DNA from: a virus
Taxonomy: Duplodnaviria; Caudoviricetes
Strand: one strand, 5' to 3'
IMG/VR virus record: IMGVR_UViG_3300033388_005412
Coordinates: 139,295-203,294 of that record
Length of the DNA: 64,000 nucleotides
Shown here: piece after piece, positions 1 to 64,000 of the stretch
Numbering within the stretch: position 1 is the stretch's first letter
Layout of the letters: the number at the start of each line of letters is the position of its first letter
Translations under genes and position numbers: made by a program
Notes under the pieces: generated by a model
Databases searched by the model: none
Told to the model about the DNA's origin: nothing
What the model saw: the letters and a program-made list of their open reading frames with translations, nothing else

Positions 1-627
1 AAACAATGCCGATTCATATATAGAGATACAAATGAAGGAGTAGTCGGAACAATTAAAAATATAATTAATAAAAAACCGGAATATGACATCCAGGTATTAT
101 CACCCATGAGAAAGGGCGAAGTCGGCGTCACACTTCTTAATCAGATTATAGAGCCGATATCCAACAAATACGGAATGAAAATAAAAGATACTAAATATCA
201 CATAGGTGATAAAATAATACAAAATAAAAATCATTATAACATGGAAACAATTGGCGGCCCAATGAATGTATTCAACGGTGACATAGGTGTAATTGAAGAA
301 TATAATGATGATGAGAACGGCGCTGTCTTTTCCGGCAAAATCAGGGGTAACAATTTCATATATCACAACAGTGATTTACCAGAATGTGATCTCGCATATG
401 CGATAACGGTTCACAAAAGCCAGGGCAGTGAATTTGAAAATGTTATATTACCGGTTACACGAAGTCATTTTATAATGCTATCCAGAAATCTTCTTTATAC
501 CGCCATGACAAGAGCATCCAAAAAACTATGTATAATCGGCACACCCCAGGCCATGATGATAGCAATAAGAAATAATAAAGCTATAAATAGATATACAAAA
601 CTTGCTGAAAAATTATCAATTTCTTAA
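1..627 (+). CDS. recD2: RecD2/RecD-like SF1B helicase, C-terminal part (runs off the left edge)
   Basis: Frame open from base 1; DIQVLSPMRKG, GDKIIQNKN, VFNGDIG, LAYAITVHKSQGSEF and RNLLYTAMTRA motifs typical of the RecD2 C-terminus. Confidence 0.93.
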   Translation, partial: KQCRFIYRDTNEGVVGTIKNIINKKPEYDIQVLSPMRKGEVGVTLLNQIIEPISNKYGMKIKDTKYHIGDKIIQNKNHYNMETIGGPMNVFNGDIGVIEEYNDDENGAVFSGKIRGNNFIYHNSDLPECDLAYAITVHKSQGSEFENVILPVTRSHFIMLSRNLLYTAMTRASKKLCIIGTPQAMMIAIRNNKAINRYTKLAEKLSIS

Positions 628-668
628 ACAAAAATACGCCTATATTTTTGTATTTAGGTAGTTTTTTG

Positions 669-1724
669 TTATTTGCCGCAAACAAATATATTGTTAACAG
701 GTTTTAATATTTTCCAGATTAAATAGTCAGCTCTTTCTGATTTCCCATCGAGTAAAGAAAAACACGCTCCGCTCAGTTTTTTATCATGTTCCAAAATTAA
801 AGACGCCTGTTCTTTCCTGTTATCTATTTTTTCAGCTTCAGCAACTATTTTTTTACAATCATTTTTTAATTTATTAAATTCAACCTGCAGATTTGTTTGA
901 ATATTTTTAACCCAGTTATAAAACTCATCCGGAACATCCTTTATAACAGGCTCCAAACTCACACCGTCGCGCATCATTTCCCATATTGATTTCGCCGAAA
1001 CACCTGTTAATAATTTATGTAGCCTTTTATATTCATCGCCCTTGATTTTCACACGCAGGCCATTTAAATATCTAGCAACAAATCCTTCATTATTAGCATC
1101 TAATGTTTTAGCTATCTCGATTAATTCATTCGTGTTTTTATTATATATTTTCGGAATAGTAAACCCATAAGTTTTGATAATATCCATACTCAATTCGGCG
1201 CCTGTTTCATTATTAATAACAGCTAGCAAAACTAAATCTTTTTTATCGCCATAATTAACAATTATTTTATTTTCCGGAAATATTATTTCGAATAAATACG
1301 TATATCCCTTTAAAAATCTAACATCTGATTTATTATTATTCAACCATTTTGTCGCCCAGAGCGCCTGATCTGATTCAAAGCTGCCTCTGGTTGATATGCG
1401 GTTTTTTTCACCATCATTATACAAAATACCAAGTGAGCCATCCAATTTCTCAGTAACGACCGGGATTTCGGCGGGAAGATCCTTTAAACCACATCCGTTT
1501 CTCTCATCCCCGATATTAAAAAATTTTGGAAAAGGACGGGCAACAATATTACCTTTAGTGTCTGTAATAAGACCCCTGCACATACGTGTATAATGATCCC
1601 ATATATTATCAAATTGGCACGCCGGGGTATAATTGAATATCAGTAAATCGGCCGTAGGATGGCGCTTTTCTGATATCAAACATTTTTCAACCCGTTTTCT
1701 TATTTCAATTAAATTAACTTTCAT
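669..1724 (-). CDS. T4 Rnl1-like RNA ligase
   Basis: Nucleotidyltransferase motif I EKLDGSLG, CRGLI..IVARPFPKFFN, TYLFEII, EGFV and RVKIKG motifs. Confidence 0.88.
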   Translation of the reverse strand: MKVNLIEIRKRVEKCLISEKRHPTADLLIFNYTPACQFDNIWDHYTRMCRGLITDTKGNIVARPFPKFFNIGDERNGCGLKDLPAEIPVVTEKLDGSLGILYNDGEKNRISTRGSFESDQALWATKWLNNNKSDVRFLKGYTYLFEIIFPENKIIVNYGDKKDLVLLAVINNETGAELSMDIIKTYGFTIPKIYNKNTNELIEIAKTLDANNEGFVARYLNGLRVKIKGDEYKRLHKLLTGVSAKSIWEMMRDGVSLEPVIKDVPDEFYNWVKNIQTNLQVEFNKLKNDCKKIVAEAEKIDNRKEQASLILEHDKKLSGACFSLLDGKSERADYLIWKILKPVNNIFVCGK

Positions 1725-2782
1725 TGTGCTTGAAATCCGATAACAGGTTTTTTCTCTTCACTGAATGACATATCATCATAATTAAAAAGATTAGCCAACG
1801 ACATTTCGCGATTTACATCAATTTTTAATTTTTTTGATAATTTTTTAACCTTCTTGACATCAAGATCTTTGAACTCCCATTTGGCAAACAAGCGGCCTTT
1901 TCTCAATAACGCCGGATCAATTTTGTCAACCGCAACATTAAATGTCGCTATTATTTGAACATTAACACAATCACCGATTATACCGTCTGATAAATTAAGT
2001 ATGTTAGACACTCCTTGTCCAGAATTAATATCTCGGTTTGAAACAACATTCTCAGCATCTTCCATAATTAAAACCGAATTAGGATGATCGAGCATAAATG
2101 GTATCAACTCAGGATCTGATATTGAATTTATTAAATTAGATGGAATATAAATTATCTGTTTATCAATTAAATGTGTAAGGTATCGTATGTATGTTGTTTT
2201 GCCTGTTCCAACTTTACCATGCAATAACACCATTCCAGAACTTTTTCGGTTGTTTAAATTTTTAACTATTATATCATGAATGTCCGAAAACCCATCATTA
2301 TAATACAAATCAATGTCAATAACAGGCTTATTAATAGTAAATTCTCTCGTATAATACTGATCATTACTTTTACACAAAATATTTATCTTACCTTTATACG
2401 TATAATAACTACAATCTATTTTTTTTATTTTTTTAATTAAATTTTTAATATTCTTGCCGGCCGGGTAATAAATAACTAAATTTCCCACAGAATGATCAGA
2501 TATATCATTAACCACGCCTTCTTCTGCGACCAACCATATGTCATTTCCAATATCAATTCCCATTTCAACAATATATTCAATATCTTTTTTGTTTTTTGTT
2601 ATAGTATTGGATTGCAACACAAAAGGTTTGCCAAATTTATTAATTAATAAATCTGTATTATAATAACCAGGTAAACAAAACATACTGGGATGAAAATCAT
2701 GTTTTTCACAATACATTCGTTTAAATGGTATAAACATGCTCGACCTTCCCAACTCATAATAACCATCATATTTTTTGCACAT
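1721..2782 (-). CDS. AAA+ ATPase with N-terminal extension
   Basis: Walker A GKVGTGKT, Walker B VLIMEDAE, LNLSDG, IDPALLRKGRL arginine finger; start moved to 2782 (MCKKY), which follows GGAGG. Confidence 0.85.
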   Translation of the reverse strand: MCKKYDGYYELGRSSMFIPFKRMYCEKHDFHPSMFCLPGYYNTDLLINKFGKPFVLQSNTITKNKKDIEYIVEMGIDIGNDIWLVAEEGVVNDISDHSVGNLVIYYPAGKNIKNLIKKIKKIDCSYYTYKGKINILCKSNDQYYTREFTINKPVIDIDLYYNDGFSDIHDIIVKNLNNRKSSGMVLLHGKVGTGKTTYIRYLTHLIDKQIIYIPSNLINSISDPELIPFMLDHPNSVLIMEDAENVVSNRDINSGQGVSNILNLSDGIIGDCVNVQIIATFNVAVDKIDPALLRKGRLFAKWEFKDLDVKKVKKLSKKLKIDVNREMSLANLFNYDDMSFSEEKKPVIGFQAQ

Positions 2783-2963
2783 TATATCTCCTCCATGCCC
2801 GTCGCATTTCTTTTGTCGGTTTTCCGTTTTTGTGATATGACTTAAATACATGAAATTTTTTAATCACCGGATTATTTTTAAGTTCTTCCATAATTTTTAC
2901 AGCATCAAATTCTTCGGGCATGCCCCATTTCTTTGTTTTATCTTCACTTTCACTTTGCATCAT
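2766..2963 (-). CDS. hypothetical protein
   Basis: AGGAGG directly upstream; first gene after the sigma70-type promoter at 2980-3008. Confidence 0.6.
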   Translation of the reverse strand: MMQSESEDKTKKWGMPEEFDAVKIMEELKNNPVIKKFHVFKSYHKNGKPTKEMRRAWRRYNVQKI

Positions 2964-2979
2964 TCCTCCTTTTTATAAA

Positions 2980-3008
2980 ATATTACAAAATCAGAAATCG
3001 GCTGTCAA
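2980..3008 (-). promoter_or_regulatory. sigma70-type promoter of the leftward operon
   Basis: Minus strand TTGACA-N17-TAATAT followed by AAAAAGGAGG and ATG. Confidence 0.75.
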
Positions 3009-3221
3009 GAGGCAAAAATTTTGTATATTTTTTTTGATAAATTCACATATAAAAAATCCTATATATACTGAAAAATTCCAATGTTTTCTGAAAATTTTTG
3101 TATATTTTTTCACGGGTAGGTAGTGTTATATATATGATATAACAAACTAATTTCACGGCCCCCCTTCTGTGATATTATGTAAATGATGGGGATGATAATA
3201 CATAAATGAAAAGGAGGAAAC

Positions 3222-3374
3222 ATGGAACATTTCGTTGTGTTAACAAGCATTGAACCCATAACAATTGCAATGCGTTACATCAGATGGAAGTATGGGAAAG
3301 ATGTGCTTGCTAGAGTTGTTCAAGAAGAACTTCATGATGTGATCATGAAAGTAGAGAAAAGGAGGTCATTATGA
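3222..3374 (+). CDS. small hypothetical protein (50 aa)
   Basis: AGGAGG then ATG; ATGA overlap with next gene. Confidence 0.6.
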   Translation: MEHFVVLTSIEPITIAMRYIRWKYGKDVLARVVQEELHDVIMKVEKRRSL

Positions 3375-3637
3375 CTATTTGTGAATCGTTGTTGTGTGGT
3401 GTGTTGGATAGTATTCCAGCATCTGCAAATGAAGTAGCTATGTCTGATTTAAACTATCAGGCAGGAAAAGAGTTCGGGCGCTCATTCAGTGAACTCGAAG
3501 CACACGAGGCCCTTCCCATAGCTAGGGAAATGGCCGATGTATGGAGTGAAGGAGTTGTGGCTGACTCTATCACACTAACGGATATATCAAGAGCCAGAAG
3601 ACTTGATAGAAAGATAGAAAGGAGGCGACTATGTTAA
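3371..3637 (+). CDS. hypothetical protein, paralog of 7551-7862
   Basis: LCGVLDSIPA/LCGMLDAVPA, FSELEAHEA/FGDLEAEEA and DRKIERR/MDKIERR shared with 7551. Confidence 0.75.
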   Translation: MTICESLLCGVLDSIPASANEVAMSDLNYQAGKEFGRSFSELEAHEALPIAREMADVWSEGVVADSITLTDISRARRLDRKIERRRLC

Positions 3638-3786
3638 GCACATGGTGGGTTGTGTGGGTTGTTGGTGGAGAAATAAGAAGTGGAATCATGGACTCATGTG
3701 AGATCATGCCAGTAAATGATGTTATCTCAAAACAAAGAGGTGATCTGGATGCTTTTGGTGACTTTTATAGTTATTGAATTAAACCA

Positions 3787-3848
3787 AAACTGAAGATATA
3801 CAAGTTTAGCTACATTGTGCGGTATTTAAAGTATATCATTAAAAGGAG
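3787..3848 (+). promoter_or_regulatory. conserved promoter/operator-like element, copy 1
   Basis: AAAACTGAAGATATACAAGTTT...TTTAAAGTATATCA then AGGAGG; GATATAC/GTATATC inverted repeat with 29-nt spacer. Confidence 0.65.
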
Positions 3849-3853
3849 GAATC

Positions 3854-4087
3854 ATGAGATTCTACAATCAGAGAGTGGCAACACGTCACTCAAGAAAGTT
3901 GGAGAGACTGGCTGCCAAAGCAACACAACAGGCGGCAATGACTAAACTCAGAGGCTTGTTTGGTGACAAGCAGCCTGACCCAGCAAAACAACCGGTAGAC
4001 AACACACCAGATGAACGTGATTACGCTGCATGGAATCGAAAAAGAAGAATAAGAGATATACATATGTGTCTCTCGGGGAGGTATTAA
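3854..4087 (+). CDS. hypothetical protein
   Basis: AGGAGG + ATG directly downstream of the conserved element. Confidence 0.65.
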   Translation: MRFYNQRVATRHSRKLERLAAKATQQAAMTKLRGLFGDKQPDPAKQPVDNTPDERDYAAWNRKRRIRDIHMCLSGRY

Positions 4088-4112
4088 TGGAATAAACCTT
4101 GGAATGTTGGCA

Positions 4113-4175
4113 AAAACTGAAGATATACAAGTTTTATCATAATGCATGGTTTTTAAAGTATATCACAACAGGAGG
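4113..4175 (+). promoter_or_regulatory. conserved promoter/operator-like element, copy 2
   Basis: Same two blocks and identical 29-nt spacing as copy 1, followed by AGGAGG. Confidence 0.65.
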
Positions 4176-4179
4176 AAGT

Positions 4180-4455
4180 ATGAAGCTTTTTGGAAAAATT
4201 GGTAACGTGGTTGACAACGTGATTGGTGATGTGATCACAAAAACAGGAACGGTTACAAAAGCTGTCTATGAGTCATCACCCAAAGACACTGTAAAAGTCA
4301 TTGGTGCAGGAATGAGAGGTGCAAAGGCAGTCATCAGCACATTGGCCGTAAGTACCAAAGAAGCTGTTGCCGCGAAACTGACAAAGTCTCCGGAAAAGAA
4401 AGAAACACCAGAAAACAAAACTGATGATTCTAACGACAGTGAAGAAGTAGCGTAA
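4180..4455 (+). CDS. hypothetical protein
   Basis: Start MKLFGK at 4180 after GGAGG; acidic C-terminal tail. Confidence 0.65.
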   Translation: MKLFGKIGNVVDNVIGDVITKTGTVTKAVYESSPKDTVKVIGAGMRGAKAVISTLAVSTKEAVAAKLTKSPEKKETPENKTDDSNDSEEVA

Positions 4456-4550
4456 CAACACATAGTCCTGAGCATGACTTATAAACTGCTCAAAAGGAGG
4501 TCTATGAAAACAAAACCTGGAACGTTGATTTTGAAGAAAGGAGAAATAAA

Positions 4551-4778
4551 ATGAAAGATGTTTTAAAAACAATTGGTAGTATGTATGCACTAGTTGGGAT
4601 TTTGTACTGGCCGATTATTCTGATGAGTCTCATCGGTTGGTCTATTGGCTGGGCTAATGAAGGGTTCAAATGGTTCATATGGAACTTTTCGCCGCCATAT
4701 GTTATTAACATCGTTGTGTTAGTAGCTATTGGAACAACCTTTAATATGCTTGTGTGGCTGAAGAAACTTTATAACTAA
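4551..4778 (+). CDS. small membrane protein
   Basis: AGGAG; two hydrophobic segments. Confidence 0.65.
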   Translation: MKDVLKTIGSMYALVGILYWPIILMSLIGWSIGWANEGFKWFIWNFSPPYVINIVVLVAIGTTFNMLVWLKKLYN

Positions 4779-4836
4779 GGAGGTGAATGAAAACAAAAAC
4801 TGGCCCGTTGATTTCGAAGAAGTAAAGGAGAACAAA

Positions 4837-5124
4837 ATGAATAATTACCTTAAAAATTATTGCACAGCATGCTGGGTTGTAATATTGCTACTTCTACCAT
4901 CATGGATATGTATCACCATGGGATGGACGTATGCGATTATCAATAGTGGACTTAAAACATTCATCTGGAGTTACAACACAGAAGAAGTACTATTCGTATT
5001 GGTCACGTGGGTGATGAGCATCCCATTAACTGTGATATGGATAAGAAATGTTATAACTAAAGATGATAATAATCTATGTGACGTAGCAGGGCAACTGTAT
5101 CTAAAACTAAGATCTGAAATATAA
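4837..5124 (+). CDS. small membrane protein, similar layout to 4551-4778
   Basis: AGGAG before MNNYL; two hydrophobic segments; GFKWFIWNF vs GLKTFIWSY. Confidence 0.6.
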   Translation: MNNYLKNYCTACWVVILLLLPSWICITMGWTYAIINSGLKTFIWSYNTEEVLFVLVTWVMSIPLTVIWIRNVITKDDNNLCDVAGQLYLKLRSEI

Positions 5125-5134
5125 GGAGGAGCCG

Positions 5135-6005
5135 ATGAAAACAACAGTGTTAAAAGTTGTTCCGTATCATGCTGATATACTGTGTAAGAACATTGTTATA
5201 TCATTCGGATTGACGCCCGAAAATAAGGTACGGGAAATGGCAAGATGGAAACCTGGAGCAGGCCGGATTTATAACCACAGTCAGTTACAAGTAAGTAAAG
5301 CGGAATGGATCACCATGTACAGGAGGGCATGTGCGATCCTAAAGAAGTACATTGAAGATAAGAAGCAGTTAACGCTAGAAATATAAAAAGGAGGAGAAAA
5401 TGAAAAAGATAGTTTTTGAAGCTTTAGTTAACAGAGCCAGAAGATCATACGGAATGAGACCGATTAAAACACCGTTTGGTATAAAGAAGGCCCGTGTCGT
5501 GTTCTATAACACAATGATCGGACACAATGTATCGAAAGATGATGCTCAGGCTGTAATGAAAACAGCCAGTATACCGCTGCATGCAGAAAAGGCTGTCCAT
5601 GGGGTAATCTTTGCCGGTTCTCATCTTATAACAACAAGCATTATGAGAGACGCGCTGAAAACAATCAAGACATGAGTTATGACAACTGGCTTGAAAAGAA
5701 GTTTGGTGAAAAAAGGCGCCGGCTTAAATTAAAGAACGAAGAAAGAAAATTAAATTCCAGTAAAACATCAGATGAATTTCATCGAAAGTTTATGGATTTA
5801 ATTGTCGAACGCGGAAAGAAGACAAGGAGGGACAATGCGATTGTATGTTAAAATGTATGGATGGCTGAAGTTTTTGTTCATGAAATGGCCGGGATTGATT
5901 AAATACATCCCTTCCGCTGAATGGCAGACATTATGGGCCAACATAGTATGGGAACAGGAACATGTCAGATGGGCTGATGAGTTTGATGTTGAAATAGAAG
6001 ATTAA
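5135..6005 (+). other. three small hypothetical genes (5135-5386, 5400-5675, 5835-6005)
   Basis: Each preceded by AGGAGG-type SD, co-directional. Confidence 0.6.
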
Positions 6006-6016
6006 AGGAGGAATAA

Positions 6017-6349
6017 ATGAAAAAGAAAAAAGCTAAAATTGGTGATATTATCAAAGCATCAAGGGATCTCAAAACTCTTTCACCTGAAAAAAGATTAAGC
6101 AAACTTCGAAAACTTATAGATGAAATACCATCATCTAAAACACCACATAAGAGTAAGATAAATCATGTCATTCCACGGTGCAATAGTCCGCTATTTGCCA
6201 AACCAGAGTGGATAAGAGATAATTGTATATATTCACCTAAATATGGGTACATAATCAAACCAAATTGGATGAGAGATAATTGTCTATGCTCGCTCAAATC
6301 ATTAATGGAAGCTGCAACAAGTGGATTGAATATTGAGATTAAAGACTAA
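6017..6349 (+). CDS. microprotein homologous to an internal (beta-like barrel) segment of the ~650-aa RNAP paralogs
   Basis: LSPEKRLSKLRKLIDEI..KT..K.KI...AKPEWIRDN aligns with LPIEKRLNRIQKLIGEM..KT..K.KI...AKPSWMRLN of 8037; own AGGAGG. Confidence 0.75.
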   Translation: MKKKKAKIGDIIKASRDLKTLSPEKRLSKLRKLIDEIPSSKTPHKSKINHVIPRCNSPLFAKPEWIRDNCIYSPKYGYIIKPNWMRDNCLCSLKSLMEAATSGLNIEIKD

Positions 6350-6358
6350 GGAGGTAAA

Positions 6359-6604
6359 ATGCAAATAATAGCAAATCTGATAATTCCTGATTATATTTAT
6401 GAAAATGGAAAAATCATAAAATATAAAAAATTATCAGACAAACAAAAACAGAATGTGAGAAAACAATGTCAACACGTAAGTATACTAAAACAACAACGCA
6501 TGAAAAGGATGAAACAACATACTTCGATCGACATACAGAAACTTAATGGAGCATTCACTGCATCGGATCTTGAAAAAATAAGAAAAATAAAGGAGGTAAA
6601 ATGA
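6359..6604 (+). CDS. microprotein homologous to the N-terminus of the RNAP paralogs
   Basis: MQIIANLIIPDYIYENG...KQNVRKQCQHVSIL vs MKIISNLIIPEFICEDG...KQDVRKHCQHVSVL of 32833. Confidence 0.8.
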   Translation: MQIIANLIIPDYIYENGKIIKYKKLSDKQKQNVRKQCQHVSILKQQRMKRMKQHTSIDIQKLNGAFTASDLEKIRKIKEVK

Positions 6605-6831
6605 CTAAATTAGAAATAGAATTTATGAAAAACTCGTTAATTTTCATTAAGAAATATAGTGAGTCTGATAAATTCAAAATTAAAAATCATACGGACTGTG
6701 CTCATCATGTTGTGTTGTTACATAACAAAGATCTTAGTGCAGTAGATGGAATGAAAACATATAAAAAAGGAACAATGAAAGAAAAAGATATAAAAATGTT
6801 ATTTGGATATCACACAAAGGAGGTAAAATGA
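6601..6831 (+). CDS. microprotein with similarity to an internal RNAP segment
   Basis: DLS...YKKGTMKEKDIKMLFGY vs DLS...YEKGLITEEDVKALFGY of 8037. Confidence 0.6.
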   Translation: MTKLEIEFMKNSLIFIKKYSESDKFKIKNHTDCAHHVVLLHNKDLSAVDGMKTYKKGTMKEKDIKMLFGYHTKEVK

Positions 6832-6974
6832 CAAGAAATCAATGGATTGGTTTAGGAGTTGTGGGAGTTATAGGCATAATTGCTTATAAGAAAAGAAAGA
6901 AGATTGCCAAAGTAACAAAGGAGATGTGGGACAAGGGAAAGAAAGCCTATGAAAACGAAAAGGAGGCTAAATGA
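6828..6974 (+). CDS. single-TM peptide, paralog of the N-terminus of 10024-10560
   Basis: IGLGVVGVIGIIAYKKR vs IGLGIIGGALGVVAYKKR; GGAGG SD. Confidence 0.7.
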   Translation: MTRNQWIGLGVVGVIGIIAYKKRKKIAKVTKEMWDKGKKAYENEKEAK

Positions 6975-7225
6975 ATAAAACACGCTCGATCATAGCTGAC
7001 CGATTAAAAACTAAAAACTGGTGGATAAAAATGGTAGAACGGGATAGAGATAGATTTGAAGAATTGTTTATAACTGAAAAAGGAAAAACGATGAGATTAA
7101 TTAACGTGCTAAAAAGAATAGCAAACATCGAATATAAGAATAAATCAGTTATAGATAAAAATGTTTTTATAACTATAAGAGGCATTATCTTAAAGGCAAT
7201 TGCAGATAATGAGAAGAATCAATGA
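6971..7225 (+). CDS. hypothetical protein
   Basis: AGGAGG, ATGA overlap. Confidence 0.6.
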   Translation: MNKTRSIIADRLKTKNWWIKMVERDRDRFEELFITEKGKTMRLINVLKRIANIEYKNKSVIDKNVFITIRGIILKAIADNEKNQ

Positions 7226-7248
7226 GATAATGTATTACTACCTGGAAT

Positions 7249-7503
7249 GGCCGCCGCAAGGCGGCCTCAATAAATAATGAATACTCAAAATCACCAAAAT
7301 CAACAAAACAGTACTCAAATCAGTAATCAAATCAACAAAACAGTACTTAAAACAATAAATCAAATAATTAAATACAAATGTGATGAAATCACAAATCAAA
7401 TAGTATCAAACAATATCAAATAGTATCAACTATTATCTATTATATATAATAGGAAGAAACAAAGAGAAATGGTGTTAAATGAAGGCGGCCGCGGAAGCGG
7501 CCT
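7249..7503. repeat. G-poor repeat tract bracketed by two GC-rich GNRA hairpins
   Basis: GGCCGCC-GCAA-GGCGGCC and GGCCGC-GGAA-GCGGCC flank AATCAACAAAACAGTACT x2 and TCAAATAGTATCAA x2. Confidence 0.7.
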
Positions 7504-7550
7504 TGAACCGATTGTCATATAGTAAAATATGAACAGCCAAAGGAGACAGA

Positions 7551-7862
7551 ATGTCAGAACAAGAACTGAGATTATGTGGAATGTTGGATGCTGTACCTGC
7601 CCGGTTGGGATGGGTATTTCAAAAGGATGCCGATTTGGTAGCCAGAGAGGAGTATCACAGAGAGTTCGGCGATTTGGAGGCCGAAGAGGCGATTTCTGTG
7701 AGTGAAGAGGTGATCAGCACTTGGCTTGTTGGCGGTGAAGGTCCGGTCATGACATGTGTTGGTGTACGTAAGTATTACAATCTCATGGATAAGATCGAAA
7801 GGAGGATGGTTGAACTGAAGCATGATGTGATGCGGGTTGCCGAAATTACAGACACACCCTAG
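7551..7862 (+). CDS. hypothetical protein, paralog of 3371-3637
   Basis: AAGGAG SD; motifs shared with 3371. Confidence 0.75.
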   Translation: MSEQELRLCGMLDAVPARLGWVFQKDADLVAREEYHREFGDLEAEEAISVSEEVISTWLVGGEGPVMTCVGVRKYYNLMDKIERRMVELKHDVMRVAEITDTP

Positions 7863-7872
7863 AGGAGAGATA

Positions 7873-8046
7873 ATGAAACATAAGATTGAATTAAGGACTA
7901 GAGATGGAACAGCTCGTGAACTTACTTTGATCATTAAACACAAATTAAATGATGGCAAGATTATAAAACTGTCTAAACATGCGGTTTTATTCAGGACTCT
8001 AACAGAGTCTTATGTTAAGGCAAGTAGGAGGAAAAAATGGAAATGA
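7873..8046 (+). CDS. small basic hypothetical protein
   Basis: AGAGGAG SD before MKHKIE; overlaps the RNAP start. Confidence 0.55.
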   Translation: MKHKIELRTRDGTARELTLIIKHKLNDGKIIKLSKHAVLFRTLTESYVKASRRKKWK

Positions 8047-10022
8047 AAATGAATGTCATTAGTGACCTGATTGTCGCTGAGTTCCTTTATAAAGGAATTG
8101 GCGAAAAGTTAAGGGAAACGGCGAAATTGAAAGGTGCTGAGAGAAAACATGTAATGGGTAGGAGCCATCACATAAGTTTTCTAAGAAACAGGCCGAATTT
8201 AAGAAGGATATTCGAAAATACCTTTACAATTATGAAGGACAACGGTAGTTATACCGATGATGAATATCTTGATGTTTGTAAGAGGGCCAGGGAATCCGGT
8301 TATGTGCCGCAATGGAATGTTAAACGTGCTCATGGAGGAGGCCAGGGCGCTCATGCATGCGGTAAAATAGAATTCGGTAAATCTCAGATCATAGAAGATA
8401 TCCTTAAAGAGGATAATATGCTGGAAGAATTTAGAAATCTTCCTATTGAGAAGAGATTAAATAGAATTCAGAAGCTTATAGGTGAGATGACAAGGTTTAA
8501 AACAGAACCTAAAGTTAAGATTGGGTTTGCCGCCAAAACATACAATGGTATTGTATGGGCAAAACCGAGCTGGATGAGGCTTAATGGTATCTCAATGGGC
8601 GCGAAGACCACAAATGTGTTAAAGTCTCTAATTATGCCTCTGGAGGCCTTGGAAGTGACTGATTATGACATGCTTGTGAGTCCGGAGGAAAATAAATTTA
8701 ACTTAAGTGAGGAAAAGCTTGGTTGTTTAATCAGGTGGGTTCCAAGATTATCACCTAAATCTTTGTTCAGCAGGAACTTAAGAAGGAAGTTTTCAGATAA
8801 GCTTGGAAGAAATCCCCAGATGAAATGGGATTTATTAAGCTTGGTTAATCATATTCCGGATGTTGACTTGTCACATGAGAGGGATATGTACGAGAAGGGG
8901 CTTATCACAGAAGAAGATGTAAAGGCTTTATTCGGTTATGAAAAGAATGGAGAAACAGTGATTCGCCCGGTAGGTAAGCGTATCCTGGCCGGGGAGTCTA
9001 TATTTCATCCGGATATATGGGTAGAGCTTGAAAAACCTTTTAAGAAAATGGTTTTGAATAAGCTGCAGCCGAGAATCAAGGGTATTTATGGAGTGGCTAT
9101 GCCGAAATCCATGTTAAAAATGATACCGAATGAGGCGATTTACTATAAAGCATGGGTTACGAGGTATCCCTGGGTTCTTCCTATTCTTACAAAGATAGGT
9201 GTATGGGAAGGTATGATATTTGTTGATGAAGAGTTATGGGAGATGTTTGGTGGTGATTTTGATGGTGATCAGGCAGCTGCATTTGATTGGGATTCTTTGA
9301 CAACTGATCTCTATCTGGATAGGGATAAAGAGTGGCTGAAGAAGGCCATGAAGATGCCTGTTAAAGAGCCGGCTAACTTTGAAGGCAGAACAGAAGAAGA
9401 AGTTATAGCTAAGCAGCTTAGTCAGTATTCAGGCTGTGGAACTGTGTATAATAATGCTATGACTATAGTGGATGCTGCCAGGGCCGCGGAGTGGAAGTTT
9501 AATGATCTTGTAAAGCTGCAGGCTTATTTGTATGCTAACATAGTTCAGCCTTTTATAGATGGGTTCAAATATAAAGGCGCCAACCATGTACCAAGTCTGT
9601 ATGACATGGTTACAAGAGTTGATGATAAGTTTGATTATCTTTCTATGAAGGAAACAATGAGACTTCGTGATTTTTATAGAGCAATAAGAAGCCGCGGTAG
9701 TTTTATGGATTTAACTGATGTGGCTAAACTCGCCAACGCTGATTCTAAAAGCTTTTATGAAAGAGTTGTCTCTATCTTCAAGGGGTGGAAAAGAGGTGAT
9801 TATATCCCGGTTCCCGCGCTTGATGAGACCATCGCGAAAACAGTGAAAACCAGTTTTGTGAAGTATGGCCGTAATGTTGAGGCGAGATATGATAGCTTTA
9901 ACTATTTGATAACAAGTACTGAAGTACTGAAGGAGGTAATAAGAAATTGTTATGAGAGAAAGGATTACAGTTTGGCTGAGTATTTAGTTGTGAAATTGAA
10001 TGTTGTTGCAGAGGAGGTGTAA
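8037..10022 (+). CDS. putative single-subunit two-barrel RNA polymerase (paralog 1)
   Basis: GAKTTNVLKSLIMP...DMLVSP (beta GDK...KG...DIVLNP-like), QPRIKGIYGV, VTRYP, IFVDEELWEMFGGDFDGDQAAAF (beta' NADFDGD-like), IDGFKYKG. Confidence 0.8.
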   Translation: MEMKMNVISDLIVAEFLYKGIGEKLRETAKLKGAERKHVMGRSHHISFLRNRPNLRRIFENTFTIMKDNGSYTDDEYLDVCKRARESGYVPQWNVKRAHGGGQGAHACGKIEFGKSQIIEDILKEDNMLEEFRNLPIEKRLNRIQKLIGEMTRFKTEPKVKIGFAAKTYNGIVWAKPSWMRLNGISMGAKTTNVLKSLIMPLEALEVTDYDMLVSPEENKFNLSEEKLGCLIRWVPRLSPKSLFSRNLRRKFSDKLGRNPQMKWDLLSLVNHIPDVDLSHERDMYEKGLITEEDVKALFGYEKNGETVIRPVGKRILAGESIFHPDIWVELEKPFKKMVLNKLQPRIKGIYGVAMPKSMLKMIPNEAIYYKAWVTRYPWVLPILTKIGVWEGMIFVDEELWEMFGGDFDGDQAAAFDWDSLTTDLYLDRDKEWLKKAMKMPVKEPANFEGRTEEEVIAKQLSQYSGCGTVYNNAMTIVDAARAAEWKFNDLVKLQAYLYANIVQPFIDGFKYKGANHVPSLYDMVTRVDDKFDYLSMKETMRLRDFYRAIRSRGSFMDLTDVAKLANADSKSFYERVVSIFKGWKRGDYIPVPALDETIAKTVKTSFVKYGRNVEARYDSFNYLITSTEVLKEVIRNCYERKDYSLAEYLVVKLNVVAEEV

Positions 10023-10023
10023 C

Positions 10024-10560
10024 ATGGATAAAAGACTTTTGATTGGATTAGGTATTATAGGCGGCGCGCTTGGTGTCGTTGCCTATAAAAAGAGAGAAGA
10101 GCTTGCTGTGTTTGGGAAGAAAATGCTGAAAGCGTATATGATAGGCGCCAGACAGCATGAGGAATATATGTATGGTGATCCAGATGCGGCAGTTGGTGAT
10201 ATGCTTGATGGCGTTGGTGAACTTGCCAGGGCTGATGATAAGTATATCTCACATTTCTTTTCGTTTCATGCGACAGGTGTGACGTTTAAAGATAGACAGG
10301 ATCTTATAAGATATACGAATAAGGACACTGGCTTGCATTTTAAGAAGAATCCTGTTGAAGAAGACAAGAATGCTGTGGCGATTGTGGATGATCATAGTAG
10401 AATTCTTGGTTGGGTTCCTAGAACCATAGCTCCGCATATAGGTGGTAAGATGGACAAGGAGTTGATTAACATAGTGTCATGGAGAAAAGTAGGTGGGGAG
10501 AATGATTATAAGTATGGTCTTGTTATAACTGTTGATGATAAAACAATTGAATATGCTTAG
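10024..10560 (+). CDS. HIRAN-domain protein with N-terminal transmembrane helix
   Basis: FHATGVTF..RQ, LHFKKNP..DKNAVAI, ILGWVPR..APHI pattern of HIRAN; start at 10024 after GAGGAGG. Confidence 0.75.
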   Translation: MDKRLLIGLGIIGGALGVVAYKKREELAVFGKKMLKAYMIGARQHEEYMYGDPDAAVGDMLDGVGELARADDKYISHFFSFHATGVTFKDRQDLIRYTNKDTGLHFKKNPVEEDKNAVAIVDDHSRILGWVPRTIAPHIGGKMDKELINIVSWRKVGGENDYKYGLVITVDDKTIEYA

Positions 10561-10772
10561 GTGTAGAGAGTTTATTCAAAACCCGGAGGATTCCCATTCT
10601 GAATACCTCGCCCGGCAGAAGGCCGGGAATATGAAAGAGAAGAATCAGAAACGGACTCTTGTGAAGGGATTACACGTTTTTCCCATGAAAAATTGGCAGA
10701 ATTACACGTTTTTGACAGGAAGAATACAATTTGTTGAAGTAAAGAATGCCCATATAGGGTGAAGGAGATAAG

Positions 10773-11268
10773 ATGAAAACAAGAGAAGTTGAGCTGTTCA
10801 TTGATGATGAACTGATTAATCTGGTGGTTGATGAGCATGATCAAATCATAGCGCCGGAAGAGTACAAAGAAGATTCATTGATTGATCTGATACAGTATGA
10901 ACATGATTATGCGATTGAAATTGGTAGTGTTGAGTGGCTGGAGGGGATACGCAAAGCCAGGAAATTAAAGGCCGCGGCCCAGACTGCGGCATGGAACGAT
11001 TTGGTCCCGGAGAACGGCCATCTGAAGAAGGACGGATACATAGGAGGAGCAGATGAAAGAAATTAAAGCATGGGAGACCAGTGATGATATGATTTTCGAT
11101 TCAAAGAAAGATGCGAGAATTCATCAGCGGTTTATTGATTTCAAGCGTAGTGCCGAAAACTTTGTTGAGAAACATATGTGTCATGAGAATGATAAAGACG
11201 ACGTCCTGAGAATGCTGCTTGAGCATAGACGTGAATTGTATGATATGCTCAAAAAGGCCGAAGATTAA
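10773..11268 (+). other. two small hypothetical genes (10773-11066, 11053-11268)
   Basis: GAAGGAG and AGGAGG SDs; overlapping. Confidence 0.6.
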
Positions 11269-11274
11269 TGCAAG

Positions 11275-11333
11275 GACTGAAGCATAGAACGAAGCATGGA
11301 ACGTCATTCCATGCGATCTTCTATGCTGCAGTC
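11275..11333. other. long imperfect hairpin
   Basis: GACTG-A-AGCATAGAA-CGAA-GCATGGAA / TTCCATGC-GATC-TTCTATGCT-G-CAGTC with loop CGTCA. Confidence 0.75.
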
Positions 11334-11379
11334 GTGCAGTTATGTGATTTTTGGCACATAAATCATGAAAAAGGGTTGA

Positions 11380-11745
11380 TTTACTACTATATATATACTT
11401 AACTTATAATATATACTAGTAATTTATTATAATATGTTATTATAATAAAGAAACCTAACTAGAATATACATAACAATTATAATAAATCTTATTATAATAA
11501 AAAAGCTTATTAAAAATAGACACTATTATTATAATAAAATATCATAAGTCTATTAATGATATACTAGTATAATACAGTCTATTTAGGACTCATTTGACGA
11601 ATCTATCATCAGAGTCCAGTAGGGGCTACACTTGGACTCATATGATAGCCGCGAGGATACGTTACAGCTAAGAATATAACTGTGCAAATACTATTTAATA
11701 GTACTTTATAGTACTTAATAGTACTTAATAGTATTTGATTCAAAT
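11380..11745. other. very AT-rich non-coding tract with 10-bp tandem repeats (origin-like)
   Basis: ORF-free, nearly all A/T over 11380-11580; ATAGTACTT(T/A) repeated about 4 times at 11699-11738. Confidence 0.5.
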
Positions 11746-11885
11746 GAAGTTGGCGGAAAAGGGTCTCGCCTACTGCTATATATTGATTTTAAGATGGTAC
11801 GATATGGTTCGTTTTCAGCATAAAAGGGGTCTTAGGCCTCATTGTGTGATGGAGACAGGAATAGGGGTGTTAAAAGGAGGTTGTT

Positions 11886-12523
11886 ATGAGTGATACACAT
11901 GATGATAATGACAAAACAGCTGGTATTATAAAGAAGCTGAAAGATATTGTCAAAGATAAGGATGAAGAGATAACGCGTAAGAATCATCGTATTGATAGTT
12001 ATGAGATGAAGATCCGCGAACTTGAGAATGAGCTGTACGGGAGGATTGATGAGTAATTTGGAAAAATTCAATATAAATGAGCAATTATACTATCACGGAA
12101 ACTTTCTTGAGCTTGATGAATCAATTGCGGAAAAGGTTGATGAGGTAGTTAATCAGGAAATCAATGAAATGTTTGGTGATATTGTGAAGAAAGTGAATAA
12201 AATAATAGAAGATAGGACTCTTAAAATCAAAGTGGTATGGAAAGATTCGAAATGGGATATTTCAGAAAGGAAAGTCGGCAATCCGGACTGAAAATCGCCG
12301 AGGGAGGTAAAAAGTGCAGATAGAGATTAAAAAAGAACTAGTTAAGAAATTTGAAGACCTGAAAGTGGAAAGAGGGGATGGGTCCCCGGTAGACCTGGGT
12401 GATTATGTAAATGGAGTCTTATTTAATGATTTAGCAATGGTAAAAGAAATTCTCGATAACAATCCCGGCCGTAAAGATAAATCTCCCGGTAAAGCTGGCG
12501 GCCTTGATGATCTTCCTTATTAG
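11886..12523 (+). other. three small hypothetical genes (11886-12056, 12049-12291, 12314-12523)
   Basis: AGGAGG/GGGAGG SDs; coiled-coil-like first ORF not in the supplied track. Confidence 0.55.
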
Positions 12524-12655
12524 TCCATTAGTTTGTTGGTTTATTAGCCCATTAGTATTACACTTTAATGTACAGAAGAATGTAAAAGTCTTTGCACTTT
12601 GATGTACAGAGAAATGTAAAAAATGGTTTACATTTTAATGTACAGAAGAATGTAA
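12517..12655. repeat. two 16-bp and three 25-bp direct repeats upstream of a promoter
   Basis: TTATTAG(T/C)CCATTAGT at 12517 and 12541; CA(C/T)TTT(A/G)ATGTACAGA..AATGTAA at 12561, 12595 and 12631. Confidence 0.8.
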
Positions 12656-12697
12656 TTTCTCGACGGTAAAAATAGTAAATATGTTTGTTCCGGTGTG

Positions 12698-12806
12698 TAT
12701 AATGAAACCAGAGAACAATACAACAATTATCAATATTAATGTTAAATATCAGCGGTAATGATAATCATTAACAATGACATCGATATTGATATTGTTGTAA
12801 AGGAGG
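12698..12806 (+). promoter_or_regulatory. -10 box plus long leader hairpin abutting the SD
   Basis: TATAAT at 12698; TACAACAAT-T-ATCAATAT pairs with ATATTGAT-ATTGTTGTA (12719-12799); AAGGAGG follows. Confidence 0.55.
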
Positions 12807-12823
12807 AAAAATGGGAGGAATAA

Positions 12824-13027
12824 ATGACACTTAAAAGATGTATTGAGATTGGAAAGGCTTGTGGATTAACAACATTAGGAGAAGCATATGATAATATTGA
12901 CATACATGCCATTAGTTTATTTGGTTATTATGATATCAAAAAGGAACTTACTAAATTAAGAAGTGAAATTCTGAAAAAATATAATCAGACTTCAATCGAT
13001 AAATGGATTGATGATATAAAGATATGA
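12824..13027 (+). CDS. hypothetical protein
   Basis: GGGAGG SD; first gene of the long operon. Confidence 0.6.
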   Translation: MTLKRCIEIGKACGLTTLGEAYDNIDIHAISLFGYYDIKKELTKLRSEILKKYNQTSIDKWIDDIKI

Positions 13028-13512
13028 TTTATGTTTTAAACTTCAGGGATATTGTGCCGGCAGGTGTAACGACTGTTAATATTACGAGTCGTTCTACTGG
13101 ATGGTCAAGAAAGTTAAGTCCTTTCTTTCTTGGACCTGTTATGATAAATGATAGAAAGTGTATGAATGTTGAAAATGCCTGGCAGTTCTCAAAGGTTTAT
13201 CCTGATCATATTGATAGTAATGGTGATCCTACTGAAGAATACTTTATATGAAGAAATAAAGGATATTCTGATACTTGGGTTCACCGCCGGCCGAAAGGCA
13301 GAATGAAACCTGAGTATGCATGGCTGAATGGAAAAAAGCTGGGATATATTGAGTCAAGAAAACAAATATATATCCCTTTGTATTCTGAAGCTGTTCAGAA
13401 TGCTTTGAAAATGTCATGGACTGATGTTGTGAATGATTCATCCAGAATAATGGGACATGGATTTGTTCTGAGTCAAATACTTAGAGAAAAAAGTGGTATT
13501 CTATGTATATAG
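13024..13512 (+). pseudogene. DUF6939-like gene interrupted by an in-frame TGA at 13249-13251
   Basis: TSRS..LSPFFLGP, NVENAWQFSKVY; the frame continues EYFI*RNKGY...LGYIESRKQIYIPLY...MGHGFVL; family name from memory of the motif. Confidence 0.6.
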
Positions 13513-13664
13513 ATTTAGGATATCCCTTGAAGGAGAGTTATTAAAATGGAATTTGTAATCGCTCTTATATGGATTTTATTGATTTTTATTCATTTGAAGC
13601 TTTATGATGTAGACTTGAATGTGAAACGCATATTAAGAGAATTAGAAAGAAATAAGGAGGATGA

Positions 13665-14787
13665 ATGAGTTTCAAAGATGATGTAATGTTAGGATTAGAA
13701 AATGGTCATATCAAAGAAAAAGTTAAATTTTTGCCGGAATGTCAGGGTGACTTACAAGGTGAAAAGTCTAAAACTTATTTTGTATTACCAGACATGGGGA
13801 ATCCATTACAGGACCGAGTATATATTACTCCGGTAAATCGAAAAGAAGGAGAAGAGACTTTTAGATACTCATATTCAAAGAGTTTAAGTTATTCGCCTGT
13901 TACAAAAAAGGATATTAATTCATATAGACAAATGCATTATCCTTTAAGGAGAAATAAATGAGTGTTATTAATTATAAGGATTTAAAAGAACATCTTGGTC
14001 ATCGAATAGTTTGTGTTAGTTATGAAAGTCCCGGAGAAAATAAAGAGAACATTGCACTGGAATGTGAGGATTGTAATGAAGTTCTTTTGGATTTTGATAA
14101 AGAGGAAGTTGCCGATTCTAAGGAGCAGACTGCCGATTTCAAGACGGAATGGTCAATAAAGATAAAAGAAATTACATTAAAAATACGGGGTTGGTTATTT
14201 GATGGTGTTGATGTTCGTGCTATTCTGAATGAAAATGAAAATGATGTTTATTGGCAAATGCACGATTAAGGAGTGAAAAATGACTAAAATATTAATAAAT
14301 CCGCCACCGAAAGATGGCCGTTGTAATTGCTGTGGTAAAAAAGCTAAATTAATTAAAACATTTAGGGCTATGGCCCCGAAAGATGATATCAGAGAAACTC
14401 TTATTAATGAAGTTGATGACTGGAATAAATTATTTATGCATAATAAAAGATTAGCAGCAGACTTGTCTTTTTATGATCAATTAGTAAATACAGTTGAAGC
14501 AAGCTGGGAATGTAATGATTGTATATCACTAGAAGGTGAAGAGTTTTATAATAAACAAGAAAGTAGAAATGAATAAACCTGAAAAGAAAATTTGCAGTAT
14601 GTCATATACCGCATCAAAAGAAGAGAGTTATAAAAACATAGGATATAATCAAGCTATTGATGATTATGAAAAGTTTCTGCCGACTGAAGATGATTTACGA
14701 CTTATAATCTCTGAATTTACAGGATTTGATAGTGTAAAAGATAAGCTATCTAACATTCTTTCAAAAAGAATAAGAGGTGAAAAATGA
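13665..14787 (+). other. four hypothetical genes (13665-13961, 13958-14269, 14280-14576, 14569-14787)
   Basis: SDs and ATGA overlaps; CxxC pairs in 13958 and 14280. Confidence 0.6.
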
Positions 14788-15101
14788 GTGATAGAATAAC
14801 TGTGGCTAACGGAAAATATACTGTTATTATGTATGATGACGGTAGAATGGAAGCGCTTAGACATGGCGAAAAATGGCAGGAATCTTTAAGCAGTAATTTG
14901 ATAGGAACATTAGCTAATGATTTATTAGAGGCTCGCGCAGAGTCAACGAGATTGACGAAGGCATTAGAAAAGATAAACAAACTATCCGCAAATCCATTAA
15001 CAAAAACAATGGGTAAAGAAAGGATAGATTTATTAAGAGGTATTGCAAAGATATTTGACATTACATTTAAAGAACTTGCCGAATATAAGGAGGATAAATG
15101 A
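14784..15101 (+). CDS. hypothetical protein sharing a coiled-coil module with 15098
   Basis: LANDLLEARAESTRLTKAL vs LASDLLDALTESAKLAKAL; ends LAEYKEDK. Confidence 0.7.
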   Translation: MSDRITVANGKYTVIMYDDGRMEALRHGEKWQESLSSNLIGTLANDLLEARAESTRLTKALEKINKLSANPLTKTMGKERIDLLRGIAKIFDITFKELAEYKEDK

Positions 15102-15628
15102 AAAACAAACAAAATATGTTGTTTAATGGTATAAAATTTTTAATTGCTGATGAGATTAAAAATGATAAATGTGGGGTGCATTTTATAAAAATGTCTAAGT
15201 TTTTTAATCGTATTAAAATAAAGATATGGCTTGAACGTCCTGGTTTGTTTATCGGGTATCATGGTCGAAAGATAGATGATATTCAGGCAAAAATTGAAGA
15301 TAATTTTAAATTAAAAGTAAAATTTGTATTAAAAGATTATGAACCTCTGCCAATAGATTTGAACAGTAATTTGATAATACCATTAGCTAGTGATTTATTA
15401 GATGCGCTTACAGAATCAGCGAAATTGGCGAAGGCATTAAAAAAGTATGGACAACACGATGAGAGTTGTATTGCTTGTCAGTGGCGAGAAGGACGACCGA
15501 CTGCCGATGGAGGATATGAAAGTCTGTTCGGTTATGGAAAAAATGCCAAATGGTATAAGCGTAACGAATATCCAGAATGCACTTGTGGATTTGCCAAAGC
15601 ACTCGCAGAATATAAGGAGGATAAATGA
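15098..15628 (+). CDS. protein with a ribosomal protein S3-like type II KH domain fused to phage modules
   Basis: IKIWLERPGLFIGYHGRKIDDIQAKIE resembles uS3 I.I.TARPG.VIG..G..I..L; C-terminal Cys-rich segment. Confidence 0.6.
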   Translation: MKNKQNMLFNGIKFLIADEIKNDKCGVHFIKMSKFFNRIKIKIWLERPGLFIGYHGRKIDDIQAKIEDNFKLKVKFVLKDYEPLPIDLNSNLIIPLASDLLDALTESAKLAKALKKYGQHDESCIACQWREGRPTADGGYESLFGYGKNAKWYKRNEYPECTCGFAKALAEYKEDK

Positions 15629-16905
15629 AAATGCCGGATGAATGCTCGAATTGTGATTATGTTAAAGCGTGTTATTGGGAAGAATCCTGGCCGTTATGTA
15701 TCCGTAATCCAAAATCTAACTTAAATTTAGTAGGACAGTTGGCGAAAAGATTGAAGGTTATTGATAAAAATATAACGATTATCTTCATGCCTAATCAGGA
15801 AGTTCAGATAAGTGAAGATGATAATATTCCGACGAATTATGATTTTAGCGATGCGTCTGATAAGGAGGAAAAATGATAAAATCAAAATTGTATAAAGTTG
15901 AAAATCCGGCTGTTGAAGACGGCATTGAAGTATGGTTGGTTGTGGCGAAAACAAGCGTGGAAGCAATGCAGATGGTAAGAAATACATTAAATGAAAAAGC
16001 ATTAAAATATATTGATGAGGCTGGAGGTTTTGATGTAAAAATAATCGAGCCGAAATATGGTATTACTGATTATATCAGCTGGTTTATCCCCGCTGGAGGA
16101 CCCGGAGTATAAGGAGGAAAAATGAAAATTGATAAATACATGATGGCGACAAAAGCGATGCATACACTGGGAGATATAAGCAGAGACGTTGAAGATATTT
16201 GTTGTATTCATGAGGAAAAAGATGATTGTTATATTGGAAGCTGGATCTCGGGTTATGGTTTCATAAATGTTGAATTTCCAAAAGAAACAACCCGCGAACT
16301 TACTTCTGATGAAGTTAAAAAATATAATGGACGTAATTATCAGATTTCTAATCAACCGCCTTTTAAATTGAATATTAAAAATAAGGAGGAAAAATGAGAT
16401 GGTGTGATATGTTCGGCGAATTGTTCTCCGAACCTGTGAAAATTATATGCGATCTTAAAGTTAATGGATCTGTTTACAGTGATAGACTATTCACATGGGA
16501 TATGACAAAACATAATGTCTTATGCGAAAAACATTTCGGCGATGCCGGACAAAAATGGGATGATCGTGATCCAGTTAAAATAGAATTGTTTCTCCAGGAT
16601 TATCTTGGGAAAAAATTAAAACTTGTTAAGATTATAAAATCAACAAATGCAAGTACCGGATTTCCGGTATATCAATTCGCATATCATATAGCTGAGGAGG
16701 ATAAATGAAGACTTATAATATTGTAGTTATCAATGGAAAAACAATTTTAGGTACCGTTAAAGGATTAACAAAAAAACAAGTTATGAGAATACTTAATATA
16801 ACTTCCATGGAATTTTACACTTATAAACAATATGGATGTTTTGGATTGATTAAGAAAAAATCCAATTTATTTTTTGGATACAAAATAAAGGAGAATAAAA
16901 AATGA
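15625..16905 (+). other. five small hypothetical genes (15625-15876, 15873-16112, 16122-16397, 16394-16708, 16705-16905)
   Basis: All joined by TAAGGAGGA(A/T)AAATGA-type junctions. Confidence 0.65.
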
Positions 16906-17327
16906 AATTTAGAGGAAAACGAAAAGATAATGGTGAGCGGGTTAAAGGTGATTTGTTGAGAAATAAAATATCCTTAACTGGAGAAGGTAAAATCAATGGA
17001 CAAATAACTATTGATAATAAAACAACATTCACTGCTATTGTTGATAGTGACGGAGTTTTATACGAAGTCTACCCCGAAAGCGTCGGAATGTCCATACTTC
17101 GAAAGGATAAACACGGAGTTGAGATATTCGGCTCAATTCCTATTAATGGCAAGATGAGCAGGGGTGGGGATATAATAAAGACGACGGGAAGTATTGACAA
17201 TATTGAAACGGCAAAAATAGAATTCAAAAGAGGATGTTTTAAAGATAATTATTATGGATTTTGTTTAAGTGACAACAAAGAATATCAAATAGAAATAATC
17301 GGCAAGCAGTATGAGGAGGATAAGTGA
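16902..17327 (+). CDS. yopX: YopX-family protein
   Basis: MKFRGKRKDNGE.V.G, VYPESVG..KDKHGVEIF..GDII, IEIIG. Confidence 0.7.
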   Translation: MKFRGKRKDNGERVKGDLLRNKISLTGEGKINGQITIDNKTTFTAIVDSDGVLYEVYPESVGMSILRKDKHGVEIFGSIPINGKMSRGGDIIKTTGSIDNIETAKIEFKRGCFKDNYYGFCLSDNKEYQIEIIGKQYEEDK

Positions 17328-17542
17328 ATATATGTATCATATGTAAGAAAGAATGTGGTAATGGTGGAACAGAATTGGATGGTGTACGATATCCCATACA
17401 TCTAGATTGTTATAAAAATTCTAATGAAGAAATTTTGAGGAAAACAATAGAAAAAAATAAAGAAGATAATTGAATTTTAAAGAATATTTTTTGTTGATTG
17501 CCCGACGGTCCAAAGACGTTCGGGTTGAAAAAGGAGGTAATC

Positions 17543-17830
17543 ATGAAGATTACAGTCGCTGGTATCAAACCGGCTAAGAAAGAGAAGAATGATGGTACGC
17601 CGAATCCTGTGAAGGCCTATGCTGGTCTGCACCTGGGAACCGAGGAAATGCCTAAGATGTGGGGCATTCACGGTATTAAGGTTGTCAAAGGTAAAAACGG
17701 ACTGTTCGTGGCTATGCCTGGTTACAAAAACGGGGATAAGTTTCAGGATCAGGCCCATCCCTTGACTAAAGAAGGAAGAGAAATCGTTACGAATTTGGTG
17801 CTTGATGCTTTTAAGAAGATAAAAGTGTAA
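17543..17830 (+). CDS. spoVG: SpoVG-family nucleic-acid-binding protein (copy 1)
   Basis: VKAYA..IHGIKVVKGKNGLFVAMP..FQDQAHPLTKEGR..VLDAF; start at 17543 after AAGGAGG. Confidence 0.88.
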   Translation: MKITVAGIKPAKKEKNDGTPNPVKAYAGLHLGTEEMPKMWGIHGIKVVKGKNGLFVAMPGYKNGDKFQDQAHPLTKEGREIVTNLVLDAFKKIKV

Positions 17831-17851
17831 GTACAGACTGAGGTATAATAT

Positions 17852-18019
17852 GTGGCCGTGGCGCACTGTGAGGCGTTATATCACTGTAAGTTCTGGGGAA
17901 GAACTCTGATCAAGCTCTCCGGACAACTGCAGTGACGAACAAATAAAGGACAAACGGCAATGTTCCTGTCCAACATGGGACTAAGTGAACCGTAGCAGGT
18001 AAGAATCCTGCCGGCTGCA
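17852..18019 (+). ncRNA. tRNA-like ncRNA A with a large insertion in place of the anticodon arm
   Basis: GTGGCCG/CGGCTGC acceptor-like stem, U, GGCGC/GCGTT D-like stem, TCACTGTA/TGCAGTGA helix, GCAGG-TAAGAAT-CCTGC T-like arm; TATAAT at 17844. Confidence 0.7.
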
Positions 18020-18203
18020 TATAAAAGGAGATAAATAGATGGAATATATGATTACAGCAAATATTGTGTTAGCTTTAGTTAATGTAACAACTTCTAAAGG
18101 CTGGCACACGAGATTGGGGTGGATTTGTGCCGCGCTTTATGGCGCGGGATGGTTATTAGCAAGAATACAGTTGGCAAAAATAATGGAACGATGAATAATA
18201 TAA

Positions 18204-18277
18204 GGGGCGGTGGCGGAATATGCTTTCCGTTAAATGCGGGCTCGTCATTAAGTTGGCAAATCAGAACGGCCGCCCCG
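18204..18277 (+). ncRNA. tRNA-sized non-canonical cloverleaf B
   Basis: GGGGCGG/CCGCCCC stem, U, GGCGGAA/TTCCGTT D-like stem; T-arm and anticodon degenerate. Confidence 0.5.
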
Positions 18278-18302
18278 CAATGGAATTAAGTAATGAATGT
18301 GA

Positions 18303-18464
18303 ATGATGAAAGCAATGTATATGCGGCTTATGGACGAACTCGGCAGAGAGCCGACGGAAGACGAAATGGGCAACGAAAACGCACGGCTAATTGATAAGGC
18401 AAAAGACAAAGCCGACGATGAGGCTTTGCAAGAAAAAGCGGAGGCAAGTAATGGGCTATTATGA
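18303..18464 (+). CDS. small acidic protein, paralog of 38445-38585
   Basis: MKAMYMRLMDELGREPT.DEM..ENARLIDKAK nearly identical at DNA level. Confidence 0.7.
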   Translation: MMKAMYMRLMDELGREPTEDEMGNENARLIDKAKDKADDEALQEKAEASNGLL

Positions 18465-18922
18465 TTATCAGGAAGATGTTGAAATGTCAAAATTTGATGC
18501 ATCACTTAACAGAATGTTTCCCGATGGTAAATTTAAGAAACACAAAAGAGCGAAACATTTTGAGTTAAGTAACGGCGATATAGCGTGTGGTGCTACAAGC
18601 ACAATTGGAAGAAGGTTAAACAGAACTGTTGTTGTAAAAAATGTGACTTGTGCGATATGTAAACATTTAATTAAAAAAGAAACGGAGGCAAGTAATGGAT
18701 AAGACAGCGAGGGATATTTTGAATGAGGCGTTTGCAGATTATAAAGAAGCTGAAGATATTGGGAAAATGGATAAAATTTTTGAGAATACCCTGAAAGAAT
18801 TGCGGCGGCTCTTGCCGAAAAAAAAGAAACCTGTTGTTTTTAATATAAATACGCCGATTAAAGATTACGAAAATAACGGCTGGAATCACTGCCTCAAAGC
18901 GGTGCGGGAGGTGCTGAAATGA
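18451..18922 (+). other. two hypothetical genes (18451-18702, 18695-18922)
   Basis: Both start at the junction CGGAGGCAAGTAATGG. Confidence 0.6.
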
Positions 18923-19335
18923 AAAAGATTAAATTCAGATTACGGAGAGATAAAAAAATTGTTGGTTATGAGAAATGGTATAGTGGCGAAATAGAAAAAG
19001 CTAATCCGTGGTGGTTATATTCCGACGACGGTAAAATTTGGAATCCCGGACATATACCTCACAATCAAAAAGACCAATACACCGGGCTGAAGGACAAGAA
19101 CGATAAGGAGATTTATGAGGGGGATATTGTAAAACAGAATGGAGGCAGATGGTGTAGAAAAGAATATAAGAATAGTATTTATGAAGTATTCTGGGATAAT
19201 GAACACGCACAAATATCTTTCAAACATATAGGCGGTGGTAAAAGCAGTAGTATATTCAGACCTCACACAAGTTGTAAAGATTGTGGACTAAAAATAGTCG
19301 GCAACATCTACGAGAACCCGGAATTTATAAAATGA
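18919..19335 (+). CDS. yopX: YopX-family protein
   Basis: IKFR, QYTGLKDKNDKEIYEGDIV, IVGNIYENPE. Confidence 0.88.
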   Translation: MKKIKFRLRRDKKIVGYEKWYSGEIEKANPWWLYSDDGKIWNPGHIPHNQKDQYTGLKDKNDKEIYEGDIVKQNGGRWCRKEYKNSIYEVFWDNEHAQISFKHIGGGKSSSIFRPHTSCKDCGLKIVGNIYENPEFIK

Positions 19336-19670
19336 CCGACCTCGCAAAGCTATTCCTGTTCGGGTTCGGCGTTATCTGCGGATTTTCCGGGGGCGTATGG
19401 TGGGCGAGGAATAACGTGAGTGACTGCGGCGAGATAAAACAGCCGGAGATAGACGAGGGGGAGGTAGGTATAGGAGGTAAACTATGATATGTGAACGATG
19501 TCAAATGGAATTAGCGTATGCTGAGGGGCGAAAAATCATCTATAATGATGATGAATTATGGGTATGCGCAAAATGTCTTGAAGAAATAAGGCGGAAAAAT
19601 ATAAAGGAAAGTGAGGAAGAAGATAAAAAACAAAAAATATATAGGAAGTAAATATAGAGGAGATAGGGAT

Positions 19671-19931
19671 ATGAGTAAACTTAAAGCGTGTCCGTTTTGT
19701 GGAAAGAAAAATGTACTGTTATATCATCAAGCTGCCGGCAAATGGTATGTTGAATGTAATTGTCAAATTGAGCAATCAACAGAAGAAAAGGCAATCAAAG
19801 CGTGGAACACCCGCTCCGTTGACGTGGCGGAGATTGAGGCGGTGATAAGAAATTATATGACAGAAAATCAATGCTGTATAGGTGACGAACATATAAAAAC
19901 GATAGCGGAGAAGTTGGGGGGTAGATTATGA
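19671..19931 (+). CDS. Lar-like (restriction alleviation family) zinc-binding protein
   Basis: LKACPFCG...WYVECNC...EEKAIKAWNTR. Confidence 0.7.
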   Translation: MSKLKACPFCGKKNVLLYHQAAGKWYVECNCQIEQSTEEKAIKAWNTRSVDVAEIEAVIRNYMTENQCCIGDEHIKTIAEKLGGRL

Positions 19932-21757
19932 AAAAGATTATTTTGATTGTGGCAGTTGTGGTGATGTGTGGGTGTTCACGCTCTTTGAGTATAAACCCAT
20001 TTGACGAAAGCCATAATCCCGGACCATATAGACATCTACTAATAGGAGAAGTAGGGATTGGTCAGCCGACAGAAGAATACAGATTAGATTGTCTTGAAAA
20101 GAAAGTGGACTGGATTATGGAACACGAAGGATATTGGCAAATCAAAGAAGGGACAGTAACGATTAACCATTCACGATATAAAGACTGGATTGTGCCATTT
20201 CTTAACACAGGATATAAATTCAAAACGTGGGCTGAAATCTACGAGGAGGAGCACAATGACAAATGACATAGCATACTTAGGGCAGTTGAAAAAGCAGGAG
20301 GCGGAGATTGATAGGTTGAAGGCGGAGAATGAGAGATTAACCGAAATAATAGAATCAACAGCGAGTGTATTAGACACTGAATGTCCTGATATTGGAGCAT
20401 ATCCAGATGGGCATTGTAGTCTTGTAGAAGGAACAGAACTGTTAACGGCAGAGGTTGCGAAGTTAAGAAAAATCAATAGCGACGTATCTGAAATGTTATC
20501 TGCCATTAGGGAATGTGATAATATAAATATCACAACCGAGACAAAGACGTGGATGGATGCTGTAGAGAAAGTAAACGAACTCCAATCACAGCTCAAAGCA
20601 ATCCGTGAGGTGGCGAGCGTGGATAAGTTAAATAACATTTGTGAAGATATATTTATAAATAACTACCCTATTAGTAGTTGTAGACCATTACCAGAATATA
20701 CAGAATATACCGAGGCAATATCCAAAGAGATACTAAAAGGGGGCGAGTGATATGAGTGATTATAAAAATGTAAAAACTATGAGTGACGCAAAGGCGGGCG
20801 ACTTTCGGCAAGTAAACTATTATTTTTTGCGAAAAGCCGAGGAAGAAATCGCCGACCTCAAAGCAAGTTTGAAAGAGGTTGCCGAGGATAGGGATTTGAC
20901 ATTAAAGGCAAAGTTTCGTGCAGAAGAACGGCTAACCGCCGAGCGTACGAAGTCTGCGAAGTTGGCGAAGCTATTAAAGATGATATTTGGAATAGTAGAA
21001 GATTTTAAACAAGAATTAAAATTATCACCACGGTGGTGCGAACAAGATAAAAGATGGTGTATAAAAGCAAAGAAAGCACTCGCAGAATATAAGGAGGAAA
21101 AATGACGTGGGTTTATATTCAGTCAGAACATACTTCGGCAGGTAGTTTATGGACAGTAGGGTTTTACAGTCCAGATGGAAAATGGCATCCTGAAAGTGAT
21201 CATGAATCTCAAGAAAATGCATCAGAGAGGGTTCATTATCTGAATGGAGGCAAGGGGGAAAAATGAAATTAGAAATTAATGAATATCTGGCAATGGTGTT
21301 AATAAATATAGGCTTAATGATGCTTATAGCGTTAACGATATATTTAACCAAAACAGGATGGCCCTTGTTGGGATTATTATTTATCTGCACATCAAGTAAA
21401 GGAGAAAAATAAATGACTAAAAAACAGGCAATAGAAGAGTCGATTAAGCATTATAAAAGAATGATTAAATGGGCTAAGAAACAACCGCAAAACGACATAG
21501 CACTTTTGATGGATATGGATACTAAACTTGGTGAAACTTACGGTGCGGATGATTGCCCAATGTGTGTAAAATACAGAATTTATCCTAGATGTAATGTGTG
21601 TCCACTTGGCGCAAAATATAATGATGGATTTTCCTGTACGCCAAGTTGGCGCGCTGTTTTTCACTCTAAAACATGGGGAGAGTGGGTGATACATGCTGAA
21701 GTTCTACTTAAAGATCTGAAGGGTTTGATAAAACCATCAAAAAAGAAGAATATATAA
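19928..21757 (+). other. hypothetical gene run (19928-20266 lipoprotein-like, 20256-20750, 20752-21105, 21413-21757 and smaller ORFs)
   Basis: SDs and overlaps; lipobox-like VMCGC in 19928; coiled coils in 20256 and 20752. Confidence 0.6.
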
Positions 21758-21777
21758 ATATGATTTTTTAAAAAAAA

Positions 21778-21809
21778 ATGTCGCAAAAACATAACAGATT
21801 TTGCGACAT
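21778..21809. promoter_or_regulatory. perfect 11-bp inverted repeat upstream of spoVG copy 2
   Basis: ATGTCGCAAAA-N10-TTTTGCGACAT. Confidence 0.6.
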
Positions 21810-21840
21810 GGTGTTGTGTTGAGAGAATAAGGAGGATAAC

Positions 21841-22140
21841 ATGACTGAAGACATGAAGATTAGTGTTGCGGGTATGAAGTTGGCGAAAAGTGAGAAGAAC
21901 GATGGAAGTCCGAATCCCGTAAAGGCTTACGCGGGGCTTCATTTGGGAACTGAAGAAACGCCTGAAATGTGGGGCATTCACGGTATTAAAGTTGTTGAAG
22001 GTAAGAATGGATTGTTTGTGGCAATGCCGGGATACAAAAATGGAGATAACTTTCAAGATCAAGTACATCCCCTGACTAAAGAAGGAAGGGATATTGTAAA
22101 TAATTTAGTGCTTGATGCTTTTAAAAAGATGAGGAAATAA
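21841..22140 (+). CDS. spoVG: SpoVG-family protein (copy 2, close paralog of copy 1)
   Basis: NPVKAYAGLHLGTEE..MWGIHGIKVVEGKNGLFVAMPGYK shared with 17543. Confidence 0.88.
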   Translation: MTEDMKISVAGMKLAKSEKNDGSPNPVKAYAGLHLGTEETPEMWGIHGIKVVEGKNGLFVAMPGYKNGDNFQDQVHPLTKEGRDIVNNLVLDAFKKMRK

Positions 22141-22145
22141 AAATT

Positions 22146-22313
22146 GTGGCGGTGGCAGAATAGAAATGCACAAGCAGCCTGTATGGCATTGGTATCGCGA
22201 TGAAAGAGAGAAATTTTATTTGCGATTGCGAGGTGACGAAACCGATACTAACCGCGGTGAAATATCGGGCAACTACCCGACGGGAAAGTCGTGACCAATT
22301 CCTCGTCCGTCTT
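22146..22313 (+). ncRNA. structured ncRNA C with tRNA-like 5' end
   Basis: GTGGCGG-TGGCAGAATAGAAATGC start; TTGGTATCG/CGATACTAA helix; TCGGG-CAACTA-CCCGA hairpin; CCGTCTT 3' end. Confidence 0.55.
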
Positions 22314-22329
22314 TAATTTTTGTAAAAAT

Positions 22330-22455
22330 ATAGCGGTTATATGTTAAGAAAAAACATAAGGCAGGAACAGGGGAATTATTAGCTGGTCGCGAACAGTATG
22401 ATAAGCCTATGTCCTTTAAAAACACACACCGCGGGTGAAAATCCCAATCCGCTAT
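22330..22455 (+). ncRNA. structured ncRNA D
   Basis: ATAGCGG/CCGCTAT closing stem, TATGTT/AACATA hairpin, GGG-TGAAAAT-CCC T-loop-like hairpin. Confidence 0.45.
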
Positions 22456-22541
22456 TATGTTAAGTTGGTGATACACAATAGAGGAATTGGATGCTTATGG
22501 AGTTGCACACAGCGCAATCACAGAATATAAGGAAAATAAAA

Positions 22542-25500
22542 ATGAACAATAAATTTGCCTGGTATGATGATCCTGTTTATATAAAGATGTGTAAAAAAGC
22601 GGAAGAAATTCAGACAATATGGGATATTGATAAAGCGTTTGGCGATTTTGTTTTCATATATGGAGATAATAATAATGAAACACACATATGTAATGGATAT
22701 AAAGAGTGGGATGATGAATGCAAACATAAGTCTGATGAATTAACATGGCTTCCCCGGCAGGACCAGCTACAGAAAATGTTTTTGAAAAAAGATAATTCTG
22801 GATATGAGATAAAATCATTAAAAAACTATGGTTGTTTTGTTTGGTTAAATAAAAAATGTATGGAAAGCTACGAAAGAAATTTGGTAAGATTCATAGAACC
22901 ATATCCTAACGGAGAAAAGCTTTGGCTGGTTTTTGTGATGGAAAAAAAATATAACAAAATCTGGTCTGGTGAAAAATGGGAGGAAAAATGACCGACAAAC
23001 AAACAATTAAGAAACTGAAAGCGGAAAATAAGAAATTAAAAGATCAGATTTTAGATTGGAAATATGAGCTTGGATATTTCTGTGTTGGTAAGGCAACCCC
23101 GAAATCCGTGCGTAAGTTCGTGATGAAAATTATTGATCAGCTTTATTGTGAAAAGAAAATTGATTTTAAAAAAAATTTAAAAAAAGAATTGGCTGATTTA
23201 CGAATAACACACAAATTAAGTAAATATTATGCTAATAGTAAACGGCTTGAAGCCAAAATGAGGTTCTGATGGAAAATATAAATAAAAATGTAAATGTTGA
23301 TTTTGATAAATCTAAGAAAGAAAGAATAAAAGAATTGGAATATATTAATGGTAGACTCATTGATACAGTTGTAGATTTATGCCAAATTGCCACTAAGTCA
23401 GGTTGGGCGGAAGCTATGACCGGTCGGCAAATTGTGTTGAAAAATGCGCTTGATTTGATTGAAAAAATTACATATAATAAGGACGATAAAGAATGATAAA
23501 GATGTGTTCCGTTGAAAGCGGTGTTTCCTCACCAGCACATCTTATCATTCCAAAATGGAGGTAAAAAATGAAAAAAATAAAAATCAAATTTACGAAAGAT
23601 GATCGTGGAAATTGGTGTGAGCCTTCCACAAAAAATGTTGTTGAAAAACTCAATGAAATTGTAGAATGGATTAATCAACAAGAAAAAACAAAAGCAGATG
23701 CACGAGAAATTATAAAAGGAAGAAAAAAATCAGGTAAATGGTCTAATACAGTTTGGCACAGGAGGGATAAAAAATGAGATGTAAACAATGCGGAAAGGAA
23801 TTTCAGGATGTTGAGATAAAATCAGACAAACCTACAGACAGAGGTGACGGCGTTATGTATAATTCTGTCAGTTATAATAGCAAGCCGGTCTGTCCTAATT
23901 GCGGGCATGATAATTCTCCAAGAGTATATTTATAATAAAGTCAAAGGGAGTAAAACATGAATGATAAATTAAAAATAGAAATTTTGAAAGAAAGGATACG
24001 TAATGTAAAAAAAATCAGAGACGCAATAATAGACAGCGAAATAGTACCATCAGTATGCGAAGACAGTGAACAGCCTGAATGGACAGTTGGAGAGGCGCAG
24101 GAACTAGCTGAAGCAATAGTAAAGAGATTGACATGATAGTCAACGAATATATTTATACTGATAGAAAAAAGATGGAGCTTGCGTATGTTCGCGCTGTGGT
24201 CGATAGTTACGGAAGAACTTCTCATTTCAAATATGATTCTAAAGAGTATATGGATTTGAAATCATATAAAGCAGCTTTGGAAAATGAGAAAAATAATGCT
24301 CATCTTTTATTAAATTATGCCGGAACAATGACGGCTAAAAAATATGCTGATAAACATAGGAGGAAATAGTGATATGTAAGTCATGTGATTATTGTGGTGA
24401 AGAAGACGGTACGGTAGTAATACCGGATCCGAATGAACCATTTGGTGGTAAAACATGGCGTGTTTGCGGAACATGTGAAAAGGTTATCGAATATCAAAGA
24501 GGTTTATCTCTTGCTCAGATAGAGAAAGATGAAAAAATGGAAAAATATTTTACTAAAAAACTCTTTATATTATCTAAAGAAACGGGTAAGCAGATTTTGT
24601 GCGCATGTATTGATAATACTGAATGTAATGAGATAGTATTTGGTGATGGCGAAAGAGGAATTTGTTAATCAGGAGGATAAATGACTTATATAGCATTTGT
24701 ATTGATGGTATTACTGGGCATTTATGCCAGTCTTAAGAATGCAAAAAATTCTAATGAGATATCGGAATTACTAGGAAGAATTAATTCATATAAAAAACAA
24801 CTTGAAATGCGGCAGGGTGTTTCATATCATATATGGGCACTTAATAAACTTCTTGATATGGACGAAAAGATAGCTGATATAATAACCAGCAGCAGTTTAT
24901 GGAATTGTGGAAAAGATTCACATAATGCGCTGTCTGAATTAACTATATCAATTTCTGATATGATAAAAAATGTTATAACCGAGGAGGAGTGAGAAAAATG
25001 AAAACAGATTTAAAAGCTGAACTAACAGAAGAAATTAAAAAGAGAAAGTATAAGTATAAAACACTTATATTAAAAAAGACAAAATTAGAAGGTTGGATGA
25101 TTAGTGAAATATGGTCTGGACAAGACACGAGACCTGATGTAAAAATAGACGATAAAGGAAATATACGTATAACATTAAAGAAACAATTGTGAAATAATAA
25201 CGCAAGGAGAAAAAAAATGGGAATGTATGACGATTTTATAGGAAGATGTCCGAAGTGCGGTAAAGAGGCCTATTCACAAACTAAGCTGTTCGAGTGTGCC
25301 ATGATTGATATAAAAGAGGGTGATTCTATTGGTGTCGCATATCATATAGATGATATGGATATGTGCTGTAAAAATCAGTGCGAATGCGGTGCTGATCTTG
25401 TTGCCAAAATTAGAGATGGTAAATTTATGGGTTTCACGAATAATAAACCTGACCATGTGGAAGGATTATGGGGCGGCTTAAGTCCAGCGGAGGCAACAGA

Positions 25501-26353
25501 AAATGAAGAAAAGTAAAAGCAATATCAGATCCAAGATAGACAAACTTCTTGATGAATTAGTATCTGTATCAATGAAGCAAGGTATGGATTTGGAAGGCGC
25601 AAAAACAAATTCACAGAAAATGTCGATAAGTTTTGAAGAATTAAAAGTTATTTGTTTTAATTTAGATAGTTTAAACGACACTTGTGGTATCAATAATAAT
25701 AGTAAATGTAATATTAAAAACTGCCCATATGGAAAAGGTTAAAGTGCAGCACATAAGAGGTAATGAAGAGGATTGTATTTGTCATAAACCGAATGAAAAA
25801 CACACAGAACGATGCGACGCATACAGATTATCGGAGTTCTTTAAGAAATGCGCGTCTGTTATGTTGAAACGTCCAAAGCATACAAAGGAGGATAGATGAT
25901 TTTTATTTATTTTATAATAGTAATGATTTGCATATTAATGTTACTATTTTGTATCAGTAAACATTTTGCGAATTTTACAATAATTAAAGATTATATGTAC
26001 TTTGTTGATGATTCATATGTTAATTTCGGATTGATGCCGTGGATTGTGAAATATGGCCCATATATATCCATATATTGGATCGGTTCGGAATTAACTATAA
26101 GATGGAGAAAAAAATGAAAGATCAATTCACATATGATTACTGGATGAATGAAGATATAAGTAAAGCGGATATAAAGAAATTTGTGAAGTCAAAACTCTTA
26201 TGGAATATGGGAAAAATACAGCAGTCTGAAGATGAAATAAACAGATTGATAGCTTTCCAATATGCGGTAAGGGATAAAGGCCTGACTAAACTATTTATAA
26301 AATGCCAAAATGAGATGATGAAAGAATTAAATAAAGAAGAAATGAAAGATTAG
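22542..26353 (+). other. run of about 14 small hypothetical genes
   Basis: e.g. 22542-22991, 22988-23269, 23269-23496, 23568-23777, 24133-24369, 24369-24668, 24681-24992, 24989-25192, 25217-25516, 25503-25742, 25896-26117, 26114-26353; SDs, overlaps, several CxxC pairs. Confidence 0.6.
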
Positions 26354-26365
26354 AAAGGAGGTTGA

Positions 26366-26725
26366 ATGAATATTGTAATGTATTTTGATGGTAATAAAAA
26401 CTCGTCCGGAACATCATGCAGTTACAGACTGCAGGCTGGGAAAATGGTGAGACGAGAAACCATAAAGCTGAGTGATATGACTGTACCGGCCGCCGAATAT
26501 AATGGTCTTATAAAAGGTTTAGAAGTACTTAAAAAAGAATTTTATCCTAAGATAGATCTTACCATATACGGTGACAATAAAGTTGTGATTAACCAAGTTG
26601 CTCAAAGATGGGAAACAAAAAAAACTTATTTAAGACAGTACAGAGATGAAGCTCTGAATATATTGGAGAATCTTCATAGTTATAGGATTTTCTGGAAACC
26701 GCGCGGTGAGAATAAAGCGGGATAA
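26366..26725 (+). CDS. RNase HI-like protein
   Basis: YFDG, AAEYNGLIKGL, IYGDNKVVINQV, WKPRGENK pattern of short RNase HI domains. Confidence 0.75.
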   Translation: MNIVMYFDGNKNSSGTSCSYRLQAGKMVRRETIKLSDMTVPAAEYNGLIKGLEVLKKEFYPKIDLTIYGDNKVVINQVAQRWETKKTYLRQYRDEALNILENLHSYRIFWKPRGENKAG

Positions 26726-26824
26726 TAGGAGGAAAAATGGGCATGGGTGTAACTGATTTGGAACTATTATGGAATAATATGATAGAAGAAGGTACCACCA
26801 TAGGAAATATAGGGAGATTGTTAA

Positions 26825-27424
26825 ATGAAAAAAGGAACATGGATTACAAAAGATGGCATTGTCAAGAAAATAAAGAATATGACATTAAAACATTTAGAAA
26901 ATGTTGAAAAAATGTTAAGCAAAAAAATTTCTTATATGGAAGACAATAAAATTCCGATGATTTCTGACTTTTCGCCGGGTTTATATTATCCTAATTTTAT
27001 GAATGTTTTTATTAAAAGAAATGAGATTATAGAGGAAATATGTAAACGTGAATTACATGATATTGGTGAATTAGAAATGATTGAGACATAGGAGGAGAAA
27101 AATGATTTTTATTCAAAAACTGATTTTTGAGTTGTTATTAAGTTATCCAACATGGTTGATGGTGATTGATATTATATTTACATCAGCTATTGTTATAGCT
27201 GCTGGTTACATTATATTTGCAATAGTGAGGTATAAAAAATGAAATTTAAAGTTCAATGGGAAGAACAGAGGTCTATCATAATCGAGGCCGATACCGCGGA
27301 TGCCGCTGAAGAAATGATGATGAATGGCGAATTTGATGGTAAAGACGTCGAATCCGGAGAGTTAACGTCGATGCCTGAAGCGTATGAATTGAAGGATGAA
27401 GAAAAATTTAGGAGGAAAGAATGA
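26825..27424 (+). other. small hypothetical genes (26825-27091, 27239-27424)
   Basis: Co-directional ORFs in the operon; 27239 overlaps the spoVG-3 start. Confidence 0.55.
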
Positions 27425-27987
27425 ACATTAAAGTAAGAAGAATGGTTCCGCACACAAGCGGAAAGATTAAAGCGTTTGCTGACATAACAATCGGCGATAC
27501 ACTTGTAAAGGGGTTTAGAGTTGTTGAGGGAACTGGTGGCAAAGATGATTTTATAGGCTTGCCGAGTATTAAAGGCAGTGACGGGAACTGGTATGCTAAT
27601 TTTAAGCCCGGCGAAACTCTTATGAAAAGCATAAATGATGTAATTTTCAAATCATATATAGATTTGGAACCACAGACCAACTTGCCGCTTAATGATAAAA
27701 AAGCGCCAAGTGATATAGCAATACTTTCACTTGATGCTGAAAAATCACTGTATAGTGACGCAACGACATTTTATGGAGAACCGGTTAAATATTTCGCTGA
27801 GGGAAATGTCAAGGCCTATGATTTTATGGGCTATCGTTTCATGAGACAAAATCCTGTTAAAAAGGACAAGGACGGTAATTTGTCAAAATGGGCGCAGATG
27901 GTTAAGGATGGCGATAAAGTAACCTGGGTTGTCCAGGGTGGAGTTTATATTGGGCGTGTCGTAAACTCGGTATATCAGCAGTGCTAG
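27421..27987 (+). CDS. spoVG: SpoVG domain fused to an unknown C-terminal domain (copy 3)
   Basis: GKIKAFADITIGDTLVKGFRVVEG..FIGLPS..DGNWY; about 100 extra residues. Confidence 0.75.
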   Translation: MNIKVRRMVPHTSGKIKAFADITIGDTLVKGFRVVEGTGGKDDFIGLPSIKGSDGNWYANFKPGETLMKSINDVIFKSYIDLEPQTNLPLNDKKAPSDIAILSLDAEKSLYSDATTFYGEPVKYFAEGNVKAYDFMGYRFMRQNPVKKDKDGNLSKWAQMVKDGDKVTWVVQGGVYIGRVVNSVYQQC

Positions 27988-28043
27988 TATAATGGAATCG
28001 GCTTGATTTCGGTTTCCGTATATCAAGTTACATCATTCTGTTA

Positions 28044-28123
28044 TGCGAACGGTGGTGGCGTGGTAGCCTGACATCGTTGAGCTTTCCAAGCTCGGATGTC
28101 GCAGACCAACTGCCCACCTCGCA
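28044..28123 (+). ncRNA. cloverleaf ncRNA E with elongated arm ending in a tRNA-Gly(UCC)-type anticodon stem-loop
   Basis: TGCGA..GGTGG/CCACCTCGCA, U, GGC-GTGGTA-GCC, U, GACATC/GATGTC + TGAGC-TTTCCAA-GCTCG, GCAG-ACCAA-CTGC. Confidence 0.75.
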
Positions 28124-28167
28124 CTGTGAAATAGAATTTGGAGGAAAAAAATTGAAAAGGAGGAAAA

Positions 28168-28816
28168 ATGACTTTACCTAAATTGATTGGAATGAATGCA
28201 ATCGAATTTCAGAAATGGAATGATGAAGGTGATGAGGGGATAAGATCATTAAGTATTCTGTATTATCTGTATATGCTGAATGTTCAATCAAAACAAATTC
28301 GCCATGACGTTAGAGAGAATAGTGAAAATGTCGAAAATATTTTAAAGATTTTGGACAAATTAGAAATTAAAGCTAAAAGAGAGCCCGTTATGCTGTCTAC
28401 TGATAAAATGGATGCGTTAAATAAATTGATAGCAGGAATGGAAAAGATACAATTGAAAATAGGAGGATGAATGTCATTGATAAAAATTAAAGAACCGGAT
28501 GAGCAATGTATGCATCCGGAACATAATCCGCCAATGCATATTTATTTAGAGCCTGGAACATATGAACATACTTGTCCAGCGTGTGGTAAAACTGTGGTTT
28601 TTGAAATTCCGCAAATTACAATTTAAAGGAGGAAAAATGGAGTATGATGAAGTGAAAATCAGAGTTCCTAAAGTAGGAAAGGGTATTAGTGATATGTCAA
28701 AACTGGTCGCCGTGTCTGTTGCGAATACAATAGGTGTCGGTCTGGCGGTTGTTGCTGACAAACTGATTAATTTTGGTAAAGAAACTGAAAAAGAAGGAGG
28801 TGAGAAAAATGATTAG
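28168..28816 (+). other. three small hypothetical genes (28168-28470, 28471-28626 with CPAC, 28637-28816)
   Basis: AGGAGG SDs. Confidence 0.6.
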
Positions 28817-29054
28817 TGTTAAAAGACTAACGAAACTTAAAGATGCCGAGAACAAAACAAAGGCTATGGTCACGCTTGATACAGGTGATTTCCTTTTGAG
28901 CGGCATAAGAGTTGTTGACGCTGGGAAGGGCCCGTTTGTGTCCATGCCCCAGAGAAAGGGAACTGATGGTAAGTATTATGATACCATACATCCTACGTCA
29001 GACAGAATGAAAGAGGATATTAATAACGCGGTTCTCGCGGAATTTAATAAATAA
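28809..29054 (+). CDS. spoVG: SpoVG-family protein (copy 4)
   Basis: KTKAMVTL..LLSGIRVVDAGKGPFVSMPQRK..DGKYYDTIHP..INNAVLAEF; start at 28809 after AGGAGG. Confidence 0.88.
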   Translation: MISVKRLTKLKDAENKTKAMVTLDTGDFLLSGIRVVDAGKGPFVSMPQRKGTDGKYYDTIHPTSDRMKEDINNAVLAEFNK

Positions 29055-29061
29055 AAGGTTA

Positions 29062-29090
29062 TGCGGGGGAGAAAGGGTTTCTCCCCCGCA
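29062..29090 (+). terminator. strong 12-bp hairpin after spoVG-4 (terminator-like, poor U-tract)
   Basis: TGCGGGGGAGAA/TTCTCCCCCGCA. Confidence 0.55.
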
Positions 29091-29299
29091 ATTAAAAAAA
29101 AAGGGGGATGCGATCAAGATTAATCCGATTGAAATTGTTACAACATTAATAATTGAAGGAATAATACTGGGAATAGTTGTCAGTGTATCGAAACCGATAA
29201 CTAAATTAATTGAATCAATTTACACTAGAAAAAAGAAAAAATTATCTGATGATAACGTAGCGGCATGCGCCGTTGTAATAGACAATTAAGGAGAATACA

Positions 29300-29691
29300 A
29301 TGAATAGTTTAAATCCCGTTGAGTCTCTATCAGCTCTTATTGTACAAGGCATTGTATTGGGATGTGTTATTTCAATAGCTATTCCAATAAGCAGATTAAT
29401 AATGAAAGCTGAATTTGAAGGATATAAAAAAGTAAAAAAACTGATGAAGAAAGAACAGCTGGCTGTTGGGGGGGCATAATGTTCGATTTTTTGGAACCGC
29501 TAATGGCATTTGATATGCCTAATTTACCGTTTGAAGAATATTGGGAGCATATTTCTGATAAAATAGATCAAGCATATAAAACAGGCATGTATAAAAGCAG
29601 ATGTTTCTCTGAACAGGGTGGCGCTGGCAATGAACAGGCCGCAAAAGATTTATTCGATTTACTCAGCACAAAATCAAGTATATTCGGATAA
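29300..29691 (+). other. small genes 29300-29479 (TM peptide) and 29479-29691
   Basis: AAGGAG SD, TAATG overlap. Confidence 0.55.
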
Positions 29692-29702
29692 GGAGTTAAT
29701 TT

Positions 29703-30137
29703 ATGATTAAATATATTAATGGTGATTTATTCACTTCAAAAAATTCATTAGCCCATTGCATAAGTAAAGATTTTAAACTAGGTGCCGGCATTGCCAAAAC
29801 ATTTAGAAGGAAATATATCAAGGAAATTTTAAAAGCAAGAAATGAAATGATTGACATTGAAAAATCGCTTGTTGATGTCGGCAAATGTCTGGTTGCTGAT
29901 GTCGGCAGTTGCTATGTTTTTAATCTGATTACAAAAAAGTTTTATTATGAAAAACCAACTCTCAAATCTATGGAATCGGCATTGGAAAATATGTTCGCGA
30001 AGGCGGAAACAATTAATGTTGAGACAATCGCAATGCCCAGAATAGGGTGTGGACTTGACCGATTAAAATGGAACGATGTTGAGAAATTAATTATTAAACA
30101 CCAGGGAAATATTGATGTCGCTGTTTATAGTTTATGA
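29703..30137 (+). CDS. macrodomain protein (TARG1/DarG-like ADP-ribosylhydrolase)
   Basis: GDLF..SLAHCISKD..LGAGIA..F, FNLITK, IAMPRIGCGLDRLKW. Confidence 0.88.
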   Translation: MIKYINGDLFTSKNSLAHCISKDFKLGAGIAKTFRRKYIKEILKARNEMIDIEKSLVDVGKCLVADVGSCYVFNLITKKFYYEKPTLKSMESALENMFAKAETINVETIAMPRIGCGLDRLKWNDVEKLIIKHQGNIDVAVYSL

Positions 30138-30143
30138 AAACAT

Positions 30144-30216
30144 AGGGATGTCGTTCAATTGGACAGGACCGGTGATTTTGAGTCACCTAATCGAGGTTCG
30201 AATCCTTGCATCCCTG
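30144..30216 (+). tRNA. trnQ: tRNA-Gln (anticodon UUG), no encoded CCA
   Basis: AGGGATG/CATCCCT acceptor, GTTC/GGAC D-stem, GGTGA-TTTTGAG-TCACC, CGAGG-TTCGAAT-CCTTG. Confidence 0.95.
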
Positions 30217-30404
30217 TTTATATCTGATGATGCAAAAGGAGATAAATCATGAATGAAACATATTGTCCAAAATGTAAGAATTCATTGAAAAGTGTTGGAT
30301 TTACCTGTGCGGGACAGAGTCTATATCACTGTCCTATCTGTGAGCGCTGGTGGGAAATAAAAGAACTTCCTAATGAAGATGAATCAACAAAATAAGGAGG
30401 ACGA

Positions 30405-31787
30405 ATGAGTATTTGCGAAATATGCGGTAACCGGATAGATAAAGCTACAATGGAAAATTATGGAAATACAATAGGAGTATGTCATAAATGTTTATATAAA
30501 GAATTTACAGTTGAAACAATAACCCGAGCTGATTTAACTGTATTTATTGGTACAGGTGTAAAGAAATTTACTGATAAGGATATGAAACATCTTGCTATGT
30601 TAATATGTGATTTCCAAGCCGATGAAGGATCATTTATTGGGATAGAACAAATGACTAAAATTGCTCTTAAGCAAATTAAAAGAAAATTGGTATCGCAAAA
30701 GGGGAAAAAATGAATTGGTTATGTTATATTGGTGGTGGAGTTTTAGTTCTTTTATTGTCATTTTACATAAGTACGTTTTTAGCATCAACATTTGTTGAAA
30801 ATTATCATGAAGAGTTGAAACATTTTAAAATAACATACAGAAAACTTTTTATACTTGGTTCTATGCTGATGTGGATATGGATTTGCTGGACATTTGTATA
30901 AGGAGGAACAATGGCTATAATGGGAATCGTGCTTATAATTGCCGGTCTCATAGCAGCTATATTCTGGGTGGTTGAGCTGTCTATGGGTGTTAAAGCCAGT
31001 AAAGAAATATTACGGAAAGTTAACGGGAATATATTCCGCGGAATATTGGCATGCCCTAAAATTTTATTATCATTTTCGGCGTTTATCATTGATGTTATAG
31101 TAACTATGTTCTGTACTACAGTATTTATTATAAGCGCCTCAATTCCCGGCATGGCGATTTCATTGCTGATGTCGGATATTATATCAGTGTGGATTTTGTA
31201 TGAGTTTAAGGAGGAAAAATGACAAGTGGTATGATTTATTGGTTAACGAGGTTGGACGGAATTGTGACATTTGCCGCAGTGGTCATGGCGCTTTTTACAT
31301 TGGCGGCGATAATATTGGGAATTATTGGTGGTATAGAAAATTCTGAAAATACGAAAAAAGCAGCAAAAAAATGCGGAATTATTGCCGTTATTACGGCTAT
31401 TATAGGAACGTTTGTGCCAACATCAAAAGAAATGGCGGCGATTTATTTGATTCCAAAAATAGTAAATAACGAACAAGTTAAAGATGTGCCAAGCAAAGGA
31501 ATGGAAATACTGAATTTAAAACTAGATGGATGGATAGATGATATGAAAGGAATAAAGGGCAAGAAATAATGAAAACAGCAACTTTATTAACTGATTATAC
31601 GATAGAAAAAGAAGATTTTACTATAACAATAATACCGAAAGGAACTGTTTTATACGAGTGTTATGATGGTGGTGGATTTTCAACCGTCGGCGATGGTGAG
31701 ATAAAAAGTGATTATTTAATGACAATAGGACGTGTTTATGTTAACAACAATCCGCATGTGTTTTCAATGGGAGAAACAAATGGATAA
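30405..31787 (+). other. hypothetical genes 30405-30713 (paralog of 59276), 30710-30901, 30911-31222, 31219-31569 (membrane proteins), 31569-31787
   Basis: SDs; hydrophobic segments; C..CL.K.F...I.RAD....D.DMK.LA shared with 59276. Confidence 0.6.
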
Positions 31788-32292
31788 AGATGAAAAAATT
31801 GAATATTTAAATGACCAAGTGGTTGATTATCAACACGAGGTTCACATGCTTAAAGAGAAAATAAAAAAAATGGTTAAAACATTATCTGAAAAAGGATTAA
31901 AAGTCAGTAAAAAAAGATTCAATAATAACGGAGACGGCACGGTGACAGACACGACAACGGGACTGGTGTGGTTGCGTGATCCTGCCGATTACAACGTTAA
32001 GCCACAGGAATGGCAAGAGGCAATTGACGGGTGTAAAAATTTTAGTTTTGCTGGATACAAAGACTGGCGACTGCCAGCGGCGCAGGAATTGTTTAACATA
32101 GTGGATTTTACGAAGAAAAAGTATCCGCTGATTAACGACGTGTTCATTTGTCCTGAATACACTTATTGGACAACGCAGGAATATGTGTCACATACTATTT
32201 ACGCTATGCTTATGTATTTTAATACCGGTGGCGCGACCTACTACAATAAGACTAATGCGTTTTTTGTTCGTCCGGTGCGAGGAGATTTGTGA
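31780..32292 (+). CDS. DUF1566 (Lcl C-terminal) domain protein
   Basis: RFNNNGDGTVTDTTTGLVW, W.EAI..C..F.FAGYKDWRLP..EL, VRPVR. Confidence 0.85.
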   Translation: MDKDEKIEYLNDQVVDYQHEVHMLKEKIKKMVKTLSEKGLKVSKKRFNNNGDGTVTDTTTGLVWLRDPADYNVKPQEWQEAIDGCKNFSFAGYKDWRLPAAQELFNIVDFTKKKYPLINDVFICPEYTYWTTQEYVSHTIYAMLMYFNTGGATYYNKTNAFFVRPVRGDL

Positions 32293-32293
32293 A

Positions 32294-32820
32294 ATGGGTG
32301 AATACGCTGATGAATTAATTTTTAATGGATTTAGTGATATGGGAGCATCAGATTATTGCGAACAAATACCGTTTGTTATTAACCCATTTTATCGCAAACC
32401 AAGAAAAGCCAAATATGAATATAAAAAAATAGTCAGACAAACTGATAAGGCCTGGCTTATCGAATTTTCTGGTGGTGCCAAAAAATGGTTACCAAAAAGT
32501 AAATGTGATATAGATAAAAAATTTATTTATATTCCAGAATGGCTCGAAAGAAGAATAATTATGATAGAATTACGTAATGAATTACGACGTGGATATATTT
32601 GAAAAATAAATAAGGAGGTGGAATGTCTAAAACATTAAACTGGATAAGGAAGAAAATTCATTGTCCTTATTGCTGGGACATAATAAATATTAATATTGAT
32701 ATTTGCCAGGAACCTTTGGCATATAATGAAAAAATAACAGGAGGTGAACGCACATGTCCGAATTGTAAAAGAATAATAACTGATCAGAACCTAAAGCATT
32801 GTCATTTTATCGAAGAATAA
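32294..32820 (+). other. two hypothetical genes (32294-32602, 32623-32820 with CxxC pairs)
   Basis: 32294 contains TDKAWLI..WLPKSK..IPEWL; 32623 has GGAGG SD. Confidence 0.6.
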
Positions 32821-32832
32821 TAGGGAGAGCGC

Positions 32833-34779
32833 ATGAAAATAATATCAAATTTAATAATTCCTGAATTCATATGTGAAGACGGTATATTGACAAGTTATGA
32901 GAAATTACATCCGAAAATAAAACAGGATGTGAGAAAACACTGTCAGCATGTAAGTGTACTGACTTACAGACCGTATATGCGCCGAATTTTAGATAATTCA
33001 TTTACTGTAATGAAATTCGGAGGATCATTTATCGGCGATGAATATTTAGAATTAGTAAAGAAAGCTAAAACTAAAGGATACATAGCACAATGGAATGTCA
33101 AGAGAACACATGGCGGCGGCCGAGGTGCTAAATCGTGGGGCAAAATAGAATTTGCCAGAACACAGATTATAGAAGATATCGTTAAAGAACTGGGTTTTCA
33201 TGAAGAATTCATGAGATTACCGATGGGTAAAAGAATGAACCGCATACAGAAAATAATAGGCGAAATGCACGATTTTCAGATAAAGCCCAGAGTTAAAATA
33301 GTTGGCGATATGGACAAATTCGAGGGATTGCTTTTCGGACGCATAAAATGGATGAGGAAAAATGGAATTGAGCCGGGTGCTAAAACAACTTTAGCAACTA
33401 AGGGGCTTATATTCCCGACGCCAAAACATATTAAATGTGATGCTGACTTACTTGTTCCTGCAGGCGAGAATAAATTCGGCTTAAATGAGGAAAAGTTATC
33501 CGAATTAATAAAATGGATACCAAGATTAACGCCGGGATCACTATTCAGTAGAAATCTTAGACGGAAAAATTCAGATATCCTAGGACGAAATCCGCAGGCA
33601 AAATGGGACCTTCAGGCATTTCTTGATTTTATACCTGAAACTGATTTAACGGAACATAAAGCTGTGTTTGAAGGTAAATTAATGAATGATAAAATTGTCG
33701 ATACATTATTCGGATATAAACAAAAAGGTGAAAAGAAATTAAGATTTCATGGTATGCGGTTGAAGGCCAAAGAATCATTATTTCATCCTGAAGTATGGAA
33801 TGAGGCAGTTAAAACATTAGAAAAATGGATTAGCAAATCAATGCAGCCTGAAGTAAAAGGGCTTTATGGTGTTGTTATGCCGATAAGTCTGTTGAAAATT
33901 ATAAATGAAGAGAGCCATGAATTTGAGGCGTATGTTACAAGGTTTCCATGGGTTACGCCGATAAGAACAAAAATAGCATTATGGAAAGATATAATATTTG
34001 TTCCGGATGATTTATGGAAAGCATTCGGCGGAGATTATGATGGTGACCAAGGGGCCGCGTTTTATAAACATACTATGAATACAGGATTATTATGGAAACG
34101 TGACAAAGAATGGCTTAAGCGTATAATGACACTTCCTGAGAAAGAAGATGATGCTTCAAATAAAAGTGAAGATGAAGTTATCGCGATACAACTTGATCAG
34201 TACGCATATTGCGGACGTATTTATAATAGTGGAAAGATTGTTGTTGACGCGGCGAGAATGGAAGGTTGGGGCCAAAGAGAAATCCAGGAACTGGACATGA
34301 AAATAGCAGCAACTGATGTTCAGCCGTATATAGACGGCTTTAAATATAAAGCCGGTGTAAAACCCTTGAGTGTTTATGAACTTGCTGATAAATATTGTGT
34401 GTCAAAAAAATGTGTTGGCAAAGTGAAAACATATTTTAACGCATTAAGAGGCAGCAAAAGCGGAATAGAACTTGTGGTTGCTCTCTCGAAATTCGCACAT
34501 CCGGAAAGTAAAAGTTTCTATGAAAGAATTGTCAGCAAATTTAAAGAATTCCGTAAAGGTGATTATAAGGAAGTTAACAAAATTCCTATTGATATGGAAA
34601 AGGCGATTAAATATAGTTATGTTAAACACAGAGATGACTTGGACTCAAGATATTTAAGTTTTGAAAAATATTTAAAAACCAATGAACTTATTAACGGCGC
34701 TATAAGAAATTGTTTTGACAGGCGGGATGTCAGAATGGCAAGATTTATACACGAAAAGAAAGAACTTGAAAAATCATAA
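32833..34779 (+). CDS. putative single-subunit two-barrel RNA polymerase (paralog 2)
   Basis: KFEGLLFG, GAKTTLATKGLIFP..ADLLVP, QPEVKGLYGV, VTRFP, IFVPDDLWKAFGGDYDGDQGAAF, YIDGFKYK; colinear with 8037-10022. Confidence 0.8.
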   Translation: MKIISNLIIPEFICEDGILTSYEKLHPKIKQDVRKHCQHVSVLTYRPYMRRILDNSFTVMKFGGSFIGDEYLELVKKAKTKGYIAQWNVKRTHGGGRGAKSWGKIEFARTQIIEDIVKELGFHEEFMRLPMGKRMNRIQKIIGEMHDFQIKPRVKIVGDMDKFEGLLFGRIKWMRKNGIEPGAKTTLATKGLIFPTPKHIKCDADLLVPAGENKFGLNEEKLSELIKWIPRLTPGSLFSRNLRRKNSDILGRNPQAKWDLQAFLDFIPETDLTEHKAVFEGKLMNDKIVDTLFGYKQKGEKKLRFHGMRLKAKESLFHPEVWNEAVKTLEKWISKSMQPEVKGLYGVVMPISLLKIINEESHEFEAYVTRFPWVTPIRTKIALWKDIIFVPDDLWKAFGGDYDGDQGAAFYKHTMNTGLLWKRDKEWLKRIMTLPEKEDDASNKSEDEVIAIQLDQYAYCGRIYNSGKIVVDAARMEGWGQREIQELDMKIAATDVQPYIDGFKYKAGVKPLSVYELADKYCVSKKCVGKVKTYFNALRGSKSGIELVVALSKFAHPESKSFYERIVSKFKEFRKGDYKEVNKIPIDMEKAIKYSYVKHRDDLDSRYLSFEKYLKTNELINGAIRNCFDRRDVRMARFIHEKKELEKS

Positions 34780-34782
34780 GGG

Positions 34783-34812
34783 TTTACAAATTGGTAAACT
34801 CTACTGTATAGT
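34783..34812 (+). promoter_or_regulatory. sigma70-type promoter
   Basis: TTTACA-N18-TATAGT, then GGAGG and ATG at 34830. Confidence 0.55.
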
Positions 34813-34829
34813 AAACTTGGAGGATAATT

Positions 34830-35111
34830 ATGTCTATGAAACAGTCAGATGAGACAGAAGAAACAGCAAGTGAGATAATTTTATTAAAGAAACAAATTAA
34901 CAGATTAAAAGATGAAAATTTTGAATTGTCAAAATATGTAGTTGGAAATGATAAAGAAACAACAAAAGAATTAATTGCTTATAAAATTAAGTTGCAGGGA
35001 AAATATGATTTTTTAGTTAAGTTATTTATAGAATTATCAAAAGCGTTTAATTCAATAACTGAGAATGTTAATTTAATTAAGGAACAGTTTTCACAGGAAA
35101 TTATGGAATGA
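34830..35111 (+). CDS. coiled-coil hypothetical protein
   Basis: GGAGG SD; heptad-rich. Confidence 0.6.
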   Translation: MSMKQSDETEETASEIILLKKQINRLKDENFELSKYVVGNDKETTKELIAYKIKLQGKYDFLVKLFIELSKAFNSITENVNLIKEQFSQEIME

Positions 35112-35162
35112 TATTGCAATAATATGCATTATTTTGCAATAAGGATTTTGTTATTGCAATAA
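35111..35162. repeat. three near-palindromic 12-mers at exact 20-bp spacing
   Basis: ATATTGCAATAA, ATTTTGCAATAA, TTATTGCAATAA at 35111, 35131 and 35151. Confidence 0.75.
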
Positions 35163-35220
35163 CATGCAACAAGATTCAAATTGACGGTATAACATTTTTA
35201 TTATAATATATAAATAGAAC

Positions 35221-35341
35221 ATTCCCGGTGGGGTGAGACCCTGATGGATGCAGCTCCTGAAATTATGGAGAATACTCAACACCTTAGGATTGTAAAGGTT
35301 ATAAGTGTGGGTTGAAATCGCAAAGTCATTTGCTCGGGAAT
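35221..35341 (+). ncRNA. cloverleaf ncRNA F
   Basis: ATTCCCGG/TCGGGAAT, U, GGG-GTGAGA-CCC, CTCC-TGAAATTAT-GGAG, GCAAA-GTCA-TTTGC; TTGACG and TATAAT-like boxes upstream. Confidence 0.7.
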
Positions 35342-35404
35342 TAGTAGCTCGTTCACCATGTGTGAAAGGAGTACGGATATCGTTTAATTACGATGTCTGA
35401 TTTT

Positions 35405-35514
35405 GTCCCGGTGAGGTTGTACTCTGACGGATTAGACCTTGAAACTATAGGTTATCCTTCCGTGTGATGTTTTAACGTATAAGGTGAAGTTGCGGCCGAC
35501 TAAGCTGCCCGGGC
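35405..35514 (+). ncRNA. cloverleaf ncRNA G (homolog of F)
   Basis: CCCGG/CCGGG, U, GAG-GTTGTA-CTC, ACGGA/TCCGT with ACCT-TGAAACTAT-AGGT, GCGGC-CGACTAA-GCTGC. Confidence 0.7.
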
Positions 35515-35522
35515 TTTACTAC

Positions 35523-35551
35523 TTGACAACATACCATATAAAATACATAAT
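35523..35551 (+). promoter_or_regulatory. sigma70-type promoter abutting the sigma-factor start codon
   Basis: TTGACA-N17-CATAAT; no SD before ATG 35554 or 35560. Confidence 0.7.
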
Positions 35552-35553
35552 AT

Positions 35554-36240
35554 ATGGATATGAGAACTGTAATAACAATGGGTGAAATGCTTAAGGCCGG
35601 AAAGAATAAAGAAATGTGTGATATTATTCTTAAACGGATTGAGCCTTTTATGGTATTTATATCAGGAAAGATTTACCATTTTTACGGTGCAAAATATGAC
35701 AGCAGCATATCATTCGACGATATAAAACAATTTGTAACGGTTTCTATGATCATGGCTATTAGAAAATATAATCCTAAAAACTACGATAAGAAGAAAGATA
35801 AATCAGGTAGTAAAAAATATATGAACGGATTCAGTTACATAGAGACGATTGGAAAAAGAATTGTAAGATCATATTATGAATATCAACATAGAAAAAAAAG
35901 AATACCGCCTGAAAAAATAACGAGTCTGAATATAATTATTGATGATTATGGTAATGAACTACAGTCAATATTATGTGAACCCGAAAACGATGATATAGAT
36001 GTTTTTAATATCAAAAAAATAGTAAATAAATTTCATGGTTCATATGTCGATAGCGCTGACGAGAGAATGCATTTGTATGATGTAATGAAAATGATAATGA
36101 TCGATGACATGACATATGGTGAAGTTGGAAAAGTTTATAATATATCTAAACAGGCGATGCATAAAATAGTAAAGAATCATATTGTTAAGGAGCTGAAACG
36201 TGAAAACAAACAACGAACTGCAGAAAATCCTTATATGTAA
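35554..36240 (+). CDS. phage sigma70-like factor
   Basis: Region 2-like FDDIKQ...AIRKYNP...FSYI; SLN linker; region 4 HTH MTYGEVGKVYNISKQAMHKI. Confidence 0.78.
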   Translation: MDMRTVITMGEMLKAGKNKEMCDIILKRIEPFMVFISGKIYHFYGAKYDSSISFDDIKQFVTVSMIMAIRKYNPKNYDKKKDKSGSKKYMNGFSYIETIGKRIVRSYYEYQHRKKRIPPEKITSLNIIIDDYGNELQSILCEPENDDIDVFNIKKIVNKFHGSYVDSADERMHLYDVMKMIMIDDMTYGEVGKVYNISKQAMHKIVKNHIVKELKRENKQRTAENPYM

Positions 36241-37207
36241 TTTACATAAGTATAAAAACGAATGTAAAGAACTTTTATCAGACGTAATGTCGATGTGGTT
36301 ATATGAAGATCCCATATATAGATTCTATCATCATAGTTTTAAGGTATTCTGGATGCAGGACACAACAATTAGAATTGTTAAAATATTAATAAAAATATCT
36401 CCGAACAAAGAAATGAATAAAATGTTTTTGAAGATTATAAAAAAAGGGACTGGAAAACGTTTCACACGTAAAACAAATGAAAACTGGGACCGGGAAACTC
36501 GTTCGATACTAGAGGCATTTTTTCATGCTAAATTCTTTTTAGAAATGTGTGTGAAATACAGTAAAACAAAAAAATCCCAGACTTTACTCGAAAGCGGTTA
36601 TGCCGCTTTACTTTATTTATATAACATAAGATAGATATAACGTAAGTAAAACAAAAACACAAAATGGGAGGACCATGTGAAAAACAAAATTAATGAAGTC
36701 AAAACAAATGACATCATTGCAGAATTAAAATGCGGATGTCCGGAACACAAAATCGAGTTTGATTATTGGACGAGCAAAGATAATAAAGAATTCAGAGGAA
36801 TGAATATTTTGATCTACCAGCTGTATGATAACAGTAGTAAATGTCATAGAAAACTTAAACATCCAAAGTTGCTTGGAGATGTTGTTTTACTGGACGATGA
36901 AATAGCGAAATTTATTAAATTCGCTAAGAAAGTTGAAAAAAAATTTGGAAAGGAGAAATAAATGAGTTTATGGAAAATTGGTGTAAAAAAATGTTATAGA
37001 TGCGGCGGAATATTTGATAAAAATTATATGAAGATTGTTAAAGACACCTATATATCGTGTGGAATAGAAGGCGAGGAAGTTACTAAATGTAATGATAGAT
37101 ATTATTGTGATACATGTAAGCCAGCATATGATTTCATTGATAGAACAGAAAATGAGGACGTTTATACAAAGATAGTGAAAGTTGACGAAAAAGGAAACAT
37201 CCTATAA
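36200..37207 (+). other. three hypothetical genes (36200-36634, 36677-36961, 36962-37207)
   Basis: Co-directional; CxxC pairs in 36962. Confidence 0.6.
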
Positions 37208-37208
37208 T

Positions 37209-37360
37209 ATGGGACAAGTGTCCCATGACATGGGACAAAATAGCAAACCATAGCAACACCGTGGAACGTGAGTAGTTGAGCTGACCACACTCTTCGCGAC
37301 CTGACTAGGCGCATATTGATATGCTAAGCGTATGGAGCAAGAAGGCTGACTCGGTTTGCT
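37209..37360 (+). ncRNA. structured leader or ncRNA with alternative hairpins
   Basis: ATGGGACA/TGTCCCAT/ATGGGACA triplet; AGCAAACC/GGTTTGCT closes about 120 nt with internal hairpins; TATAAT at 37203. Confidence 0.55.
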
Positions 37361-37375
37361 GATGAAGGAGGGATA

Positions 37376-38824
37376 ATGGATGCACTTTGTGCGCTTTGTG
37401 GAAGGAAAATGGAAACAACTGATGGTATATGTGGTTGTCAGACATACCACGAATGGAAAGATAATAAAATACCACATAAATGTCCGGTGTGTCATGGTAC
37501 AGGTAAAGTAGACCGGGGATTTTATTCATCTGATACTGGAGCGTGGTCATCGTCATCAATGGGAAGAGAAATGTGTTTATCTTGCGGCGGTTCGGGGATT
37601 GTGTGGGGGGTGAATGATGAATAAGATCAATGATTATTGGAATACTGAAGTAAAAATACGTTTTATTGATTGGATTGATACAATTGCAGTTATAGCGATT
37701 TCCATTATTATTGGTGTTTTGGTTGTATCAATTTTAAAATGTGGAGGGTAATATGGAAGCGGATGATTTTAAAGATTTTAATTATCAAGTAGAAGCGGAA
37801 GAATATGCTCATTGGCTCGACGATTTTGTCTTTGATGTAAATATAATAGCAATTCCAAATTATAAGAATTGGGTATACAGAGTTTATTGGACGTGTTTTT
37901 GAAAAATTGGGAGTTAAGTAATGGAGGTGAATGATGAAAATAAAATTAACAAAATGAAAATAAAATTAACAAGAACATGTCCAAAATGCAACGGATGGGG
38001 AAAAGAGCGATTATCCAGTATTCATTGCACCATAGGAATTTTATTTGATTGTTCTAAATGTAATGGTGTGAAAAAAATTGAAGAAATTATAGAAATGGAG
38101 GCGGATGATGACAAGTTTTATATACGGAAATCTTTGGGTTGTTTATTTAGCTATTTGGTTAATAAGTCTAAAAATTTCTAAGTGGCAATATTTTGCTATA
38201 CTTATACCGACAATACTTTTAGTTGGATTAGCAATAGCCGTAAACGGAGGCAAGTAATGGCTAAGCCGAAAAAGAAACAAGTAATTGGATGGATAGAAAG
38301 AGACCACGATTTTAAATTTTATATGAGCCATTATGTTGGGGGATATAGACTTCACTTACTTATTCATAGAAAAAATCCCAATCCGCGTAATACAACAGAA
38401 ACAAATCATTGGAAAAAAGTTCGTGTAACTATGGAGGATATGAAATGAAAGCAATGTATATGCGTCTTATGGACGAACTCGGTAGAGAGCCAACGGATGA
38501 CGAAATGACAGATGAAAATGCGCGGTTAATTGATAAGGCAAAAATGGATGTGGGTGATGAATTTTTCAAGGAGGTATTGAAATGAAGAAAATATATCTTA
38601 TAACTATTGCACTATTGATTATCTCAAATATTATGGCGTTTCGTAAAGCGGCACACTATAAATCAATATTGAAACAGCATACGCCTTTAATAAATGAGAT
38701 AAACAATAAAATTCGTGTGTTTTATAACGATTATATCGATATATGTGAAAAAGCTGATATTAAATTTGGAGGAAATGATGAATTACAAAACAATGTACAA
38801 GAAAATTCTGAATCGTCTGAATAA
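37376..38824 (+). other. small genes incl. DnaJ-type CxxCxGxG zinc fingers (37376-37624, 37921-38181), 38257-38448, 38445-38585, 38582-38824
   Basis: CPVCHGTG/CLSCGGSG and CPKCNGWG/CSKCNG motifs. Confidence 0.6.
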
Positions 38825-39458
38825 AAATAGAGTTATTCCCGGTATGGAGAACTCGGAGCAGTTAATAAACCAGGCAAGAGCTGCCAAACTCGCCGAATAT
38901 CTTGAAGATAGACAAAATCGGCTGAATGAACAATGTGAAGGCTGTTATAAATTCGTGAGAAAGAATATAAGCATTGATGTTTTTCATACACCGTGGGATG
39001 AAACGCCTCATACATATAAGTATTGTTCTGAAACATGTATGGACGAAGATTTATTTGAACGTGATGATTTTTGTTATTTTTACTGTCGTGAATGTGGCCG
39101 GGTTGTTTGTGAACAGAACCCTTCACAGGGATATCAAACTCAAGTAAGAACAATAGACAATGAAAAATATTGTTTAAAATGTTATGAGAAAATAATACTG
39201 GAAGACGGTATAGATTTGGAAACTTTTGAAGAAGGCAGAATAAGCGGCATGTTTTTTAGCAGCGGAAATCCGGAATTGATTGATGCCGGGTATAGTGAAG
39301 TCAAGAACGTTCCGGGATTTATTAGGTCACAGGAGTCTATAAATACTTATTGTAAAAAAGCAATTGAGCTTATTAATGATGGATATAAAGTTGTTACAGC
39401 ATATGAACGCATGGGTGTGGGTTTGGAAGGATATGTGACTATGTTCTGTAGGAGGTAA
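38775..39458 (+). CDS. Cys-rich (multi-CxxC) hypothetical protein
   Basis: CEGC, CSETC, CRECG, CLKC; GGAGG before MMNYK. Confidence 0.65.
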   Translation: MMNYKTMYKKILNRLNKNRVIPGMENSEQLINQARAAKLAEYLEDRQNRLNEQCEGCYKFVRKNISIDVFHTPWDETPHTYKYCSETCMDEDLFERDDFCYFYCRECGRVVCEQNPSQGYQTQVRTIDNEKYCLKCYEKIILEDGIDLETFEEGRISGMFFSSGNPELIDAGYSEVKNVPGFIRSQESINTYCKKAIELINDGYKVVTAYERMGVGLEGYVTMFCRR

Positions 39459-39753
39459 CATGAAATTTAAACTAACGGCAGAATTTTCGGCGAAAGATGT
39501 TGAAGATGCGAAAATAATTGTTATTAAAACATTTGGTTTGCCACCGGAGTTATTCAAGCAAGTTAAATTTGAAAAAGTTAAGGAGAAAAAATGAAATTTA
39601 AATTAACGATGGAAGATGTTATGCATTGGCTGCTCATATTTAGTGGAACTGTAGTGATAGGTTATGCATCATCGAATATAACATTAACTTGCATTGGAAT
39701 ATTATGCATACAACTTGGATGGATTGTGAAAACCAAGTTGAAGGCGGATTAAT

Positions 39754-42700
39754 ATGGATATAATAATATATGTTTTAGGTGTGGTGTTTTTAATGTTTTT
39801 AGTGTTGATGTTGTGTATATTTTTGCTTTCTTGGTTTATTGAATTTTGTGAATTTTTACAAAGAATATCACAGGTAAAAAAAAGAAAAACGAATGTCCGC
39901 AAAGTTAGCATTGGCGTTGAAAGAATTATTAGAAGTTTGTTACACGGCTGATATGCATGAGGAATTACCAGAATGTATTGATGGTAGTTATTTAGACCAG
40001 GCAAAGAATACACTTACAGAATATGAGGAGAGTAAACAATGAATTATTATTTTCTAGGAAAGGGGTATGGAGAAGAACCGATGCTTGTTAAAATACCGAA
40101 AGCTGATAATCGTGAAGATGCGAATAAAATAATTGAAAAGGACACGGCAAGACGCGGTTATAACAGCACATTCTGGGACAAATGGGGTGTTATATTATCA
40201 ATGACTGAAATGAAATCAATAAAACGTAAAATCGGCGATTTCATTAACGACGCTGGTGATAAAAAATGAGCCATGTAAGTCGTAAACCATACATCACAAC
40301 GTCGAAAATATTTATGGAAACAGGAATGGAAACAGGAATGGAAACAGGAATGGAAACAGGAATGGTACGGTGTTTTAAAACACATCAACTCCCAGGCGGA
40401 AATCACAAGATAATTGTTAAGAACAAGAATCATGCGGTTATAATAAGTGATGGCCGGCCCTTGGAGAAAATTGATGGTAAATGGGTTTACACTGAATATA
40501 TTCAGAAGGGGATGAAAAATGGGAAAATTTGAAATCGGTGAAACTGTTATCATGCATGGATATGGTAATAGTAGAAAACTTGTCAAGATTGATTCAATTA
40601 CAAAAGCAGGAAATATTAAAATAAATGACGAAGTCTTTAGACCTGATGGTCATTTACGTGGTGGGGGTGTTTGGTCATCATCATATATTGACAAAACAAA
40701 TCCGGAAGAAATAAAGGAAATAAAAGATGAAATTTATAAAGAAAATTTAATTTATTTTCTTAGAAATTTTGATTTGAATACTTTATCAAATACTAAGTTA
40801 ACAGAAATATACAAAATAATGAAAGGAGCGAAGAAATGAAAATTTTATCAGAAAAAGAATACACAAGATTTGTGAAAGCAGATGAAATGGAGAGCCGGGT
40901 TTATATGGCTAACAGATGGCTGGCTGAATTTGACGATACATTGGCACCCATGTGGGATTATATAATAAAAGGCGATATTGACATCGACAAAATGAGAGAA
41001 AAACTTAGGAAGAAGTATGAAAAAATATAGGGTGATTGATTTACAGGGTTGCAATTTTATGGACGATACTTATGATGAACCCATGACTATAGCCGCTTTG
41101 AGGTCCAGATTCTGGGATCTCGATGACTGTCGAAGCAATACATATAATCAATTTACAAAAGATTATATATGTGACATGTGGATGGTTGAATTTGAGGAGA
41201 TTTAATGAAATATCAATTTTGCAAATGTAATAATTGTGGAGAGGTCTTTATTGATATAAATCCTGACACACAACCATCTTTTGAGATACCACGCGGTAAA
41301 ATTTTTAGAGAATTAACACAGCAGGAAGATGATGGCGGTTATTTCAGTGGCTGTCCAACATGTAAAACTGACGGATATTTAAGAGATGTGATAGATATGA
41401 AAGATGTTTTTCTGGGAGGTAAAAATGAGTAGAGTAAAAATTAAGTCACTGGAACATTTAAAAGAGATTTTAATAAATAGCGATAAGGATAGTGATGAAG
41501 ATTTTGTTTTGTTTTTAAATAGTGGTTTAAGATCATCTAAATATATTGGCTATGATGATGGTATATTCTGCATCACAAACTGTATTGATGATTCCGAGCA
41601 GGAATTAAATGATAAAGAAATTATGGATGATGAATATACAAACATAGGTAAAGGCATTAAACTCGGCGCATTTTACTGGGAGCCGGAGGAATAAATGGTT
41701 AAATATAAATCTGATAAGCGGATAGGACATGAATTCAGAAATATGAAAATAAACGAAATTAAATTTACAGGTAATCGTTCAGGATTCATAGATATTTACT
41801 TTCCGCACGGTGGTGAGTCAGTTGCTGGCGGGGCAAAAAACGTTTGTGATAATTTTATTATATATTATACAGGTGTAGTGGCATTTAGCTATTGGTATCC
41901 AAATGATATATACTGGCAATTATCTATGGCAGTTCGGAATAAAAGTGAGGATAGAAAATGAAAAATAGATTAACGTTAAAAAGTTTGAAAATTGAGATAG
42001 ATAATTTGATACATGATATCACAGATATAAAAGAACACCAAAGAAGCCACAAAAACAAAATAAATGAAATAATATCAAAAATGATAGATTGGGAAAACGC
42101 ATGTAAAGCGTTAGATCATCAAATGTATCAAATTGAGCTTGATATATTAAATAACCGGCATATAACAGAATGTTGTACCTGTCATTGCAAGGTAACAGAA
42201 ATGACAGCAAAACGTGAATGGAATAATGTGGTAATTGATCCTGATTGCAGAACATTTGACATAGTAGATAAATCATATAATGGTTATAAGTTGCTGGTGC
42301 CAATTTGCCCTGAGTGTGAGAAAGAAGGTGAAATAGCGATTTACAAAATGTTGTTCGAAAAGGATGATAAATAATGGATAAAGCCATATATAAGCAACCA
42401 TGCGAAAAAATGTATCATGTATTTACAAATGATAATGATAGCTGGGTGGAAAATTTGTCAGAGGCGGTGAAAATCGCCAGAATAATGAACCGGGATCATG
42501 GATGTGTAAGAATATATGAAGAAACTAATTGGGATGAAGAAGAAGGACTATTTATAGATGAAAATTGTATTTTAAGTTACGGTGGATTTCCGCGTTAGGA
42601 GGATAAATGCTCACATTTACAAGATTTAGTAAACAATGGTATTGGGAAAATCATAGGAAACATTTTAAAGACTTCAAAGACAATATTTTTGTTATAGATA

Positions 42701-44658
42701 GATGTTCAAATGGAGGATGTAAATGGGAATTCATGATACGACAATATGATTTTGGTATTGACGATACGCAAGCCGTTCGAATAGAAATGTTTGATGATGG
42801 TGTGACATCTTTGAAAAATAGTAGAGTTGTAAAAATGCTGGTTGACCTTAAAGGCTGTTCAACTTTAGATAATGCTGAAATAATATTAAGAAAACACAAA
42901 TTTAAGGAAATAATAGAGAAGGAGGATAAATGATTGAATTAACAAATTTCGAGAAAGAAGATGTTCGAGCGCAACTTAACATAAATGGGATGCGTAAAAG
43001 TATGGTTAAGTCCGTTATGTCGGCAATTGGTAAGAGAACTGTATCATTCGGAGATGATTATGAAAGGAAGTTTTCAATTATTAAAGTTGGTAAATCATAT
43101 GGTGTAGCCAAAAGATGTACATATAAAAGGAAGAAATCAGATGATGAACCCAGAATGTCCACCGGATTTACACTGGCGCTTATGAGAGCATTAGATATGC
43201 TTAAAGAGAATGATGATGAACAGAATCAGAGATAAAATAGTATCAGAACAAGCCACAGGCTGCTGTGAACATGGTGAACTGACCTTTCAGACAAAAGATA
43301 GCGGGATAACGGACGAGGATGCGATTAAGCGACTTTATAATGGAGAAGAGGTCGCTGTGCCTTCCGCCGGTTCCGGGAGTTATAATGACATATTTCAAGT
43401 TCTAGGGTTTAACGAGGTTAAAGTTATTGACTGGGACAATTCAGCGGGAGATTGGACATTCGGAGTAAAGAACAAATCCGGTTGGAGAATTGCCTGGCAG
43501 GAAAATAGATATCCGTATTATGGATTCAGATATTTTATTAATTTAGATGATTATGGCTATAGGTTGTTTGAAGATTTAATCAATACGGAGAACTGATGTC
43601 AAACAAAAAATTTAACAAATTAATTTTTCTTGAGATGCAAAAATTAATGCCAGGAAGACCGATTAAATATTATTTTCATGCTAAAAATAATAAAGTTGAA
43701 ATAAGGTTTAGAGATGGATATATCGTTAATTACAACATTGATGGTAAATTTAAAAATGATGACAAATTTTGTACGATAGTAGCTAAACAACTTGGCGCGG
43801 CTGCAGTGAGCCATTGGAGATCATATGTTGAAAACATTATGGGAGTGATGAGCCCCAAAGAGATAAAGGAGATAATAAAAGGAGAGTCAGAATGAAGAAA
43901 TATACAGTAGTTTGTGCTGATTTTATAATACACGTAAGAAAAAAAGAATTACCAATTATACGCAAAAAACTAATAAAAAGTCTTAAAGGGTGTGGTTTGG
44001 ACTTCTCAAGAGGTGGAATATCTTTTTATGATAAAATTGAATTAAAAGGAGAATAGAAATGAATGATTCTTATGTAGACAAATTTTTAAGATTTATTAAA
44101 GAATGCAAAACAGATGAAGAAATTTGTGATGTGATAAATAGAATATATGAAGACGGCTTCGAGGACGGGTGCAATGAAAATTAATATACCGAAAAAATAT
44201 TTAATCAAGGATTTTACTTATATGTTGGAAGGTGTTATAATATCGGGAAATATTAAAGGTAACAAAAAAGCAAAATTTAAAGCAACCCTTGGTAAAAAAT
44301 TTGCAAAAAAGATAGCCACAGGTTTGTATTCTTATCTTAAGGAATGGGCTGTTAAGGAGAAAAGATGAAAGGAGAAAAATTCCCGGAACACGAGAAGCTT
44401 AAAAAAATTAAAGACAAATCGCAGGTGATCGGTGATTTTATGTCGTGGCTTAATGATATTAAAAAACTTTATTTATGTACATGTACAGATGTAGCTGAAC
44501 TTGATGGTCAGGATGATTATGGTGATTTGGAAGAGGTATTTTGGCCGGCACATAGGGATGTTACAAAACTTCTTGGTGAATATTTTGATATTGATCTAAA
44601 TAAACTTGAAAAAGAAAAAGTAAAAATGCTCGATCAAATAAGAGATGGAAACAAATAA
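39754..44658 (+). other. run of about 17 small hypothetical genes
   Basis: e.g. 40039-40269, 40266-40532, 40519-40839, 40836-41030, 41017-41205, 41205-41432, 41425-41694, 41695-41961, 41958-42374, 42374-42598, 42607-42933, 42930-43235, 43216-43596, 43596-43895, 44365-44658. Confidence 0.6.
40314..40365 (+). repeat. in-frame 12-bp tandem repeat (METG x4)
   Basis: ATGGAAACAGGA x4 + ATGG inside 40266-40532. Confidence 0.9.
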
Positions 44659-44664
44659 GGGGGT

Positions 44665-45927
44665 GTGATGAAAGCAATAGCAGTGTTTGCCGGAAAAGGC
44701 GGCGTAGGGAAATCAAGTATTTCTGCATTATTATCACTAGCTTTAAAAAAGAATCATAAAGTGGCTTTATTTGATGCTGACTTAAATACGCCATCTATCC
44801 CCATTTTATTTAGAAAATCTCATAATTTTAAGAATATGAAAATATTCTCTGTTGGTGATATAGCTAAGTCTGGTAAAGCAATTGCTTTGACTGGAAGAGT
44901 TGTTAAGAAAACATTGCGTGAGTTAGCAAATCGGATTGAAAAATATAATCCTGAAATTTGTATCATTGATATGCCGCCGGGTACCGGTGATGTGATGATG
45001 CAGGTATGTGAGCGAATAAAACCAAGTTCATTTTTGCTGGTATTGCAACCGAATAACCTAGCAAAAGAAGATGCATTAAGAGCTGTTAGTCTGTTTTATG
45101 GAACAAAAATACCGATAACAGGTATAATTGAAAATATGGTTGGAGATGTTTTTGGAGAAAGTAAAGCAGTTGGTATAATGAATTTGCCCGTGTTAGTTTC
45201 GTTGCATCTTAGAACTGATATAGCAAAGTTTGGAAGCGCTGGTGAAATTCATATGATTCAAGATAACCCATTAGAGAAGGTAGCGGAAGAAATTTTCAAA
45301 AAAGCATGCGAGGTGTCATGGAAACAGGTTCCAAAGAAATTACTAGAAGGTCCAACTGAGAAGGAATATAAGAATGCGTATTACGATAGCAGTCCTTGGG
45401 ATCCTGAATCGAGTCATAAGGGAAGTTTAAGATTCGTGGGAACCAATTCATGGGATTATATTAGAAGGCGACTCATGGATAGAGAAACGTCGCTTGTTCC
45501 TGATCAATTTCTTGCATATAATGATGCGCAAACTGTCCGCAAGATGCTGAATGGATTAGATGAAGATAACGAGGGTATGTTTATGGTTGTTCGGCCGCCC
45601 AGTACACAAATAAAGCTATTTCCAGGAGAAATTGGAACTGCACATCTTTGGATGGGGAGTGAAACATATTACGGCGTCCCTAGTATATCATACCAAACGG
45701 ATCAGGGAGAAGTTAGATTGTTTCCTCATGAGGCATCTCCAGTAAGTTATGAACTACTTGTGGAATTGCAGAATGAAAAAGAACTTATACGGGCGAAAAA
45801 ATCATCAGTGCCAAGATATTTGCCTAATGGAAAAATACTTATGAAAATTGCTCGTGCATTTGGAACGAGATGTTTCGTGACTAAAAATTGGAAAGATGAA
45901 TATAAGGAATTAGGAGTAAGAACATGA
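44665..45927 (+). CDS. Mrp/ApbC (NBP35)-like P-loop ATPase with long C-terminal extension
   Basis: GKGGVGKS deviant Walker A, DADLNTPSIP, IIDMPPGTGD, GIIENM. Confidence 0.85.
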   Translation: MMKAIAVFAGKGGVGKSSISALLSLALKKNHKVALFDADLNTPSIPILFRKSHNFKNMKIFSVGDIAKSGKAIALTGRVVKKTLRELANRIEKYNPEICIIDMPPGTGDVMMQVCERIKPSSFLLVLQPNNLAKEDALRAVSLFYGTKIPITGIIENMVGDVFGESKAVGIMNLPVLVSLHLRTDIAKFGSAGEIHMIQDNPLEKVAEEIFKKACEVSWKQVPKKLLEGPTEKEYKNAYYDSSPWDPESSHKGSLRFVGTNSWDYIRRRLMDRETSLVPDQFLAYNDAQTVRKMLNGLDEDNEGMFMVVRPPSTQIKLFPGEIGTAHLWMGSETYYGVPSISYQTDQGEVRLFPHEASPVSYELLVELQNEKELIRAKKSSVPRYLPNGKILMKIARAFGTRCFVTKNWKDEYKELGVRT

Positions 45928-48390
45928 AAATAAAAAAGGGTGAATTATTAGAAATTAATCACACGCGGAAGGGTGTGTTTAAAGGTGTTGCTACGGAGGA
46001 TTTTGATACAGAGAAAAACGAATTCTATCCGATAGTTCTTGCTGAGGAAATTGTGTATAGATTATCGACGTCTTGGTTAAAAGGCGAAAAAATACCTTGT
46101 GGAAAATCATTTTGTAGTATTAATTGTTTGGGGCATCATGGTCACAAAAAACAAATAAAGGAGAAAAAATGAAAATAAATGATTTTATTAAAGAAATAGT
46201 TAGTTATTTTGATTCGAAACAAATATTAACAGAAGAAGAAGAATCATTATTGGAGCAAGGCAGGAATTTGATTGAAACATATACTGTTATTTTGATGGAT
46301 AAAAATGGGGAAGTTGACAGAACAAATGTTGATGAAAAATCAGACGAACTTGCATGGGAATTATTTAGAGAATTTGAGAGAAATGAAAATTATAAAATAA
46401 CAGACGGCATGTACATTGTATGGGAATAAATAAGGAGGATAAATGAATATCGGTGAAGAACATTTGTATAAATGGCAGTATGGAATGCTCGGCGGCTTCA
46501 TGAAAGCACTGTTTAGTGCTATATGCAAAGCTGATGGCGATAATATACAAAAACTGAAAAAAGCATTTCCGGAAGAAGTTGAAGCATACAGGAGATTTTC
46601 AGAAGAATCGGGTTATTGGGATAAAATAAGAAGCGAATATATAAATAGGTGAGGAGCCAAATGGATAAATTATACGAAACAGATTATGTTATTAAAAATC
46701 AACAAGGTGACTTTGTGAGATTTAGCAATGGTGATATTATTATATATGGTAATAGAAATGAAGCAAGATATGACACAAATGTTGGCGAGATGATGATATC
46801 ATGTACAATGCTACGTAGCAAAGAACAAAAAATGATATTGAAGCAGGTATGTGATGATAGAACTTAAGAATATTTATTTAGAAAAAGTTGAGGGCCACCA
46901 GCCTATTCCACAAATCGGTAATTATAAAACCTTTGAAGAAGCTGAATCGACATTGCATTGGTGGTCAAAGAAATCGCCGGAAAACGGGGCATATGATAAA
47001 ACAGATTTTACTGTGGAGTTTAAAGATGGTTTTAAATATAGAGGAACTATAGATCTTAAGAATGACGGCACGAGTTATCATCTTATGACGCATATACTTG
47101 ATTTTCTATACTTCTACTCTGGCCGCCGGAGACCGGTATGGCTTGATAATAAAAAATATAGGGAGTCATTGGTGAATATTGACACGACAATTCATGGTAT
47201 GATATTAGATAAGTATTTCAAAAAATATAAGGAGGATTTATAATGGAAGTTTGTATTGTAACAACAATGTGTCCTAAATGTGAAACATGCTTTAATGGGA
47301 CGCAAGAAGATATTGGTGATAAATGTCCAGTGTGCGGGTACGATGGTAAGGAAGATTTAGATGAATAACAATGAGCGGGAAAAACTTGAAAAGAAACACG
47401 GCCAGGTGTGGGATACTAACGAATTAACAGATGATTTTGATGTAAAAAGTTTTATAGCGCCGTTTGTGGTGGTGGAAAGGTCGTCTGACGGTAAAAGGGG
47501 AACTCTTATGTTTCAGCATCACCCGCGATTCTATTTTGACTTTGAATTCAAAGATAAACAAAAGGAGGAAAAATGAGCAATTATTATGGTAATTTTCGTA
47601 GCAATTATTTTAGCGTAAAAAATTTAGAGAAGTTTAAAAAAGAATTAAAAAAATGGGTTAGCAGTTCTTCCGAAGGTAATGATTATGATGTTTGGGATGG
47701 AGAAGGAAATAATAAAGGTAAAATAGCACTTGGCGGATATTGCAGTATTCTTTGTAAACTTGACGATAGTGCTGATAATGGAATCAGTGAAGAAGACTTT
47801 AGTGAGTTTATTCAGAAACATCTTGATAATGATGTGGCGATAATACAGGAAGTTGGTAATGATAAACTAAAGTATCTAGCTGCTTACACGTGGTATATTT
47901 CACCGAAGATAATTAAGTTTGTTGATGGAAGTTTTGATGTAAATATAATTACAGATTTAGGATTTAGTCCTGTTAATGTAACACGTCCGGAATATTAAAG
48001 GAGAATATAAATGAACGAATATATAACATTACTGGGCACTGAAGATGTTAAAAATGCTGGTGGTTCAATGCGTGCGGCCGCAAGTGATATGATACGTGCC
48101 GCAAGTATAATAAGTGAAGCAACTAATCAACACCAGAGAAGTTTAGAAGAATTTATAGACCGATTTGAAGCAGCGATAGAAAAAATAAATAAGGAGAAAA
48201 AATGAATCAGGATTTAAACGAATTAAAAGAGATGGCGAGAACGATTTATGAGATCATGAAAGATGAAGAATTGGCTGATGCTATTGCTTCATCCTATCGT
48301 AATATTTATTGTAAATTAGTTGAAAAGGGTTTTACTGCTGATGAAGCTATTACTCTTTTATCTAGAATGAATTTTGGCGGAAGTAAGTAA
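45924..48390 (+). other. run of small hypothetical genes (45924-46172, 46169-46429, 46443-46652, 46649-46867, 47361-47576, 47573-47998, 48011-48205, 48202-48390)
   Basis: SDs and overlaps. Confidence 0.6.
46851..47243 (+). CDS. possible LPD25-like (polyvalent-protein-associated) domain protein
   Basis: TFEEAE..L...GAYDKTDFTVEF.DG..Y.G..DL pattern; family assignment from memory. Confidence 0.45.
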   Translation: MMIELKNIYLEKVEGHQPIPQIGNYKTFEEAESTLHWWSKKSPENGAYDKTDFTVEFKDGFKYRGTIDLKNDGTSYHLMTHILDFLYFYSGRRRPVWLDNKKYRESLVNIDTTIHGMILDKYFKKYKEDL

Positions 48391-48409
48391 AAATAGAATG
48401 AGGTGAAAA

Positions 48410-49246
48410 ATGAAAGCCCAATCATTAACAATATGTGTTCCATATAAAGGGTGTGACAAAAATTGCCCGTATTGTATTTCCAAGATGACAGGATCAATTG
48501 AGACTAATAGTACAGTAATGGGGCGCAATATTGAAAAAGCTATAACATTTGCCAAAGCTGCGGATGTTACAAATGTAATTGTAACAGGTAAGGGCGAACC
48601 TTGCTTAAACATGTCAGATGTTATTATACTAGGACGGCGTTTTAAGACTTTCCCATTGGAATTACAAACAAATGGTATAGTGTTATCAAAAAAACAAAAA
48701 CTGGTTGAAGATTTATACATCGCAGGATATAATGTTATTGCTATCTCAGTTGATAGTTTAAGACAACTTGTGTTATTTACCAATTTGTTCCGGGCAATTC
48801 GAAAATTAGGAATATTAAGCCGAGCCGTCGTTAATGTTACACAGTTAACAGCACCCTACGAATTTGAAAATTTTATTGAAATATGTAAAAAAATCGGTAT
48901 TGATCAGTTATCTTTTCGAAAGGTTGTTGCGCCAAAGTATATTGAAGATACTGATAATGAAAGACATGATGCAGTAAAGTGGATTCAAAAATGGGTTTAT
49001 GATTCTGAATATGTTCAGAGGTTTTTTAAATTATTGGACCACACGTTGTCTGAGTCGCCACTGTCCAGAGTGCTGATGAAATTACCTTATGGTGCTACCA
49101 TATACGATTATAACGGAATTGCTGTTACATGGTTTGATTACTGTGTTCAGGATTCGAATAATGGAGATGACATCAGAAGTTTGATTTTTCAAGAGGACGG
49201 TCATATGTATTCCGCCTGGAATTCGAAAGCAAGTAAGTTATTTTAG
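48410..49246 (+). CDS. radical SAM protein
   Basis: CxxxCxxC (CDKNCPYC), VIVTGKGEP, ELQTNG, IAISVD. Confidence 0.88.
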   Translation: MKAQSLTICVPYKGCDKNCPYCISKMTGSIETNSTVMGRNIEKAITFAKAADVTNVIVTGKGEPCLNMSDVIILGRRFKTFPLELQTNGIVLSKKQKLVEDLYIAGYNVIAISVDSLRQLVLFTNLFRAIRKLGILSRAVVNVTQLTAPYEFENFIEICKKIGIDQLSFRKVVAPKYIEDTDNERHDAVKWIQKWVYDSEYVQRFFKLLDHTLSESPLSRVLMKLPYGATIYDYNGIAVTWFDYCVQDSNNGDDIRSLIFQEDGHMYSAWNSKASKLF

Positions 49247-49255
49247 AGAGGAAAA

Positions 49256-49848
49256 ATGAAAATTAAACTATTTAGTGAAATAAAAATAGGAACAAAATTT
49301 CTATTAGTTAATTCTACTTGTGTGGTTTTTGAGAAAGTAAATGGCAATGGATACAATGCAGTTGAATTATGTGATAAATGTAGCAAGAACATCGAGAAAA
49401 GAGAATATATAGGTCCTAATGCTTTGGTGATAATTTAATGGGGGATAAGGATGAAAACAATATCAAGAAAAGAACTTGAAAGAAGAGTTTTTTGCAATAA
49501 ACGTGTCCCAAAATTTATCAATGATAATGGTACTCGAAAAGAGTGGATTGGAATAGGTTGGTTTCCCTTAACCGTATTACCTAAAGAAACAGATGTCGTT
49601 GTTACCGATGTAGGGGAAACAAAATGAAAATAAATAAAAAAGAACAAAAGAAAGTTGATGACTGGAATAAAAATTATCAAGTTGGTCAAAAAGTTATTGT
49701 TAAAAAAGATGATGGTGCGGAGATTAAGACTGTTACAACTAGTCATGCGGCATTGCTTGGTGGTCATACAGCAGTTTGTTGGTTTAGAGATATCTCTGGG
49801 TGCTATTGTCTTGACCGCGCAAAAGCAATAGGAGAACAAAATGAGTAA
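49256..49848 (+). other. small hypothetical genes (49256-49438, 49624-49848)
   Basis: SDs and overlaps. Confidence 0.5.
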
Positions 49849-50419
49849 AGGAAATGAAAAATGTGTTTTTGTTAATGTCGACACTCAAATCGATTTTATG
49901 AATAAAGACGGAGCGTTGTATGTTCCTGGTGCTGAGGACATCAAACCGAATCTCAGTAAATTGACCGAGTATGCGCTAAAATATAGAATAAAAATTATGT
50001 CAACATGTGATTGTCACTTGAAAGAAGATAAAGAACTCTCAAGAAACGGCGGTCCGTTTCCTGATCACTGCATGTTTAATACATATGGCTGTTATAGAAT
50101 TCCTGAAACACGAGTGCCGATTTGCAAAGGAGGCCCATATTATAAAAGATGTTATGATATTTTTGATGATAAATTGGGTTCTGAATATTTCGATCGGCAA
50201 TTAACTAAGTGGAATGTTAAAACTGCTGTTGTGTATGGTATTGCACTCGATATATGTGTTCGTGCTACCATAATTGGTTTATTAAAACGTGGAATAAAAA
50301 CGTATTTAGTAACAGATGCAACAAAGGCCGTTGATGAAGAAAAAGGAAAAGAAACAATAAAAGAGTTGATGGATAAAGGTTTACAATTGACAACAACGGA
50401 AAAAACTATTACAATATAG
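49841..50419 (+). CDS. pncA: nicotinamidase (isochorismatase family)
   Basis: VDTQIDF..GALYVP, TCDCH, FPDHC, GIALDICVRAT. Confidence 0.88.
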   Translation: MSKGNEKCVFVNVDTQIDFMNKDGALYVPGAEDIKPNLSKLTEYALKYRIKIMSTCDCHLKEDKELSRNGGPFPDHCMFNTYGCYRIPETRVPICKGGPYYKRCYDIFDDKLGSEYFDRQLTKWNVKTAVVYGIALDICVRATIIGLLKRGIKTYLVTDATKAVDEEKGKETIKELMDKGLQLTTTEKTITI

Positions 50420-50420
50420 T

Positions 50421-51167
50421 ATGAACAATTCGTGTATTTATGCCTTTTTTGACAATGGTGATAAACCATATTACATTGGAAAAACCAGTGATTTTATAGT
50501 TAGAAAGAAAAGACACGAACGACGAATCAAGAATGGTGTGTTTTTGCCAAAATATAATAAAGCTCGAAAACTGATTCGAAACGGATTTCCATTTAGGATG
50601 GAGATAATTCATGAAAATTTAACTGATGATGAAGCAATAAATTTGGAAACTTGTTATATTAAAGAGTATCAAAGAATGAAATATAAACTGTTCAATTTAA
50701 CAGAAGGCGGAGAAGGATCTTGTGGGTTAAGGCATAAACAATCATCAATAGAAAAAAATAGATTAAAACACCTTGGTAAAATTCCATGGAATAAAGGATT
50801 GACGAAAAAAGATCCACGAGTTAAAGCGAATTGTGATGGCCGAGATAAAACTATGCGACTTCGTGGCGGACAGAGTGGCAAAAATAATCCTATGTATGGA
50901 AGAAAAGGAAAATCAAATCCTTTGTATGGTGTTCCTAAATCAAAAGAACACTGTGCTAAAATTTCTGCTGCTAAAATGGGTTTAAAAAATCCACAATCTA
51001 AAAAATGTTTAATAATAACACCGAGAGGCAAAAGATTTACAACGTGTGTAAATGAATTTTTTAAGAAAAATTGCAAAAAATACAAAATATCAAAAAGTTT
51101 ACTTCGTGGTATAGCAAATGGTATTGTCAAAAACAATCAGAAATGGGTTTGTCGATATATTACTTGA
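50421..51167 (+). mobile_element. free-standing GIY-YIG homing endonuclease with NUMOD3-like repeats
   Basis: CIYAF..YYIGKT, E...I..Y..FNLTEGGEG, IPWNKG, NNPMYGRK, H.AKISAAK. Confidence 0.85.
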
Positions 51168-51212
51168 AATCATCTAGTTTTTAAGTAAAATAAAAATCAA
51201 TTAGGAGGCAAA

Positions 51213-52421
51213 ATGATAATTAAATCTTTGTTAGACCAAGACACATATAAGCTAACCATGGCTCAATTTGTACTTCATCAGTTTTCCGGGGCTGAGGTTG
51301 AATATCAGTTCAAGTGTAGGACACCTGGTATTAACCTGGCAAAATATCGTGATGAAATTAATGACGAAATTGATTCACTATGCTGTTTAAGATTCAAAGA
51401 AAATGAACTGGAATATTTAAGTAAAATTAAATATTTTAAACCTGATTTTATTGAATTTTTAAGGTTGTTTAAATTAAATAGAAAGTTTGTAACTGTTAAA
51501 CGAAATAGAAATGAATTGAAAATAACAATTAAAGGCCCGTGGCTTTACACCATATTATTTGAAGTTCCAATTCTTGCTATTGTCCATGAGGTTTATTCTT
51601 TGAAAAGACATACAGGTGAATTTGATTATTGCCAATATATATCGCCGAAACAGCAAGAAAAAGGGCTTAAAATTCTAGAAGACAAAATTAGAAATATTAA
51701 TTTATTCAATAATTACGAAGGATTTCCGAAGTTTAAATTTGCTGATTTTGGAACAAGACGAAGGTTTACGCATGAATGGCATGATATGGTTATTAAAACA
51801 TTAAAACATAGTTCTTCATTTATCAGCACAAGCAATATGTATTTTGCTATGGAATATAATATAAAACCAATGGGGACAATGGCGCATGAAGTATTTCAGG
51901 CTGCCCAGGGGTTAGGGCCCCGGATAGCGCATAGTCAGGCATTTATATTGCAGAAATGGGCTGATGAATACCGGGGGGATCTTGGCATAGCTTTGACTGA
52001 TACATTAGGAATTAATAAATTCCTGCGTGACTTTGATATGTATTTCTCCAAATTGTTTGATGGTGTCCGTCATGATTCCGGCGACCCTATAACATGGGGT
52101 GAGAAGGTGATTAATCACTACGAATCTATGGGAATAGACCCTAAGACCAAAACAGCTGTTTTCAGTGACGGGCTTGATGTGACAAAGGCAATAAGAATTC
52201 TGAAACATTTCGGAGATAGAATTAAAATAGTATTCGGTATCGGAACAAACTTAACAAATGACCTTGGTTATAAAGCACTGCAGATAGTTATTAAAATGGT
52301 CAGTTGTAATGGTCATCCAGTTGCTAAGATCAGTGACGATCCAGGGAAAACGATGTGTAAAGATAAAAAGTATTTAAGATATTTACAGTATGTAATAGAT
52401 GAATCGAGGAGAGAACAATGA
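51213..52421 (+). CDS. pncB: nicotinate phosphoribosyltransferase
   Basis: SLLDQDTYKLTM, FADFGTRRR, GTMAHE, LTDT, GVRHDSGDP, FGIGTNLTND, VAKISDDPGK. Confidence 0.93.
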   Translation: MIIKSLLDQDTYKLTMAQFVLHQFSGAEVEYQFKCRTPGINLAKYRDEINDEIDSLCCLRFKENELEYLSKIKYFKPDFIEFLRLFKLNRKFVTVKRNRNELKITIKGPWLYTILFEVPILAIVHEVYSLKRHTGEFDYCQYISPKQQEKGLKILEDKIRNINLFNNYEGFPKFKFADFGTRRRFTHEWHDMVIKTLKHSSSFISTSNMYFAMEYNIKPMGTMAHEVFQAAQGLGPRIAHSQAFILQKWADEYRGDLGIALTDTLGINKFLRDFDMYFSKLFDGVRHDSGDPITWGEKVINHYESMGIDPKTKTAVFSDGLDVTKAIRILKHFGDRIKIVFGIGTNLTNDLGYKALQIVIKMVSCNGHPVAKISDDPGKTMCKDKKYLRYLQYVIDESRREQ

Positions 52422-55400
52422 TTGACGCGAGTTATTGGACAGCCAGATATTTTTCCAACATCCCATTTATAAAACATAAGGATATAGAAACTGATGAAGA
52501 AATACAACGAAAAGCAAGAACGATGAGAATTCGAAATTATAGGAGAACAATTTTATGTCCTATGTGTTTACGGATGTTAGATTTTGGGGGATTGCCTTAT
52601 AAAGAATATGAATGTAAATGTGGTGAATTTTCTGTTCGAACAGGTCCGAAGGAGTATAAAATATGAAATGTCCAAAGTGCGGCGCAACTATTGATGAATC
52701 AGACATAATGATAAATCTTGATGTTCCTGATAATAAAGATACAATGGAGATATCAATCGAGTGCGGAGAATGTGGTGTCACATCATTTGTTCAGATACAA
52801 CAAGATAGTTTTATTGTGGATGATTAGGAGAAAATATGAATATTGATATATCTTATGCTGAAATGGCTTTTTTAAGAGATGTGGTTAGTGAAAAAAGGAT
52901 GGAAATATGGAAGACGGTTTGGCTTCCCGGTTTAAAAAATAAATCAAAAGAAGATGTTGATGCTGTATATAAAAAAGTAATGACTAATCCGGCTTGTTGG
53001 GCCGATTTTCCAGGACAGCAAATAACAAAAGGATTCCAGCCAGCACCTGTTACAAGTGATTTAGATTGCTGTAATTTTATACTGGAAAGGTTCAGAAGAA
53101 AAGAAAATGAAATACAGAAAACGATGAAAAAATAATGAGGAGGAATAATGTATTTTATAACTGTAATGACAAAACCTAAGAAGGGTTCGATGATTTCAGA
53201 CGAATCTAGATGCTGGGGTTTTTATCCGAATTTAAGTCAAGCGAAAAATGCTGTTGAAAATAACATAACTGATTTATGGGAGACAATATATGATTATGCT
53301 GTGATTGAAATAATACGCCCGGGGATTGCATATCCGGCTGAAATTGTCCAATGGTATAAATATAGAATAGGATCGAAGAAATACGAGCCTGTCAACGAAC
53401 CCAAGTGGGCAAAGAACATATGTAATTTTGCGATTGGATAAGGAGGGTGAGTGTCAAGAGATTTATACAACGTGACATGCGAAAGATTATGGGAAAAACT
53501 GGAATATCATAGAGATAAATTAAATACTGAATGTGTTAAATATCCATGTGCGTTTCCGGCGGATGAATTTTCAGATGGCAATAAATTATTTAACATATTA
53601 TTGGATGAAGTTGAGAAGGAATACGATTATGCCATGAGTTCATATCAGTGTGGATGGTCTGTTACTCAGTTTATTTCCGGTGGATTAAAAGAGATGAAAA
53701 AATATAATAAGAAAAACGGTACTAAATTAAAACCGAGAAAATAAGGAGGAGAGATGTACATGATAGCCAGGCCGATAAACGGTATTTCACTTAATGGTAA
53801 TGAGTTTTTACTTGATAAAAACGGCAATGAAATGACATTCAAAAATAAGGAAGAAGCGGTGGTAACATTAAAAGTTCTGGGTTTTAAATCCGAAGAAGAC
53901 GCCTTGGATAATTATGGTATATCCATATGGGAGGAAACAGGTGAAAGTAGTGAATGATGGATTAAAGTTTTGGGAATATTATGGACTGAAAGAACCTAAA
54001 CCCGTTAAACTATTTTCCTGGCATTGTAAAAAGAAATTTCAGAAATGTTCCGAATGCGGAGATGGTGTTTCTACCATATATAGTGATAATGGTGGAGTTC
54101 TTGAGATATGTGATAATTGTGGACACAAGAGGATTATTCCGAAATAAGGGAGGAAACGGATGAAAATAAAATATAAAGAAAATAGTTTGTTTAAACACCC
54201 GGAAACACCAAAAGAAGCGAAAGAGCTTATGAAGCAGATGACTCATTTTAATGAAATAAAAGATTGTGACGGTGTTTTTTTAACAGCCATGCAGCTGATA
54301 CCAGATATGGTCGAGGATAATAATTATGAAAAAACATAAATGCAGTTGGGCCACAGTGGACTGGGAGTTCCATAAGGGGGTACCATATTATCATATTGGT
54401 GGTTTAGGTGAAACATTGGAGAGAAATGGTAAATGTCGTGAATGCGGTAAGAACTTTAGAGAGATTTATCTTCAGTCCTGCACTATGGACGATGATACGG
54501 ACGAGGTAATCTCATTATGAAAAGAAAAGAGTTGTATTTAAATGAAAATGTTGTCAAGCTTCTTAAGAGCCTTGGTGATAAATCAGCCAGCTGGATGCAG
54601 AATGACCGGATTATGTTCGATGATAAGCTAGTGGATGTTTACCGTAACATTATGAAAGAAATTGCGCCGAGAAAGTGGCAACCGTCTATAATTAAGAACG
54701 TTGATGAAGAAACAAACTTTACTCTTGATAGAGTTATGTCGTTTTTCAGTTATGGTGAATATGATTATGATGCTGGAAATGTGTATTTGACTATTGAACA
54801 TTAGGAAGGAGAAAGAATGAAAACAGTTGATATTCAAGCAAGTGGGTATGAGTGGTGGTGTCCCGATTGTGAAACATATAATAAAGAAATAGAGGTCACA
54901 GAAATTGTCAAATGCCGATCTTGTAAAAAAGAGTTTCGGACAAACCCGGCGGAACATGCTTATGGATAATGTATTACGGAGGACAAATGAAATATAAAAT
55001 AAAATTATTCAGTCATGTGAAAACATATTCGGTTGAAGATGAAAACGGTAAAGAATATAGCGCAGTTGAACTACATAATACTAATCCGGGCAATACAGTA
55101 TATGAAGTCACTGATATGGAAACAAGTGAATTATCAAAAAAAGCTGGTGAAATTATCAGTGAAATTATTAGAATGAATTCTATTTCAACCAGAGATGAAG
55201 TTCGCGGGGTTGCTTACGACTTGGATATGTTCAGTCATAGCATGGAATATAATTCTACGATTGAATATCTTGAAAATAAAGAAGATAACGATGATGGACG
55301 TAACTGGCCATTAATAGATTTGTACAGTTATTATCTGGATCATAAAGAAGAAATAAATAATATGTGAGGAGAACAAAATGAAAACATTTTTATGTGTTGA

Positions 55401-55495
55401 AGATGGTGAAAAGTTTACTATGGACGCCGAAAACCTGAGAGAGGCTAAAGAATTCGCCGATATGTGGAACGCTGAGGTAATAAAGGAGGTTAAAC

Positions 55496-56119
55496 ATGAA
55501 AGTGGTAAAAAGAACAACATACAGCGTAGATGATTTTGAATTAAATTTTGAACCTATCGAGGACACAATTGATATTAAAAAAACAAAAGATGGATATACA
55601 GTAAAATATCTTGTGTATGATACAGAATGTTTTAATCCGCGGGAAGACTGTGATAATTTTACTAAGATGGTGTGTTTTCATGGCAAATATAACCTTGGTG
55701 ATAAACATGATTATAAACAGTCTGATTATGAGTCGTGGGATGAATTAAAATCGGCGATAAAGAAAGACGGCGGAATATTTATAGCGCCATTGTATTTGTA
55801 TGATCATAGCGGCATAACTATAAAAATTGGCGACTTTTATGGATGCGGCCTGCCTCAAGGTCACGCACATTTTGATTCCGGACAAGTCGGATTCATTTAT
55901 ACGACGAAAGATAAATTAAAAGAATTCGGCATAACAAAAAGCAGAGCAAAGAAAGCAATAGAAGGTGATGTTGAGACATATGATATGTATCTAAGAGGCG
56001 AATCATACATGATTGCCGCTGATTATTTTAATAAGGATAAAACATTGATTGACGGTGAGAATTGCAGTGGATACCTTGGATATGAATATGCATTAAAAGC
56101 GCTTGAATCGGATATATAG
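55496..56119 (+). CDS. conserved phage hypothetical protein
   Basis: PLYLYDHSGITI, FDSGQVGFIY, VETYDMYLRGE motifs; AGGAGG SD. Confidence 0.7.
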   Translation: MKVVKRTTYSVDDFELNFEPIEDTIDIKKTKDGYTVKYLVYDTECFNPREDCDNFTKMVCFHGKYNLGDKHDYKQSDYESWDELKSAIKKDGGIFIAPLYLYDHSGITIKIGDFYGCGLPQGHAHFDSGQVGFIYTTKDKLKEFGITKSRAKKAIEGDVETYDMYLRGESYMIAADYFNKDKTLIDGENCSGYLGYEYALKALESDI

Positions 56120-56705
56120 GGGGGTTTATGGCAGAATGGAAAATCATCGAAGCTAAATGCCACAAAGGCGGCAAGGCTTTGGCTAACCTTTTGCATTTAA
56201 AGAAAAATAAAAATGGAAGATATGATACATCGTGGGGTGACAAAACAGAATTGGGTTTGTATCTCACGATTAAACGAGTTGTTGAAGAAAATATGTAGGA
56301 GGATAGATGATTCAAAAAATAACTAATGGATATGTTATTCAGAACTTCGACGAAAAAAGTGGAAAATGCGTTGAACAACATTTTATAGCAGGTGACAGTT
56401 GCGAATGGGAGGATAGTGAAAATAGTCCTGGAACACATATTGATGAACCTGTAAATATTGAATATTTTCCATATAATATGATCCAACCGATACCGAATGC
56501 CAAATTAAACGAGAAATAAAAATGAAATACAGAGCTATTAGATGTGAAAAATGTGGTAATGTTGAGCCTATGAGTTTAGATGCTAAAACTCATTGCAAAT
56601 GTGGTGGCGAAAATTTTTACGGATGGCAAGTTATTGAAAGAGAATATTCTTGTTTTAAAGTTACAAAATCTGTGAAAGAATTATTTAGTAACAAATTAAT
56701 ATAAT

Positions 56706-56758
56706 AATACAACATATAAGTTGTAAGAGTGGGAAGAATACAACATATATGTTGTAAG
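56706..56758. repeat. two tandem 22-bp palindromic repeats
   Basis: AATACAACATATA(A/T)GTTGTAAG at 56706 and 56737. Confidence 0.75.
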
Positions 56759-57347
56759 GATGGAACATGGAAGACAAATATACGATAGGAAATTGTCCCC
56801 ATTGTGGGAAATATTTACCATTGAAAAATGGTGTTTGTAAAGATTGCCAGAATAAAAAAATCGATATGCCGGATTTTATGAAAGAAGCATTTGGAGAATT
56901 TGATAATGGAGATAAGCATGAAACTAAGTGAGAAAATTGACGAAATGTTAAGAGAAGAAATTGATGATGATACTATGTGTGATGCGTTAAGTGAGATTAA
57001 TCAAAATGTTCCAGCTGCTTTTTCGGATGGTTATAGATTTGGTTTAAACGGTATTAAAAATATACTAGAAGTATGTGGTGTTGATATTGAACTTGATAAA
57101 TAGGGGATTAAAATGTTAATTTTTAAAGAAGAAAGTATAATAATTTTAGACAAAAACGATTTAAGGAAAGGTGTTAAGAACAAAACACTTTCGGATATTT
57201 GTATTGGCGATTTTAATGTTAGCACTGATATTTTTCACAAATACTTTGCAGTAATTTATATTAACGGTGATTCGAAAATATTGAAAAGTAAGCATGGATT
57301 TTTCCGGGTCGGCGAATTAAACAGAATCTAAAAAATTAGGAAAAAAA

Positions 57348-57623
57348 ATGAAAGATTTATGTTTAAAAAACTCAAAACAATTATTTGAAAAAGTATTGAA
57401 AGAAAATGAATACCAGTTGAAAAAATGGGGAATCCAGGACAGAACGTCTTTTGAGTGGATGGTGTATTTAACAGAAGAAGTTGGCGAACTGGCAAAGGAA
57501 ATAAGTGAAAAACACTATAGAAACGGCACGTCGGTCCTCGTTGTTGAGGAAGCCATACAAGTCGCGGCACTTGCATTAAAAATAGCTGAAATGTATCTGG
57601 AGGATAGTCATGGATATAAATGA
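57348..57623 (+). CDS. MazG-like NTP pyrophosphohydrolase
   Basis: W...L.EEVGELAKE...EEAIQVAA. Confidence 0.75.
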   Translation: MKDLCLKNSKQLFEKVLKENEYQLKKWGIQDRTSFEWMVYLTEEVGELAKEISEKHYRNGTSVLVVEEAIQVAALALKIAEMYLEDSHGYK

Positions 57624-58426
57624 ATTAAGAAAAGAATACGCCGAACAGGATAACCGATTTACGGCGTACCCTACTTATGTTACTGTCCAGGAACTCGTGT
57701 GCATAGGTGTTATGGCCGATGGTTATTCGGTGAATTGTCCTTATGGCGATGGTTTCATGAAAACAAAATACAAACATCCTGAGTTGGAAGGTGTTTATGA
57801 CACTAAAAGAGAAATAATAGAAGAAATTCAAGACTATTATTATCCAGATGAAGATATTGCAGAATCAATGATTGAAGATATTGAGGAAATATATGTTGGT
57901 TATATTTGGCATCCTGTTGAATTCTTTTTGACAATAAAAGGGGCCAAAGAATATATAAAAGCCAATAAACATAATCATGGAAGACTAAGAACATATGTAA
58001 GTCATTTTGAAAGAAGGAATTTTGAAATGAGAGGATTGTTGAAAGAGATGGGATTCAAGGTGGATGATCGTGAATAATCAGGAAATATTAAAAGAAGCAA
58101 TAGAAAAGGCCACAAAGGGTGGATATTATTCCAAATTCAGTGAGAGATATGTTTTATCAGAGTGTATGATGTATCACCGATATTATGCTATTATATTTGA
58201 CCATAATTTTGCCAAAACTTTTTGGGGTAACGAAAGAATAGAATGTGCAAAATGTGGGTCTAGAAAATTAGTCGTTGTTTTTGGTGGCAGCAATCCACTT
58301 TGTTGTAAAAAATGTGGTGAGTATATGCAAGGAAAGAAATATAAGGGATGGAAATATCATCTTCAAACTATGGTATTAAAAAAAGAACCATTGAAATATA
58401 TAGAAAAATTTATAAAGGGGGACTAA
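57610..58426 (+). other. two hypothetical genes (57610-58077, 58064-58426)
   Basis: GGAGG SD, overlaps. Confidence 0.6.
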
Positions 58427-58950
58427 TGCAGCGATATAAAAGATTAGCAACACGGCCGGTTGATGACATAATTAAACATATTTATGTCGATTCACCCAAA
58501 ATAGATATTGATGGACATATGGTTAAAACATCGACGAATAGACTGCTAACTTATATGTCCGGAACAACATGTGTCAGATGCGGCATGAAAGGGGAGTTTT
58601 TCGCCGTAGAAGAAAATGGCTCAGGACCCCATTTAAACTTATATGGATATAAAAATGGTAAAGAAATTTTAATAACTTCAGATCATATAGTTCCGAAAGC
58701 GAATGGTGGGGCTGATACATTTAACAACAGACAATGTATGTGTGTTATATGCAACATGGAAAAGGATTGTGAAATGCCTGCGTCTGGAGGTATATGTAAC
58801 ACAAGGAAGGCCGCTATGCTATGGAAAAACAGAACGATCAGGCAGTTGGAATCTGAAATACATAATCTTGAAGTTAAGTTAGAGGCTGTTAATAGAAGAT
58901 CTTTGAAGAAAATTGAGAATGAGTTGAAATCAAAATGGGGGATGATATGA
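58426..58950 (+). CDS. HNH endonuclease-domain protein
   Basis: CVRCG, TSDHIVPKANGG..TFNNRQCMCVICN. Confidence 0.85.
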   Translation: MQRYKRLATRPVDDIIKHIYVDSPKIDIDGHMVKTSTNRLLTYMSGTTCVRCGMKGEFFAVEENGSGPHLNLYGYKNGKEILITSDHIVPKANGGADTFNNRQCMCVICNMEKDCEMPASGGICNTRKAAMLWKNRTIRQLESEIHNLEVKLEAVNRRSLKKIENELKSKWGMI

Positions 58951-59275
58951 AATATTATACTTTTAATGTAGAAGTTGGAGTTCCCGGAGAAACGGAGGTT
59001 GAGGCTAGAAAGAAAATGGCTGAAGTATTATATGAAGGTGGAGATCCCATGGTATTTAATCCTGATGATCTTGAATTAATAAATATTGAAGATGATTAAT
59101 ATTACTGAATTGATGGCTAATTGTAAAGACGAAAATAGATATAATTTCAGAACCAAACTACATAATGATATAACTATGAAGGTAAATGATTTGTTACCAT
59201 ATAAGAATGTCGCAATTATATCTTTAATGAACTATATATCAAAATATTTTATATGGAAAAATGGAGGAATAAAAA

Positions 59276-62200
59276 ATGAAATGTGAATTATGCGGTAACG
59301 TGATATCATGTAAATATGATAAAAAATATAAAATATGCGTGGATTGTTTGAATAAATCTTTTGATATAACATCTATTTGCCGAGCAGACATAATTGGAGA
59401 AGGGATAAAAGGTGGAGAGCTTTTGGACGATAGTGATATGAAAAAATTAGCGAGCAAGATGGCGGACTCGTATTGCGATTCTACATTCTGGATTGACATG
59501 CCGATTATTGTTGAATATATTTTGGAGAGCAAAAAAGGATGGTTTATATGAAATATGCGAAAAAAGAAAAGGTTGAATGGCATGGTTATTTAATGACTGA
59601 GCGCCAGGGGTGCGAATTGGCTGATCTTTTAGTGGATAATATTTTGAAACGGTATAATAATGATGAATATCATGATCCTGAAATTATAAAAGAATTCGCT
59701 AAGAATAATAAATTGAAGAAAATATAAGTTATATCACTTATATTGAGTGGTATTATTTATAGTAAGGATAAATTATGAAAGAAAGAAGTTTAAATTATGA
59801 GAATCGGTATGGTGAATCACTATTAGTAAAATGTGCGAGAATATGGTTAAAAATGGAGTGGTTGAGAAATGAATCTTTTAAAATATTTAGGAGGAATTTA
59901 TGAAAGAATGTTGTAAATATTGGAGAGATAGTAGATTGATGATTAATAATACGAAACCACCACCCATTAATTTGCAAGGACCAGTTAAATATTGTCCTGT
60001 ATGTGGACAAAATATGGAAGAATTAGATAAAAAAACGTTCCGAGTTTTCACAACAGAACACTGGAGACATGATGTAACGGCAAAAAACTTTGATGAGGCG
60101 TATGATAAAGTCCATAACCAAAGTGAATGGGATAAGAAAACGTTGGAAGATTTAACAACTATTAAAATTATTGCAGGAGAATGAAAATGGATATACATAA
60201 AATAGTTAATATCTGTCCTCAGTGTGGTATCATGAAAGACGATGATATTCTGCATAATGCATTAGAAGAAGATTTTTGTATTAATTGCGGTTCCGAAATA
60301 ATACAATCATCGGTGTTTAATTATATAACTGATAGATTATATAAAATGGAGATAAAGACAAGAGATGTTTCACTGAATTTGGTTAATGAAACGGCGCATG
60401 AACTTGGAATAGAATTATCAAGTGAGAATGTTGTTAAAATATCAGATTCATATGAATCTATTGAAGATCAGGCTGGTTTAAAGAGGTTTGATCATGAACA
60501 TGATTTAGGAGGAACATATGAAACAAGTTAAAGATGTTATTGTAGCATGGAATAATAACGGAAATCCGCTTTTTGCGGTTATACCTATGAATATTTCATT
60601 AGAAGAAGCCGATGAGATTGCACATAAAGTAAAGAAGAAAATGAAGATTGATAATACCAGTGAAGAACTCTTTGGGATAAATTGGGTTGAATGAGGAGAT
60701 ATGATGAAAACTGTGATTTTAGATTATGGAACCGGTGAAGTTAAAATTGTTTCATCCAATGATATTAACATAAATGATATTGAAGAAACTCTGGGAAAAA
60801 GAGGGTTAATAAATAGTGATTGCAATTGGATGATTGTTGATGAATTGGAAATTGTCGAGATATAGGAGAAATTATGAAAAAATTAATGTTAAAAAAGGAA
60901 GAAGTAAAGCGATTAGTGAAGGGCACTATTAGAATGGCTATCAGAAACAGTCGTCTTTATAAACGGGCTGGGTATAAATTTATTTATGACAGCAAAAACA
61001 GTGATGGCCGTGGTAATATTACAGCTGATTCATTTATAAAGGATTATTTTAGAAATGCCGATAGTGTTAGAGCAAATCAAAAATGTGATCCTTATACAGT
61101 AGAAGAAAAGGAAACAGCTGGGAAAATGATGAAACATTATTGGATGTTTTATGTTGATAAATTGGCTATTGCTGAGAAAAAATATAAAGATAAATATGAA
61201 CCGATGATAAAAACCGCCCAGGAAATGGCATCAACTGTCCCATGGAGAGAAGATGCTTATTGCGGTAGCGCAATTGTTTATTTTCCACTTGATACAGACA
61301 TAGGGAAGACATTATGTTATCTTAAAGAACTGGAAACACCGAAACATTGGTCAAGTAAGATGTTTGCTGCGTCAGTAAACGTGCCGGCTGAAGGCCAGTC
61401 ACTTAACGCCTGTACCACAAGAGCTATTGCTATGGTTAACTTTTTTGAGAGCAAAGGAATTCCGGCTAAAATGTATAGTTACGCTGATTAATTGTAAATA
61501 AGGAGAATTAAAAATGAAAAAGAAAAAACGAAAGGAAAGATGGGTGGAGATTGGTGTGGCGGCGGTTGATTCAGGTCAGTTATTGGTGTGTGATCCCTGT
61601 TATATAGGTAGCGAATGGTCAGGTAATGAAGTTGAGTTTGAAAGCGCTTTAAAAGAAGTAAAAACAGGAAAAATATTTCATGGTCCTGGTTATAAACGGC
61701 CGGATTTCACAAATTATGAAGAAGAGTATAAAGAAGGGATGACTTTTAACCAGGCTATTGCTAAAGGATTATTAGCCGACATGCCTGAAAAAGAAACAGG
61801 TGATTTTTCTTATGATGGATGTTGCAAGGCGACTCATGATATAGCAACTGGCGGTCAATTAAATTTCAAATTGGGTCATGCTGGAGCCGGTGTTGCCTTT
61901 AGCACTGGATTAGGAGACGGAGTGTATCCGGTATTCGCGAAAATTGTGACATGTGATGATTGGGGTGAGAGAATCGTTGAAGTCAGAGTTGATATGATGG
62001 ATATATATTCTTTAGAAAATGGTGAATTAGTGGCAAATAAGGAGTGTTAAAAATGATGGGAATTTATGGTAGCAAAACTAAGAAAGAGTTGAAAACGAGG
62101 ATAGGTGAAACACCTAATTTCATTGAAACATCAATATTTGGAAACGAATATAAGGGCGATGGAACATACTGCGTTGTTGGACCGAGTCCTGATGTGCGGA

Positions 62201-62646
62201 AATGGTTTGCTGAAGTTACAATTAAAAATGGGAAGATTTTAAGAGTAACTTAAGGAGAAAATATGAATCAATTAGAAAAAGATTTAGCCGATCATAACTT
62301 ACCAAAAAATTTTGATAACTTTGACAAGGCTCCGGAAGAATTGGAAGCTGGACAACAAATAGGATGGTGGTTCAAAGATGATGAAGAATATCATAAAGAA
62401 TGTTATGGTGATGACAAAAGTTGGCCACTAAAAGATCATCCACCATTTCAGGGGGTTGTTATACCAGGAGAAGGTTTGGAGAACAGAGGGCATGATACTT
62501 ATGAATCTCAAGATATGGTTATTGTGCAGACGCTATATCCTTGTGAAAAATGTTATCCCGAAGTTGCATGGTTCGCATTAAAAAGATTAGTTGATAACAA
62601 AAATTTAGTTAAAATCATAAAAATAAAGGAAGCAAGAAGAAATTAG
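59276..62646 (+). other. hypothetical genes (59276-59551, 59539-59727, 59900-60184, 60181-60531, 60874-61491, 62044-62253, 62263-62646)
   Basis: SDs and overlaps. Confidence 0.6.
61514..62050 (+). CDS. DUF4241-like protein
   Basis: VDSGQLLVCDPCY and FSTGLGDGVYPV motifs. Confidence 0.55.
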   Translation: MKKKKRKERWVEIGVAAVDSGQLLVCDPCYIGSEWSGNEVEFESALKEVKTGKIFHGPGYKRPDFTNYEEEYKEGMTFNQAIAKGLLADMPEKETGDFSYDGCCKATHDIATGGQLNFKLGHAGAGVAFSTGLGDGVYPVFAKIVTCDDWGERIVEVRVDMMDIYSLENGELVANKEC

Positions 62647-62691
62647 AATTCCGAACAATGAAGGAATAAATTCCCAAGAAAAGGAGATAGA

Positions 62692-63378
62692 GTGAGTGAA
62701 CATCTTGATATTGGAAATAGAATGAAGGCATATGAACGTACGGCGGAATTTTTACTGCCACGAAGAATTCCCGTTTTGCTGCGCCTGGATGGAAAATCAT
62801 TCCACACATTTACACGAAAGTTTTTTGGAAAAAACTGGAATATGCATTTTATAGAACAAATGATTGAAACGGCAAAAGCAATCATGTCTGAGATTCAGGG
62901 GTGTAATTTTTGTTATTCACAATCAGATGAGATAAGTTTTTTACTTACTGATTATAAAACAATTAGAACGGACCCGTGGTTTGATTACGATATTCGAAAA
63001 CTTATATCTATCTCGGCAGGTATGGCAAGCGCGGTATTTACTAAACAGTTTAATGAGATTGCGTGTTTTGATTCTCGGTGTTTTTCCATACCACAGGATG
63101 ATGTGTGTAATTATTTTATATGGAGACAGCTTGACGCCACCCGGAACGCCATTCAGATGGCCGGGCGGGAGTATTTTTCACATAAATCACTGCATAAAGT
63201 AAATTGTGATCAAATCCAGGAAAAATTGTTCCAGGAGAAAAACGTAAATTTCAATGATTATCCAATAATAAGGAAGAGAGGATTCTGTATTGTAAATGGT
63301 GAACTGGATGATCAAATTCCTATATTTTCAAAGGATAGAAATTTTGTAGAAAAACATGTATATGTAAGGGAGGATTAA
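62692..63378 (+). CDS. thg1: tRNA(His) guanylyltransferase Thg1-like protein
   Basis: RLDGKSFH, YSQSDEISF, FDSR, YFIWRQ.DA.RN. Confidence 0.92.
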   Translation: MSEHLDIGNRMKAYERTAEFLLPRRIPVLLRLDGKSFHTFTRKFFGKNWNMHFIEQMIETAKAIMSEIQGCNFCYSQSDEISFLLTDYKTIRTDPWFDYDIRKLISISAGMASAVFTKQFNEIACFDSRCFSIPQDDVCNYFIWRQLDATRNAIQMAGREYFSHKSLHKVNCDQIQEKLFQEKNVNFNDYPIIRKRGFCIVNGELDDQIPIFSKDRNFVEKHVYVRED

Positions 63379-64000
63379 ATGTTTTCAAAAAGAAACAAAT
63401 TTGGTAAATGGGAAACTTTGTATATTACAAAGGATGAGGAAAATGAAGTAAGAGAAATTGCGCTGAAAAATAATTTAGAACTACTGGCTATATTAAAAAA
63501 TCCCACACACCTTCGTGATATATGTAAAACTTTGCCGGATGATGACGTAGCAAATATGTCTGAAATTTTAACAACTCTATCAGAACCGGAAATACTTGCA
63601 ATATTCAGCACGGTGTCTAAACATTATCATTTCAGAGCTGAGGATTATGTTGATTGGAAATTTATAACAGGTCAGAGTTTCAAGAAACCGCCGAAACCGA
63701 AGGTTAAAGAAAAGGTTGATACATTATGAATATTAGAGGACTAGATGAAAACAGTTAAAAAAACCACAAGTGATGGATTTGAATACGAAACCACAAGCAG
63801 TGGTAAACTTATTTGCCCATCTTGTGGAAAACCGATGACATTTTTAACACAGGAGTTGTATAATACATTAAAATGGGACTGGACTAACAAAGAACATACA
63901 TATCAGACCAGCCAGGATTTGGGCGGCGCTGATAAAATCAAATGCGGACATTGCGATGCGTCATTAAGCAATGAATATGATGATATACTAGGATGTTAAT
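63379..64000 (+). other. two hypothetical genes (63379-63729; 63745 to window edge, CxxC pairs)
   Basis: TAAATG junction, GAGGA SD. Confidence 0.55.

Follow-up and report, generated by a model that had tools for sequence, protein, structure and literature searches.

The stretch of phage DNA considered here, within a window of 64,000 nucleotides (the whole piece of DNA that was analyzed), opens the rightward gene block of a phage with a genome of 203 kb. Its gene content probably reflects an older segmental duplication of a polymerase module, followed by decay and patching of one copy, the remains of which are laid out as translatable microgenes. Module II (7551-10560) would be the intact set, comprising an acidic protein, a small basic protein, an RNA polymerase (RNAP-A), and a membrane-anchored HIRAN-like protein, and module I (3371-7225) would be the remnant of an older head-to-tail copy of it that arose within the RNAP-A lineage (Table 1). 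The original prediction had described two diverged copies of one module; the ORFs it named are all present where it placed them, and its observation is confirmed, while its interpretation is partly supported.

Table 1. Features of the two modules and of the second polymerase gene
Feature	Position	Strand	Description	Basis
3371 (copy I)	3371..3637	+	small acidic protein, 88 aa, pI 4.9, intact	36% identity over 78-81 aa to 7551; E 1e-12; 0/1000 shuffles
Small ORFs	3631..6005	+	~2.4 kb without counterpart in module II	tblastn, profile searches
ORF6017	6017..6349	+	microgene, 110 aa, pI 9.8; RNAP-A-type aa 115-185 piece, new start	blastp E 3e-8 to RNAP-A, 0.003 to RNAP-B; 0/1000 shuffles
ORF6359	6359..6604	+	microgene, 81 aa, pI 10.1; RNAP-B-type 5′ end (aa 1-79), parental start codon	blastp E 4.5e-17, 44% to RNAP-B; 0/1000 shuffles
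ORF6601	6601..6831	+	microgene, 76 aa; aa 23-71 from RNAP-A-type aa 265-302 (connector/clamp region), new start	blastp E 0.006; Smith-Waterman; family HMM positions 262-300
ORF6828	6828..6974	+	microgene, 48 aa; hydrophobic N-terminal segment, lysine-rich tail	first 33 aa match first 34 aa of HIRAN-like gene, start to start; hydropathy
6971	6971..7225	+	microgene, 84 aa, pI 10.2; last of coupled chain	RBS AAAAGGAGGCTAAATG
Inter-module spacer	7226..7550	+	GC-rich hairpins 7249-7266 and 7484-7502 flanking A-rich tandem repeats 7286-7437	sequence, terminator-like scan, Tandem Repeats Finder
7551 (copy II)	7551..7862	+	small acidic protein, 103 aa, pI 4.6	paralog of 3371 (blastp, shuffles)
Small basic ORF	7873..8046	+	57 aa, between 7551 and RNAP-A	RBS AGAGGAGAGATAATG
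RNAP-A	8037..10022	+	661 aa, predicted single-chain two-barrel RNA polymerase, intact	AF2 fold, Foldseek, motif
HIRAN-like gene	10024..10560	+	178 aa, hydrophobic N-terminal anchor and predicted HIRAN-like domain	start set by RBS AGAGGAGGTGTAACATG
RNAP-B	32833..34779	+	full-length paralog, outside modules I and II	46% identity to RNAP-A over 648 aa

Homology between the Modules

The similarities claimed in the original prediction are formally significant for all five pairs, that is, for the paralogs 3371 and 7551, for ORF6017, ORF6359, and ORF6601 as homologs of RNAP, and for the transmembrane (TM) peptide 6828 as a match to the N-terminus of the HIRAN-like gene. In Smith-Waterman comparisons with 1000 composition-preserving shuffles per pair, no shuffle reached any of the observed scores, and blastp against the 1582 genome ORFs of at least 30 aa concurs. 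Three negative-control pairs failed the same shuffle test (6971 with HIRAN, 964/1000; 7837 with 3631, 879/1000; 7837 with 3854, 1000/1000). The tblastx self-comparison of 3200-7530 with 7500-10700 that the prediction had asked for yields a single linked chain, in which 3383-3625 pairs with 7563-7805 (36% of 81 aa), 6065-6229 with 8427-8591 (40% of 55), 6721-6810 with 8850-8939 (40% of 30), and 6828-6926 with 10024-10125.

Short lysine-rich or hydrophobic sequences may align spuriously, and the family-HMM E-value is only 0.12 for ORF6017 and ORF6601. However, the three controls behave as noise, and the three RNAP-like pieces lie next to each other and rank third to fifth, behind the two full RNAP genes, when the 54-member family HMM is compared with 7460 six-frame pieces of the genome. 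Together with the blastp and shuffle results, this ranking rules out chance or low-complexity resemblance without homology, the probability of which we regard as negligible.

Paralog pairs are scarce in this genome; its 1088 ORFs of at least 40 aa yield 17 at E < 1e-4, and 5 of these touch the stretch. Three of the four module II genes have paralogous material immediately upstream, on the same strand and in the same coarse order; the 7873..8046 ORF has no match in 3200-7550 and thus no copy in module I. The same order had been claimed for both modules, which stands for the coarse sequence of acidic gene, RNAP pieces, and TM piece but not within the polymerase, whose pieces run aa 115-185, aa 1-79, and aa 265-302. 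The colinear anchors number only four, a weak order match that separate local duplications could mimic. A duplication junction was not found, and the regions upstream of the two modules (before 3371 and before 7551) are without similarity. In the comparison of the family HMM with the 7460 genome pieces, no such fragments appeared around RNAP-B or at any other place outside the relics, and fragment relics were not found in 16 related loci, totaling 156 kb, of other phages of the family.

Orthologs are present for both acidic proteins, at 76% (P0072) and 71% (P0073) identity for 3371 and at 90% (P0069) and 78% (P0071) for 7551, by which 3371 is the faster-evolving paralog. Both types are present in relatives, P0073 and P0069 each being recorded on one 9204-bp JGI contig. 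In tblastn, none of 7551, 7837, RNAP-A, RNAP-B, and HIRAN significantly matched the ~2.4 kb between 3371 and the relics (3640-6010), and the ORFs there gave no noteworthy Pfam, PHROG, or NCBIfam match. This part includes the tandem TM-protein paralogs 4551/4783 (0/1000 shuffles) and, by repeat scan, a sequence of 53 nt that is present at both 3786 and 4113.

Intact Polymerase Module

The 661-aa protein is predicted to be a single-chain two-barrel RNA polymerase, based on its modeled fold (AF2 pLDDT 85) and its DFDGD motif, part of an invariant GGD[FY]DxD with residues D407/D409/D411. Foldseek matches it to QDE-1 (E 8e-8), RDR2, P74 gp62, and P32 gp64. VIA gives Z values of 12.5, 11.2, and 9.9, and the best structural matches are 5fsw (E 8e-8), 7w84 (Z 12.5), 7y7p (Z 9.9), and 6vr4 (Z 7.6). 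At the level of sequence, it matches none of the PDB chains. With 64 representatives among 1.84 billion proteins, the family is small, and RNAP-B has an ortholog of 90% identity in L005. The gene downstream of RNAP-A is predicted to have a HIRAN fold, since all of its top 17 Foldseek matches are HIRAN and residues 70-178 give VIA Z values of 10.9 to 3k2y and 8.7-9.3 to HLTF HIRAN; the Pfam HIRAN match is sub-threshold (E 0.012, 15.8 bits vs a cutoff of 24.7).

Polymerase-Derived Microgenes

The blastp alignment of ORF6017 to RNAP-A spans aa 119-185. ORF6017 groups with RNAP-A/P0037 with tree support of 93/100 and 96/99, and shares 11 derived residues with RNAP-A vs 2 with RNAP-B, although the AU test does not reject a placement with RNAP-B (p 0.18). 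It also holds a 19-codon internal tandem duplication (KPxW[IM]RDNC) at 6199-6242/6256-6299 (80% nt identity, 0/2000 shuffles). ORF6601 scores 65 against RNAP-A in Smith-Waterman (shuffle mean 31.7, 0/1000), while against RNAP-B 272/1000 shuffles reach the score; no match to its N-terminal 26 aa is supported, and it takes no position in the tree.

ORF6359, in contrast, resembles RNAP-B, and the two-copy account, whose paralogy holds, omits this full-length gene, the closest relative of ORF6359. The blastp match of ORF6359 to RNAP-A is weaker (E 6e-5, 26%), 33 of its 81 residues are identical in RNAP-B vs 19 in RNAP-A, and its derived residues favor B by 21 to 6 over A and by 13 to 6 over P0002. 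Its nucleotide identity to RNAP-B over codons 1-47 is 70%. AU tests reject neither a position as sister of B (p 0.31) nor one in the wider A clade (p 0.38), and a position as sister of RNAP-A itself is borderline rejected (p 0.052). Because the fragments are short, phylogenetic placement is weak. A search of 5.8 billion clusters found no other protein of 44-142 aa that matches ORF6359.

ORF6828 matches the HIRAN-like gene at 44% over 34 aa (0/1000 shuffles, Gumbel p 7e-7; blastp match ORF10000, E 1.7e-4). For 6971, no parent was found, neither HIRAN nor, by blastp, any genome ORF. The RNAP-like microgenes are without D407/D409/D411 and the GAKTT stretch, and since both catalytic barrels are absent, the peptides cannot polymerize RNA.

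Evolutionary Rates, Age, and Open Frames

Relative to their parents, the pieces change some 3-17 times faster, with unique changes (piece vs parent) of 24 vs 2 for ORF6017, 17-20 vs 6 for ORF6359, and, for ORF6601, 17 vs 1 with P0002 as the outgroup and 13 vs 6 with B. They are also richer in A (42-50% vs 30-38% in the parents) and in Lys (16-23% vs 9-12%), and, of the 64 one-kilobase segments, 6001-7000 has the highest AT skew. As a measure of age, the number of same codons at identical residues was compared with that expected under saturation. The values are 14/28 vs 11.8 for 3371 and 7551, 14/26 vs 12.5 for ORF6017 and RNAP-A, 11/17 vs 9.3 for ORF6601 and RNAP-A, and 5/13 vs 5.3 for ORF6828 and HIRAN. 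The synonymous saturation of these four pairs fits a single old event. ORF6359 and RNAP-B are unsaturated (23/34 vs 15.6, p 0.009), which, with the B-like residues and the position out of order, points to a later insert from another gene lineage.

The relic frames are open far more than neutrality predicts. In a neutral simulation, the four homologous stretches had a joint chance of remaining stop-free of 2e-7 with all divergence placed on the relic and of 2e-4 with half of it. The pairwise dN/dS is 0.31-0.40, from 37-78 codons near saturation, for which neutral and weakly constrained evolution are inseparable.

Ribosome-Binding Sites and Chain Architecture

The four pieces and 6971, the ORF for which no parent was found, form a 1.2-kb chain of small ORFs, without gaps from 6359 onward, in which a strong RBS precedes every ORF (AAAGGAGGAATAAATG for ORF6017) and four ORFs are joined by ATGA stop/start overlaps, ORF6601 overlapping both neighbors in this way. 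All five GGAGG occurrences in 6017-7225 sit just 5′ of the five starts. The 14-mer AAGGAGGTAAAATG is found at the starts of ORF6359, ORF6601, and ORF6828 and nowhere else in the 203 kb (3/3 occurrences). The original prediction had the peptides keep their Shine-Dalgarno sites, which does not hold: parental start codons are used by ORF6359 and ORF6828 alone, the starts of ORF6017 and ORF6601 lie within the parental reading frame, and the 14-mer is unlike the RBSs of the parent genes. This private cassette at three ORFs suggests that the chain was built by recombination or copying at gene junctions.

Proposed History and Alternatives

The history that we infer starts from one segmental duplication. 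The acidic-protein gene of module I would persist intact as the faster-evolving 3371, while deletions would have trimmed the polymerase and HIRAN genes to three pieces in parental order, namely aa 115-185, aa 265-302, and the first 34 HIRAN codons. An RNAP-B-type 5′ fragment would later have been inserted between the first two, and ~2.4 kb of unrelated small genes would have come between 3371 and the relics. The pieces have drifted fast to an A-rich, lysine-rich composition, their frames nonetheless being kept open, and the ORFs are probably translated.

In the original prediction, the whole module was duplicated in tandem once, long ago, after which copy I decayed passively and its peptides retained the parental Shine-Dalgarno sites. 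The coarse order and strand, the four saturated pairs, and the parental starts of ORF6359 and ORF6828 agree with this, and the old duplication itself is thereby upheld in part. We nevertheless consider such a history very unlikely, since ORF6359 is B-like, younger, and out of order, 3640-6010, put at a third of module I, consists of unrelated small genes, ORF6017 and ORF6601 have starts internal to the parental frame, the 14-nt cassette occurs in the relic cluster alone and differs from the parental sites, and the frames are open beyond neutral expectation; moreover, no family member shows a B-like 5′ end with the order 115-185/1-79. It is also conceivable, if unlikely, that no module duplication occurred, and that the region is a junkyard or nursery in which piecemeal small duplications, along with illegitimate recombination at microhomologies of gene junctions (RBSs), left pieces of RNAP-A, RNAP-B, and HIRAN, 3371/7551 being an independent tandem duplication. 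The mixed A and B origins of differing ages, the 14-mer repeated at three junctions, and the further local duplications (inside ORF6017, 4551/4783, the 53-nt repeat) would fit, and order among just four anchors is weak evidence. Against it, three of four neighboring module II genes are copied within the adjacent 3.9 kb, the A-type and TM pieces are in parental order, paralogs are otherwise rare, and such fragments are absent near RNAP-B, elsewhere in the genome, and in the 16 related loci.

We have also considered that the microgenes encode selected, polymerase-derived basic peptides made early, e.g., decoys that, by binding a partner of RNAP-A/RNAP-B (N-terminal domain, clamp connector), would time or adjust transcription of the phage, with the HIRAN anchor as the source of a membrane peptide. 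The open frames, the strongest RBSs of the stretch with ATGA coupling, the protein similarity still recognizable despite saturated synonymous sites, and the correspondence of ORF6359 to RNAP aa 1-79, a part of the polymerase model that folds into several helices and strands, are in line with such a role. It is nonetheless quite unlikely, given the very fast lysine-biased drift, the absence of a similar-length ortholog of ORF6359 in the 5.8 billion clusters where 3371 and 7551 have orthologs, and the absence of fragment relics in the 16 loci from other phages of the family; the open frames could merely serve translational coupling or polarity avoidance in an operon.

Comparison with Known Systems

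Among the closest known enzymes are the non-virion RNA polymerases of Thermus phages, P23-45 gp64/P32 gp64 (PDB 8F72) and P74-26 gp62 (PDB 8F5M) (Chaban et al. 2024, PMC10770324). According to the parts of that report drawn on here, the P23-45 gene belongs to very early transcription and two polymerases of one phage are attributed to gene duplication; these parts do not mention fragment microgenes (PMC10770324). Like these enzymes, RNAP-A is by its model a single polypeptide of roughly 600 aa that contains two double-psi beta-barrels and has a crab-claw architecture (VIA against 8f5m, Z 11.2 across 427 residues; Foldseek, E 1.9e-5 and 1.9e-4). Unlike the Thermus phages, the present phage has two full small-enzyme paralogs, decayed pieces, and a linked HIRAN-like gene. 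[quoted passage not shown] We take RNAP-A to be of the QDE-1/YonO/P23-45 gp64 kind, YonO of B. subtilis SPbeta being likened by name only. The HIRAN domains of HLTF (PDB 4XZG/4S0N) and L. plantarum lp_0118 (3K2Y) have a fold in common with residues 70-178 of the 10024 gene, whose HIRAN-like domain, unlike theirs, follows a hydrophobic anchor at the N-terminus of the same protein and is encoded in linkage with a phage polymerase.

Segmental gene duplication with one copy decaying to remnants is known from fast-changing phage regions, such as the "hyperplastic" regions of T4-like phages. As in those cases, the copies are adjacent and on the same strand, one intact and one truncated; here, by contrast, the remnants are a mosaic of two polymerase paralogs, repackaged as a coupled ORF chain behind a private RBS cassette. 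We found no report of polymerase-fragment microgenes in the literature. Overall, the case is a tidy yet rather ordinary one of duplication and decay of a gene set.

Homology of the Two Modules

The stretch 3371–6974 holds a copy or a piece of three genes of the intact module downstream, namely the acidic gene 7551, the polymerase gene RNAP-A, and the HIRAN-like gene that follows it. A tblastx comparison of 3200–7530 with 7500–10700 gives a single linked chain, with all matches on the same strand. Searched against all 1582 genome ORFs of at least 30 aa, the 3371 protein, small and acidic like 7551, matches the latter with an E-value of 1e-12 (36% over 78 aa). Four microgenes, named here by their start positions, match polymerase or HIRAN sequence in the same search: ORF6017 (residues 8–71) aligns with RNAP-A 119–185 (E 3e-8), ORF6359 (1–78) with residues 1–79 of RNAP-B, a second full-length polymerase 46% identical to RNAP-A (E 4.5e-17), ORF6601 (23–71) with RNAP-A 265–302 (E 0.006), and ORF6828 with the N-terminus of the gene 3′ of RNAP-A (E 1.7e-4). 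In Smith–Waterman tests with 1000 composition-preserving shuffles, the observed score is reached in 0/1000 for all five pairs, including that of ORF6828 despite a hydrophobic composition that could have misled, while three control pairs are noise. When 7460 six-frame genome pieces are ranked with a 54-member polymerase profile, the polymerase-like microgenes come 3rd, 4th, and 5th, next after both full-length genes. Genome-wide, 17 paralog pairs are found at E < 1e-4 among 1088 ORFs, 5 of which touch the duplicated stretch. The similarity between the modules claimed in the original prediction is thus confirmed, both by the tblastx chain and by formal significance. The shuffles reject ORF6971, a fifth microgene without known parent, as a HIRAN remnant, and give no support to the pairing of ORF6601 1–26 with RNAP-A 219–242 or of the ORF6017 tail with 197–213.

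The paralogs are nearby, on the same strand, and in the order of module II, as 3371, the pieces of RNAP-A 115–185 and 265–302, and the TM piece (HIRAN 1–34) follow one another. ORF6359, a B-type 5′ fragment, breaks this order, since it lies between the two A-type pieces. The upstream regions of the modules (2960–3375 and 7226–7555) are unrelated, being alike only in 7–12-mers, and provide neither a recognizable junction nor a duplicated upstream region. The proposal of an old tandem duplication in which one copy was cut down is right in outline, as module I probably arose by an old duplication that set two polymerase modules head to tail. A single origin and an identical order throughout do not hold for ORF6359, which is B-like, younger, and out of place; RNAP-B was absent from that account.

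Small ORFs occupy the roughly 2.4 kb that separate 3371 from the relics, and this segment has local duplications of its own. These ORFs show no match to any module II gene, and Pfam, PHROGs, and NCBIfam yield nothing usable, the hits being PHROGs without a name and noise under the threshold (PLN_propep, prpE). The DNA of 3000–11000 is unmatched among 50,697 phage records. A 53-nt element with two occurrences in the genome lies directly 5′ of each of two consecutive small genes, for which it may serve as a phage promoter or 5′ leader. The tandem paralogs 4551 and 4783 encode a small membrane protein; a 45-nt segment spanning the starts is 87% identical in DNA between the two, and each is preceded or overlapped by an 'MKTK...' mini-ORF with its own AAGGAGGT site. 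For the gene 7837, the shuffle test rejects paralogy with 3631 and with 3854.

Coordinates of features in the window and of HIRAN-like genes next to polymerase genes in relatives (L-numbers are polymerase-bearing loci)
Feature	Position	Strand	Remarks
RNA ligase and AAA ATPase	upstream of about 3000	-	
AT-rich 20-mer (AAAATTTTTGTATATTTTTT type), 2 copies	3014-3033; 3091-3110		95% identical; divergent intergenic region before the rightward block
53-nt element, 2 copies	3786-3838; 4113-4165		81% identical, first 22 nt identical
Paralogs 4551 and 4783	region 4494-5124		
Spacer between modules	7226-7550		325 bp; surrounding GC 31-36%
GC-rich hairpins in spacer	7249-7266; 7484-7502		
A-rich tandem repeat, 32-nt unit	7297-7365		x2.1; between hairpins
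A-rich tandem repeat, 10-nt unit	7395-7437		x4.3; between hairpins
Palindrome in spacer	7437-7452		16 nt
RNAP-A	8037-10022	+	661 aa
HIRAN-like gene	10024-10560		
RNAP-B	32833-34779	+	
HIRAN-like gene, L007	12127-12618		distant relative
HIRAN-like gene, L011	8686-9165		distant relative
HIRAN-like gene, L014	1563-2030		distant relative
HIRAN-like gene, L016	1224-1715		distant relative
HIRAN-like gene, L018	4715-5341		distant relative

The Intact Module

RNAP-A is unmatched in Pfam, PHROG, NCBIfam, and, by phmmer, PDB sequences. Its model, built from a ten-sequence alignment (pLDDT 85), gives 24 Foldseek matches at E ≤ 0.001, those listed all being QDE-1, RDR2, or Thermus-phage RNAPs, and VIA Z values of 12.5, 11.2, and 9.9 over 427–494 residues, with double-psi β-barrel (DPBB) matches at 153–237. 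The best structural likeness is to QDE-1, plant RDR2, P74 gp62, P32 gp64, and gp66 of the crAss-like phi14:2. The model contains two DPBB domains in one chain within a polymerase architecture, and the DxDGD triad is found in GGDFDGD at 405–411, of which G405, G406, D407, D409, and D411 are invariant in all 10 aligned sequences. The predicted fold and the motif identify RNAP-A as a single-chain two-barrel RNA polymerase of the QDE-1/YonO/P23-45 gp64 kind. The family is tiny, as a search of 1.84 billion proteins yields 64 representatives at E ≤ 1e-3.

The gene 3′ of RNAP-A has its true start behind AGAGGAGGTGTAACATG and encodes a hydrophobic N-terminal segment and a C-terminal domain whose model (pLDDT about 80) adopts the HIRAN fold: HIRAN accounts for each of the top 17 Foldseek matches (prob 1.0, E 1e-3 to 6e-3), and VIA gives Z values of 10.9 (97 aligned, rmsd 3.3) and 8.7–9.3, compared to at most 6.7 for other folds. 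At the sequence level, 3 of 5 family members match PF08797, none attaining the cut-off of 24.7 bits (best 15.8 bits, E 0.012), and the family profile finds only noise in PDB sequences. Among 13 loci with a polymerase gene that were examined, 5 have a HIRAN homolog right after it, and the two therefore form a conserved pair in which HIRAN may be a partner of the compact polymerase. Compared to these five loci, the hydrophobic anchor is found on the window's version only.

The 7551 protein belongs to no known family. Its own model is poor, its best score against the ESM Atlas is 0.86, under the 0.9 lead level, and its predicted complex with RNAP-A scores 0.00 in both runs, which, the partner fold being uncertain, is evidence neither way.

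Probable Mixed Origin of the Pieces

ORF6359 begins exactly at an RNAP gene's start codon and shares 33 of 81 residues with RNAP-B vs 19 with RNAP-A. Its derived residues point the same way: RNAP-B shares 21 vs 6 for RNAP-A, and 13 vs 6 for P0002, a homolog of the A clade. Nucleotide identity to RNAP-B is 70% in codons 1–47, and the same codon is used at 23 of 34 identical residues, compared to 15.6 expected at saturation (p 0.009). By the same test, the other pairs are saturated: 14/28 vs 11.8 expected for 3371 and 7551, 14/26 vs 12.5 for ORF6017 and RNAP-A, 11/17 vs 9.3 for ORF6601 and RNAP-A, and 5/13 vs 5.3 for ORF6828 and HIRAN, as are RNAP-A and RNAP-B themselves (134/285 vs 126.9). These four fragment and gene pairs are equally 'old' and not datable, while the ORF6359 and RNAP-B pair is younger.

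ORF6017, on the other hand, belongs to the RNAP-A lineage by its sequence: it groups with RNAP-A and the ortholog fragment P0037 (93/100) inside the A clade (96/99), and 11 derived residues are shared with A vs 2 with B. ORF6601, for which no tree placement is possible, matches A and not B (0/1000 vs 272/1000 shuffles). The AU tests, permissive on such short alignments, give p 0.31 for ORF6359 with B, 0.38 with the wider A clade, and 0.052 as sister of RNAP-A itself, and 0.18 for ORF6017 with B; the mixed A/B origin therefore rests mainly on the shared-residue counts and the codon test rather than on trees.

Fate of the Microgenes

ORF6017, ORF6359, and ORF6601 cover only parental residues 115–185, 1–79, and 265–302, none reaching 349–417, and have neither the catalytic barrels nor the aspartate triad. 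ORF6017 lacks the conserved GAKTT stretch, and within it 19 codons are duplicated in tandem. The three are descended from the polymerase family, but they are not polymerases and not a split polymerase.

The pieces have accumulated many more unique changes than their parents (24 vs 2 for ORF6017, 17–20 vs 6 for ORF6359, and, for ORF6601, 17 vs 1 with P0002 as outgroup or 13 vs 6 with B). Their composition has drifted to 42–50% A and 16–23% lysine, and 6001–7000 is the kilobase of highest AT skew in the window. Identity by codon position is nearly flat between ORF6017 and RNAP-A (65/56/50), compared to 63/69/40 between A and B. Taken together, the acceleration, the A/lysine drift, the skew, and the flat profile point to relaxed constraint. 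The pairwise dN/dS values, from 37–78 codons, are 0.31–0.40.

The frames are nevertheless intact, and the cluster does not look like a pseudogene with disrupted frames and lost starts. Five consecutive ORFs are open, each with an AAGGAGG-type RBS and an ATG; all five GGAGG motifs of 6017–7225 lie just 5′ of their ATGs, and ATGA overlaps link four of the five. When neutral drift is simulated to the observed divergence, the four homologous stretches are jointly stop-free at 2e-7 to 2e-4. Across the 203-kb genome, the 14-mer AAGGAGGTAAAATG is found three times, each time precisely at an ORF start (ORF6359, ORF6601, and ORF6828), and the parental genes use other sites. The start signals were thus not inherited, in disagreement with the idea that the peptides kept the SDs of their parents, but made or copied locally, which suggests how the pieces may have been shuffled.

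That protein similarity has outlasted synonymous saturation implies either that the copy was constrained through most of its past, perhaps for long as a working third polymerase, or that a weak constraint acts on the peptides even now. The microgenes are most likely translated leftovers, open for their own sake or for operon coupling. A regulatory function maintained by selection is conceivable, yet lacks support. We have also considered a bolder scenario, a working 'fragment nursery' in which pieces of the phage's own two polymerase genes and of the HIRAN anchor, placed behind a private RBS cassette, are kept as early micro-proteins acting on polymerases or their partners. An N-terminal-domain decoy of RNAP-B, for example, could delay the switch from RNAP-A- to RNAP-B-driven transcription, and the phage would regulate its own transcription with domesticated polymerase shards. 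We regard this scenario as improbable, and translated leftovers remain the preferred reading. Polymerase-fragment microgenes are unreported in the literature searched.

Relatives and Family Members

The two acidic gene types occur elsewhere, the 3371 type as P0072 (76%) and P0073 (71%), and the 7551 type as P0069 (90%) and P0071 (78%); the copy-I gene 3371 evolves faster than 7551. P0073 and P0069 are each recorded on one 9204-bp JGI contig, most simply the same one. The occurrence of both types elsewhere, together with this contig, indicates that the acidic gene duplication predates the split from the relative.

The 90% clusters of the microgenes are singletons, and no ORF6359 counterpart of 44–142 aa is found in 5.8 billion clusters. 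Viral contigs searched with RNAP-A, P0073, and the A6 profile give no match, and the A1 profile matches 5 loci on viral contigs, 10 in metagenomes, and 1 in a genome, with no 3371/7551 homologs in these loci. Polymerase fragments are absent from 16 related loci (156 kb in total). In L005, which carries an RNAP-B ortholog (90%), B's own neighbors are present and such a module is absent. In the window, a Zn-ribbon gene (32623–32820) is adjacent to RNAP-B, and a sigma-like protein is encoded at 35554–36240.

A number of other family members can be mentioned here. A 48-kb viral contig of another uncultured phage (L006 and L007) has two compact polymerase paralogs a few kb apart, which the family tree places in separate deep clades; only one has a HIRAN neighbor. 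In P0058, P0060, and P0062 (1632–2501 aa), a piece matching polymerase profile positions about 105–228 or 108–427 is fused to nucleic-acid enzymes, as these proteins also bear PIF1-type helicase, DUF1848, and/or RNase H domains. The RNAP-A ortholog of a close relative is split into P0037 (191 aa, N-terminal, with an out-of-frame tail after 'AKPSWMR') and P0001 (458 aa, C-terminal), with frameshift, misassembly, or contig ends as possible causes. A MAG labelled Natrialbaceae archaeon includes a 28-kb contig with a full-length member 39% identical to RNAP-A (L020); either the contig is a misbinned virus or the family reaches haloarchaeal viruses. Finally, a 2105-aa ORF on the - strand, 48,620–42,306 bases before the window start, has a weak polymerase-profile match (E 0.15) in the DxDGD region (positions 376–410).

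Genome Setting

The window is the final 64 kb of the 203,294-bp virus record, whose ends overlap by 114 bp only; this overlap indicates a circular assembly with an arbitrary start. Genes from about 3000 onward are nearly all on the + strand, and the switch in strand layout near 3000 places the duplicated stretch where a long block of rightward genes begins. The stretch may be termed early by analogy with Thermus phage P23-45, whose small polymerase gene is described in PMC10770324 as among the first transcribed. Two copies of an AT-rich 20-mer precede the block. The spacer between the modules, with its hairpins, repeats, and palindrome, may combine a terminator with a promoter/regulatory region, or it may be an origin-like element. 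Rfam finds nothing at E ≤ 0.1 in 2800–11500, and a sigma-70-like promoter scan is uninformative (34 sites vs 31 expected).

Implications

If the peptides are not made or not relevant, the cluster is a common kind of duplication relic, and the microgenes should not be annotated as a split polymerase. If they are made and relevant, it would document how a gene fragment can become a new phage micro-protein, possibly a transcription self-regulator. The cluster is a natural example of gene debris in a tight phage operon, re-framed as short, coupled, strongly initiated ORFs rather than left as dead DNA. For the very small, recently recognized family of compact phage RNA polymerases, it allows events to be dated and ordered: a polymerase and HIRAN module was duplicated, one copy was lost, and a patch from the other paralog came later.

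Follow-up and report, generated by a model that had tools for sequence, protein, structure and literature searches.

Three short open reading frames near the start of the window were found to be rearranged pieces of RNA polymerase genes, each bounded by a ribosome-binding/start cassette, in a block that is absent from the closest relative. The window is the 64,000-nt stretch analyzed here, which closes an IMG/VR virus record of 203,294 bp that carries direct terminal repeats; the genome has a GC content of about 33% and its + strand carries nearly all genes. With moderate confidence, the block is interpreted as a strain-specific, dispensable patchwork of polymerase gene pieces that was made at a start-site cassette and is probably translated, yet mostly functionless. 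Only for ORF2 among the pieces is a retained or newly acquired function a possibility. The three frames and the two full-length polymerases of the same genome are as follows.

ORF1, 6017..6349, + strand: 110 aa, polymerase residues ~115-205 assigned to the R1 lineage, without the conserved GAKTT strand; its tail copies that of the upstream gene
ORF1 internal duplication, 6199..6299, + strand: two 44-nt copies; 5 of 14 codons change the amino acid, 1 is synonymous
ORF2, 6359..6604, + strand: 81 aa, polymerase residues 1-82, a predicted complete N-terminal domain, closest to R2
ORF3, 6601..6831, + strand: 76 aa, polymerase residues ~240-304 assigned to the R1 lineage
R1, 8037..10022, + strand: full-length two-barrel RNA polymerase, ~650 aa, GGDFDGDQ; putative parent lineage of ORF1 and ORF3
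R2, 32833..34779, + strand: paralogous polymerase, ~650 aa, GGDYDGDQ; probable parent lineage of ORF2

A preliminary description of this DNA had identified three polymerase-derived frames at these positions, and BLASTP and a genome-wide profile search agree with it. By BLASTP, ORF1 matched R1 residues 119-185 (39% identity, E 2e-10) and R2 more weakly, while ORF3 matched R1 residues 265-302 (35%, E 3e-5). ORF2 aligned over its whole length with R2 residues 1-79 (44% identity, E 2e-19), and its identity to R1 was 26%; the proximity to the second paralog claimed earlier holds. A family profile of 14 members was run on all 7460 six-frame pieces of the 203-kb genome and recovered only R1, R2 and the three adjacent pieces, the latter with genome-wide E values of 1.4e-12, 3.2e-4 and 4.2e-3. 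The profile places ORF3 residues 29-74 contiguously on family positions 256-299, and in a codon alignment the homology probably reaches residues 10-74, corresponding to R1 ~240-304. The idea that the first half of ORF3 is a second copy of the N-terminal domain was rejected on the basis of this contiguous alignment.

Along the block, the pieces follow the order middle, start and later relative to the polymerase (115-205, 1-82, 240-304), and residues 83-114 and 206-239 are not represented among them. ORF1 contains the in-frame tandem duplication of KP.W.RDNC that had been reported before, with 44-nt copies at 6199-6242 and 6256-6299 that are 80% identical and have a period of 57 nt. At its C-terminal end, ~8 residues are more like the end of the upstream gene product than like polymerase.

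R1 and R2 are 46% identical to each other. Pfam and PHROGs returned nothing usable for either of them or for the fragments, and R1 and R2 were not recognized by PDB sequence search. An AlphaFold2 model of R1, calculated with ten homologs as input, had a pLDDT of 85. Foldseek matched this model with a probability of 1.0 to QDE-1, plant RDR2, P74-26 gp62 and P23-45 gp64, all of which are single-subunit two-barrel RNA polymerases (PMC10770324; PDB 8F72, 8F5M, 2J7N). By the fold of the model, R1 and R2 were confirmed as single-chain two-barrel RNA polymerases.

The fragments are homologous to this fold family of their parents but do not carry its catalytic barrels. The metal-binding DxDxD motif of the DPBB-A barrel is present in R1 and R2, and ORF1-3 contain no DxDGD, as had been noted earlier. 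The GAKTT lysine strand of the DPBB-B barrel is deleted in ORF1, where G188 and K190 have no counterpart. Profile matches of ORF1-3 stop at position ~299 of 624, and the six-frame profile search of the whole genome found no remnant of the catalytic half or C-terminus, residues 305-661 being seen only in R1 and R2. Because the fragments have neither the DxDxD barrel nor the conserved lysine strand of the other barrel, they are not polymerases, and their products cannot polymerize RNA.

In jumbo-phage multisubunit RNA polymerases, the beta and beta-prime genes are split (PMC7598289), and the present arrangement is similar in that polymerase sequence is spread over several phage genes. There, however, the pieces make up a complete active enzyme, whereas here the catalytic half is missing, ORF1-3 do not jointly cover the catalytic core, and intact R1 and R2 stand alongside. 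It is very improbable that the three products reassemble as a split and permuted N-terminal module of ~300 residues that would, for example, bind nucleic acid or a partner. Residues 1-82, 115-205 and 240-304 together amount to most of the N-terminal half, and the arrangement of ORF1-3 suggests that they are co-transcribed and translationally coupled. Nevertheless, such a module would be without the GAKTT strand and both of the unrepresented segments, and would be assembled from different paralogs. Moreover, two of its three parts appear to evolve almost freely, and the relatives lack the block altogether (see below).

The origin of the pieces was assessed by phylogeny and codon usage. In a tree of residues 112-214, ORF1 fell inside the clade of R1, P0007 and P0008 with support of 95/96, on a branch of 3.85 compared with a median of 0.45 (~9 times). 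ORF3 is nearest to R1 and the ortholog of R1. As judged from these sequence comparisons, ORF1 and ORF3 derive from the R1 lineage. Of the 34 residues that are identical in ORF2 and R2, 23 are encoded by the same codon (16.1 expected, P 0.009), whereas codon sharing between ORF2 and R1 is at expectation, and the tree groups ORF2 with R2 weakly (61/70 support). An origin of ORF2 in the R1 clade was not rejected (AU p 0.31) and a position as sister to R1 alone was borderline (p 0.06); ORF2 probably derives from the R2 lineage.

The surroundings of the pieces were compared with two relatives. The closest, L021, is a 9.2-kb contig from JGI sample 3300033145 that was found via the 90% cluster of the protein encoded at 5835-6005; L005 is more distant, with a polymerase that is 54% identical. 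The features of the site are listed in order.

Upstream conserved small gene, 5835..6005, + strand: 56 aa, in a 90%-identity cluster with 3 members; L021 ortholog at 7331-7501
J0, 6004..6019, + strand: ORF1 start cassette AAAGGAGGAATAAATG, lying on the left border of the indel
Block missing from L021, 6012..6823, + strand: 812 nt, with ends made ambiguous by the 10-nt direct repeat AAAGGAGG(A/T)A
J1, 6348..6361, + strand: cassette AAGGAGGTAAAATG, whose ATG is the polymerase start codon of ORF2
J2, 6590..6603, + strand: cassette, with 17 nt AAAGGAGGTAAAATGAC identical to J3; its ATGA is a stop/start overlap
J3, 6817..6830, + strand: native start cassette of the membrane-peptide gene; L021 version TAAGGAGGTAACGTGAC, L005 version AGGAGGTTATTATGAC
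Downstream membrane-peptide gene, 6828..6974, + strand: 48 aa, conserved, free-standing in L021 and L005

Every one of the three frames has its own GGAGG site, ATG and stop, in keeping with the preliminary description, and two of the junctions are ATGA overlaps. The sequence AAGGAGGTAAAATG has three occurrences in the 203-kb genome (6348, 6590 and 6817), and these are three successive ORF junctions. The 17-nt identity of J2 and J3 takes in the AC that begins the membrane-peptide gene. ORF1 and ORF2 lie in one reading frame with TAA GGA GGT AAA between them, and the last ~26 nt of ORF1 together with J1 resemble the tail of the 5835 gene and its cassette (NIEIKD-stop versus DVEIE(D/N)-stop). The polymerase homology of each fragment runs up to its cassette, and ORF2 begins exactly at the polymerase start codon.

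As the peptide genes of relatives have the same type of site, J3 is the native one, from which J1 and J2 appear to have been copied. Strong A-rich start sites are frequent in this genome, with 12 copies of GGAGGAAAAATG and 7 of GGAGGATAAATG, so part of the cassette sharing may stem from selection for strong starts and not from copying. The shared cassette is suggestive of copying of the junction, but is not proof of it.

A mechanism consistent with these boundaries is that R1-type pieces (~115-205 and ~240-304) and an R2-type piece (1-82) were inserted where two conserved early genes meet, one starting at 5835 and the other, for the membrane peptide, at 6828. This would likely have occurred by repeated duplication or template switching at the ribosome-binding/start cassette of the junction. 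With the cassette re-copied each time, every piece would receive its own Shine-Dalgarno sequence and ATG within a translationally coupled chain, and pieces equipped in this way are most likely translated. The preliminary description had argued that the shuffled order goes beyond what simple decay of one extra copy would produce. That argument is strengthened by the finding that pieces from two paralog lineages are bounded by repeated copies of a junction: mixed origin, shuffled order and cassette-bounded pieces together fit duplication or template switching better than decay of a single copy.

Mosaic phage genomes contain gene remnants and truncated paralogs that arise through duplication and illegitimate recombination, as in comparisons of mycobacteriophages (PMC3029335). 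The block described here is like those remnants in consisting of partial copies in a variable slot between conserved genes, with boundaries at junctions, varying presence and relaxed evolution. Each piece is homologous to part of a functional paralog and lacks essential portions of it. The block is unlike them in that all frames are open with strong starts, the pieces are reordered and come from two paralogs, every piece terminates at a copy of one start cassette, and ORF2 still appears to be under purifying selection.

L021 is colinear with the window, and its flanks show 80-91% nucleotide identity. L021 6608-7506 aligns to window 5121-6011 and L021 7497-7636 to window 6814-6953, with L021 7497-7506 aligning twice, to 6002-6011 and to 6814-6823. 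At the L021 junction, the 5835-like gene ends GAGAAC TAA GGAGGTAAC GTG ACA AGA and is followed at once by the membrane-peptide gene, the flanking genes being adjacent with one cassette between them. A search of L021 with ORF1-3 gave no match outside its polymerase gene. The same sample (3300033145) contains an R1 ortholog that is 92% identical (L007) and an R2 ortholog that is 90% identical (L008). In L005, the gene order is 3371-like, 4177-like, 5400-like, membrane peptide and polymerase, and polymerase fragments are absent from this locus. Extra polymerase fragments were likewise absent from the polymerase loci of the relatives (L005-L020).

L021 and L005 carry nothing at this site, and so do not have the intact gene whose presence in relatives would, by the preliminary description, have counted against it. 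That description had also named conservation in related phages as a check on its proposed roles, but the block is absent both in the closest relative L021 and in L005, and no result of this analysis supports a dominant-negative regulator, assembly factor or decoy. The absence of the block from L021 indicates that it is dispensable. Divergence of the pieces from R1 and R2 far exceeds that between this phage and L021. One of two histories must hold: loss of the block in the L021 lineage by deletion between the direct repeats, or its import into this phage.

Orthologs of the membrane-peptide gene were found at L021 7511-7642 (82% identity) and L005 3095-3259 (38% identity). Because it stands alone in both, the membrane peptide is regarded as a conserved free-standing gene. 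It is 44% identical to the N-terminus of the gene at 10024, the gene after R1, and genes 3371 and 7551 are paralogs. A reading in which the region comprises a duplicated module, and the peptide is what remains of the gene after R1, was partly rejected, as the peptide is free-standing and the block is a discrete indel.

Free-standing homologs of the fragments were not found in 1.8 to 5.8 billion proteins. An exhaustive phmmer search with ORF1 over 1.84 billion representatives recovered only ORF1 itself, and word-indexed searches with ORF2 among proteins of near and longer lengths recovered itself or nothing. Scans of IMG/VR with ORF1, ORF2, the two-cassette DNA pattern and an alignment of the 5400 gene gave no matches, and scanning metagenomes with residues 1-200 of R1 was likewise negative. 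The region had no megablast match among GenBank phages. Of the sequencing runs listed for the locus, one DNA run shared a small proportion of words; its contigs of 151 nt fell outside the microgenes, its other matches were short and spurious, and there was no RNA run among those listed.

The three ORF frames are open, while 20-32 stops per 271 codons are found in the unused frames of the same 815 nt. In simulated neutral decay of the parental segments to ~40% identity, the stop-free probabilities were 0.047, 0.013 and 0.26, for a joint chance of ~1.6e-4. All indels relative to the parents are in frame. ORF1-3 do not show the disrupted frames and missing translation signals of a pseudogene. A plausible reason for the frames staying open is that an early stop codon would break the translational coupling to the genes that follow.

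NG86 pairwise dN/dS was 0.31-0.40; other pairwise methods fail near saturation. Omega was also estimated with our own GY94-type branch codon model, using bounded branches and profile likelihoods, which gave a background of 0.045-0.097 under an assumption of stationary composition that the A-rich fragments violate. The best omega for ORF2 was 0.1-0.2, and omega = 1 was worse by 4.0 log-likelihood units (2dlnL = 8.0) and was rejected. For ORF1 and ORF3 the best omega was ~0.3, and omega = 1, worse by 1.5 and 1.35 units, was not rejected. Pooling of the three ORFs rejected omega = 1 (summed 2dlnL ~13.6 on 3 df). A dN/dS near 1, which the preliminary description had held would speak against it, is compatible with the estimates for ORF1 and ORF3, and incompatible with that for ORF2.

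Family-conserved columns were kept at 7 of 9 positions in ORF2, compared with 9 of 19 in ORF1 and 4 of 11 in ORF3, and the conserved residues R143, G171 and E286 are changed in the fragments. ORF1-3 are compositional outliers, with A at 0.42-0.51, GC3 at 0.23-0.25 and lysine at 16-21% versus ~10-12% in the parents. Relaxed selection and drift describe ORF1 and ORF3 well; they do not describe the amino acids of ORF2, although it too is A/K-rich. On these estimates, ORF1 and ORF3 evolve almost freely under relaxed constraint and would represent degenerating by-products, and ORF2 is under detectable purifying selection. For a pure by-product, purifying selection on ORF2 is unexpected.

Modeled with the N-terminal segments of the parents supplied as its alignment, ORF2 is predicted to form a compact alpha/beta domain (pLDDT 78.8) with the element order of the parent. 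The Atlas models of ORF1 and ORF2 alone were of low confidence (pLDDT 0.48 and 0.56). Comparison of the ORF2 model with the PDB gave no match, and Atlas feature searches with ORF1 and ORF2 gave no usable match.

Open frames and codon constraint could also be explained without any selection on the fragments, if one or two divergent intact copies of the polymerase had long persisted and had only recently been shattered. The frames would then be inherited, and the pieces untranslated or irrelevant. Three identical cassettes would fit recent events, and the 3371/7551 paralogy together with the likeness of the peptide to the gene after R1 hints at an old regional duplication. Such a history is nevertheless improbable. 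If a polymerase had worked until recently, changes at R143, G171 and E286 and deletion of the GAKTT strand would be unexpected, as would an ORF1 branch ~9 times the median with strong A/K drift. The in-frame duplication in ORF1 is already down to 80% identity, and the pieces come from two different paralog lineages. In addition, both relatives have an empty site instead of an intact gene, and the membrane peptide is a conserved free-standing gene and not a remnant.

A more serious contender, which is still held only tentatively, is that the block encodes functional accessory microproteins, as the preliminary description had supposed. By mimicking parts of the polymerase, ORF2 (perhaps joined by ORF1 and ORF3) would titrate away a partner, tune or poison R1 or R2, or act as a decoy for a host sensor. 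ORF2 is predicted to be a complete domain with secondary structure in the order of the parent N-terminus; its retention of most conserved columns and its omega well below 1 agree with this, and all three frames and strong start sites are intact. Against it, neither ORF1 nor ORF3 makes up a domain; both are segments in which at least half of the conserved residues are gone and for which omega is compatible with 1. The low-confidence Atlas models of ORF1 and ORF2 when alone, the failure to find a free-standing homolog in any of the databases above and the absence of the block from L021 and L005 also weigh against it. Presence or absence between close strains is, however, common among phage accessory genes, and small strain-variable early genes are also typical of functional ones. 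Since accessory genes are often strain-variable, the absence of the block from relatives is no proof of uselessness. Some function for the fragments is a possibility that we consider doubtful overall, and plausible mainly for ORF2.

To our knowledge, no interaction domain has been described for the two-barrel polymerase family. The related polymerase gp64 is a monomer (PMC10770324), and hence offers no known dimerization domain for a mimic to exploit. Fragments of bacterial proteins can nevertheless inhibit their parents in vivo, as shown with engineered dominant-negative fragments (PMC9245647). In plants and animals, microProteins (miPs) form an established class of small proteins that share one domain with larger relatives and sequester them (PMC9638782, PMC4807768). 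ORF1-3 are like miPs in being small and homologous to part of a larger protein of the same genome, and ORF2 is a single predicted complete domain. They are unlike miPs in having neither a known interaction domain nor conservation in relatives, and ORF1 and ORF3 are not whole domains.

A specific form of the accessory proposal is that ORF2, possibly with its neighbors, is a microProtein derived from the RNA polymerase genes of the phage itself. A free N-terminal domain made early would bind the polymerase or a partner and so time or tune both enzymes, or would serve as a decoy for a host sensor; it would have arisen in one step by template switching at the cassette and been translated on arrival. 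We regard this as unlikely. If an accessory role were nonetheless true, it would be the first phage polymerase-derived microprotein regulator or decoy described, and would provide a handle on the division of labor between two single-chain two-barrel polymerases.

If instead the preferred reading of a mostly functionless patchwork is true, the block is a clean natural example of phage early regions making new small genes. Fragments pasted at a ribosome-binding/start cassette would be translated at once and thereby exposed to selection. With one constrained piece, two decaying ones and an empty site in a sister phage, the origin, fate and cost of such microgenes become directly testable. New here are the nature of the block as an 812-nt indel, the combination of junction-copy ends with mixed R1/R2 origin, and open frames of which ORF2 alone is constrained. 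For annotation, the block is a warning that a short ORF with similarity to part of a large enzyme need not be either a split gene or a dead pseudogene.

The early region contains further local duplications and indels: genes 4551 and 4783 form a pair, and 4783 and 6971 are missing in L021. Two polymerase paralogs are also present on a second phage contig (L009 and L010).

The two microgenes ORF1 (6017-6349) and ORF2 (6359-6604), both pieces of the phage's own RNA polymerase genes, lie in one reading frame and are separated at window positions 6346-6361 by only TAA GGA GGT AAA. With a single stop between them, one stop-codon read-through event would fuse ORF1 and ORF2.

The full-length two-barrel polymerase paralogs R1 (8037-10022) and R2 (32833-34779) were compared in codon composition. 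GC3 is 0.39 in R1 versus 0.29 in R2, the value for R1 also lying above most of the genome, and third-position A is 0.24 versus 0.40. This contrast suggests that R1 and R2 differ in their past or in the class of expression to which they belong. The two-polymerase arrangement is not unique to this phage, since the viral contig IMGVR_UViG_3300037067_018538 carries two paralogous polymerases of the R1/R2 family, L009 and L010, about 7 kb apart. In L021, the contig of the closest relative, the reading frame of the R1 ortholog (8489-9204) is interrupted near residues 181-183, at a point that lies about 170 nt before the contig stops. L007, an R1 ortholog from the same sample, begins at residue ~204. 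The gene itself may be intact, with the interruption an artefact of assembly or of mixed strains.

ORFs 3371-3637 and 7551-7862 are paralogs (35% identity over 85 aa, E 1e-13). Both have counterparts in L021, with 71% identity for the 3371-like and 86% for the 7551-like ORF; the more distant relative L005 carries a 3371-like ORF without the 7551-like one.

The 48-aa membrane peptide encoded at 6828-6974 resembles the N-terminus of the gene that follows R1 (10024-10560), with 44% identity over 34 aa. The L005 counterpart of the latter gene is without the peptide-like N-terminal part, and the peptide is a free-standing gene there. The HIRAN label for the window's 10024-10560 protein was unconfirmed by Pfam at E <= 0.01; a "faint" precomputed HIRAN match was found for the L005 homolog only.

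L021 lacks two further small genes. One is ORF 6971-7225 (84 aa), which shares the high A content of the microgenes. The other is ORF 4783-5124, a tandem paralog of ORF 4551 with which it has a 45-nt start region in common (87% identity). The early region is a hotspot for gain and loss of small genes.

Identical start-site 12-mers, GGAGGAAAAATG or GGAGGATAAATG, are common to runs of adjacent small genes, which may be further tandem small-gene arrays of the same build as the microgene block, judging by these shared sites. They are listed here with a direct repeat from the early region.

Repeated start sites and direct repeat in the window
15864, 16113, 16385; also 15089, 15616, 16696: small genes with shared start-site 12-mers, copies ~250-1080 nt apart
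3786-3838 and 4113-4165: 53-nt direct repeat, 81% identical, upstream of two early genes

Follow-up and report, generated by a model that had tools for sequence, protein, structure and literature searches.

The locus and its phage genome

The window, a stretch of 64,000 nucleotides of viral DNA, carries a gene on the plus strand (paralog 1, P0001) which encodes a protein of 661 amino acids. The open reading frame is real, and its AGGAGG Shine-Dalgarno sequence is followed by an ATG six bases later. An earlier note on this DNA had referred to a second paralog; it was found 25 kb downstream and is colinear with paralog 1 from end to end. The features of the region are as follows.

6017..6831, plus strand: three small open reading frames preceded by Shine-Dalgarno sequences, which reproduce parts of the polymerase gene in altered order (~119-185, 1-78 and ~267-298; sequence comparison)
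8037..10022, plus strand: paralog 1 (P0001), a predicted compact single-chain two-barrel RNA polymerase (open reading frame with Shine-Dalgarno sequence, AF2 model, fold matches, dN/dS)
8484..8747, plus strand: first, beta-like double-psi beta-barrel (residues ~150-237); it holds G171, K190, K196 and D211 (alignment of this part alone to double-psi beta-barrel domains, conservation)
8604..8624, plus strand: lysine pair K190-x5-K196 (GAKTTNVLK; K190 in 42 of 42 and K196 in 39 of 42 sequences)
9069..9287, plus strand: second, beta-prime-like double-psi beta-barrel (residues ~345-417); it holds G349/Y351/G352, R376-x-P378 and the metal loop (model strands, superpositions on RDR2, QDE-1 and gp62)
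9255..9269, plus strand: putative catalytic DFDGD loop, D407/D409/D411 (invariant in 49 of 49 and 42 of 42 sequences; hhalign to gp64 GADYDGD)
9393..9575, plus strand: two long helices, 453-483 and 488-509, with G468-x3-N472, D479-A-A-R482 and VQxxIDGFK511 (model secondary structure, conservation, motif order as in gp64)
9816..10019, plus strand: C-terminal helical domain of ~65 residues, 594-661 (generic helical bundles are the sole structural matches)
32833..34779, plus strand: paralog 2 (P0002), 648 amino acids, 46% identical to paralog 1, all invariant residues kept (sequence comparison, ortholog in L013)
35554..36240, plus strand: sigma-70/ECF-like protein of 228 amino acids (TIGR02937 with an E-value of 5e-7, which is below the cut-off, and a weak Sigma70_r4 match)

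The genome is that of a complete-looking, uncultured contractile-tailed phage: the virus is 203 kb in size, complete according to CheckV, and encodes a tail sheath, a portal, a DNA polymerase and a primase-helicase. A 114-bp terminal repeat was considered as the true genome ends and rejected, since its size is that of an assembly overlap. The host would be a bacterium with low GC content and strong Shine-Dalgarno sequences, probably a member of the Bacillota. Paralog 1 lies inside a same-strand block of ~89 kb with about 230 mostly small genes, and its homologs in other genomes are likewise located in arrays of small open reading frames. Repeat-rich intergenic regions lie at 7226-7550, 11403-11743, 12524-12823 and 35112-35250. 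The middle one of the three partial copies duplicates the 5' end of paralog 2 at the DNA level with 72% identity (repeat D2, 6342-6486 versus 32816-32960). The sigma-70/ECF-like gene is located 0.8 kb downstream of paralog 2, and the phage encodes up to four sigma-like proteins. The tail module contains a giant open reading frame of 2103 amino acids with an RxP...GGDSDGD signature (RFPT...GGDSDGD) and a K-rich upstream segment. No relatives of this protein were found in IMG/VR, nor does it occur on G001, a 48-kb fragment with a completeness of only 24%. Searches across the phage genome revealed no T7-like RNA polymerase domain, no match to PF00623 (multisubunit RNA polymerase), which was matched in all control genomes, and no match to PF05183 at E<=1.

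Predicted fold, conservation and selection

All sequence strings quoted in the earlier note are present in paralog 1 in the order given there, namely TYNGIVW (residues 168-174), GAKTTNVLKSLI (188-199), DMLVSP (211-216), QPRIKGIYGV (343-352), VTRYP (374-378), GGDFDGD (405-411), GCGTVYN (466-472) and IDGFKYKG (507-514). A single-sequence AlphaFold prediction was unusable (pLDDT 35), and a model based on an alignment of 10 sequences was used instead (pLDDT 85.1, pTM 0.79). This model places the motifs on loops and strands of a pair of double-psi beta-barrels, and the strands of the second barrel comprise residues 349-356, 368-376, 383-390, 393-396 and 412-417. Residues 150-237 alone could be aligned to designed and natural double-psi beta-barrel domains with Z-scores of 7.8-8.2 (rmsd 2.6-2.8, 81-85 residues). 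The helices 453-483 and 488-509 are candidates for a bridge-helix or trigger-like region.

In a Foldseek search against the PDB, all 24 matches with E<=1e-3 were chains of QDE-1, RDR2 or gp62/gp64, and bacterial beta-prime chains appeared only at E>0.3. VIA superpositions gave Z-scores of 13.3 for plant RDR2 (456 residues aligned), 11.2-11.6 for Thermus phage P74-26 gp62 and P23-45 gp64 (421-472 residues; gp62: 11.6, 421), 9.9-10.8 for QDE-1 and 7.6 for crAss gp66 (520 residues, rmsd 4.7); the RDR2 and QDE-1 superpositions covered 440-550 residues. Over 420-500 residues, whole-model matches were obtained with two-barrel RNA polymerases only. YonO was the top hit of a structural search of Swiss-Prot (E 1.7e-7, TM 0.46 by query, residues 64-655), an Atlas shape search matched "RdRP" clusters of bacteria and phages with TM-scores of 0.61-0.65, and the language-model neighbours are phage clusters, in one of which 57% of the members carry PF05183. 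By its modelled fold, paralog 1 thus belongs to the two-barrel (double-psi beta-barrel) RNA polymerase superfamily. The earlier note had proposed just such a phage-encoded single-chain polymerase of the YonO/QDE-1/RdRP kind, with a beta-like barrel preceding a beta-prime-like one. Both the assignment and the barrel order were borne out by the model and the superpositions, and the structural check suggested there, by AlphaFold model and structure comparison, yielded two modelled double-psi beta-barrels and matches to YonO, QDE-1 and crAss gp66.

The family is rare, with 64 clusters among 1.84 billion proteins in an exhaustive profile search, and a second word-indexed search with a 49-sequence profile returned no further relatives. 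In the family alignment of 42-49 sequences, eight residues do not vary (G171, K190, G352, D407, D409, D411, G468 and K511), and at least 93% of the sequences conserve K196, D211, K220 and P378. The conserved basic residues of the beta-like barrel are K190, which is invariant, and K196 (93%). In the [RK]xP motif ahead of the DxDxD loop, P378 is conserved in 93% of the sequences, and both R376 and P378 are invariant in the ten closest members. With residues of the quoted motifs invariant or nearly so across 42-49 family members, the motifs exceed what is expected by chance. Complete members have 594-608 amino acids; the C-terminal helical domain (594-661) is missing in the shortest ones, and members of 569-608 amino acids stop before it. 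The minimal catalytic core is here some 570-600 residues long, and no more than eight of its positions are invariant. Both paralogs are under strong purifying selection, with dN/dS values of 0.08 for paralog 1 and 0.065 for paralog 2 against orthologs at a dS of 0.68-0.82.

No match to paralog 1 was found among the Pfam, PHROGs, NCBIfam and PADLOC models, neither P0001 nor P0002 had a Pfam match at E<=1, tblastn against 50,697 GenBank phages gave no match to the polymerase, and phmmer and two profile searches gave none among PDB chains. The polymerase represents a previously undescribed family of a known kind of enzyme.

The earlier note had pointed out that paralog 1 carries N at position 170, where paralog 2 carries E, and had suggested that their activities may differ. 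The substitution itself is present; however, a functional difference is only weakly supported, since column 170 is variable in the family (E in 23, P in 6, D in 5, N in 2 and Q in 1 of 42 sequences), so that an acidic residue is dispensable here. An inactivation of paralog 1 by N170 was rejected on the same grounds. It is highly improbable that the fold, mainly that of paralog 1, is catalytically dead or has been repurposed, for example as a nucleic-acid-binding regulator: N170 in place of the usual E or D and E485 in place of a G that is 83% conserved would fit such a loss, but none of the eight invariant residues, the DxDxD triad among them, has been lost, both lysines are kept, 6 of 42 members have P at position 170, and dN/dS is 0.08. 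From its sequence and model, paralog 1 looks catalytically intact.

Relation to characterised two-barrel polymerases

Thermus phage P23-45 encodes a virion RNA polymerase and a non-virion two-barrel RNA polymerase of ~600 amino acids, and many viruses encode two RNA polymerases (Chaban et al. 2024, PMC10770324). Beside the 23 two-barrel polymerase families aligned in that study, the present one may be a 24th, or else a divergent branch of "Cyano_RUMTOR_01356", "CAC1139" or "Thermus_gp64". P23-45 gp64 and P74-26 gp62 resemble paralog 1 in being single chains of about 600 amino acids with a two-barrel crab-claw fold, and the order of motifs past the metal loop of gp64 is the same (GxDxDGD, PxK, G-x3-N, DAA, Q-x2-[IV]D-x2-K). 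As in P23-45, a compact polymerase is found among early-type genes of the present phage together with a far larger tail-associated two-barrel polymerase, which is a candidate here. At the sequence level, the similarity is marginal, with hhalign probabilities of 57% for a single sequence and 24% for a profile of four sequences (E 1e-4 to 8e-4, 125 of ~600 columns); significant sequence or profile similarity to the Thermus gp64 family across the whole polymerase was not found, whereas the fold is common to both (Z 11.6). Among GenBank phages, only Thermus siphoviruses carry members of the gp64 family, in contrast to the present polymerase, which is found as two paralogs in a low-GC jumbo myovirus with strong Shine-Dalgarno sequences.

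The earlier note had also regarded the protein as smaller than the known single-subunit two-barrel enzymes, which does not hold. P23-45 gp64 (PDB 8F72; 593-residue chain, gene product of 616 amino acids) and P74-26 gp62 (PDB 8F5M; 591-residue chain) are solved and biochemically active non-virion RNA polymerases (PMC10770324), and predicted relatives of 563-570 amino acids occur in BFVD and AFDB. Compact phage enzymes of equal size and fold have thus already been characterised, and 661 amino acids are no size record. BFVD A0A8S5SEF1 (563 amino acids) is similar in length to the family, and the highest TM-scores (0.61-0.65) were obtained with ESM Atlas clusters of a 719-aa cyanobacterial and a 936-aa phage PF05183 protein; all of these are predicted structures only.

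YonO of the Bacillus prophage SPbeta, a single-chain DNA-dependent RNA polymerase (Forrest et al. 2017, PMC5467207), has a similar fold, but differs in its length of 839 amino acids and its DNDGD metal loop. The profile comparison with YonO, which the earlier note had suggested, gave an hhalign probability of 0.9%; a sequence relationship is undetectable, and the match is one of fold only.

The best overall superpositions are those with the eukaryotic RNA-silencing polymerases RDR2 and QDE-1 (PF05183), which share with paralog 1 an RxP motif followed by GGDxDGD and a downstream [IV]D-x2-K-x-G-like motif. They differ in their size of 900-1400 amino acids, additional head and N-terminal domains and, in the case of QDE-1, dimerization; the PF05183 model does not match paralog 1, and the likeness is structural only. 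Their templates are RNA or ssDNA, which argues against a promoter-driven role of paralog 1. The protein could instead copy ssDNA or RNA in the manner of QDE-1, with RNA:DNA hybrids, replication primers or R-loops (or dsRNA) as its products instead of mRNAs under promoter control. Three distant members in phage-like contigs (P0060, P0062 and P0064) combine the whole polymerase module, GGDFDGD included, with a PIF1-like helicase, RNase H and DUF1848 in one fusion protein. Such fusions speak for chemistry on ssDNA or hybrids and not for promoter-driven transcription, and QDE-1 itself prefers ssDNA and needs a helicase and RPA (bioRxiv 10.1101/2020.03.07.982082). However, the proteins of the present phage are stand-alone and lack helicase and RNase H domains, the phage already encodes a fusion of a DnaG-like primase with a DnaB-like helicase, and the characterised members of the phage clade are all DNA-dependent transcriptases (PMC10770324, PMC5467207). 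A role as a copier of ssDNA or RNA is therefore considered unlikely.

Gp66 (PDB 6VR4) of phi14:2, a crAss-like phage, belongs to the same clade of single-chain two-barrel phage polymerases; however, it has 2180 amino acids, is packaged into the virion, and is in size and setting closer to the giant open reading frame. Since gp66 and P23-45 gp96 show that such enzymes are often virion components, paralog 1 might also be packaged and enter the cell together with the injected DNA, where it would transcribe the first genes. This is very unlikely, as paralog 1 is located among small early-type genes outside of the structural module, the vRNAP-like signature is found in the separate giant tail-module protein, and gp64, the analogue closest in size, is not found in virions (PMC10770324).

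A possible role in phage transcription

The preferred reading, to which we assign a probability of about 0.68, is that paralog 1 is a DNA-dependent RNA polymerase which is not part of the virion, is insensitive to rifampicin, transcribes early or middle phage genes, and divides the labour with paralog 2, the giant protein and the sigma-like proteins. The non-virion, DNA-dependent role is proposed because of the analogy with all characterised phage members of the clade (YonO, crAss gp66 and P23-45 gp64 and gp96). The analysis itself shows the fold, the conserved catalytic residues, the purifying selection and the genomic setting, and the template, promoters, timing and division of labour are inferred. 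The enzyme would be monomer-sized and catalytically competent, with both double-psi beta-barrels on a single chain: the conserved lysines K190 and K196 would come from the first, and the second would contribute the Mg-binding D407-x-D409-x-D411 loop behind R376-x-P378, followed by the two long helices and the invariant K511. Paralog 1 would be made early from the block of small same-strand genes and transcribe a class of early or middle genes, and paralog 2 would be responsible for another promoter or time class. The 2103-aa protein would be the injected polymerase which starts the programme, and the sigma-like proteins would redirect the host RNA polymerase to other genes; with up to four of them, the host enzyme may perform much of the transcription.

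Promoter searches gave no significant signal. K-mer enrichment in intergenic regions revealed Shine-Dalgarno sequences only, and an EM motif search of upstream regions yielded log-likelihoods of 102 on the plus strand (90-96 in shuffles) and 74 on the minus strand (67-74 in shuffles), neither of which is significant. Sigma-70-like sites were not enriched (46 observed versus 38 +/- 7 expected), and in footprinting against a sister phage, "intergenic" stretches were as conserved as genes or more so, and no promoter stood out.

More tentatively, and with considerable doubt, the phage might run a programme of three two-barrel polymerases, a giant injected enzyme and two compact non-virion paralogs, in which the core of ~570-600 amino acids would mark the lower size limit of the fold and RNA synthesis on unwound or single-stranded DNA would be ancestral. 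The fusion of the core to a PIF1 helicase and RNase H elsewhere suggests an ancestral role in R-loop or primer formation, which parallels the pairing of QDE-1 with a helicase.

Among the living relatives of the cellular transcription machine, single-chain two-barrel RNA polymerases are the simplest, and they are also the proposed source of the eukaryotic RNA-silencing polymerases. The present family overturns nothing, as phage enzymes of equal size have already been solved and characterised; new well-conserved families, however, sharpen the definition of the minimal catalytic core. Since the family is missed by Pfam, PHROGs, NCBIfam and GenBank phage annotation, phages carrying it are at present taken to lack a polymerase. 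The presence of two selected paralogs and a giant polymerase candidate in one genome provides a natural system in which to study how promoter or template specificity diverges after duplication.

The polymerase gene and its sequence family

The polymerase gene of paralog 1 (P0001) starts with an ATG located six bases past an AGGAGG sequence. All motif strings that the earlier note had read in this ORF are found in P0001, in the order described there, and the second copy that it mentioned exists as paralog 2 (P0002), which shares 46% identity with P0001 and is colinear over the full length.

Polymerase genes (window coordinates) and motifs (P0001 residues)
8037..10022 (+): paralog 1, P0001, 661 aa
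32833..34779 (+): paralog 2, P0002, 648 aa
Residues 168-174: TYNGIVW
Residues 188-199: GAKTTNVLKSLI
Residues 211-216: DMLVSP
Residues 343-352: QPRIKGIYGV
Residues 374-378: VTRYP
Residues 405-411: GGDFDGD
Residues 466-472: GCGTVYN
Residues 507-514: IDGFKYKG

Neither P0001 nor P0002 is matched by Pfam, PHROGs, NCBIfam or PADLOC, the polymerase has no tblastn match in 50,697 GenBank phage records, and neither phmmer nor two profile searches against the full set of PDB sequences returned anything meaningful. A word-indexed search of 5.8 billion proteins yielded eight relatives, none of which is named, and when 1.84 billion cluster representatives were scanned exhaustively with an HMMER profile, 64 matched, mostly of 570-730 aa, 48 of them below 1e-30. 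The family is real, although it is rare and carries no annotation. Alignments of 49 and 42 members revealed that G171, K190, G352, D407, D409, D411, G468 and K511 are invariant and that conservation reaches 93% or more at K196, D211, K220, P378, P441, K443 and N472; the motifs of the earlier note are therefore the conserved skeleton of the family and not chance similarities.

The PF05183 model does not match the polymerase, and hhalign assigned a probability of 0.9% to YonO. For gp64, the RNA polymerase (RNAP) of the Thermus phage P23-45, the probability was 57%, or 24% with a profile of gp64 from four phages, with a match limited to 125 columns. In this short alignment, GADYDGD of gp64 pairs with GGDFDGD, and gp64 also has equivalents of P441-x-K443, G468-x3-N472, D479-A-A and Q504-x2-[IV]D-x2-K511, so that the whole post-barrel motif series is common to both families. 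By sequence criteria, the polymerase family thus belongs to no named family, and we conclude that it is a separate family inside the clade of Chaban et al. (PMC10770324).

Predicted fold and size

A single-sequence model of P0001 was unusable (pLDDT 35), and the alignment-based model was used; with only ten aligned homologs, AlphaFold2 reached a pLDDT of 85.1 and a pTM of 0.79. With Foldseek, the 24 PDB matches at E<=1e-3 all correspond to QDE-1, plant RDR2, P74-26 gp62 or P23-45 gp64 chains. In VIA-align, maize RDR2 scored highest (Z 13.3 over 456 aligned residues), followed by gp62 (Z 11.6, 421), gp64 (Z 11.4, 472) and QDE-1 (Z 10.8), a ranking reproduced by an independent all-against-all run, which added gp66 from crAss-like phage phi14:2 (Z 7.6, 520 residues). 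Among Swiss-Prot models, YonO ranked first (E 1.7e-7), and the next thirteen were RDRs of plants and fungi. An ESM-Atlas shape search led to bacterial and phage 'RdRP' clusters (TM 0.61-0.65), and the language-model neighbours are phage clusters, in one of which 57% of the members carry PF05183. Residues 150-237 alone align to natural and designed double-psi beta-barrels (Z ~8, rmsd 2.6-2.8), and a second barrel is predicted at ~345-417, whose last strands flank the DFDGD loop. Both barrels of the single-chain polymerase proposed in the earlier note are hence present in the model, and the two-barrel assignment is as secure as prediction allows.

Only one long stretch of the model has low confidence (pLDDT <50), residues 246-261 (window 8775-8819), a basic and highly conserved loop; S245, L248, R258 and P260 occur in 88-93% of members. 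It may serve, between the two barrels, as a flexible element that contacts nucleic acid.

The proposal that the enzyme is exceptionally small does not hold. P23-45 gp64 (593-residue chain, PDB 8F72) and P74-26 gp62 (591-residue chain, 8F5M) have been crystallised (PMC10770324); the gp64 gene product has 616 aa. Predicted relatives of 563 and 570 aa are found in BFVD and AFDB. Family members of 602 aa (L022) and 594-608 aa (P0017 / L015) are encoded by complete genes in the interior of long contigs, and several database representatives of 569-593 aa are without the C-terminal 65-residue helical domain (P0001 residues 594-661). As shorter relatives are known, 661 aa is ordinary for such enzymes.

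Phage genome and paralogs

The window covers the final 64 kb of an IMG/VR virus that is 203,294 bp long and rated complete. Its 'direct terminal repeat' is exactly 114 bp long (genome positions 1-114 and 203181-203294), which is better explained by overlapping assembly ends of a genome that is circular or circularly permuted than by true terminal repeats. The phage encodes a tail sheath and is therefore a myovirus; it also encodes a portal, a DNA polymerase, a primase-helicase and a RecD/Dda-like helicase, has 34% GC and uses strong AGGAGG ribosome-binding sites. A single strand carries a block of about 230 genes, most of them small, from ~142.5 kb through the genome end to 28.6 kb; within the window, no other gene of this block comes close in size to the two polymerase genes. 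In the phage genome, neither a T7-like nor a multisubunit RNAP domain was detected. Up to four ORFs resemble Sigma70_r4 (window 35554-36240 (+); genome 4534-4608, 41372-41506 (-) and 29121-29252 (-)). The first, 0.8 kb downstream of paralog 2, encodes a 228-aa sigma-ECF-like protein, whose match to the sigma70-ECF superfamily (E 5e-7) stays below the cut-off, and Sigma_r4 proteins lie within ~8 kb of family members in two other contigs, L016 and L022. The only match in 185,579 reference genomes (L016 / L017; PWMF01000220.1, 28.1 kb) comes from a MAG labelled Natrialbaceae archaeon; among its small ORFs are bacterial-type ClpB, SpoVG, Sigma70_r4, SLT and IS605 OrfB genes, and it is probably a mis-binned bacteriophage contig.

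All eight invariant residues are present in both paralogs. A sister phage (metagenome 3300033145) has both orthologs (L031, 92% aa identity; L013, 90%), and dN/dS is 0.08 for paralog 1 and 0.065 for paralog 2 (dS 0.68-0.82). The family tree places P0001 together with P0004 and P0005, and P0002 together with L013, and joins the two groups as sisters with weak support. Two deeply divergent members are also found on another, unrelated 48-kb phage fragment (24% complete); two copies per genome thus recur. The suggestion that N170 in paralog 1 and E170 in paralog 2 may alter activity finds weak evidence, as this column is variable across the family (E 23, P 6, D 5, N 2, Q 1). The window also contains, at 6017-6831, three small ORFs preceded by good Shine-Dalgarno sites that each repeat part of the polymerase gene, in scrambled order (protein regions ~119-185, 1-78 and ~267-298); the middle one is a DNA duplicate of the paralog 2 5' end (72% identity), including 17 nt upstream of the start. 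These copies may be remnants or expressed domain fragments.

Proposed role in transcription

P23-45 gp64 is a monomeric non-virion RNAP that extended an RNA primer in vitro (PMC10770324). Because of this precedent, the most likely reading, to which we give odds of about two in three, is that P0001 is a non-virion DNA-dependent RNAP made early, which would transcribe early or middle phage genes, while P0002 would cover a second gene class. The main rival, a QDE-1-like enzyme acting on ssDNA or RNA, appears improbable; it is favoured by three distant members of 1632-2501 aa (P0060, 2501 aa, L026; P0062, 1810 aa, L025; P0064, 1632 aa), in which a complete polymerase module with intact GGDFDGD is fused to a PIF1-type helicase, RNase H, DUF1848 or SLOG-like region. 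Their contigs are full of small phage-like ORFs, and the fusions suggest a machine that would couple unwinding, RNA synthesis and hybrid processing.

None of the promoter searches, by k-mer, EM or sigma-70 scans, gave a significant result, and comparison with the sister phage, in which 'intergenic' stretches are 83-92% conserved, revealed no obvious promoter block. Two stretches called intergenic (window 26908-27101 and 27988-28167) share 92% and 83% identity with L013, at least the conservation of the flanking genes; the latter has a GC-rich, indel-bearing core and looks like structured RNA. Across the window, Rfam and ARAGORN found only one tRNA (tRNA-Gln, 30143-30217). Repeat-rich intergenic regions lie at 7226-7550, 11403-11743, 12524-12823, 35112-35200 and 3786-3838 / 4113-4165. 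They comprise A-rich CAACAAAACAGTACT and AATAGTATCAA repeats with GC hairpins on the flanks directly upstream of the paralog 1 operon, TTATTATAATA and TAATAGTACTT arrays, three 28-nt repeats (TTACAyTTTrATGTACAGAAGAATGTAA), TTGCAATAA repeats after paralog 2 and a 53-nt repeat where the plus-strand block begins. These repeats may be regulatory sites or promoters; no significant motif is shared among the regions.

Outside the window, a 2103-aa ORF (P0070; genome 90671-96982 (-), corresponding to L005:7675-13983 (-)) is located in the tail module between giants of 2851 and 2288 aa, downstream of the tail sheath. It contains RFPT...GGDSDGD at ~residue 1673 and a K-rich segment at ~975-1030, about 650 residues upstream, and the family profile aligns weakly to both segments in the right order. 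P0070 is a plausible candidate for an injected two-barrel RNAP, resembling P23-45 gp96 and crAss gp66. Overall, the polymerase represents a new, unannotated sequence family; the kind of phage enzyme is already known.

Follow-up and report, generated by a model that had tools for sequence, protein, structure and literature searches.

Two families of tRNA-shaped RNAs with variable centres in a phage carrying spoVG paralogs and in other phages

Introduction

Are the cloverleaf-like RNAs that follow the spoVG genes of a phage parts of a system built around SpoVG, or RNA genes in their own right? The question is raised by a 64-kb stretch of DNA, here called the window, which is the terminal part of a complete 203-kb phage genome. 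A preliminary description of the window had placed seven tRNA-like folds, A to G, in one family and had coupled them to three spoVG paralogs. SpoVG proteins of Listeria, Borrelia and Staphylococcus are RNA- or DNA-binding, and no tRNA-shaped SpoVG ligand is known.

Results

The SpoVG genes and their surroundings

The three SpoVG genes named at the outset were all confirmed by Pfam PF04026, but the real number of paralogs is four. On the plus strand, spoVG-1 (17543..17830) encodes 95 aa (E 7e-15), spoVG-2 (21841..22140) encodes 99 aa with 84-85% identity to spoVG-1, and spoVG-3 (27421..27987) encodes 188 aa, with a C-terminal extension beside the SpoVG domain (E 1.6e-7). The fourth, spoVG-4 (28809..29054, plus strand, 81 aa), was found with a SpoVG HMM (E 2e-10); 3' of it lies a plain, GC-rich 12-bp hairpin (29062..29090, no strand assigned) and no cloverleaf. 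The gene 3' of elements F and G (35554..36240, plus strand), which had been called a sigma gene, has a weak PHROG match (PHROG 1740, E 5e-4) but none in Pfam, and is putatively sigma-like. The sole standard tRNA of the window is a canonical tRNA-Gln(UUG) (30143..30217, plus strand), called by ARAGORN and scoring 52 bits in Rfam; the whole phage genome holds four canonical tRNAs. A scan for promoters and terminators did not define transcripts, the AT-rich DNA being too noisy. Searching through SpoVG for close relatives returned nothing from viral contigs, only the relative L001 from the protein search and one match of 38% identity from the metagenome scan. Since no further close relative was found, L001 was the only source of true orthologs of A-G for the analysis of covariation.

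The sequence does contain the motifs of the preliminary description (closing stems, single U, D-like and T-like hairpins) at the places given there, and the folds are non-canonical, as it had held: none of A-G appeared in Rfam at E <= 10, let alone at the tRNA gathering threshold of 29 bits, and the tRNA-Gln was the only tRNA call made by ARAGORN and Rfam in the window. With introns allowed, ARAGORN called none of the elements on the window's genome, including A and a further element, H, outside the window; at the 80% threshold it gave scattered implausible calls, none of them on A or H among 78 of 84 listed. Rfam families of other tRNA mimics (plant-virus tRNA-like structures, mascRNA, YrlA-type RNAs) did not match A-G either. 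The generic cloverleaf architecture alone was weak evidence. A descriptor of it had 55 matches in the genome versus 30 +/- 4 in shuffles, and its strict form was passed by A and F only.

A tRNA-Leu-type frame around a hypervariable centre

Family 1 is a phage-restricted set of RNAs in which a tRNA-Leu-type frame surrounds a hypervariable centre. It has 42 distinct members of 82-555 nt in IMG/VR contigs, and bacteria and archaea, searched through the representative genomes of 185,579 species, yielded only 2 true members. The frame consists of a 7-bp acceptor helix, U8, the D arm GGCGGAAUGYAAAGACGC, U48, the T arm GCAGG-UUCAAAU-CCUGC and usually A73. In place of the anticodon and variable regions stand 32 to >250 nt of sequence that is different in nearly every phage. 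For the pairing test, elements were defined solely by the D- and T-arm sequence motifs, and the flanking heptamers were then scored. All seven positions paired in 39 of the 42 members and six of seven in the other 3, while 0 of 378 shifted-register controls reached 7. The closing helices are of 20 distinct kinds. Six of their seven positions show three or four types of Watson-Crick pair (pairing test and RNAalifold); position 7-66 is restricted to G-C and A-U. U8, A14, A15 and U48 are invariant, A73 and a U at -1 each occur in 31/42 members, and CCA is encoded in 8/42. By contrast with the frame, the centres share sequence in just 7 of 861 pairs; their mean MFE z is -1.2.

No neighbouring gene of any kind recurs at family-1 loci. 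Several members are located in tRNA clusters (L007, L121), and an orphan 5' half is present in L004/L009. At about 17 member loci scanned with gathering and permissive thresholds, Rfam gave nothing beyond tRNA matches for L011 (39.5 bits) and L058 (49.4 bits), both CAU, and L017 (32.3 bits). All three are above the tRNA threshold of Rfam and have an anticodon loop of 7 nt. ARAGORN made no call on any of the ten loci given to it.

Members and probable remnants of family 1 in the phage

The clearest member in this phage is H, which scored 57.7 bits (E 4e-13) against R2, a covariance model without rows from the phage's own genome, and which carries the D-arm motif exactly. Its 7-bp closing helix, U8, T arm and A73 follow the layout of element A (17852..18018, plus strand), a 167-nt tRNA-shaped RNA that appears to be a diverged member. 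A starts 21 nt past the stop codon and ends 20 nt before the next start codon. Within its 7-bp closing stem GUGGCCG/CGGCUGC lie U8, a D arm of 4-5 bp, a structured centre of about 115 nt and the T arm GCAGG-UAAGAAU-CCUGC, followed by A73; a long irregular hairpin stands in place of the 5-bp/7-nt anticodon arm, and the whole folds with an MFE of -60.7 (z -3.94). The D arm, GGCGC-ACUGUGAG-GCGUU, agrees with the family-1 motif in position and stem, with a different loop. Against R2, A itself scored 19.6 bits (E 0.003-0.01), a weak match with an E-value similar to that of a coding false positive at 13314. The latter match of R1 and R2 (13314-13385) was rejected, as it apparently lies within a continuous open reading frame (on translation of the sequence) and has no T arm. 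The membership of A thus rests on its syntenic ortholog in L001 (L001:3323-3435), which scored 42 bits against R2 (E 3e-9) and has the D arm AGCGAAAUACAAAGAUGC. Between A and this ortholog, five of the seven closing pairs have changed, and every changed pair is still paired.

By these scores, H and the ortholog of A are clear members, A itself is a weak one, and B and C are no more than candidates. Element B (18204..18276, plus strand, 73 nt) scored 18.8 bits with R1 and 15.2 bits with R2 (E 0.05; z -1.94). Its closing stem is GGGGCGG/CCGCCCC and its 5' part (U-GGCGGAAU) is family-1-like; the T arm is absent, and only the initial ~20 nt remain in L001. B is probably a decayed family-1 copy. 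Element C (22146..22248, plus strand) has a B-like 5' part (GUGGCGG-U-GGCAGAAUA) and an unconvincing 3' half; its scores were 11.7 bits with R1 (E 0.24) and a non-significant 8.1 bits with R2, and its z of -0.25 was not significant. C overlaps a possible 42-aa ORF (22166-22294); it looks like either a remnant or decayed copy, or part of that ORF. Element D (22330..22456, plus strand), a closing stem AUAGCGG/CCGCUAU around ~110 nt (z -1.56), matched none of R1, R2 and R3, and its place in either family is unsupported.

A second frame with complementary loops

Element E (28048..28121, plus strand) belongs to a different family. It scored 60.4 bits (E 1e-12; z -2.76) against R3, a covariance model made from 13 other-phage sequences only. 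Rfam gave no match for E, even searched within 131 nt. Its closing stem GGUGG/CCACC is extended by GCGA/UCGC at 28044-28125. The 5' module (U, GGC-GUGGUA-GCC, UGA) and the 3' module (GCAG-ACCAA-CUGC, with a T-like loop of 5 nt) are both identical to the family-2 consensus, which reads G-U-GGC-GUGGUA-GCC-UGA and GCAG-ACCAA-CUGC-C. The centre is a 6-bp helix bearing a tRNA-Gly(UCC)-like stem-loop (UGAGC-UUUCCAA-GCUCG), so that the anticodon-like 7-nt loop sits on an 11-bp arm. Because R2 and R3 do not detect each other's elements, A/H and E represent two families.

Family 2 numbers 26 members or more, and 26 distinct closing helices were seen among them. Its frame comprises the closing helix, a U, a 3-bp hairpin with a GUGGUA loop and, abutting the 3' strand, a 4-bp hairpin with an ACCAA loop; a variable centre is enclosed. 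The D-like stem covaries (GGC/GCC, GGG/CCC, GAC/GUC, GGU/ACC), as does the central helix. The two loops are complementary through UGGU/ACCA, and we propose that this pair would form a kissing contact resembling the tRNA elbow. The two segments are invariant across the family, so covariation cannot support the contact, and RNAalifold prefers a nested, rod-like alternative. Family 2 shows no bias towards U(-1), A73 or CCA, which makes tRNA-type processing less likely for it. With its base-paired substitute for the tRNA elbow, this family appears to be undescribed so far.

F and G are probably distant relatives of family 2, whose layout they share. F (35222..35340, plus strand; z -0.57) has the closing stem UUCCCGG/UCGGGAA enclosing U, GGG-GUGAGA-CCC, UGA, a centre and GCAAA-GUCA-UUUGC; upstream of it a TTGACG-17-TATAAT motif can be read in the sequence. 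G (35406..35516, plus strand; z +0.14) contains GAG-GUUGUA-CUC and GCGGC-CGACUAA-GCUGC, and its loop segments GUUG and CGAC are mutually complementary. The two are paralogs with compensatory changes in 5 of 16 pairs. R3 detected neither, their folds are no stabler than shuffles, and a search of viral contigs with the F/G pattern gave no match. Two further resemblances were dropped for misfitting motifs and lack of support from an Rfam family: that of the E and F 5' parts to the SRP Alu domain, and a hammerhead-like CUGAUG in F.

Overall, what holds of the single A-G family is a layout common to E, F and G, namely a closing stem, a U, a 3-bp hairpin with a GUNNNA hexaloop and UGA; the idea fails for A/H versus E and is weak for B, C and D. 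The claimed covariation of the stems is borne out by A and its L001 ortholog, by the F/G paralogs and by family members in other phages.

Discussion

Our preferred explanation, which we consider probable, is that the elements would be tRNA-mimicking, processed and stable scaffold RNAs, with no dedicated SpoVG-RNA system. The region would accordingly be an operon-dense stretch of a jumbo phage, with tRNA-shaped RNA genes wedged between small ORFs. Family membership, covariation, restriction to phages and the absence of a conserved protein neighbour are observations; processing, stability and any activity of the inserts are predicted. The elements would be co-transcribed with the neighbouring genes. 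The constant frame would mimic the acceptor/T minihelix and the elbow, so that host RNase P and the enzymes of tRNA 3' processing would excise the RNA, with CCA added where it is not encoded. What is left would be a stable particle displaying the variable insert, and the excision would also split the spoVG mRNA upstream from the mRNA downstream.

The adjacency to spoVG holds for three of the four paralogs in this lineage, and in L001 as well, but spoVG-4 has no such RNA. A lineage-specific ribonucleoprotein, in which the SpoVG paralogs each bind the RNA just downstream or are regulated by it, would account for an element within ~60 nt 3' of each of these three genes, for the conservation of the arrangement in L001, whose spoVG is 80% identical, and for the known binding of RNA or DNA by SpoVG proteins. 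Of the five intergenic gaps with such elements in this phage, three are 3' of a spoVG gene; by a rough estimate, ~5 such gaps among ~330 would rarely follow three of four given genes by chance. Pure chance therefore accounts poorly for the pattern, which counts against our preferred explanation. Nevertheless, the co-occurrence with spoVG that the preliminary description had suggested looking for in relatives failed: L001 excepted, SpoVG was found in the examined flanks of 0 of 41 family-1 and 0 of 16 family-2 loci in other phages. In faecal phage contigs, what comes after a distant spoVG gene is a terminator-like hairpin or simply the next gene, with no tRNA-like RNA. In the phage itself, H, F and G do not adjoin spoVG, spoVG-4 is followed by the plain hairpin, and the RNAs 3' of the paralogs come from different families (A versus E). 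Moreover, spoVG-1 and spoVG-2 arose by a recent duplication that also took in the first bases of the downstream elements, so the adjacencies are not independent. Duplication of a cassette of spoVG plus RNA can explain them. The adjacency appears to be a local peculiarity of this lineage and no general protein-RNA system, and we regard a SpoVG ribonucleoprotein, judged from these gene arrangements, as unlikely.

Could the elements be the debris of a former tRNA cluster, decaying and without function? B without its T arm and cut to ~20 nt in L001, C with its 5' half only, the orphan family-1 5' half in L004/L009, the D arm clearly derived from tRNA-Leu and the four canonical tRNAs retained by the phage are all in keeping with this. 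Pseudogenes would hardly show the strong purifying selection on the frames of A, H and E, with compensatory changes across dozens of unrelated phages; nor are repeated perfect 7-bp helices with a replaced interior expected of them, and the centres have on average more structure than shuffled sequence. Decay as a general account is quite improbable. Another reading is that of working, decoding tRNAs in which very large variable-arm or intron-like insertions are tolerated or removed. Decoding is suggested by the 7-nt anticodon loops and Rfam scores of L011, L058 and L017, by the members within tRNA clusters and by the Gly(UCC)-type loop of E, but an anticodon stem-loop is lacking in A, H and most members, and E carries its loop on an 11-bp arm and has a T-like loop of 5 nt. 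ARAGORN called none of the ten loci, and A and H were missed even with introns allowed. The insert flanks are not conserved as exon halves would be and the inserts match no known Rfam intron family; the intron reading was rejected on these grounds, and decoding tRNAs of either kind are very unlikely. Chance folds or ordinary UTR parts such as terminators and leaders would agree with the ~30 architectures that the generic descriptor finds in shuffled genomes and with the MFE z of C, D, F and G, between -1.6 and +0.1. They are refuted for H, E and A, where models from other phages gave E-values of 1e-9 to 1e-13 (H, E and the ortholog of A), and the 5 compensatory pairs common to F and G also oppose them; as an overall account they are highly improbable. 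A more elaborate scheme, which we find unlikely, keeps the scaffolds and makes the two tRNA-shaped frames, taken as independent of each other, a general phage platform for expressing and displaying swappable RNA domains, some of them tRNA pieces that would bait host tRNA-targeting defences or tRNA-binding enzymes, with the SpoVG paralogs as dedicated, lineage-specific partners of the neighbouring RNAs. The pieces meant as candidate baits are the Gly(UCC) anticodon stem-loop of E and the T-arm-like hairpins held in the centres of L206, L218 and L228.

Under the scaffold explanation, the RNAs and not SpoVG become the main object of interest. These genes escape standard annotation entirely: ARAGORN called 0 of those tested and the Rfam tRNA model 3 of ~17 scanned. 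They are nonetheless conserved, with compensatory changes of the textbook kind, in dozens of uncultured phages that are unrelated to one another. This suggests that phages have turned the tRNA frame into a natural scaffold for expressing RNA, as is also done in the laboratory. The variable inserts amount to a large, unexplored pool of phage RNA domains, and the two covariance models and the member lists make the question testable.

Comparison with known systems

SpoVG-RNA interactions are known from Firmicutes and Borrelia. The likeness is that SpoVG-domain genes adjoin structured RNAs here; the difference is that the association is limited to this phage lineage. Other tRNA mimics with an elbow, namely viral 3' tRNA-like structures, mascRNA and YrlA-type Y RNAs, likewise build a tRNA-like L-shape from non-canonical parts, and in family 2 the proposed loop-loop contact would stand in for the D-loop/T-loop elbow. 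Plant-virus structures differ in being genome 3' ends, and YrlA differs in that its ends form a Ro-binding stem, not an acceptor stem.

The tRNA-like domain of tmRNA has the same topology, an acceptor/T-arm module made from both ends and enclosing a large non-tRNA domain, and A alone happens to have G3:U70, with A73 besides. However, G3:U70 is not conserved (the L001 ortholog of A and most family-1 members have G3-C70), the D region of family 1 is a Leu-type stem-loop and not the tmRNA D-loop analogue, and neither ARAGORN nor Rfam matched a tmRNA in the window. No conserved tag reading frame was noticed in family 1. A tmRNA-like reading of family 1, with the tRNA-like domain around an mRNA-like part, was rejected, as the smallest centres measure 32 nt and G3:U70 is not conserved.

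The stable RNAs species 1 and 2 of phage T4 (rnaC and rnaD, annotated in NC_000866) are small, of unknown function and in line with tRNA genes. The 3' end of rnaC consists of a tRNA-like T arm and acceptor helix, and it resembles our elements as a tRNA-type frame on a non-decoding RNA. Its sequence is unrelated: R2 scored part of rnaC at 17 bits, close to its score for T4 tRNA-Ile. It lacks the Leu-type D-arm motif and is not in a family with a hypervariable centre.

Of class-II tRNA-Leu (RF00005), family 1 retains the core and the upper half. The two differ in the D loop, where family 1 has GY for G18G19, and in the anticodon arm, which is missing or gives way to 32 to >250 nt of unrelated insert. 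A and H score under the Rfam tRNA threshold, and ARAGORN calls none. They are alike in the 7-bp acceptor stem, U8, A14 and A15-U48, in the Leu-type D arm UGGCGGAAU...AGACGC (as a canonical tRNA-Leu to set beside it, see that of L121), and in the 5-bp T stem, the UUCAAAU loop and A73 (31/42). The elements of tRNA-Leu common to family 1 are those that LeuRS uses, an enzyme that ignores the anticodon.

Two conserved RNA frames and the support for elements A-G

The genome carries representatives of two conserved, phage-restricted RNA frames, in which covarying helices surround hypervariable inserts and which have no conserved protein neighbour. We refer to the frames as family 1 (a Leu-type tRNA frame) and family 2 (the frame of element E). 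The source genome is one contig of 203,294 bp with direct terminal repeats, rated complete, and the window represents its positions 139295-203294. The window has a GC content of ~35%, and almost every gene lies on the + strand. ARAGORN found a tRNA-Gln (window 30143-30217) as the sole canonical tRNA in the window, and three further canonical tRNAs (Thr, Met and Leu) on the minus strand of the same genome outside it. Two ORFs of ~650 aa were also seen (window 8037-10022 and 32833-34779), the second of which had no match in Pfam. The search for close relatives in phage, viral-contig and metagenome collections yielded none except L001, a 6-kb contig syntenic with window ~12.7-19.5 kb at an amino-acid identity of 70-90%.

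The preliminary description, which proposed one family of cloverleaf RNAs coupled to spoVG paralogs, was partly confirmed. The underlying RNAs are real, and all motifs described for elements A-G are present in the sequence, with support that is uneven between elements. The minimum free energy was prominent for two elements, A at z = -3.9 and E at z = -2.8, and marginal for B (z = -1.9), and the folds of C, D (window 22330-22456), F and G were thermodynamically indistinguishable from shuffles. A descriptor of the generic architecture (7-bp closing stem, U, one hairpin, and another directly against the 3' strand) had 55 instances in the genome versus 30 +/- 4 in shuffled genomes; therefore, the cloverleaf shape by itself is weak evidence. 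Elements A-G matched no Rfam family, including in a 131-nt search around E.

Family 1, a Leu-type tRNA frame

A stricter scan of the genome, requiring a T-loop-like 5-bp/7-nt arm beside the closing stem, picked up A (window 17852-18018), genuine tRNAs and a new element, H (genome 5854-5971; positions 455-572 of the own-genome region L125), located 133 kb ahead of the window and not adjoining spoVG. Directly 5' of H lies a gene for a 98-aa product whose Ala/Pro-rich tail ends in DEESPW; it had no Pfam or PHROG match. The D arm of H and of L001-A, the ortholog of A in L001, is plainly tRNA-Leu-like (UGGCGGAAU..AGACGC) but lacks the D-loop GG. Searching IMG/VR with the D-arm motif gave 42 distinct family-1 elements of 82-555 nt. 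Their frame is near-invariant, while their interiors had detectable common sequence in only 7 of 861 pairs.

As a guard against circularity, we redefined the elements by the sequence motifs of the D and T arms alone and then examined the flanking heptamers for pairing. All seven positions paired in 39 of the 42 members and six in the other three, whereas none of 378 shifted-register controls had seven pairs. The closing stem occurred as 20 distinct helices, and 6 of its 7 positions showed three or four types of Watson-Crick pair; RNAalifold agreed. The tRNA core positions U8, A14, A15 and U48 were invariant; A73 was present in 31/42, U at -1 in 31/42 and an encoded CCA in 8/42. Three members (L011, L058 and L017) keep a loop of anticodon type and score above the Rfam threshold for tRNA; most do neither, and ARAGORN made no call on the family-1 loci tested. 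Cellular genomes were nearly free of the motif: representatives covering 185,579 species of bacteria and archaea yielded two true members, on small MAG contigs. No recurrent protein family was found beside family-1 loci.

To place the elements, we used R2, a family-1 covariance model from which all sequences of this genome and of L001 were left out. H was the best member in the genome (57.7 bits, E-value 4e-13), and L001-A scored 42 bits (3e-9). A scored 19.6 bits (0.003-0.01), so its membership rests mainly on the syntenic ortholog L001-A, relative to which 5 of 7 closing pairs are changed with pairing kept in all. B (window 18204-18276) scored 15.2 bits (0.05) and C (window 22146-22248) a nonsignificant 8.1 bits. 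The L001 counterpart of B is reduced to about 20 nt, and C consists of the 5' part only; we read B and C as putative decayed copies. A 42-aa ORF (MHKQPVWHWYRDE..., window 22166-22294) overlaps C, which may be part of it and thus coding instead of RNA.

An orphan family-1 5' half (closing strand and D arm) occurs in two contigs (L009:~2013, - strand, and L004:10012). The gene immediately upstream of it encodes an RNA ligase (Pfam PF09414, E-value 3e-13), and no partner T arm or 3' strand was present in the 230-650 nt inspected. In L171 (+ strand, 1567-2121), matching family-1 modules of the 5' and 3' type are 555 nt apart, and the interval, read by eye, holds an apparent ORF of about 100 aa. 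This arrangement suggests that the frame may at times enclose a gene for a protein; alternatively, the modules are halves of two different elements. A phage cluster with 17 Rfam tRNA matches (L121) includes a 121-nt tRNA call with a ~50-nt insertion (6981-7101, 49 bits), immediately preceding a family-1 element (7105-7228) with a possible UAA anticodon-type loop. In L005, a second, different tRNA-like element (6445-6540, T arm GCAGG-UAAAAAU-CCUGC) lies in tandem just upstream of a family-1 member; both are preceded by two proteins, one of 294 aa with a P-loop-like motif (GTGGVGKTT) and one of 277 aa with a stretch rich in Ala and Pro, as read from the sequence.

Family 2, the frame of element E

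Separate searches with the D-like and the T-like hairpin sequences of E (window 28048-28121) showed each of them to be a conserved module, present in numerous contigs of other phages. The 5' part of the frame consists of a closing helix, G-U, GGC-GUGGUA-GCC and UGA; the remainder consists of a covarying central helix, a variable distal part, GCAG-ACCAA-CUGC, C and the closing helix. Family 2 has at least 26 members, and the matches listed span 68-141 nt and 26 different closing helices. Covariation is also seen in the D-like stem of 3 bp (GGC/GCC, GGG/CCC, GAC/GUC and GGU/ACC). R3, a model from 13 members of other phages, detected E with 60.4 bits (E-value 1e-12) and nothing else in the genome. 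We found no Rfam model in Rfam and no published description in a literature search, and family 2 is apparently new. It showed no U(-1), A73 or CCA bias.

The two loops of family 2 are complementary (UGGU/ACCA), and we propose a kissing contact between them that would mimic the tRNA elbow. Since both are invariant, covariation is no test of this contact. RNAalifold, which does not model pseudoknots, drew the two complementary segments as strands of one nested helix; the predicted cloverleaf version is favoured by covariation in the local D-like stem and by the members whose T-like loop has 6 nt. The variable part of E, checked in the sequence, is a 6-bp helix capped by a stem-loop of the tRNA-Gly(UCC) anticodon type (UGAGC-UUUCCAA-GCUCG), and three other members (L206, L218 and L228) have a T-arm-like hairpin in the variable centre, e.g. 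GGG-UUCGAUU-CCC. Judging from these hairpins, the inserts can be pieces of tRNAs.

F (window 35222-35340) and G (window 35406-35516) are paralogs of about 60% identity, with 5 compensatory pairs among 16 predicted. Both follow the family-2 layout: the closing helix has G as its last base and is succeeded by U, by a 3-bp hairpin whose hexaloop reads GUNNNA and by UGA, and a hairpin of 5 bp lies directly against the 3' strand. The loops are complementary here too (GUUG/CGAC for G, UGA/UCA for F). Neither element was detected by R3, their pattern had no match elsewhere, and their folds were not unusually stable. F and G are probable distant relatives of family 2. A TTGACG-17-TATAAT motif was read just upstream of F, the automated promoter scan being too noisy to use. 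The downstream gene (window 35554-36240), previously called sigma, matched phrog_1740 weakly (E-value 5e-4) and contained no Pfam sigma domain.

Relation of the RNAs to SpoVG

Pfam confirmed all three spoVG genes described before: spoVG-1 (window 17543-17830), spoVG-2 (21841-22140) and spoVG-3 (27421-27987). An HMM built from them found an overlooked fourth paralog of 81 aa (28809-29054). An element lies at most about 60 nt downstream of three of the four paralogs, also in L001, and by our own estimate this placement is improbable if random. Such an arrangement could reflect a lineage-specific SpoVG-RNA partnership, which we nevertheless regard as unlikely. spoVG-1 and spoVG-2 are duplicates, 84-85% identical, and the copied stretch reaches into the first bases of the element that follows. 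The RNA after spoVG-1 is of another family than the one after spoVG-3; H, F and G are located away from spoVG; and spoVG-4 is followed only by a simple hairpin (perfect, 12 bp, GC-rich; window 29062-29090) and then an A-run instead of a U-run. The proposed association held in L001 but was absent outside this phage lineage: no SpoVG gene was present in the available flanks of 41 family-1 and 16 family-2 loci from other phages, and distant spoVG genes of phage contigs had a terminator-like hairpin or the next gene downstream, with no tRNA call. The interpretation as a SpoVG system is thus largely unsupported.

Possible processing and comparison with phage T4 RNAs

Gaps of 6-22 nt that contain no terminator separate the elements from the flanking ORFs; co-transcription with the neighbouring genes is therefore probable. 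The recognition elements of LeuRS are A73, A14 and A15-U48, which the family-1 frame retains, and it also appears to retain all features by which RNase P, RNase Z and the CCA-adding enzyme identify their substrates. The RNA would therefore be excised as a stable tRNA-like particle, and the mRNAs on either side would be separated. In function, the nearest analogues are two stable RNAs listed in the T4 record, species 1 and species 2, of which rnaC has a tRNA-like 3' module. By sequence they are unrelated to family 1: R2 gave 17 bits on part of rnaC, a score about equal to that of T4 tRNA-Ile.

Follow-up and report, generated by a model that had tools for sequence, protein, structure and literature searches.

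The element at positions 28044 to 28123 of the window (the whole analyzed stretch of 64,000 nucleotides, which forms the final 64 kb of a 203,294-bp IMG/VR record with terminal repeats and about 34% G+C) belongs to a large family of small tRNA-shaped RNAs that are carried by uncultured phages and lack annotation. Members of this family share the core order P1-U-GGC[GUGGUA]GCC-U-GAC...GUY-GCAG[ACCAA]CUGC-P1' and occur in about a dozen viral contigs as well as in at least 120 contigs from metagenomes. The family is undescribed in Rfam 15 and in the literature searched, and is a variant of the tRNA-like stable RNAs of phage tRNA regions.

In the window, the element has 61% G+C and occupies a 180-nt gap between two ORFs of the + strand (27421-27987 upstream and 28168-28470, of 100 aa, downstream). 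The upstream ORF encodes 188 aa with an N-terminal SpoVG domain (E = 2e−7). Other nearby ORFs of the same strand encode an RNase H-like domain (RVT_3; 26366-26725; E = 2e−11) and a Macro domain (29703-30137; E = 3e−11), the latter ending 6 nt before a tRNA-Gln gene. This tRNA-Gln, 2 kb downstream of the element, was the nearest tRNA identified by ARAGORN and Rfam, so that the window element lies outside any tRNA array.

The analysis of the sequence and its folding with ViennaRNA confirmed the four-way cloverleaf reported in the earlier note, every piece of which was found at 28044-28123 (Table 1), including the absence of a variable loop. The minimum free energy was −36.4 kcal/mol, compared with −25.05 ± 3.6 kcal/mol for 200 dinucleotide shuffles (z = −3.15; one shuffle was equally good). 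The opposite strand also folds, and the non-chance nature of the fold is shown mainly by its conservation. P1 comprises 9 to 10 pairs around an AC bulge, and this arrangement of 9 bp with a 2-nt bulge is atypical for the family. The middle arm starts with a 6-bp GACAUC/GAUGUC stem followed by UGAGC, UUUCCAA, and GCUCG, with the UCC at 28085-28087. The minimum free energy structure adds two U-A pairs that leave a UCC triloop, and the 7-nt "anticodon loop" is thus one of two compatible readings.

Table 1. Positions of the element, its parts, and associated features in the window
Feature	Position	Strand	Basis
Upstream hairpin CUUGAU-(14 nt)-AUCAAG, 17 nt 5' of the element	28002-28027	+	100% identical to L002
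P1, 5' strand (acceptor-like): U-GCGA, bulge AC (28049-50), GGUGG; 28044/45-28048 and 28051-28055 pair with 28114-28122/23	28044-28055	+	Sequence, fold
Single linker U between P1 and H1 (U8-like)	28056	+	Invariant in 8-sequence alignment
H1, D-arm-like 3-bp hairpin: GGC (28057-59), loop GUGGUA (28060-65), GCC (28066-68)	28057-28068	+	Sequence, fold, compensatory variants
UGGU of the H1 loop, proposed partner of ACCA of the H3 loop (28105-28108)	28061-28064	+	Ensemble centroid, family pairing
Second single U, between H1 and middle arm	28069	+	
P2, hypervariable middle arm; here a 31-nt hairpin	28070-28100	+	Base GAC/GUY conserved, remainder unalignable
H3, reduced T-arm-like hairpin: GCAG (28101-04), loop ACCAA (28105-09), CUGC (28110-13); runs directly into P1	28101-28113	+	Compensatory change in 4/4 pairs
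P1, 3' strand: CCACC-UCGC-A	28114-28123	+	Sequence, fold, family alignment
Diverged second copy	35401-35521	+	R1, 26.8 bits, E = 5e−5 over the 203-kb genome

The nearest relative, at locus L002, has an upstream flanking protein 91% identical to that of the window phage. The outer stem, both small hairpins, and the upstream hairpin are common to the two loci, which differ by compensatory changes in P1 (U-A to C-G) and H3 (G-C to A-U); several G.U pairs in their alignment are workable only on the + strand. The upstream hairpin was 100% identical between these two sequences, the only ones compared, against 83 to 88% for the flanking coding DNA. It may be a leader, a promoter, or a protein-binding site, perhaps of the element's own transcript. 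The 5' core string was found in 14 viral contigs, about half of which also carried the matching 3' half, and other patterns revealed further members. An 18-mer of the 5' core (GTGGCGTGGTAGCCTGAC) matched at least 120 metagenome contigs. A covariance model built from eight family members, R1, gave 105 matches at an E value of ≤0.001 in 100 loci, corresponding to 101 distinct sequences. The window element matched R1 over its full length (69.2 bits; E = 7e−17), with every core string present. Retrieval of the metagenome members through one constant 5' string overstates the conservation of the 5' half, and the constancy of the linker U, which is part of the 18-mer, is not independent in these members. 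A pattern with free loop letters, seeking covariation of the loops, added only 2 viral contigs.

Essentially all members of the family come from DNA of uncultured phages. A blastn search of the locus against 50,697 cultured phage genomes gave zero matches, and that of the element alone (E ≤ 10) gave only chance matches within coding genes. Among 185,579 species genomes, we found one real member, in a 4-kb contig of a Saccharibacteria MAG, and four other matches that were chance or marginal. Rfam 15 lacks the family, with no match on the window element (E ≤ 10) or on the members at 15 loci (E ≤ 1). Several phage contigs carry two members each (L047, L034, L131, L127, and G005, which is the contig of L019), always with different arms, and the copies of L127 lie in tandem, 4 nt apart.

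The phage of the window also has two copies. The search of its whole 203-kb genome with R1 returned the canonical element (69.2 bits) and a diverged one (Table 1) made of P1 CCCGG/CCGGG, a compensated H1 GAG[GUUGUA]CUC, a 66-nt arm, and H3 GCGG...CUGC. This second copy is flanked by a terminator-like hairpin (35374-35399) and by a sigma-70-like promoter with 11 of 12 consensus positions (35523-35551). Its arm holds a CCUUGAAACUAUAGG hairpin, of a type common to L079, L094, and L062. Outside the window, within G000:C1:134747-135438 (− strand), the genome encodes tRNAs of unusual appearance: a tRNA-Thr(UGU) of 86 nt with a long extra arm and a tRNA-Leu(UAA) of only 78 nt with a short variable region. 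Bacterial tRNA-Leu normally belongs to the long-arm class.

The alignment of the 101 distinct homologs, which was fitted to R1, supported the fold. Paired cells amounted to 98.2%, compared with 81.8% in column shuffles and 19 to 52% when the partners were slid. Changes on both sides of a pair were found in 6 of 7 pairs of P1, in all 4 pairs of H3, and in 2 of 3 pairs of H1, and none of 500 shuffles reached the observed values. The compensatory variants include ACAG/CUGU, GUAG/CUAC, GCUG/CAGC, and GCGA/UCGC in H3, and GGA/UCC (second copy on L047) and GAG/CUC (second copy of the window) in H1. GAC/GUY, the base of the middle arm, is almost constant in the family. An alternative Y-RNA-like fold, with a long-range helix of GGC...GCC plus UGGU...ACCA, was rejected, since it is disrupted by H3 variants such as GUAG/CUAC that keep the local hairpin. 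The UGGU and ACCA of the two loops can pair in 97% of cells, with changes only to G.U or U.G and no double change; a loop-loop contact resembling the tRNA elbow is therefore plausible. The strand of the RNA is fixed as + by the G.U pairs, which fit only this strand (pair 29-226 is G.U in 83 sequences), and by the flanking genes and tRNAs, which are co-oriented with the element.

The uninterrupted P1 is most often 8 to 9 bp long, which together with the 4 bp of H3 makes a limb of 12 to 13 bp. Since P1 ranges from 2 to 20 bp, a strict tRNA-like ruler is not valid for all members. A U|G step marks the 5' edge of P1 in 32 of the 101 members, and an A follows the 3' strand in 28 of these 32. Such ends resemble the −1/+1 context of RNase P cleavage and a discriminator base, in only a third of members. 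The near-invariant core spans about 40 to 45 nt in phages without common proteins. Conservation of some 40 nt exceeds the needs of a scaffold defined by shape only, which hints at a specific partner or activity. This core is the strongest unexplained feature of the family, and its sequence may reflect a specific partner.

Family members are found in several phage tRNA arrays, on the same strand as the tRNAs and with spacers of 0 to 6 nt. Among the 100 R1 loci, eleven contain tRNA genes. The element is placed between tRNA-Val and tRNA-Asp in L120 (spacers of 3 and 6 nt), begins directly after tRNA-Cys in L082, and follows tRNA-Ser in L103 and tRNA-Phe in L119. In L127, the two tandem copies precede a tRNA-Ala-like gene, and in L121 and L039 the element also lies within or beside a tRNA cluster. 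The tRNA cluster is co-oriented with the element in L120, L082, L103, L119, L121, and L127, whereas in the window the tRNA is 2 kb away. The sequence CCA was encoded in only two of the members seen (L051 and L125).

With moderate confidence, we interpret the element as a non-decoding, tRNA-shaped scaffold RNA that would be processed like a tRNA and would carry a lineage-specific insert. P1 would stack on H3 to form a limb of about 12 to 13 bp, like the acceptor/T limb of tRNAs, and H1 would stack on the middle arm. The pairing of the two loops (UGGU/ACCA) would form the elbow, giving an overall tRNA-like L. An RNA with such a limb, stacking, and elbow would be a substrate for the host tRNA-processing enzymes (RNase P and 3' trimming), which would excise it from phage transcripts and stabilize it. 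If so, the conserved core would act as a scaffold for processing and stability and the variable arm as a lineage-specific payload, which in the window phage happens to resemble an anticodon stem-loop. The placement in arrays, the 12- to 13-bp limb, and the U|G...C|A ends of a third of members point indirectly to RNase P as an enzyme that would cut the RNA at this edge of P1, on the 5' side.

The middle arm varies from 10 to 111 nt and is unalignable across the family. In L002 it is an unrelated, branched insert of 54 nt, within a core and flanks that are 83 to 100% identical to those of the window. Canonical T-arm-like hairpins (UUCRANN loop, at least 3 pairs) were found in 13 of 98 arms, compared with 0.5 ± 0.7 in dinucleotide-shuffled arms. 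This enrichment is real. Hairpins of this kind (GGGUUCGAUUCCC and similar) lie in the arms of L101, L069, L131, L051, L080, and the second copy of L034, as well as in those of L103, L117/L025, L105, L078, and L031, either 3 to 4 nt after GAC or immediately before the closing strand. The arm of L103 resembles a tRNA-like fold nested in the element and closed by a separate stem of 7 bp. Other arms have in common YUGAAAY or GGUGCAAACC hairpins.

The element is not a tRNA in the usual sense. On the window, ARAGORN and Rfam 15 made a single call, the tRNA-Gln at 30143-30217, and none at 28044-28123; at E ≤ 10 over 27900-28300, Rfam gave two meaningless snoRNA matches elsewhere and none on the element. 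A canonical or mitochondrial-type tRNA was rejected, as ARAGORN gave no credible call in bacterial mode, with relaxed thresholds, or with introns allowed. H3 has 4 bp and a 5-nt loop (ACCAA) versus a 5-bp T stem and a 7-nt UUCRANN loop. Instead of a 7-bp acceptor stem, P1 has 9 bp with a bulge in the window and mostly 8 to 9 bp in the family. The arm at the anticodon position is hypervariable in length and sequence among homologs. The rejection by tRNA detectors and the lack of a conserved anticodon arm in the family support the view that this geometry is unsuited to decoding.

The same earlier reading took the arm as presenting the anticodon loop of tRNA-Gly(UCC), and of this mimic only the non-decoding, tRNA-shaped RNA stood. 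The loop lies within the hypervariable arm, its 7 nt are not conserved in any homolog, and the UCC is gone from the unrelated arm of L002, an outcome that the earlier note itself had named as refuting its reading. The middle arm is different in almost every phage, so that the glycine-like UCC loop is peculiar to this locus and does not define the molecule. Anticodon-like hairpins (YU-NNN-RN loop, at least 4 pairs) were present in 7 of 98 arms, as against 6.7 ± 2.5 in dinucleotide-shuffled arms, and those on 5-bp stems numbered 3 against 2.5. This frequency, equal to that of shuffled arms, indicates that the family is not an anticodon display device. An arm acting as a tRNA-Gly(UCC) anticodon decoy, for an anticodon nuclease, a tRNA-sensing defense, a T-box, a synthetase, or a modification enzyme, is accordingly improbable, and nothing found favors such a role for the arm of the window. 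The 5-bp stem and the loop U-U-UCC-A-A do match the U33/A37 layout of an anticodon loop, and the exchange of the arm between close relatives is what a possible arms-race module would be expected to show. An identical GAGC-UUUCCAA-GCUC is carried by the tRNA-Gly(UCC) gene of a phage (L196), but this was one of the 117 viral-contig matches listed for the 15-mer. The other 116 were outside tRNA genes and look like chance, on which ground mimicry of the host tRNA-Gly was rejected. Moreover, no homolog keeps the loop, anticodon-like hairpins are not enriched, and the minimum free energy structure reduces the loop to the UCC triloop.

A cis-acting regulatory RNA, with P1 as the stem of a terminator or attenuator or with a ligand-sensing aptamer controlling the downstream gene, is also very unlikely in our estimation. 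Many members show a U-run 0 to 6 nt after P1 and, soon after, a ribosome-binding site and start codon; L007 has a perfect TTGACT-17-TATAAT promoter just upstream of the element; and the junction nucleotides (U, U, and GAC/GUY) are invariant. However, different loci have unrelated genes downstream of the element, members that lie between tRNA genes lack a gene to regulate, and the window copy has neither a U-run nor a terminator call after P1. The U-runs are equally explained by a discrete small RNA ending at its own terminator. The all-against-all comparison of the ORFs within 4 kb of the 100 loci revealed no conserved protein partner, the largest neighboring family (YopX) being found at scattered positions in 6 loci. 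This lack of a common neighboring protein family argues against a gene-specific cis-regulator.

Other tRNA-shaped RNAs lie beside members in L112 (− strand, about 30 nt downstream), L099, L030/L089, L127, L104, L008, and L029. Each combines long paired ends and one U with a D region UGGCG...UGGUAGACGC (or UGGCG..GGUAGACGC), a canonical T arm (GCAGG-N7-CCUGC), and, where a tRNA has its anticodon arm, a large insert. Some were reported by ARAGORN as odd tRNAs, e.g., "tRNA-??? (aa)" for L030 and a tRNA-Ala of 85 nt for L127, and R1 did not detect the neighbors at E ≤ 0.001. The paired ends, the single U, the D-like UGGCG with UGGUAG, the unrelated insert, and the GCAG(G)/(C)CUGC stem are common to these neighbors and the family. 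Unlike the family, the neighbors keep a longer D loop and a canonical T arm of 5 bp, whose UUCGAxx loop has 7 nt. In the family, both loops are shortened, to GUGGUA and ACCAA, and are complementary to each other by Watson-Crick pairing. The present core (UGGCG-UGGUAG-CC and GCAG-ACCAA-CUGC) reads like a shortened version of the neighbors' body, suggesting a common descent that rests on short common strings.

These resemblances also bear on a chargeable mimic of tRNA-Leu, which would receive CCA and be leucylated without decoding, serving as a sponge for LeuRS, an amino-acid donor, or a modulator of the sensing of uncharged tRNA. The LeuRS of Escherichia coli recognizes A73 and the tertiary core without reading the anticodon. 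The body of the element would keep enough class II traits, namely, the D region UGGCG..UGGUAG and an A at the discriminator position, and its 5' core resembles the D region of the neighboring tRNA-shaped RNAs and of class II tRNAs (UGGCGAAACUGGUAGACGC in L112). The A after the 3' strand of P1 is found in the 28 of 32 U|G-ended members and in the window (GCGA.../...UCGC-A). Still, both the D and the T loop are altered and shorter, P1 mostly has 8 to 10 bp instead of 7, CCA is encoded only in L051 and L125 among the members seen, and the resemblance to tRNA-Leu is tentative. We therefore give this mimic little chance of being correct.

Stable RNAs of unknown function in phage tRNA clusters have been known since T4. 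Species 1 and 2 of T4 (rnaC and rnaD) are non-decoding small RNAs encoded directly after tRNA-Arg on the same strand, a placement like that of several family members. T4 rnaC is partly tRNA-like and ends in a canonical GGUUCGAAUCC T arm, where the family has a 4-bp stem with the loop ACCAA, and the defined four-way core with a swappable arm also sets the family apart from rnaC and rnaD. The two T4 RNAs were rejected as homologs, since R1 reached at most 8 bits on the T4 tRNA region, at a site other than rnaC and rnaD. The tRNA-like domain of tmRNA has a topology like that of the family, with acceptor-like paired ends and a large insert at the position of the anticodon arm. In contrast to tmRNA, the family has no ARAGORN tmRNA call and lacks a canonical T arm, G3.U70, and a tag reading frame, and its inserts are only 10 to 111 nt. 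Two other RNAs with complementary loops, the Alu-like part of SRP and phi29 pRNA, presumably differ from the element in the order of their arms.

Allo-tRNAs have an 8/4 or 9/3 configuration of the acceptor and T stems (Mukai et al., PMC5389517). Their longer acceptor-like stem and 4-bp T-side stem give a limb of about 12 bp (PMC5389517), as in the family, and they too occur in phage tRNA clusters. Yet they decode, and they have an anticodon arm, a 7-nt T loop, and a long variable arm, whereas the family has no conserved anticodon arm and, unlike the allo-tRNA configuration, no fixed length of P1. In YrlA (RF02553), the ends of the RNA form a Ro-binding stem instead of an acceptor-like stem. 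A Y RNA bound by Ro was rejected, as the element has no RF02553 match and the 203-kb genome has no TROVE gene. Like the family, YrlA is a noncoding RNA that mimics part of a tRNA, and it is also found in phages (PMC4201824). Partial YrlA matches below the gathering threshold of 69 bits were found in L120 (2244-2304, − strand; 33.5 bits) and L119 (39-100, + strand; 29.4 bits). They cover the tRNA-like part of the model, lie inside phage tRNA arrays, and are distinct from the present family.

HDV-like theta ribozymes and hammerheads process RNA beside phage tRNAs. The least probable of the explanations we considered is that the conserved core is an undescribed self-cleaving ribozyme processing phage transcripts or tRNA arrays: it would account for some 40 near-invariant nucleotides around a compact junction with freely varying peripheral stems, for genomes with more than one copy, for the confinement to phages without a partner protein, and for elements abutting tRNA 3' ends (L082), but Rfam gave no match to hammerhead, twister, twister-sister, pistol, hatchet, HDV-like, or hairpin ribozymes (window at E ≤ 10; 15 loci at E ≤ 1), the core could not be mapped onto the HDV-like strand order, the conserved bases are mostly in helices and two complementary loops and not in unpaired junction strands, and no candidate cleavage dinucleotide is conserved in all members. 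The HDV-like (theta) mapping, made by hand on the window sequence only, was rejected: the segment following H1 has no upstream strand to pair with, and the strand order does not fit.

The tRNA-shaped scaffold thus remains our preferred reading. A bolder version of it, which we consider rather unlikely, is a modular system of uncultured phages in which a constant, miniature tRNA-shaped scaffold, with an elbow of four Watson-Crick pairs formed by shrunken D- and T-like loops, would hijack host tRNA processing and deliver rapidly exchanged payloads as decoys, aptamers, or antisense effectors. Their targets would be host tRNA-directed defenses or tRNA-binding enzymes, and the payloads would include the T-arm hairpins (13% of members) and, in the window phage, the anticodon stem-loop look-alike.

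The family is a compact and sharply defined relative of the T4-type stable RNAs, abundant in environmental phages (at least 120 contigs through one 18-mer), invisible to tRNA finders and Rfam 15, and absent from 50,697 cultured phage genomes. In joining a core of about 45 nt that hardly changes to an arm that is exchanged freely, it resembles a natural version of the "tRNA scaffold" of biotechnologists, which serves to express foreign RNAs. If the scaffold reading is true, the family would be a catalogue of functional RNA modules made by phages, and also a small new model for how RNase P and related enzymes recognize tRNA shape. Should the core instead be catalytic or act with a partner of its own, the family would be a new class of RNA.
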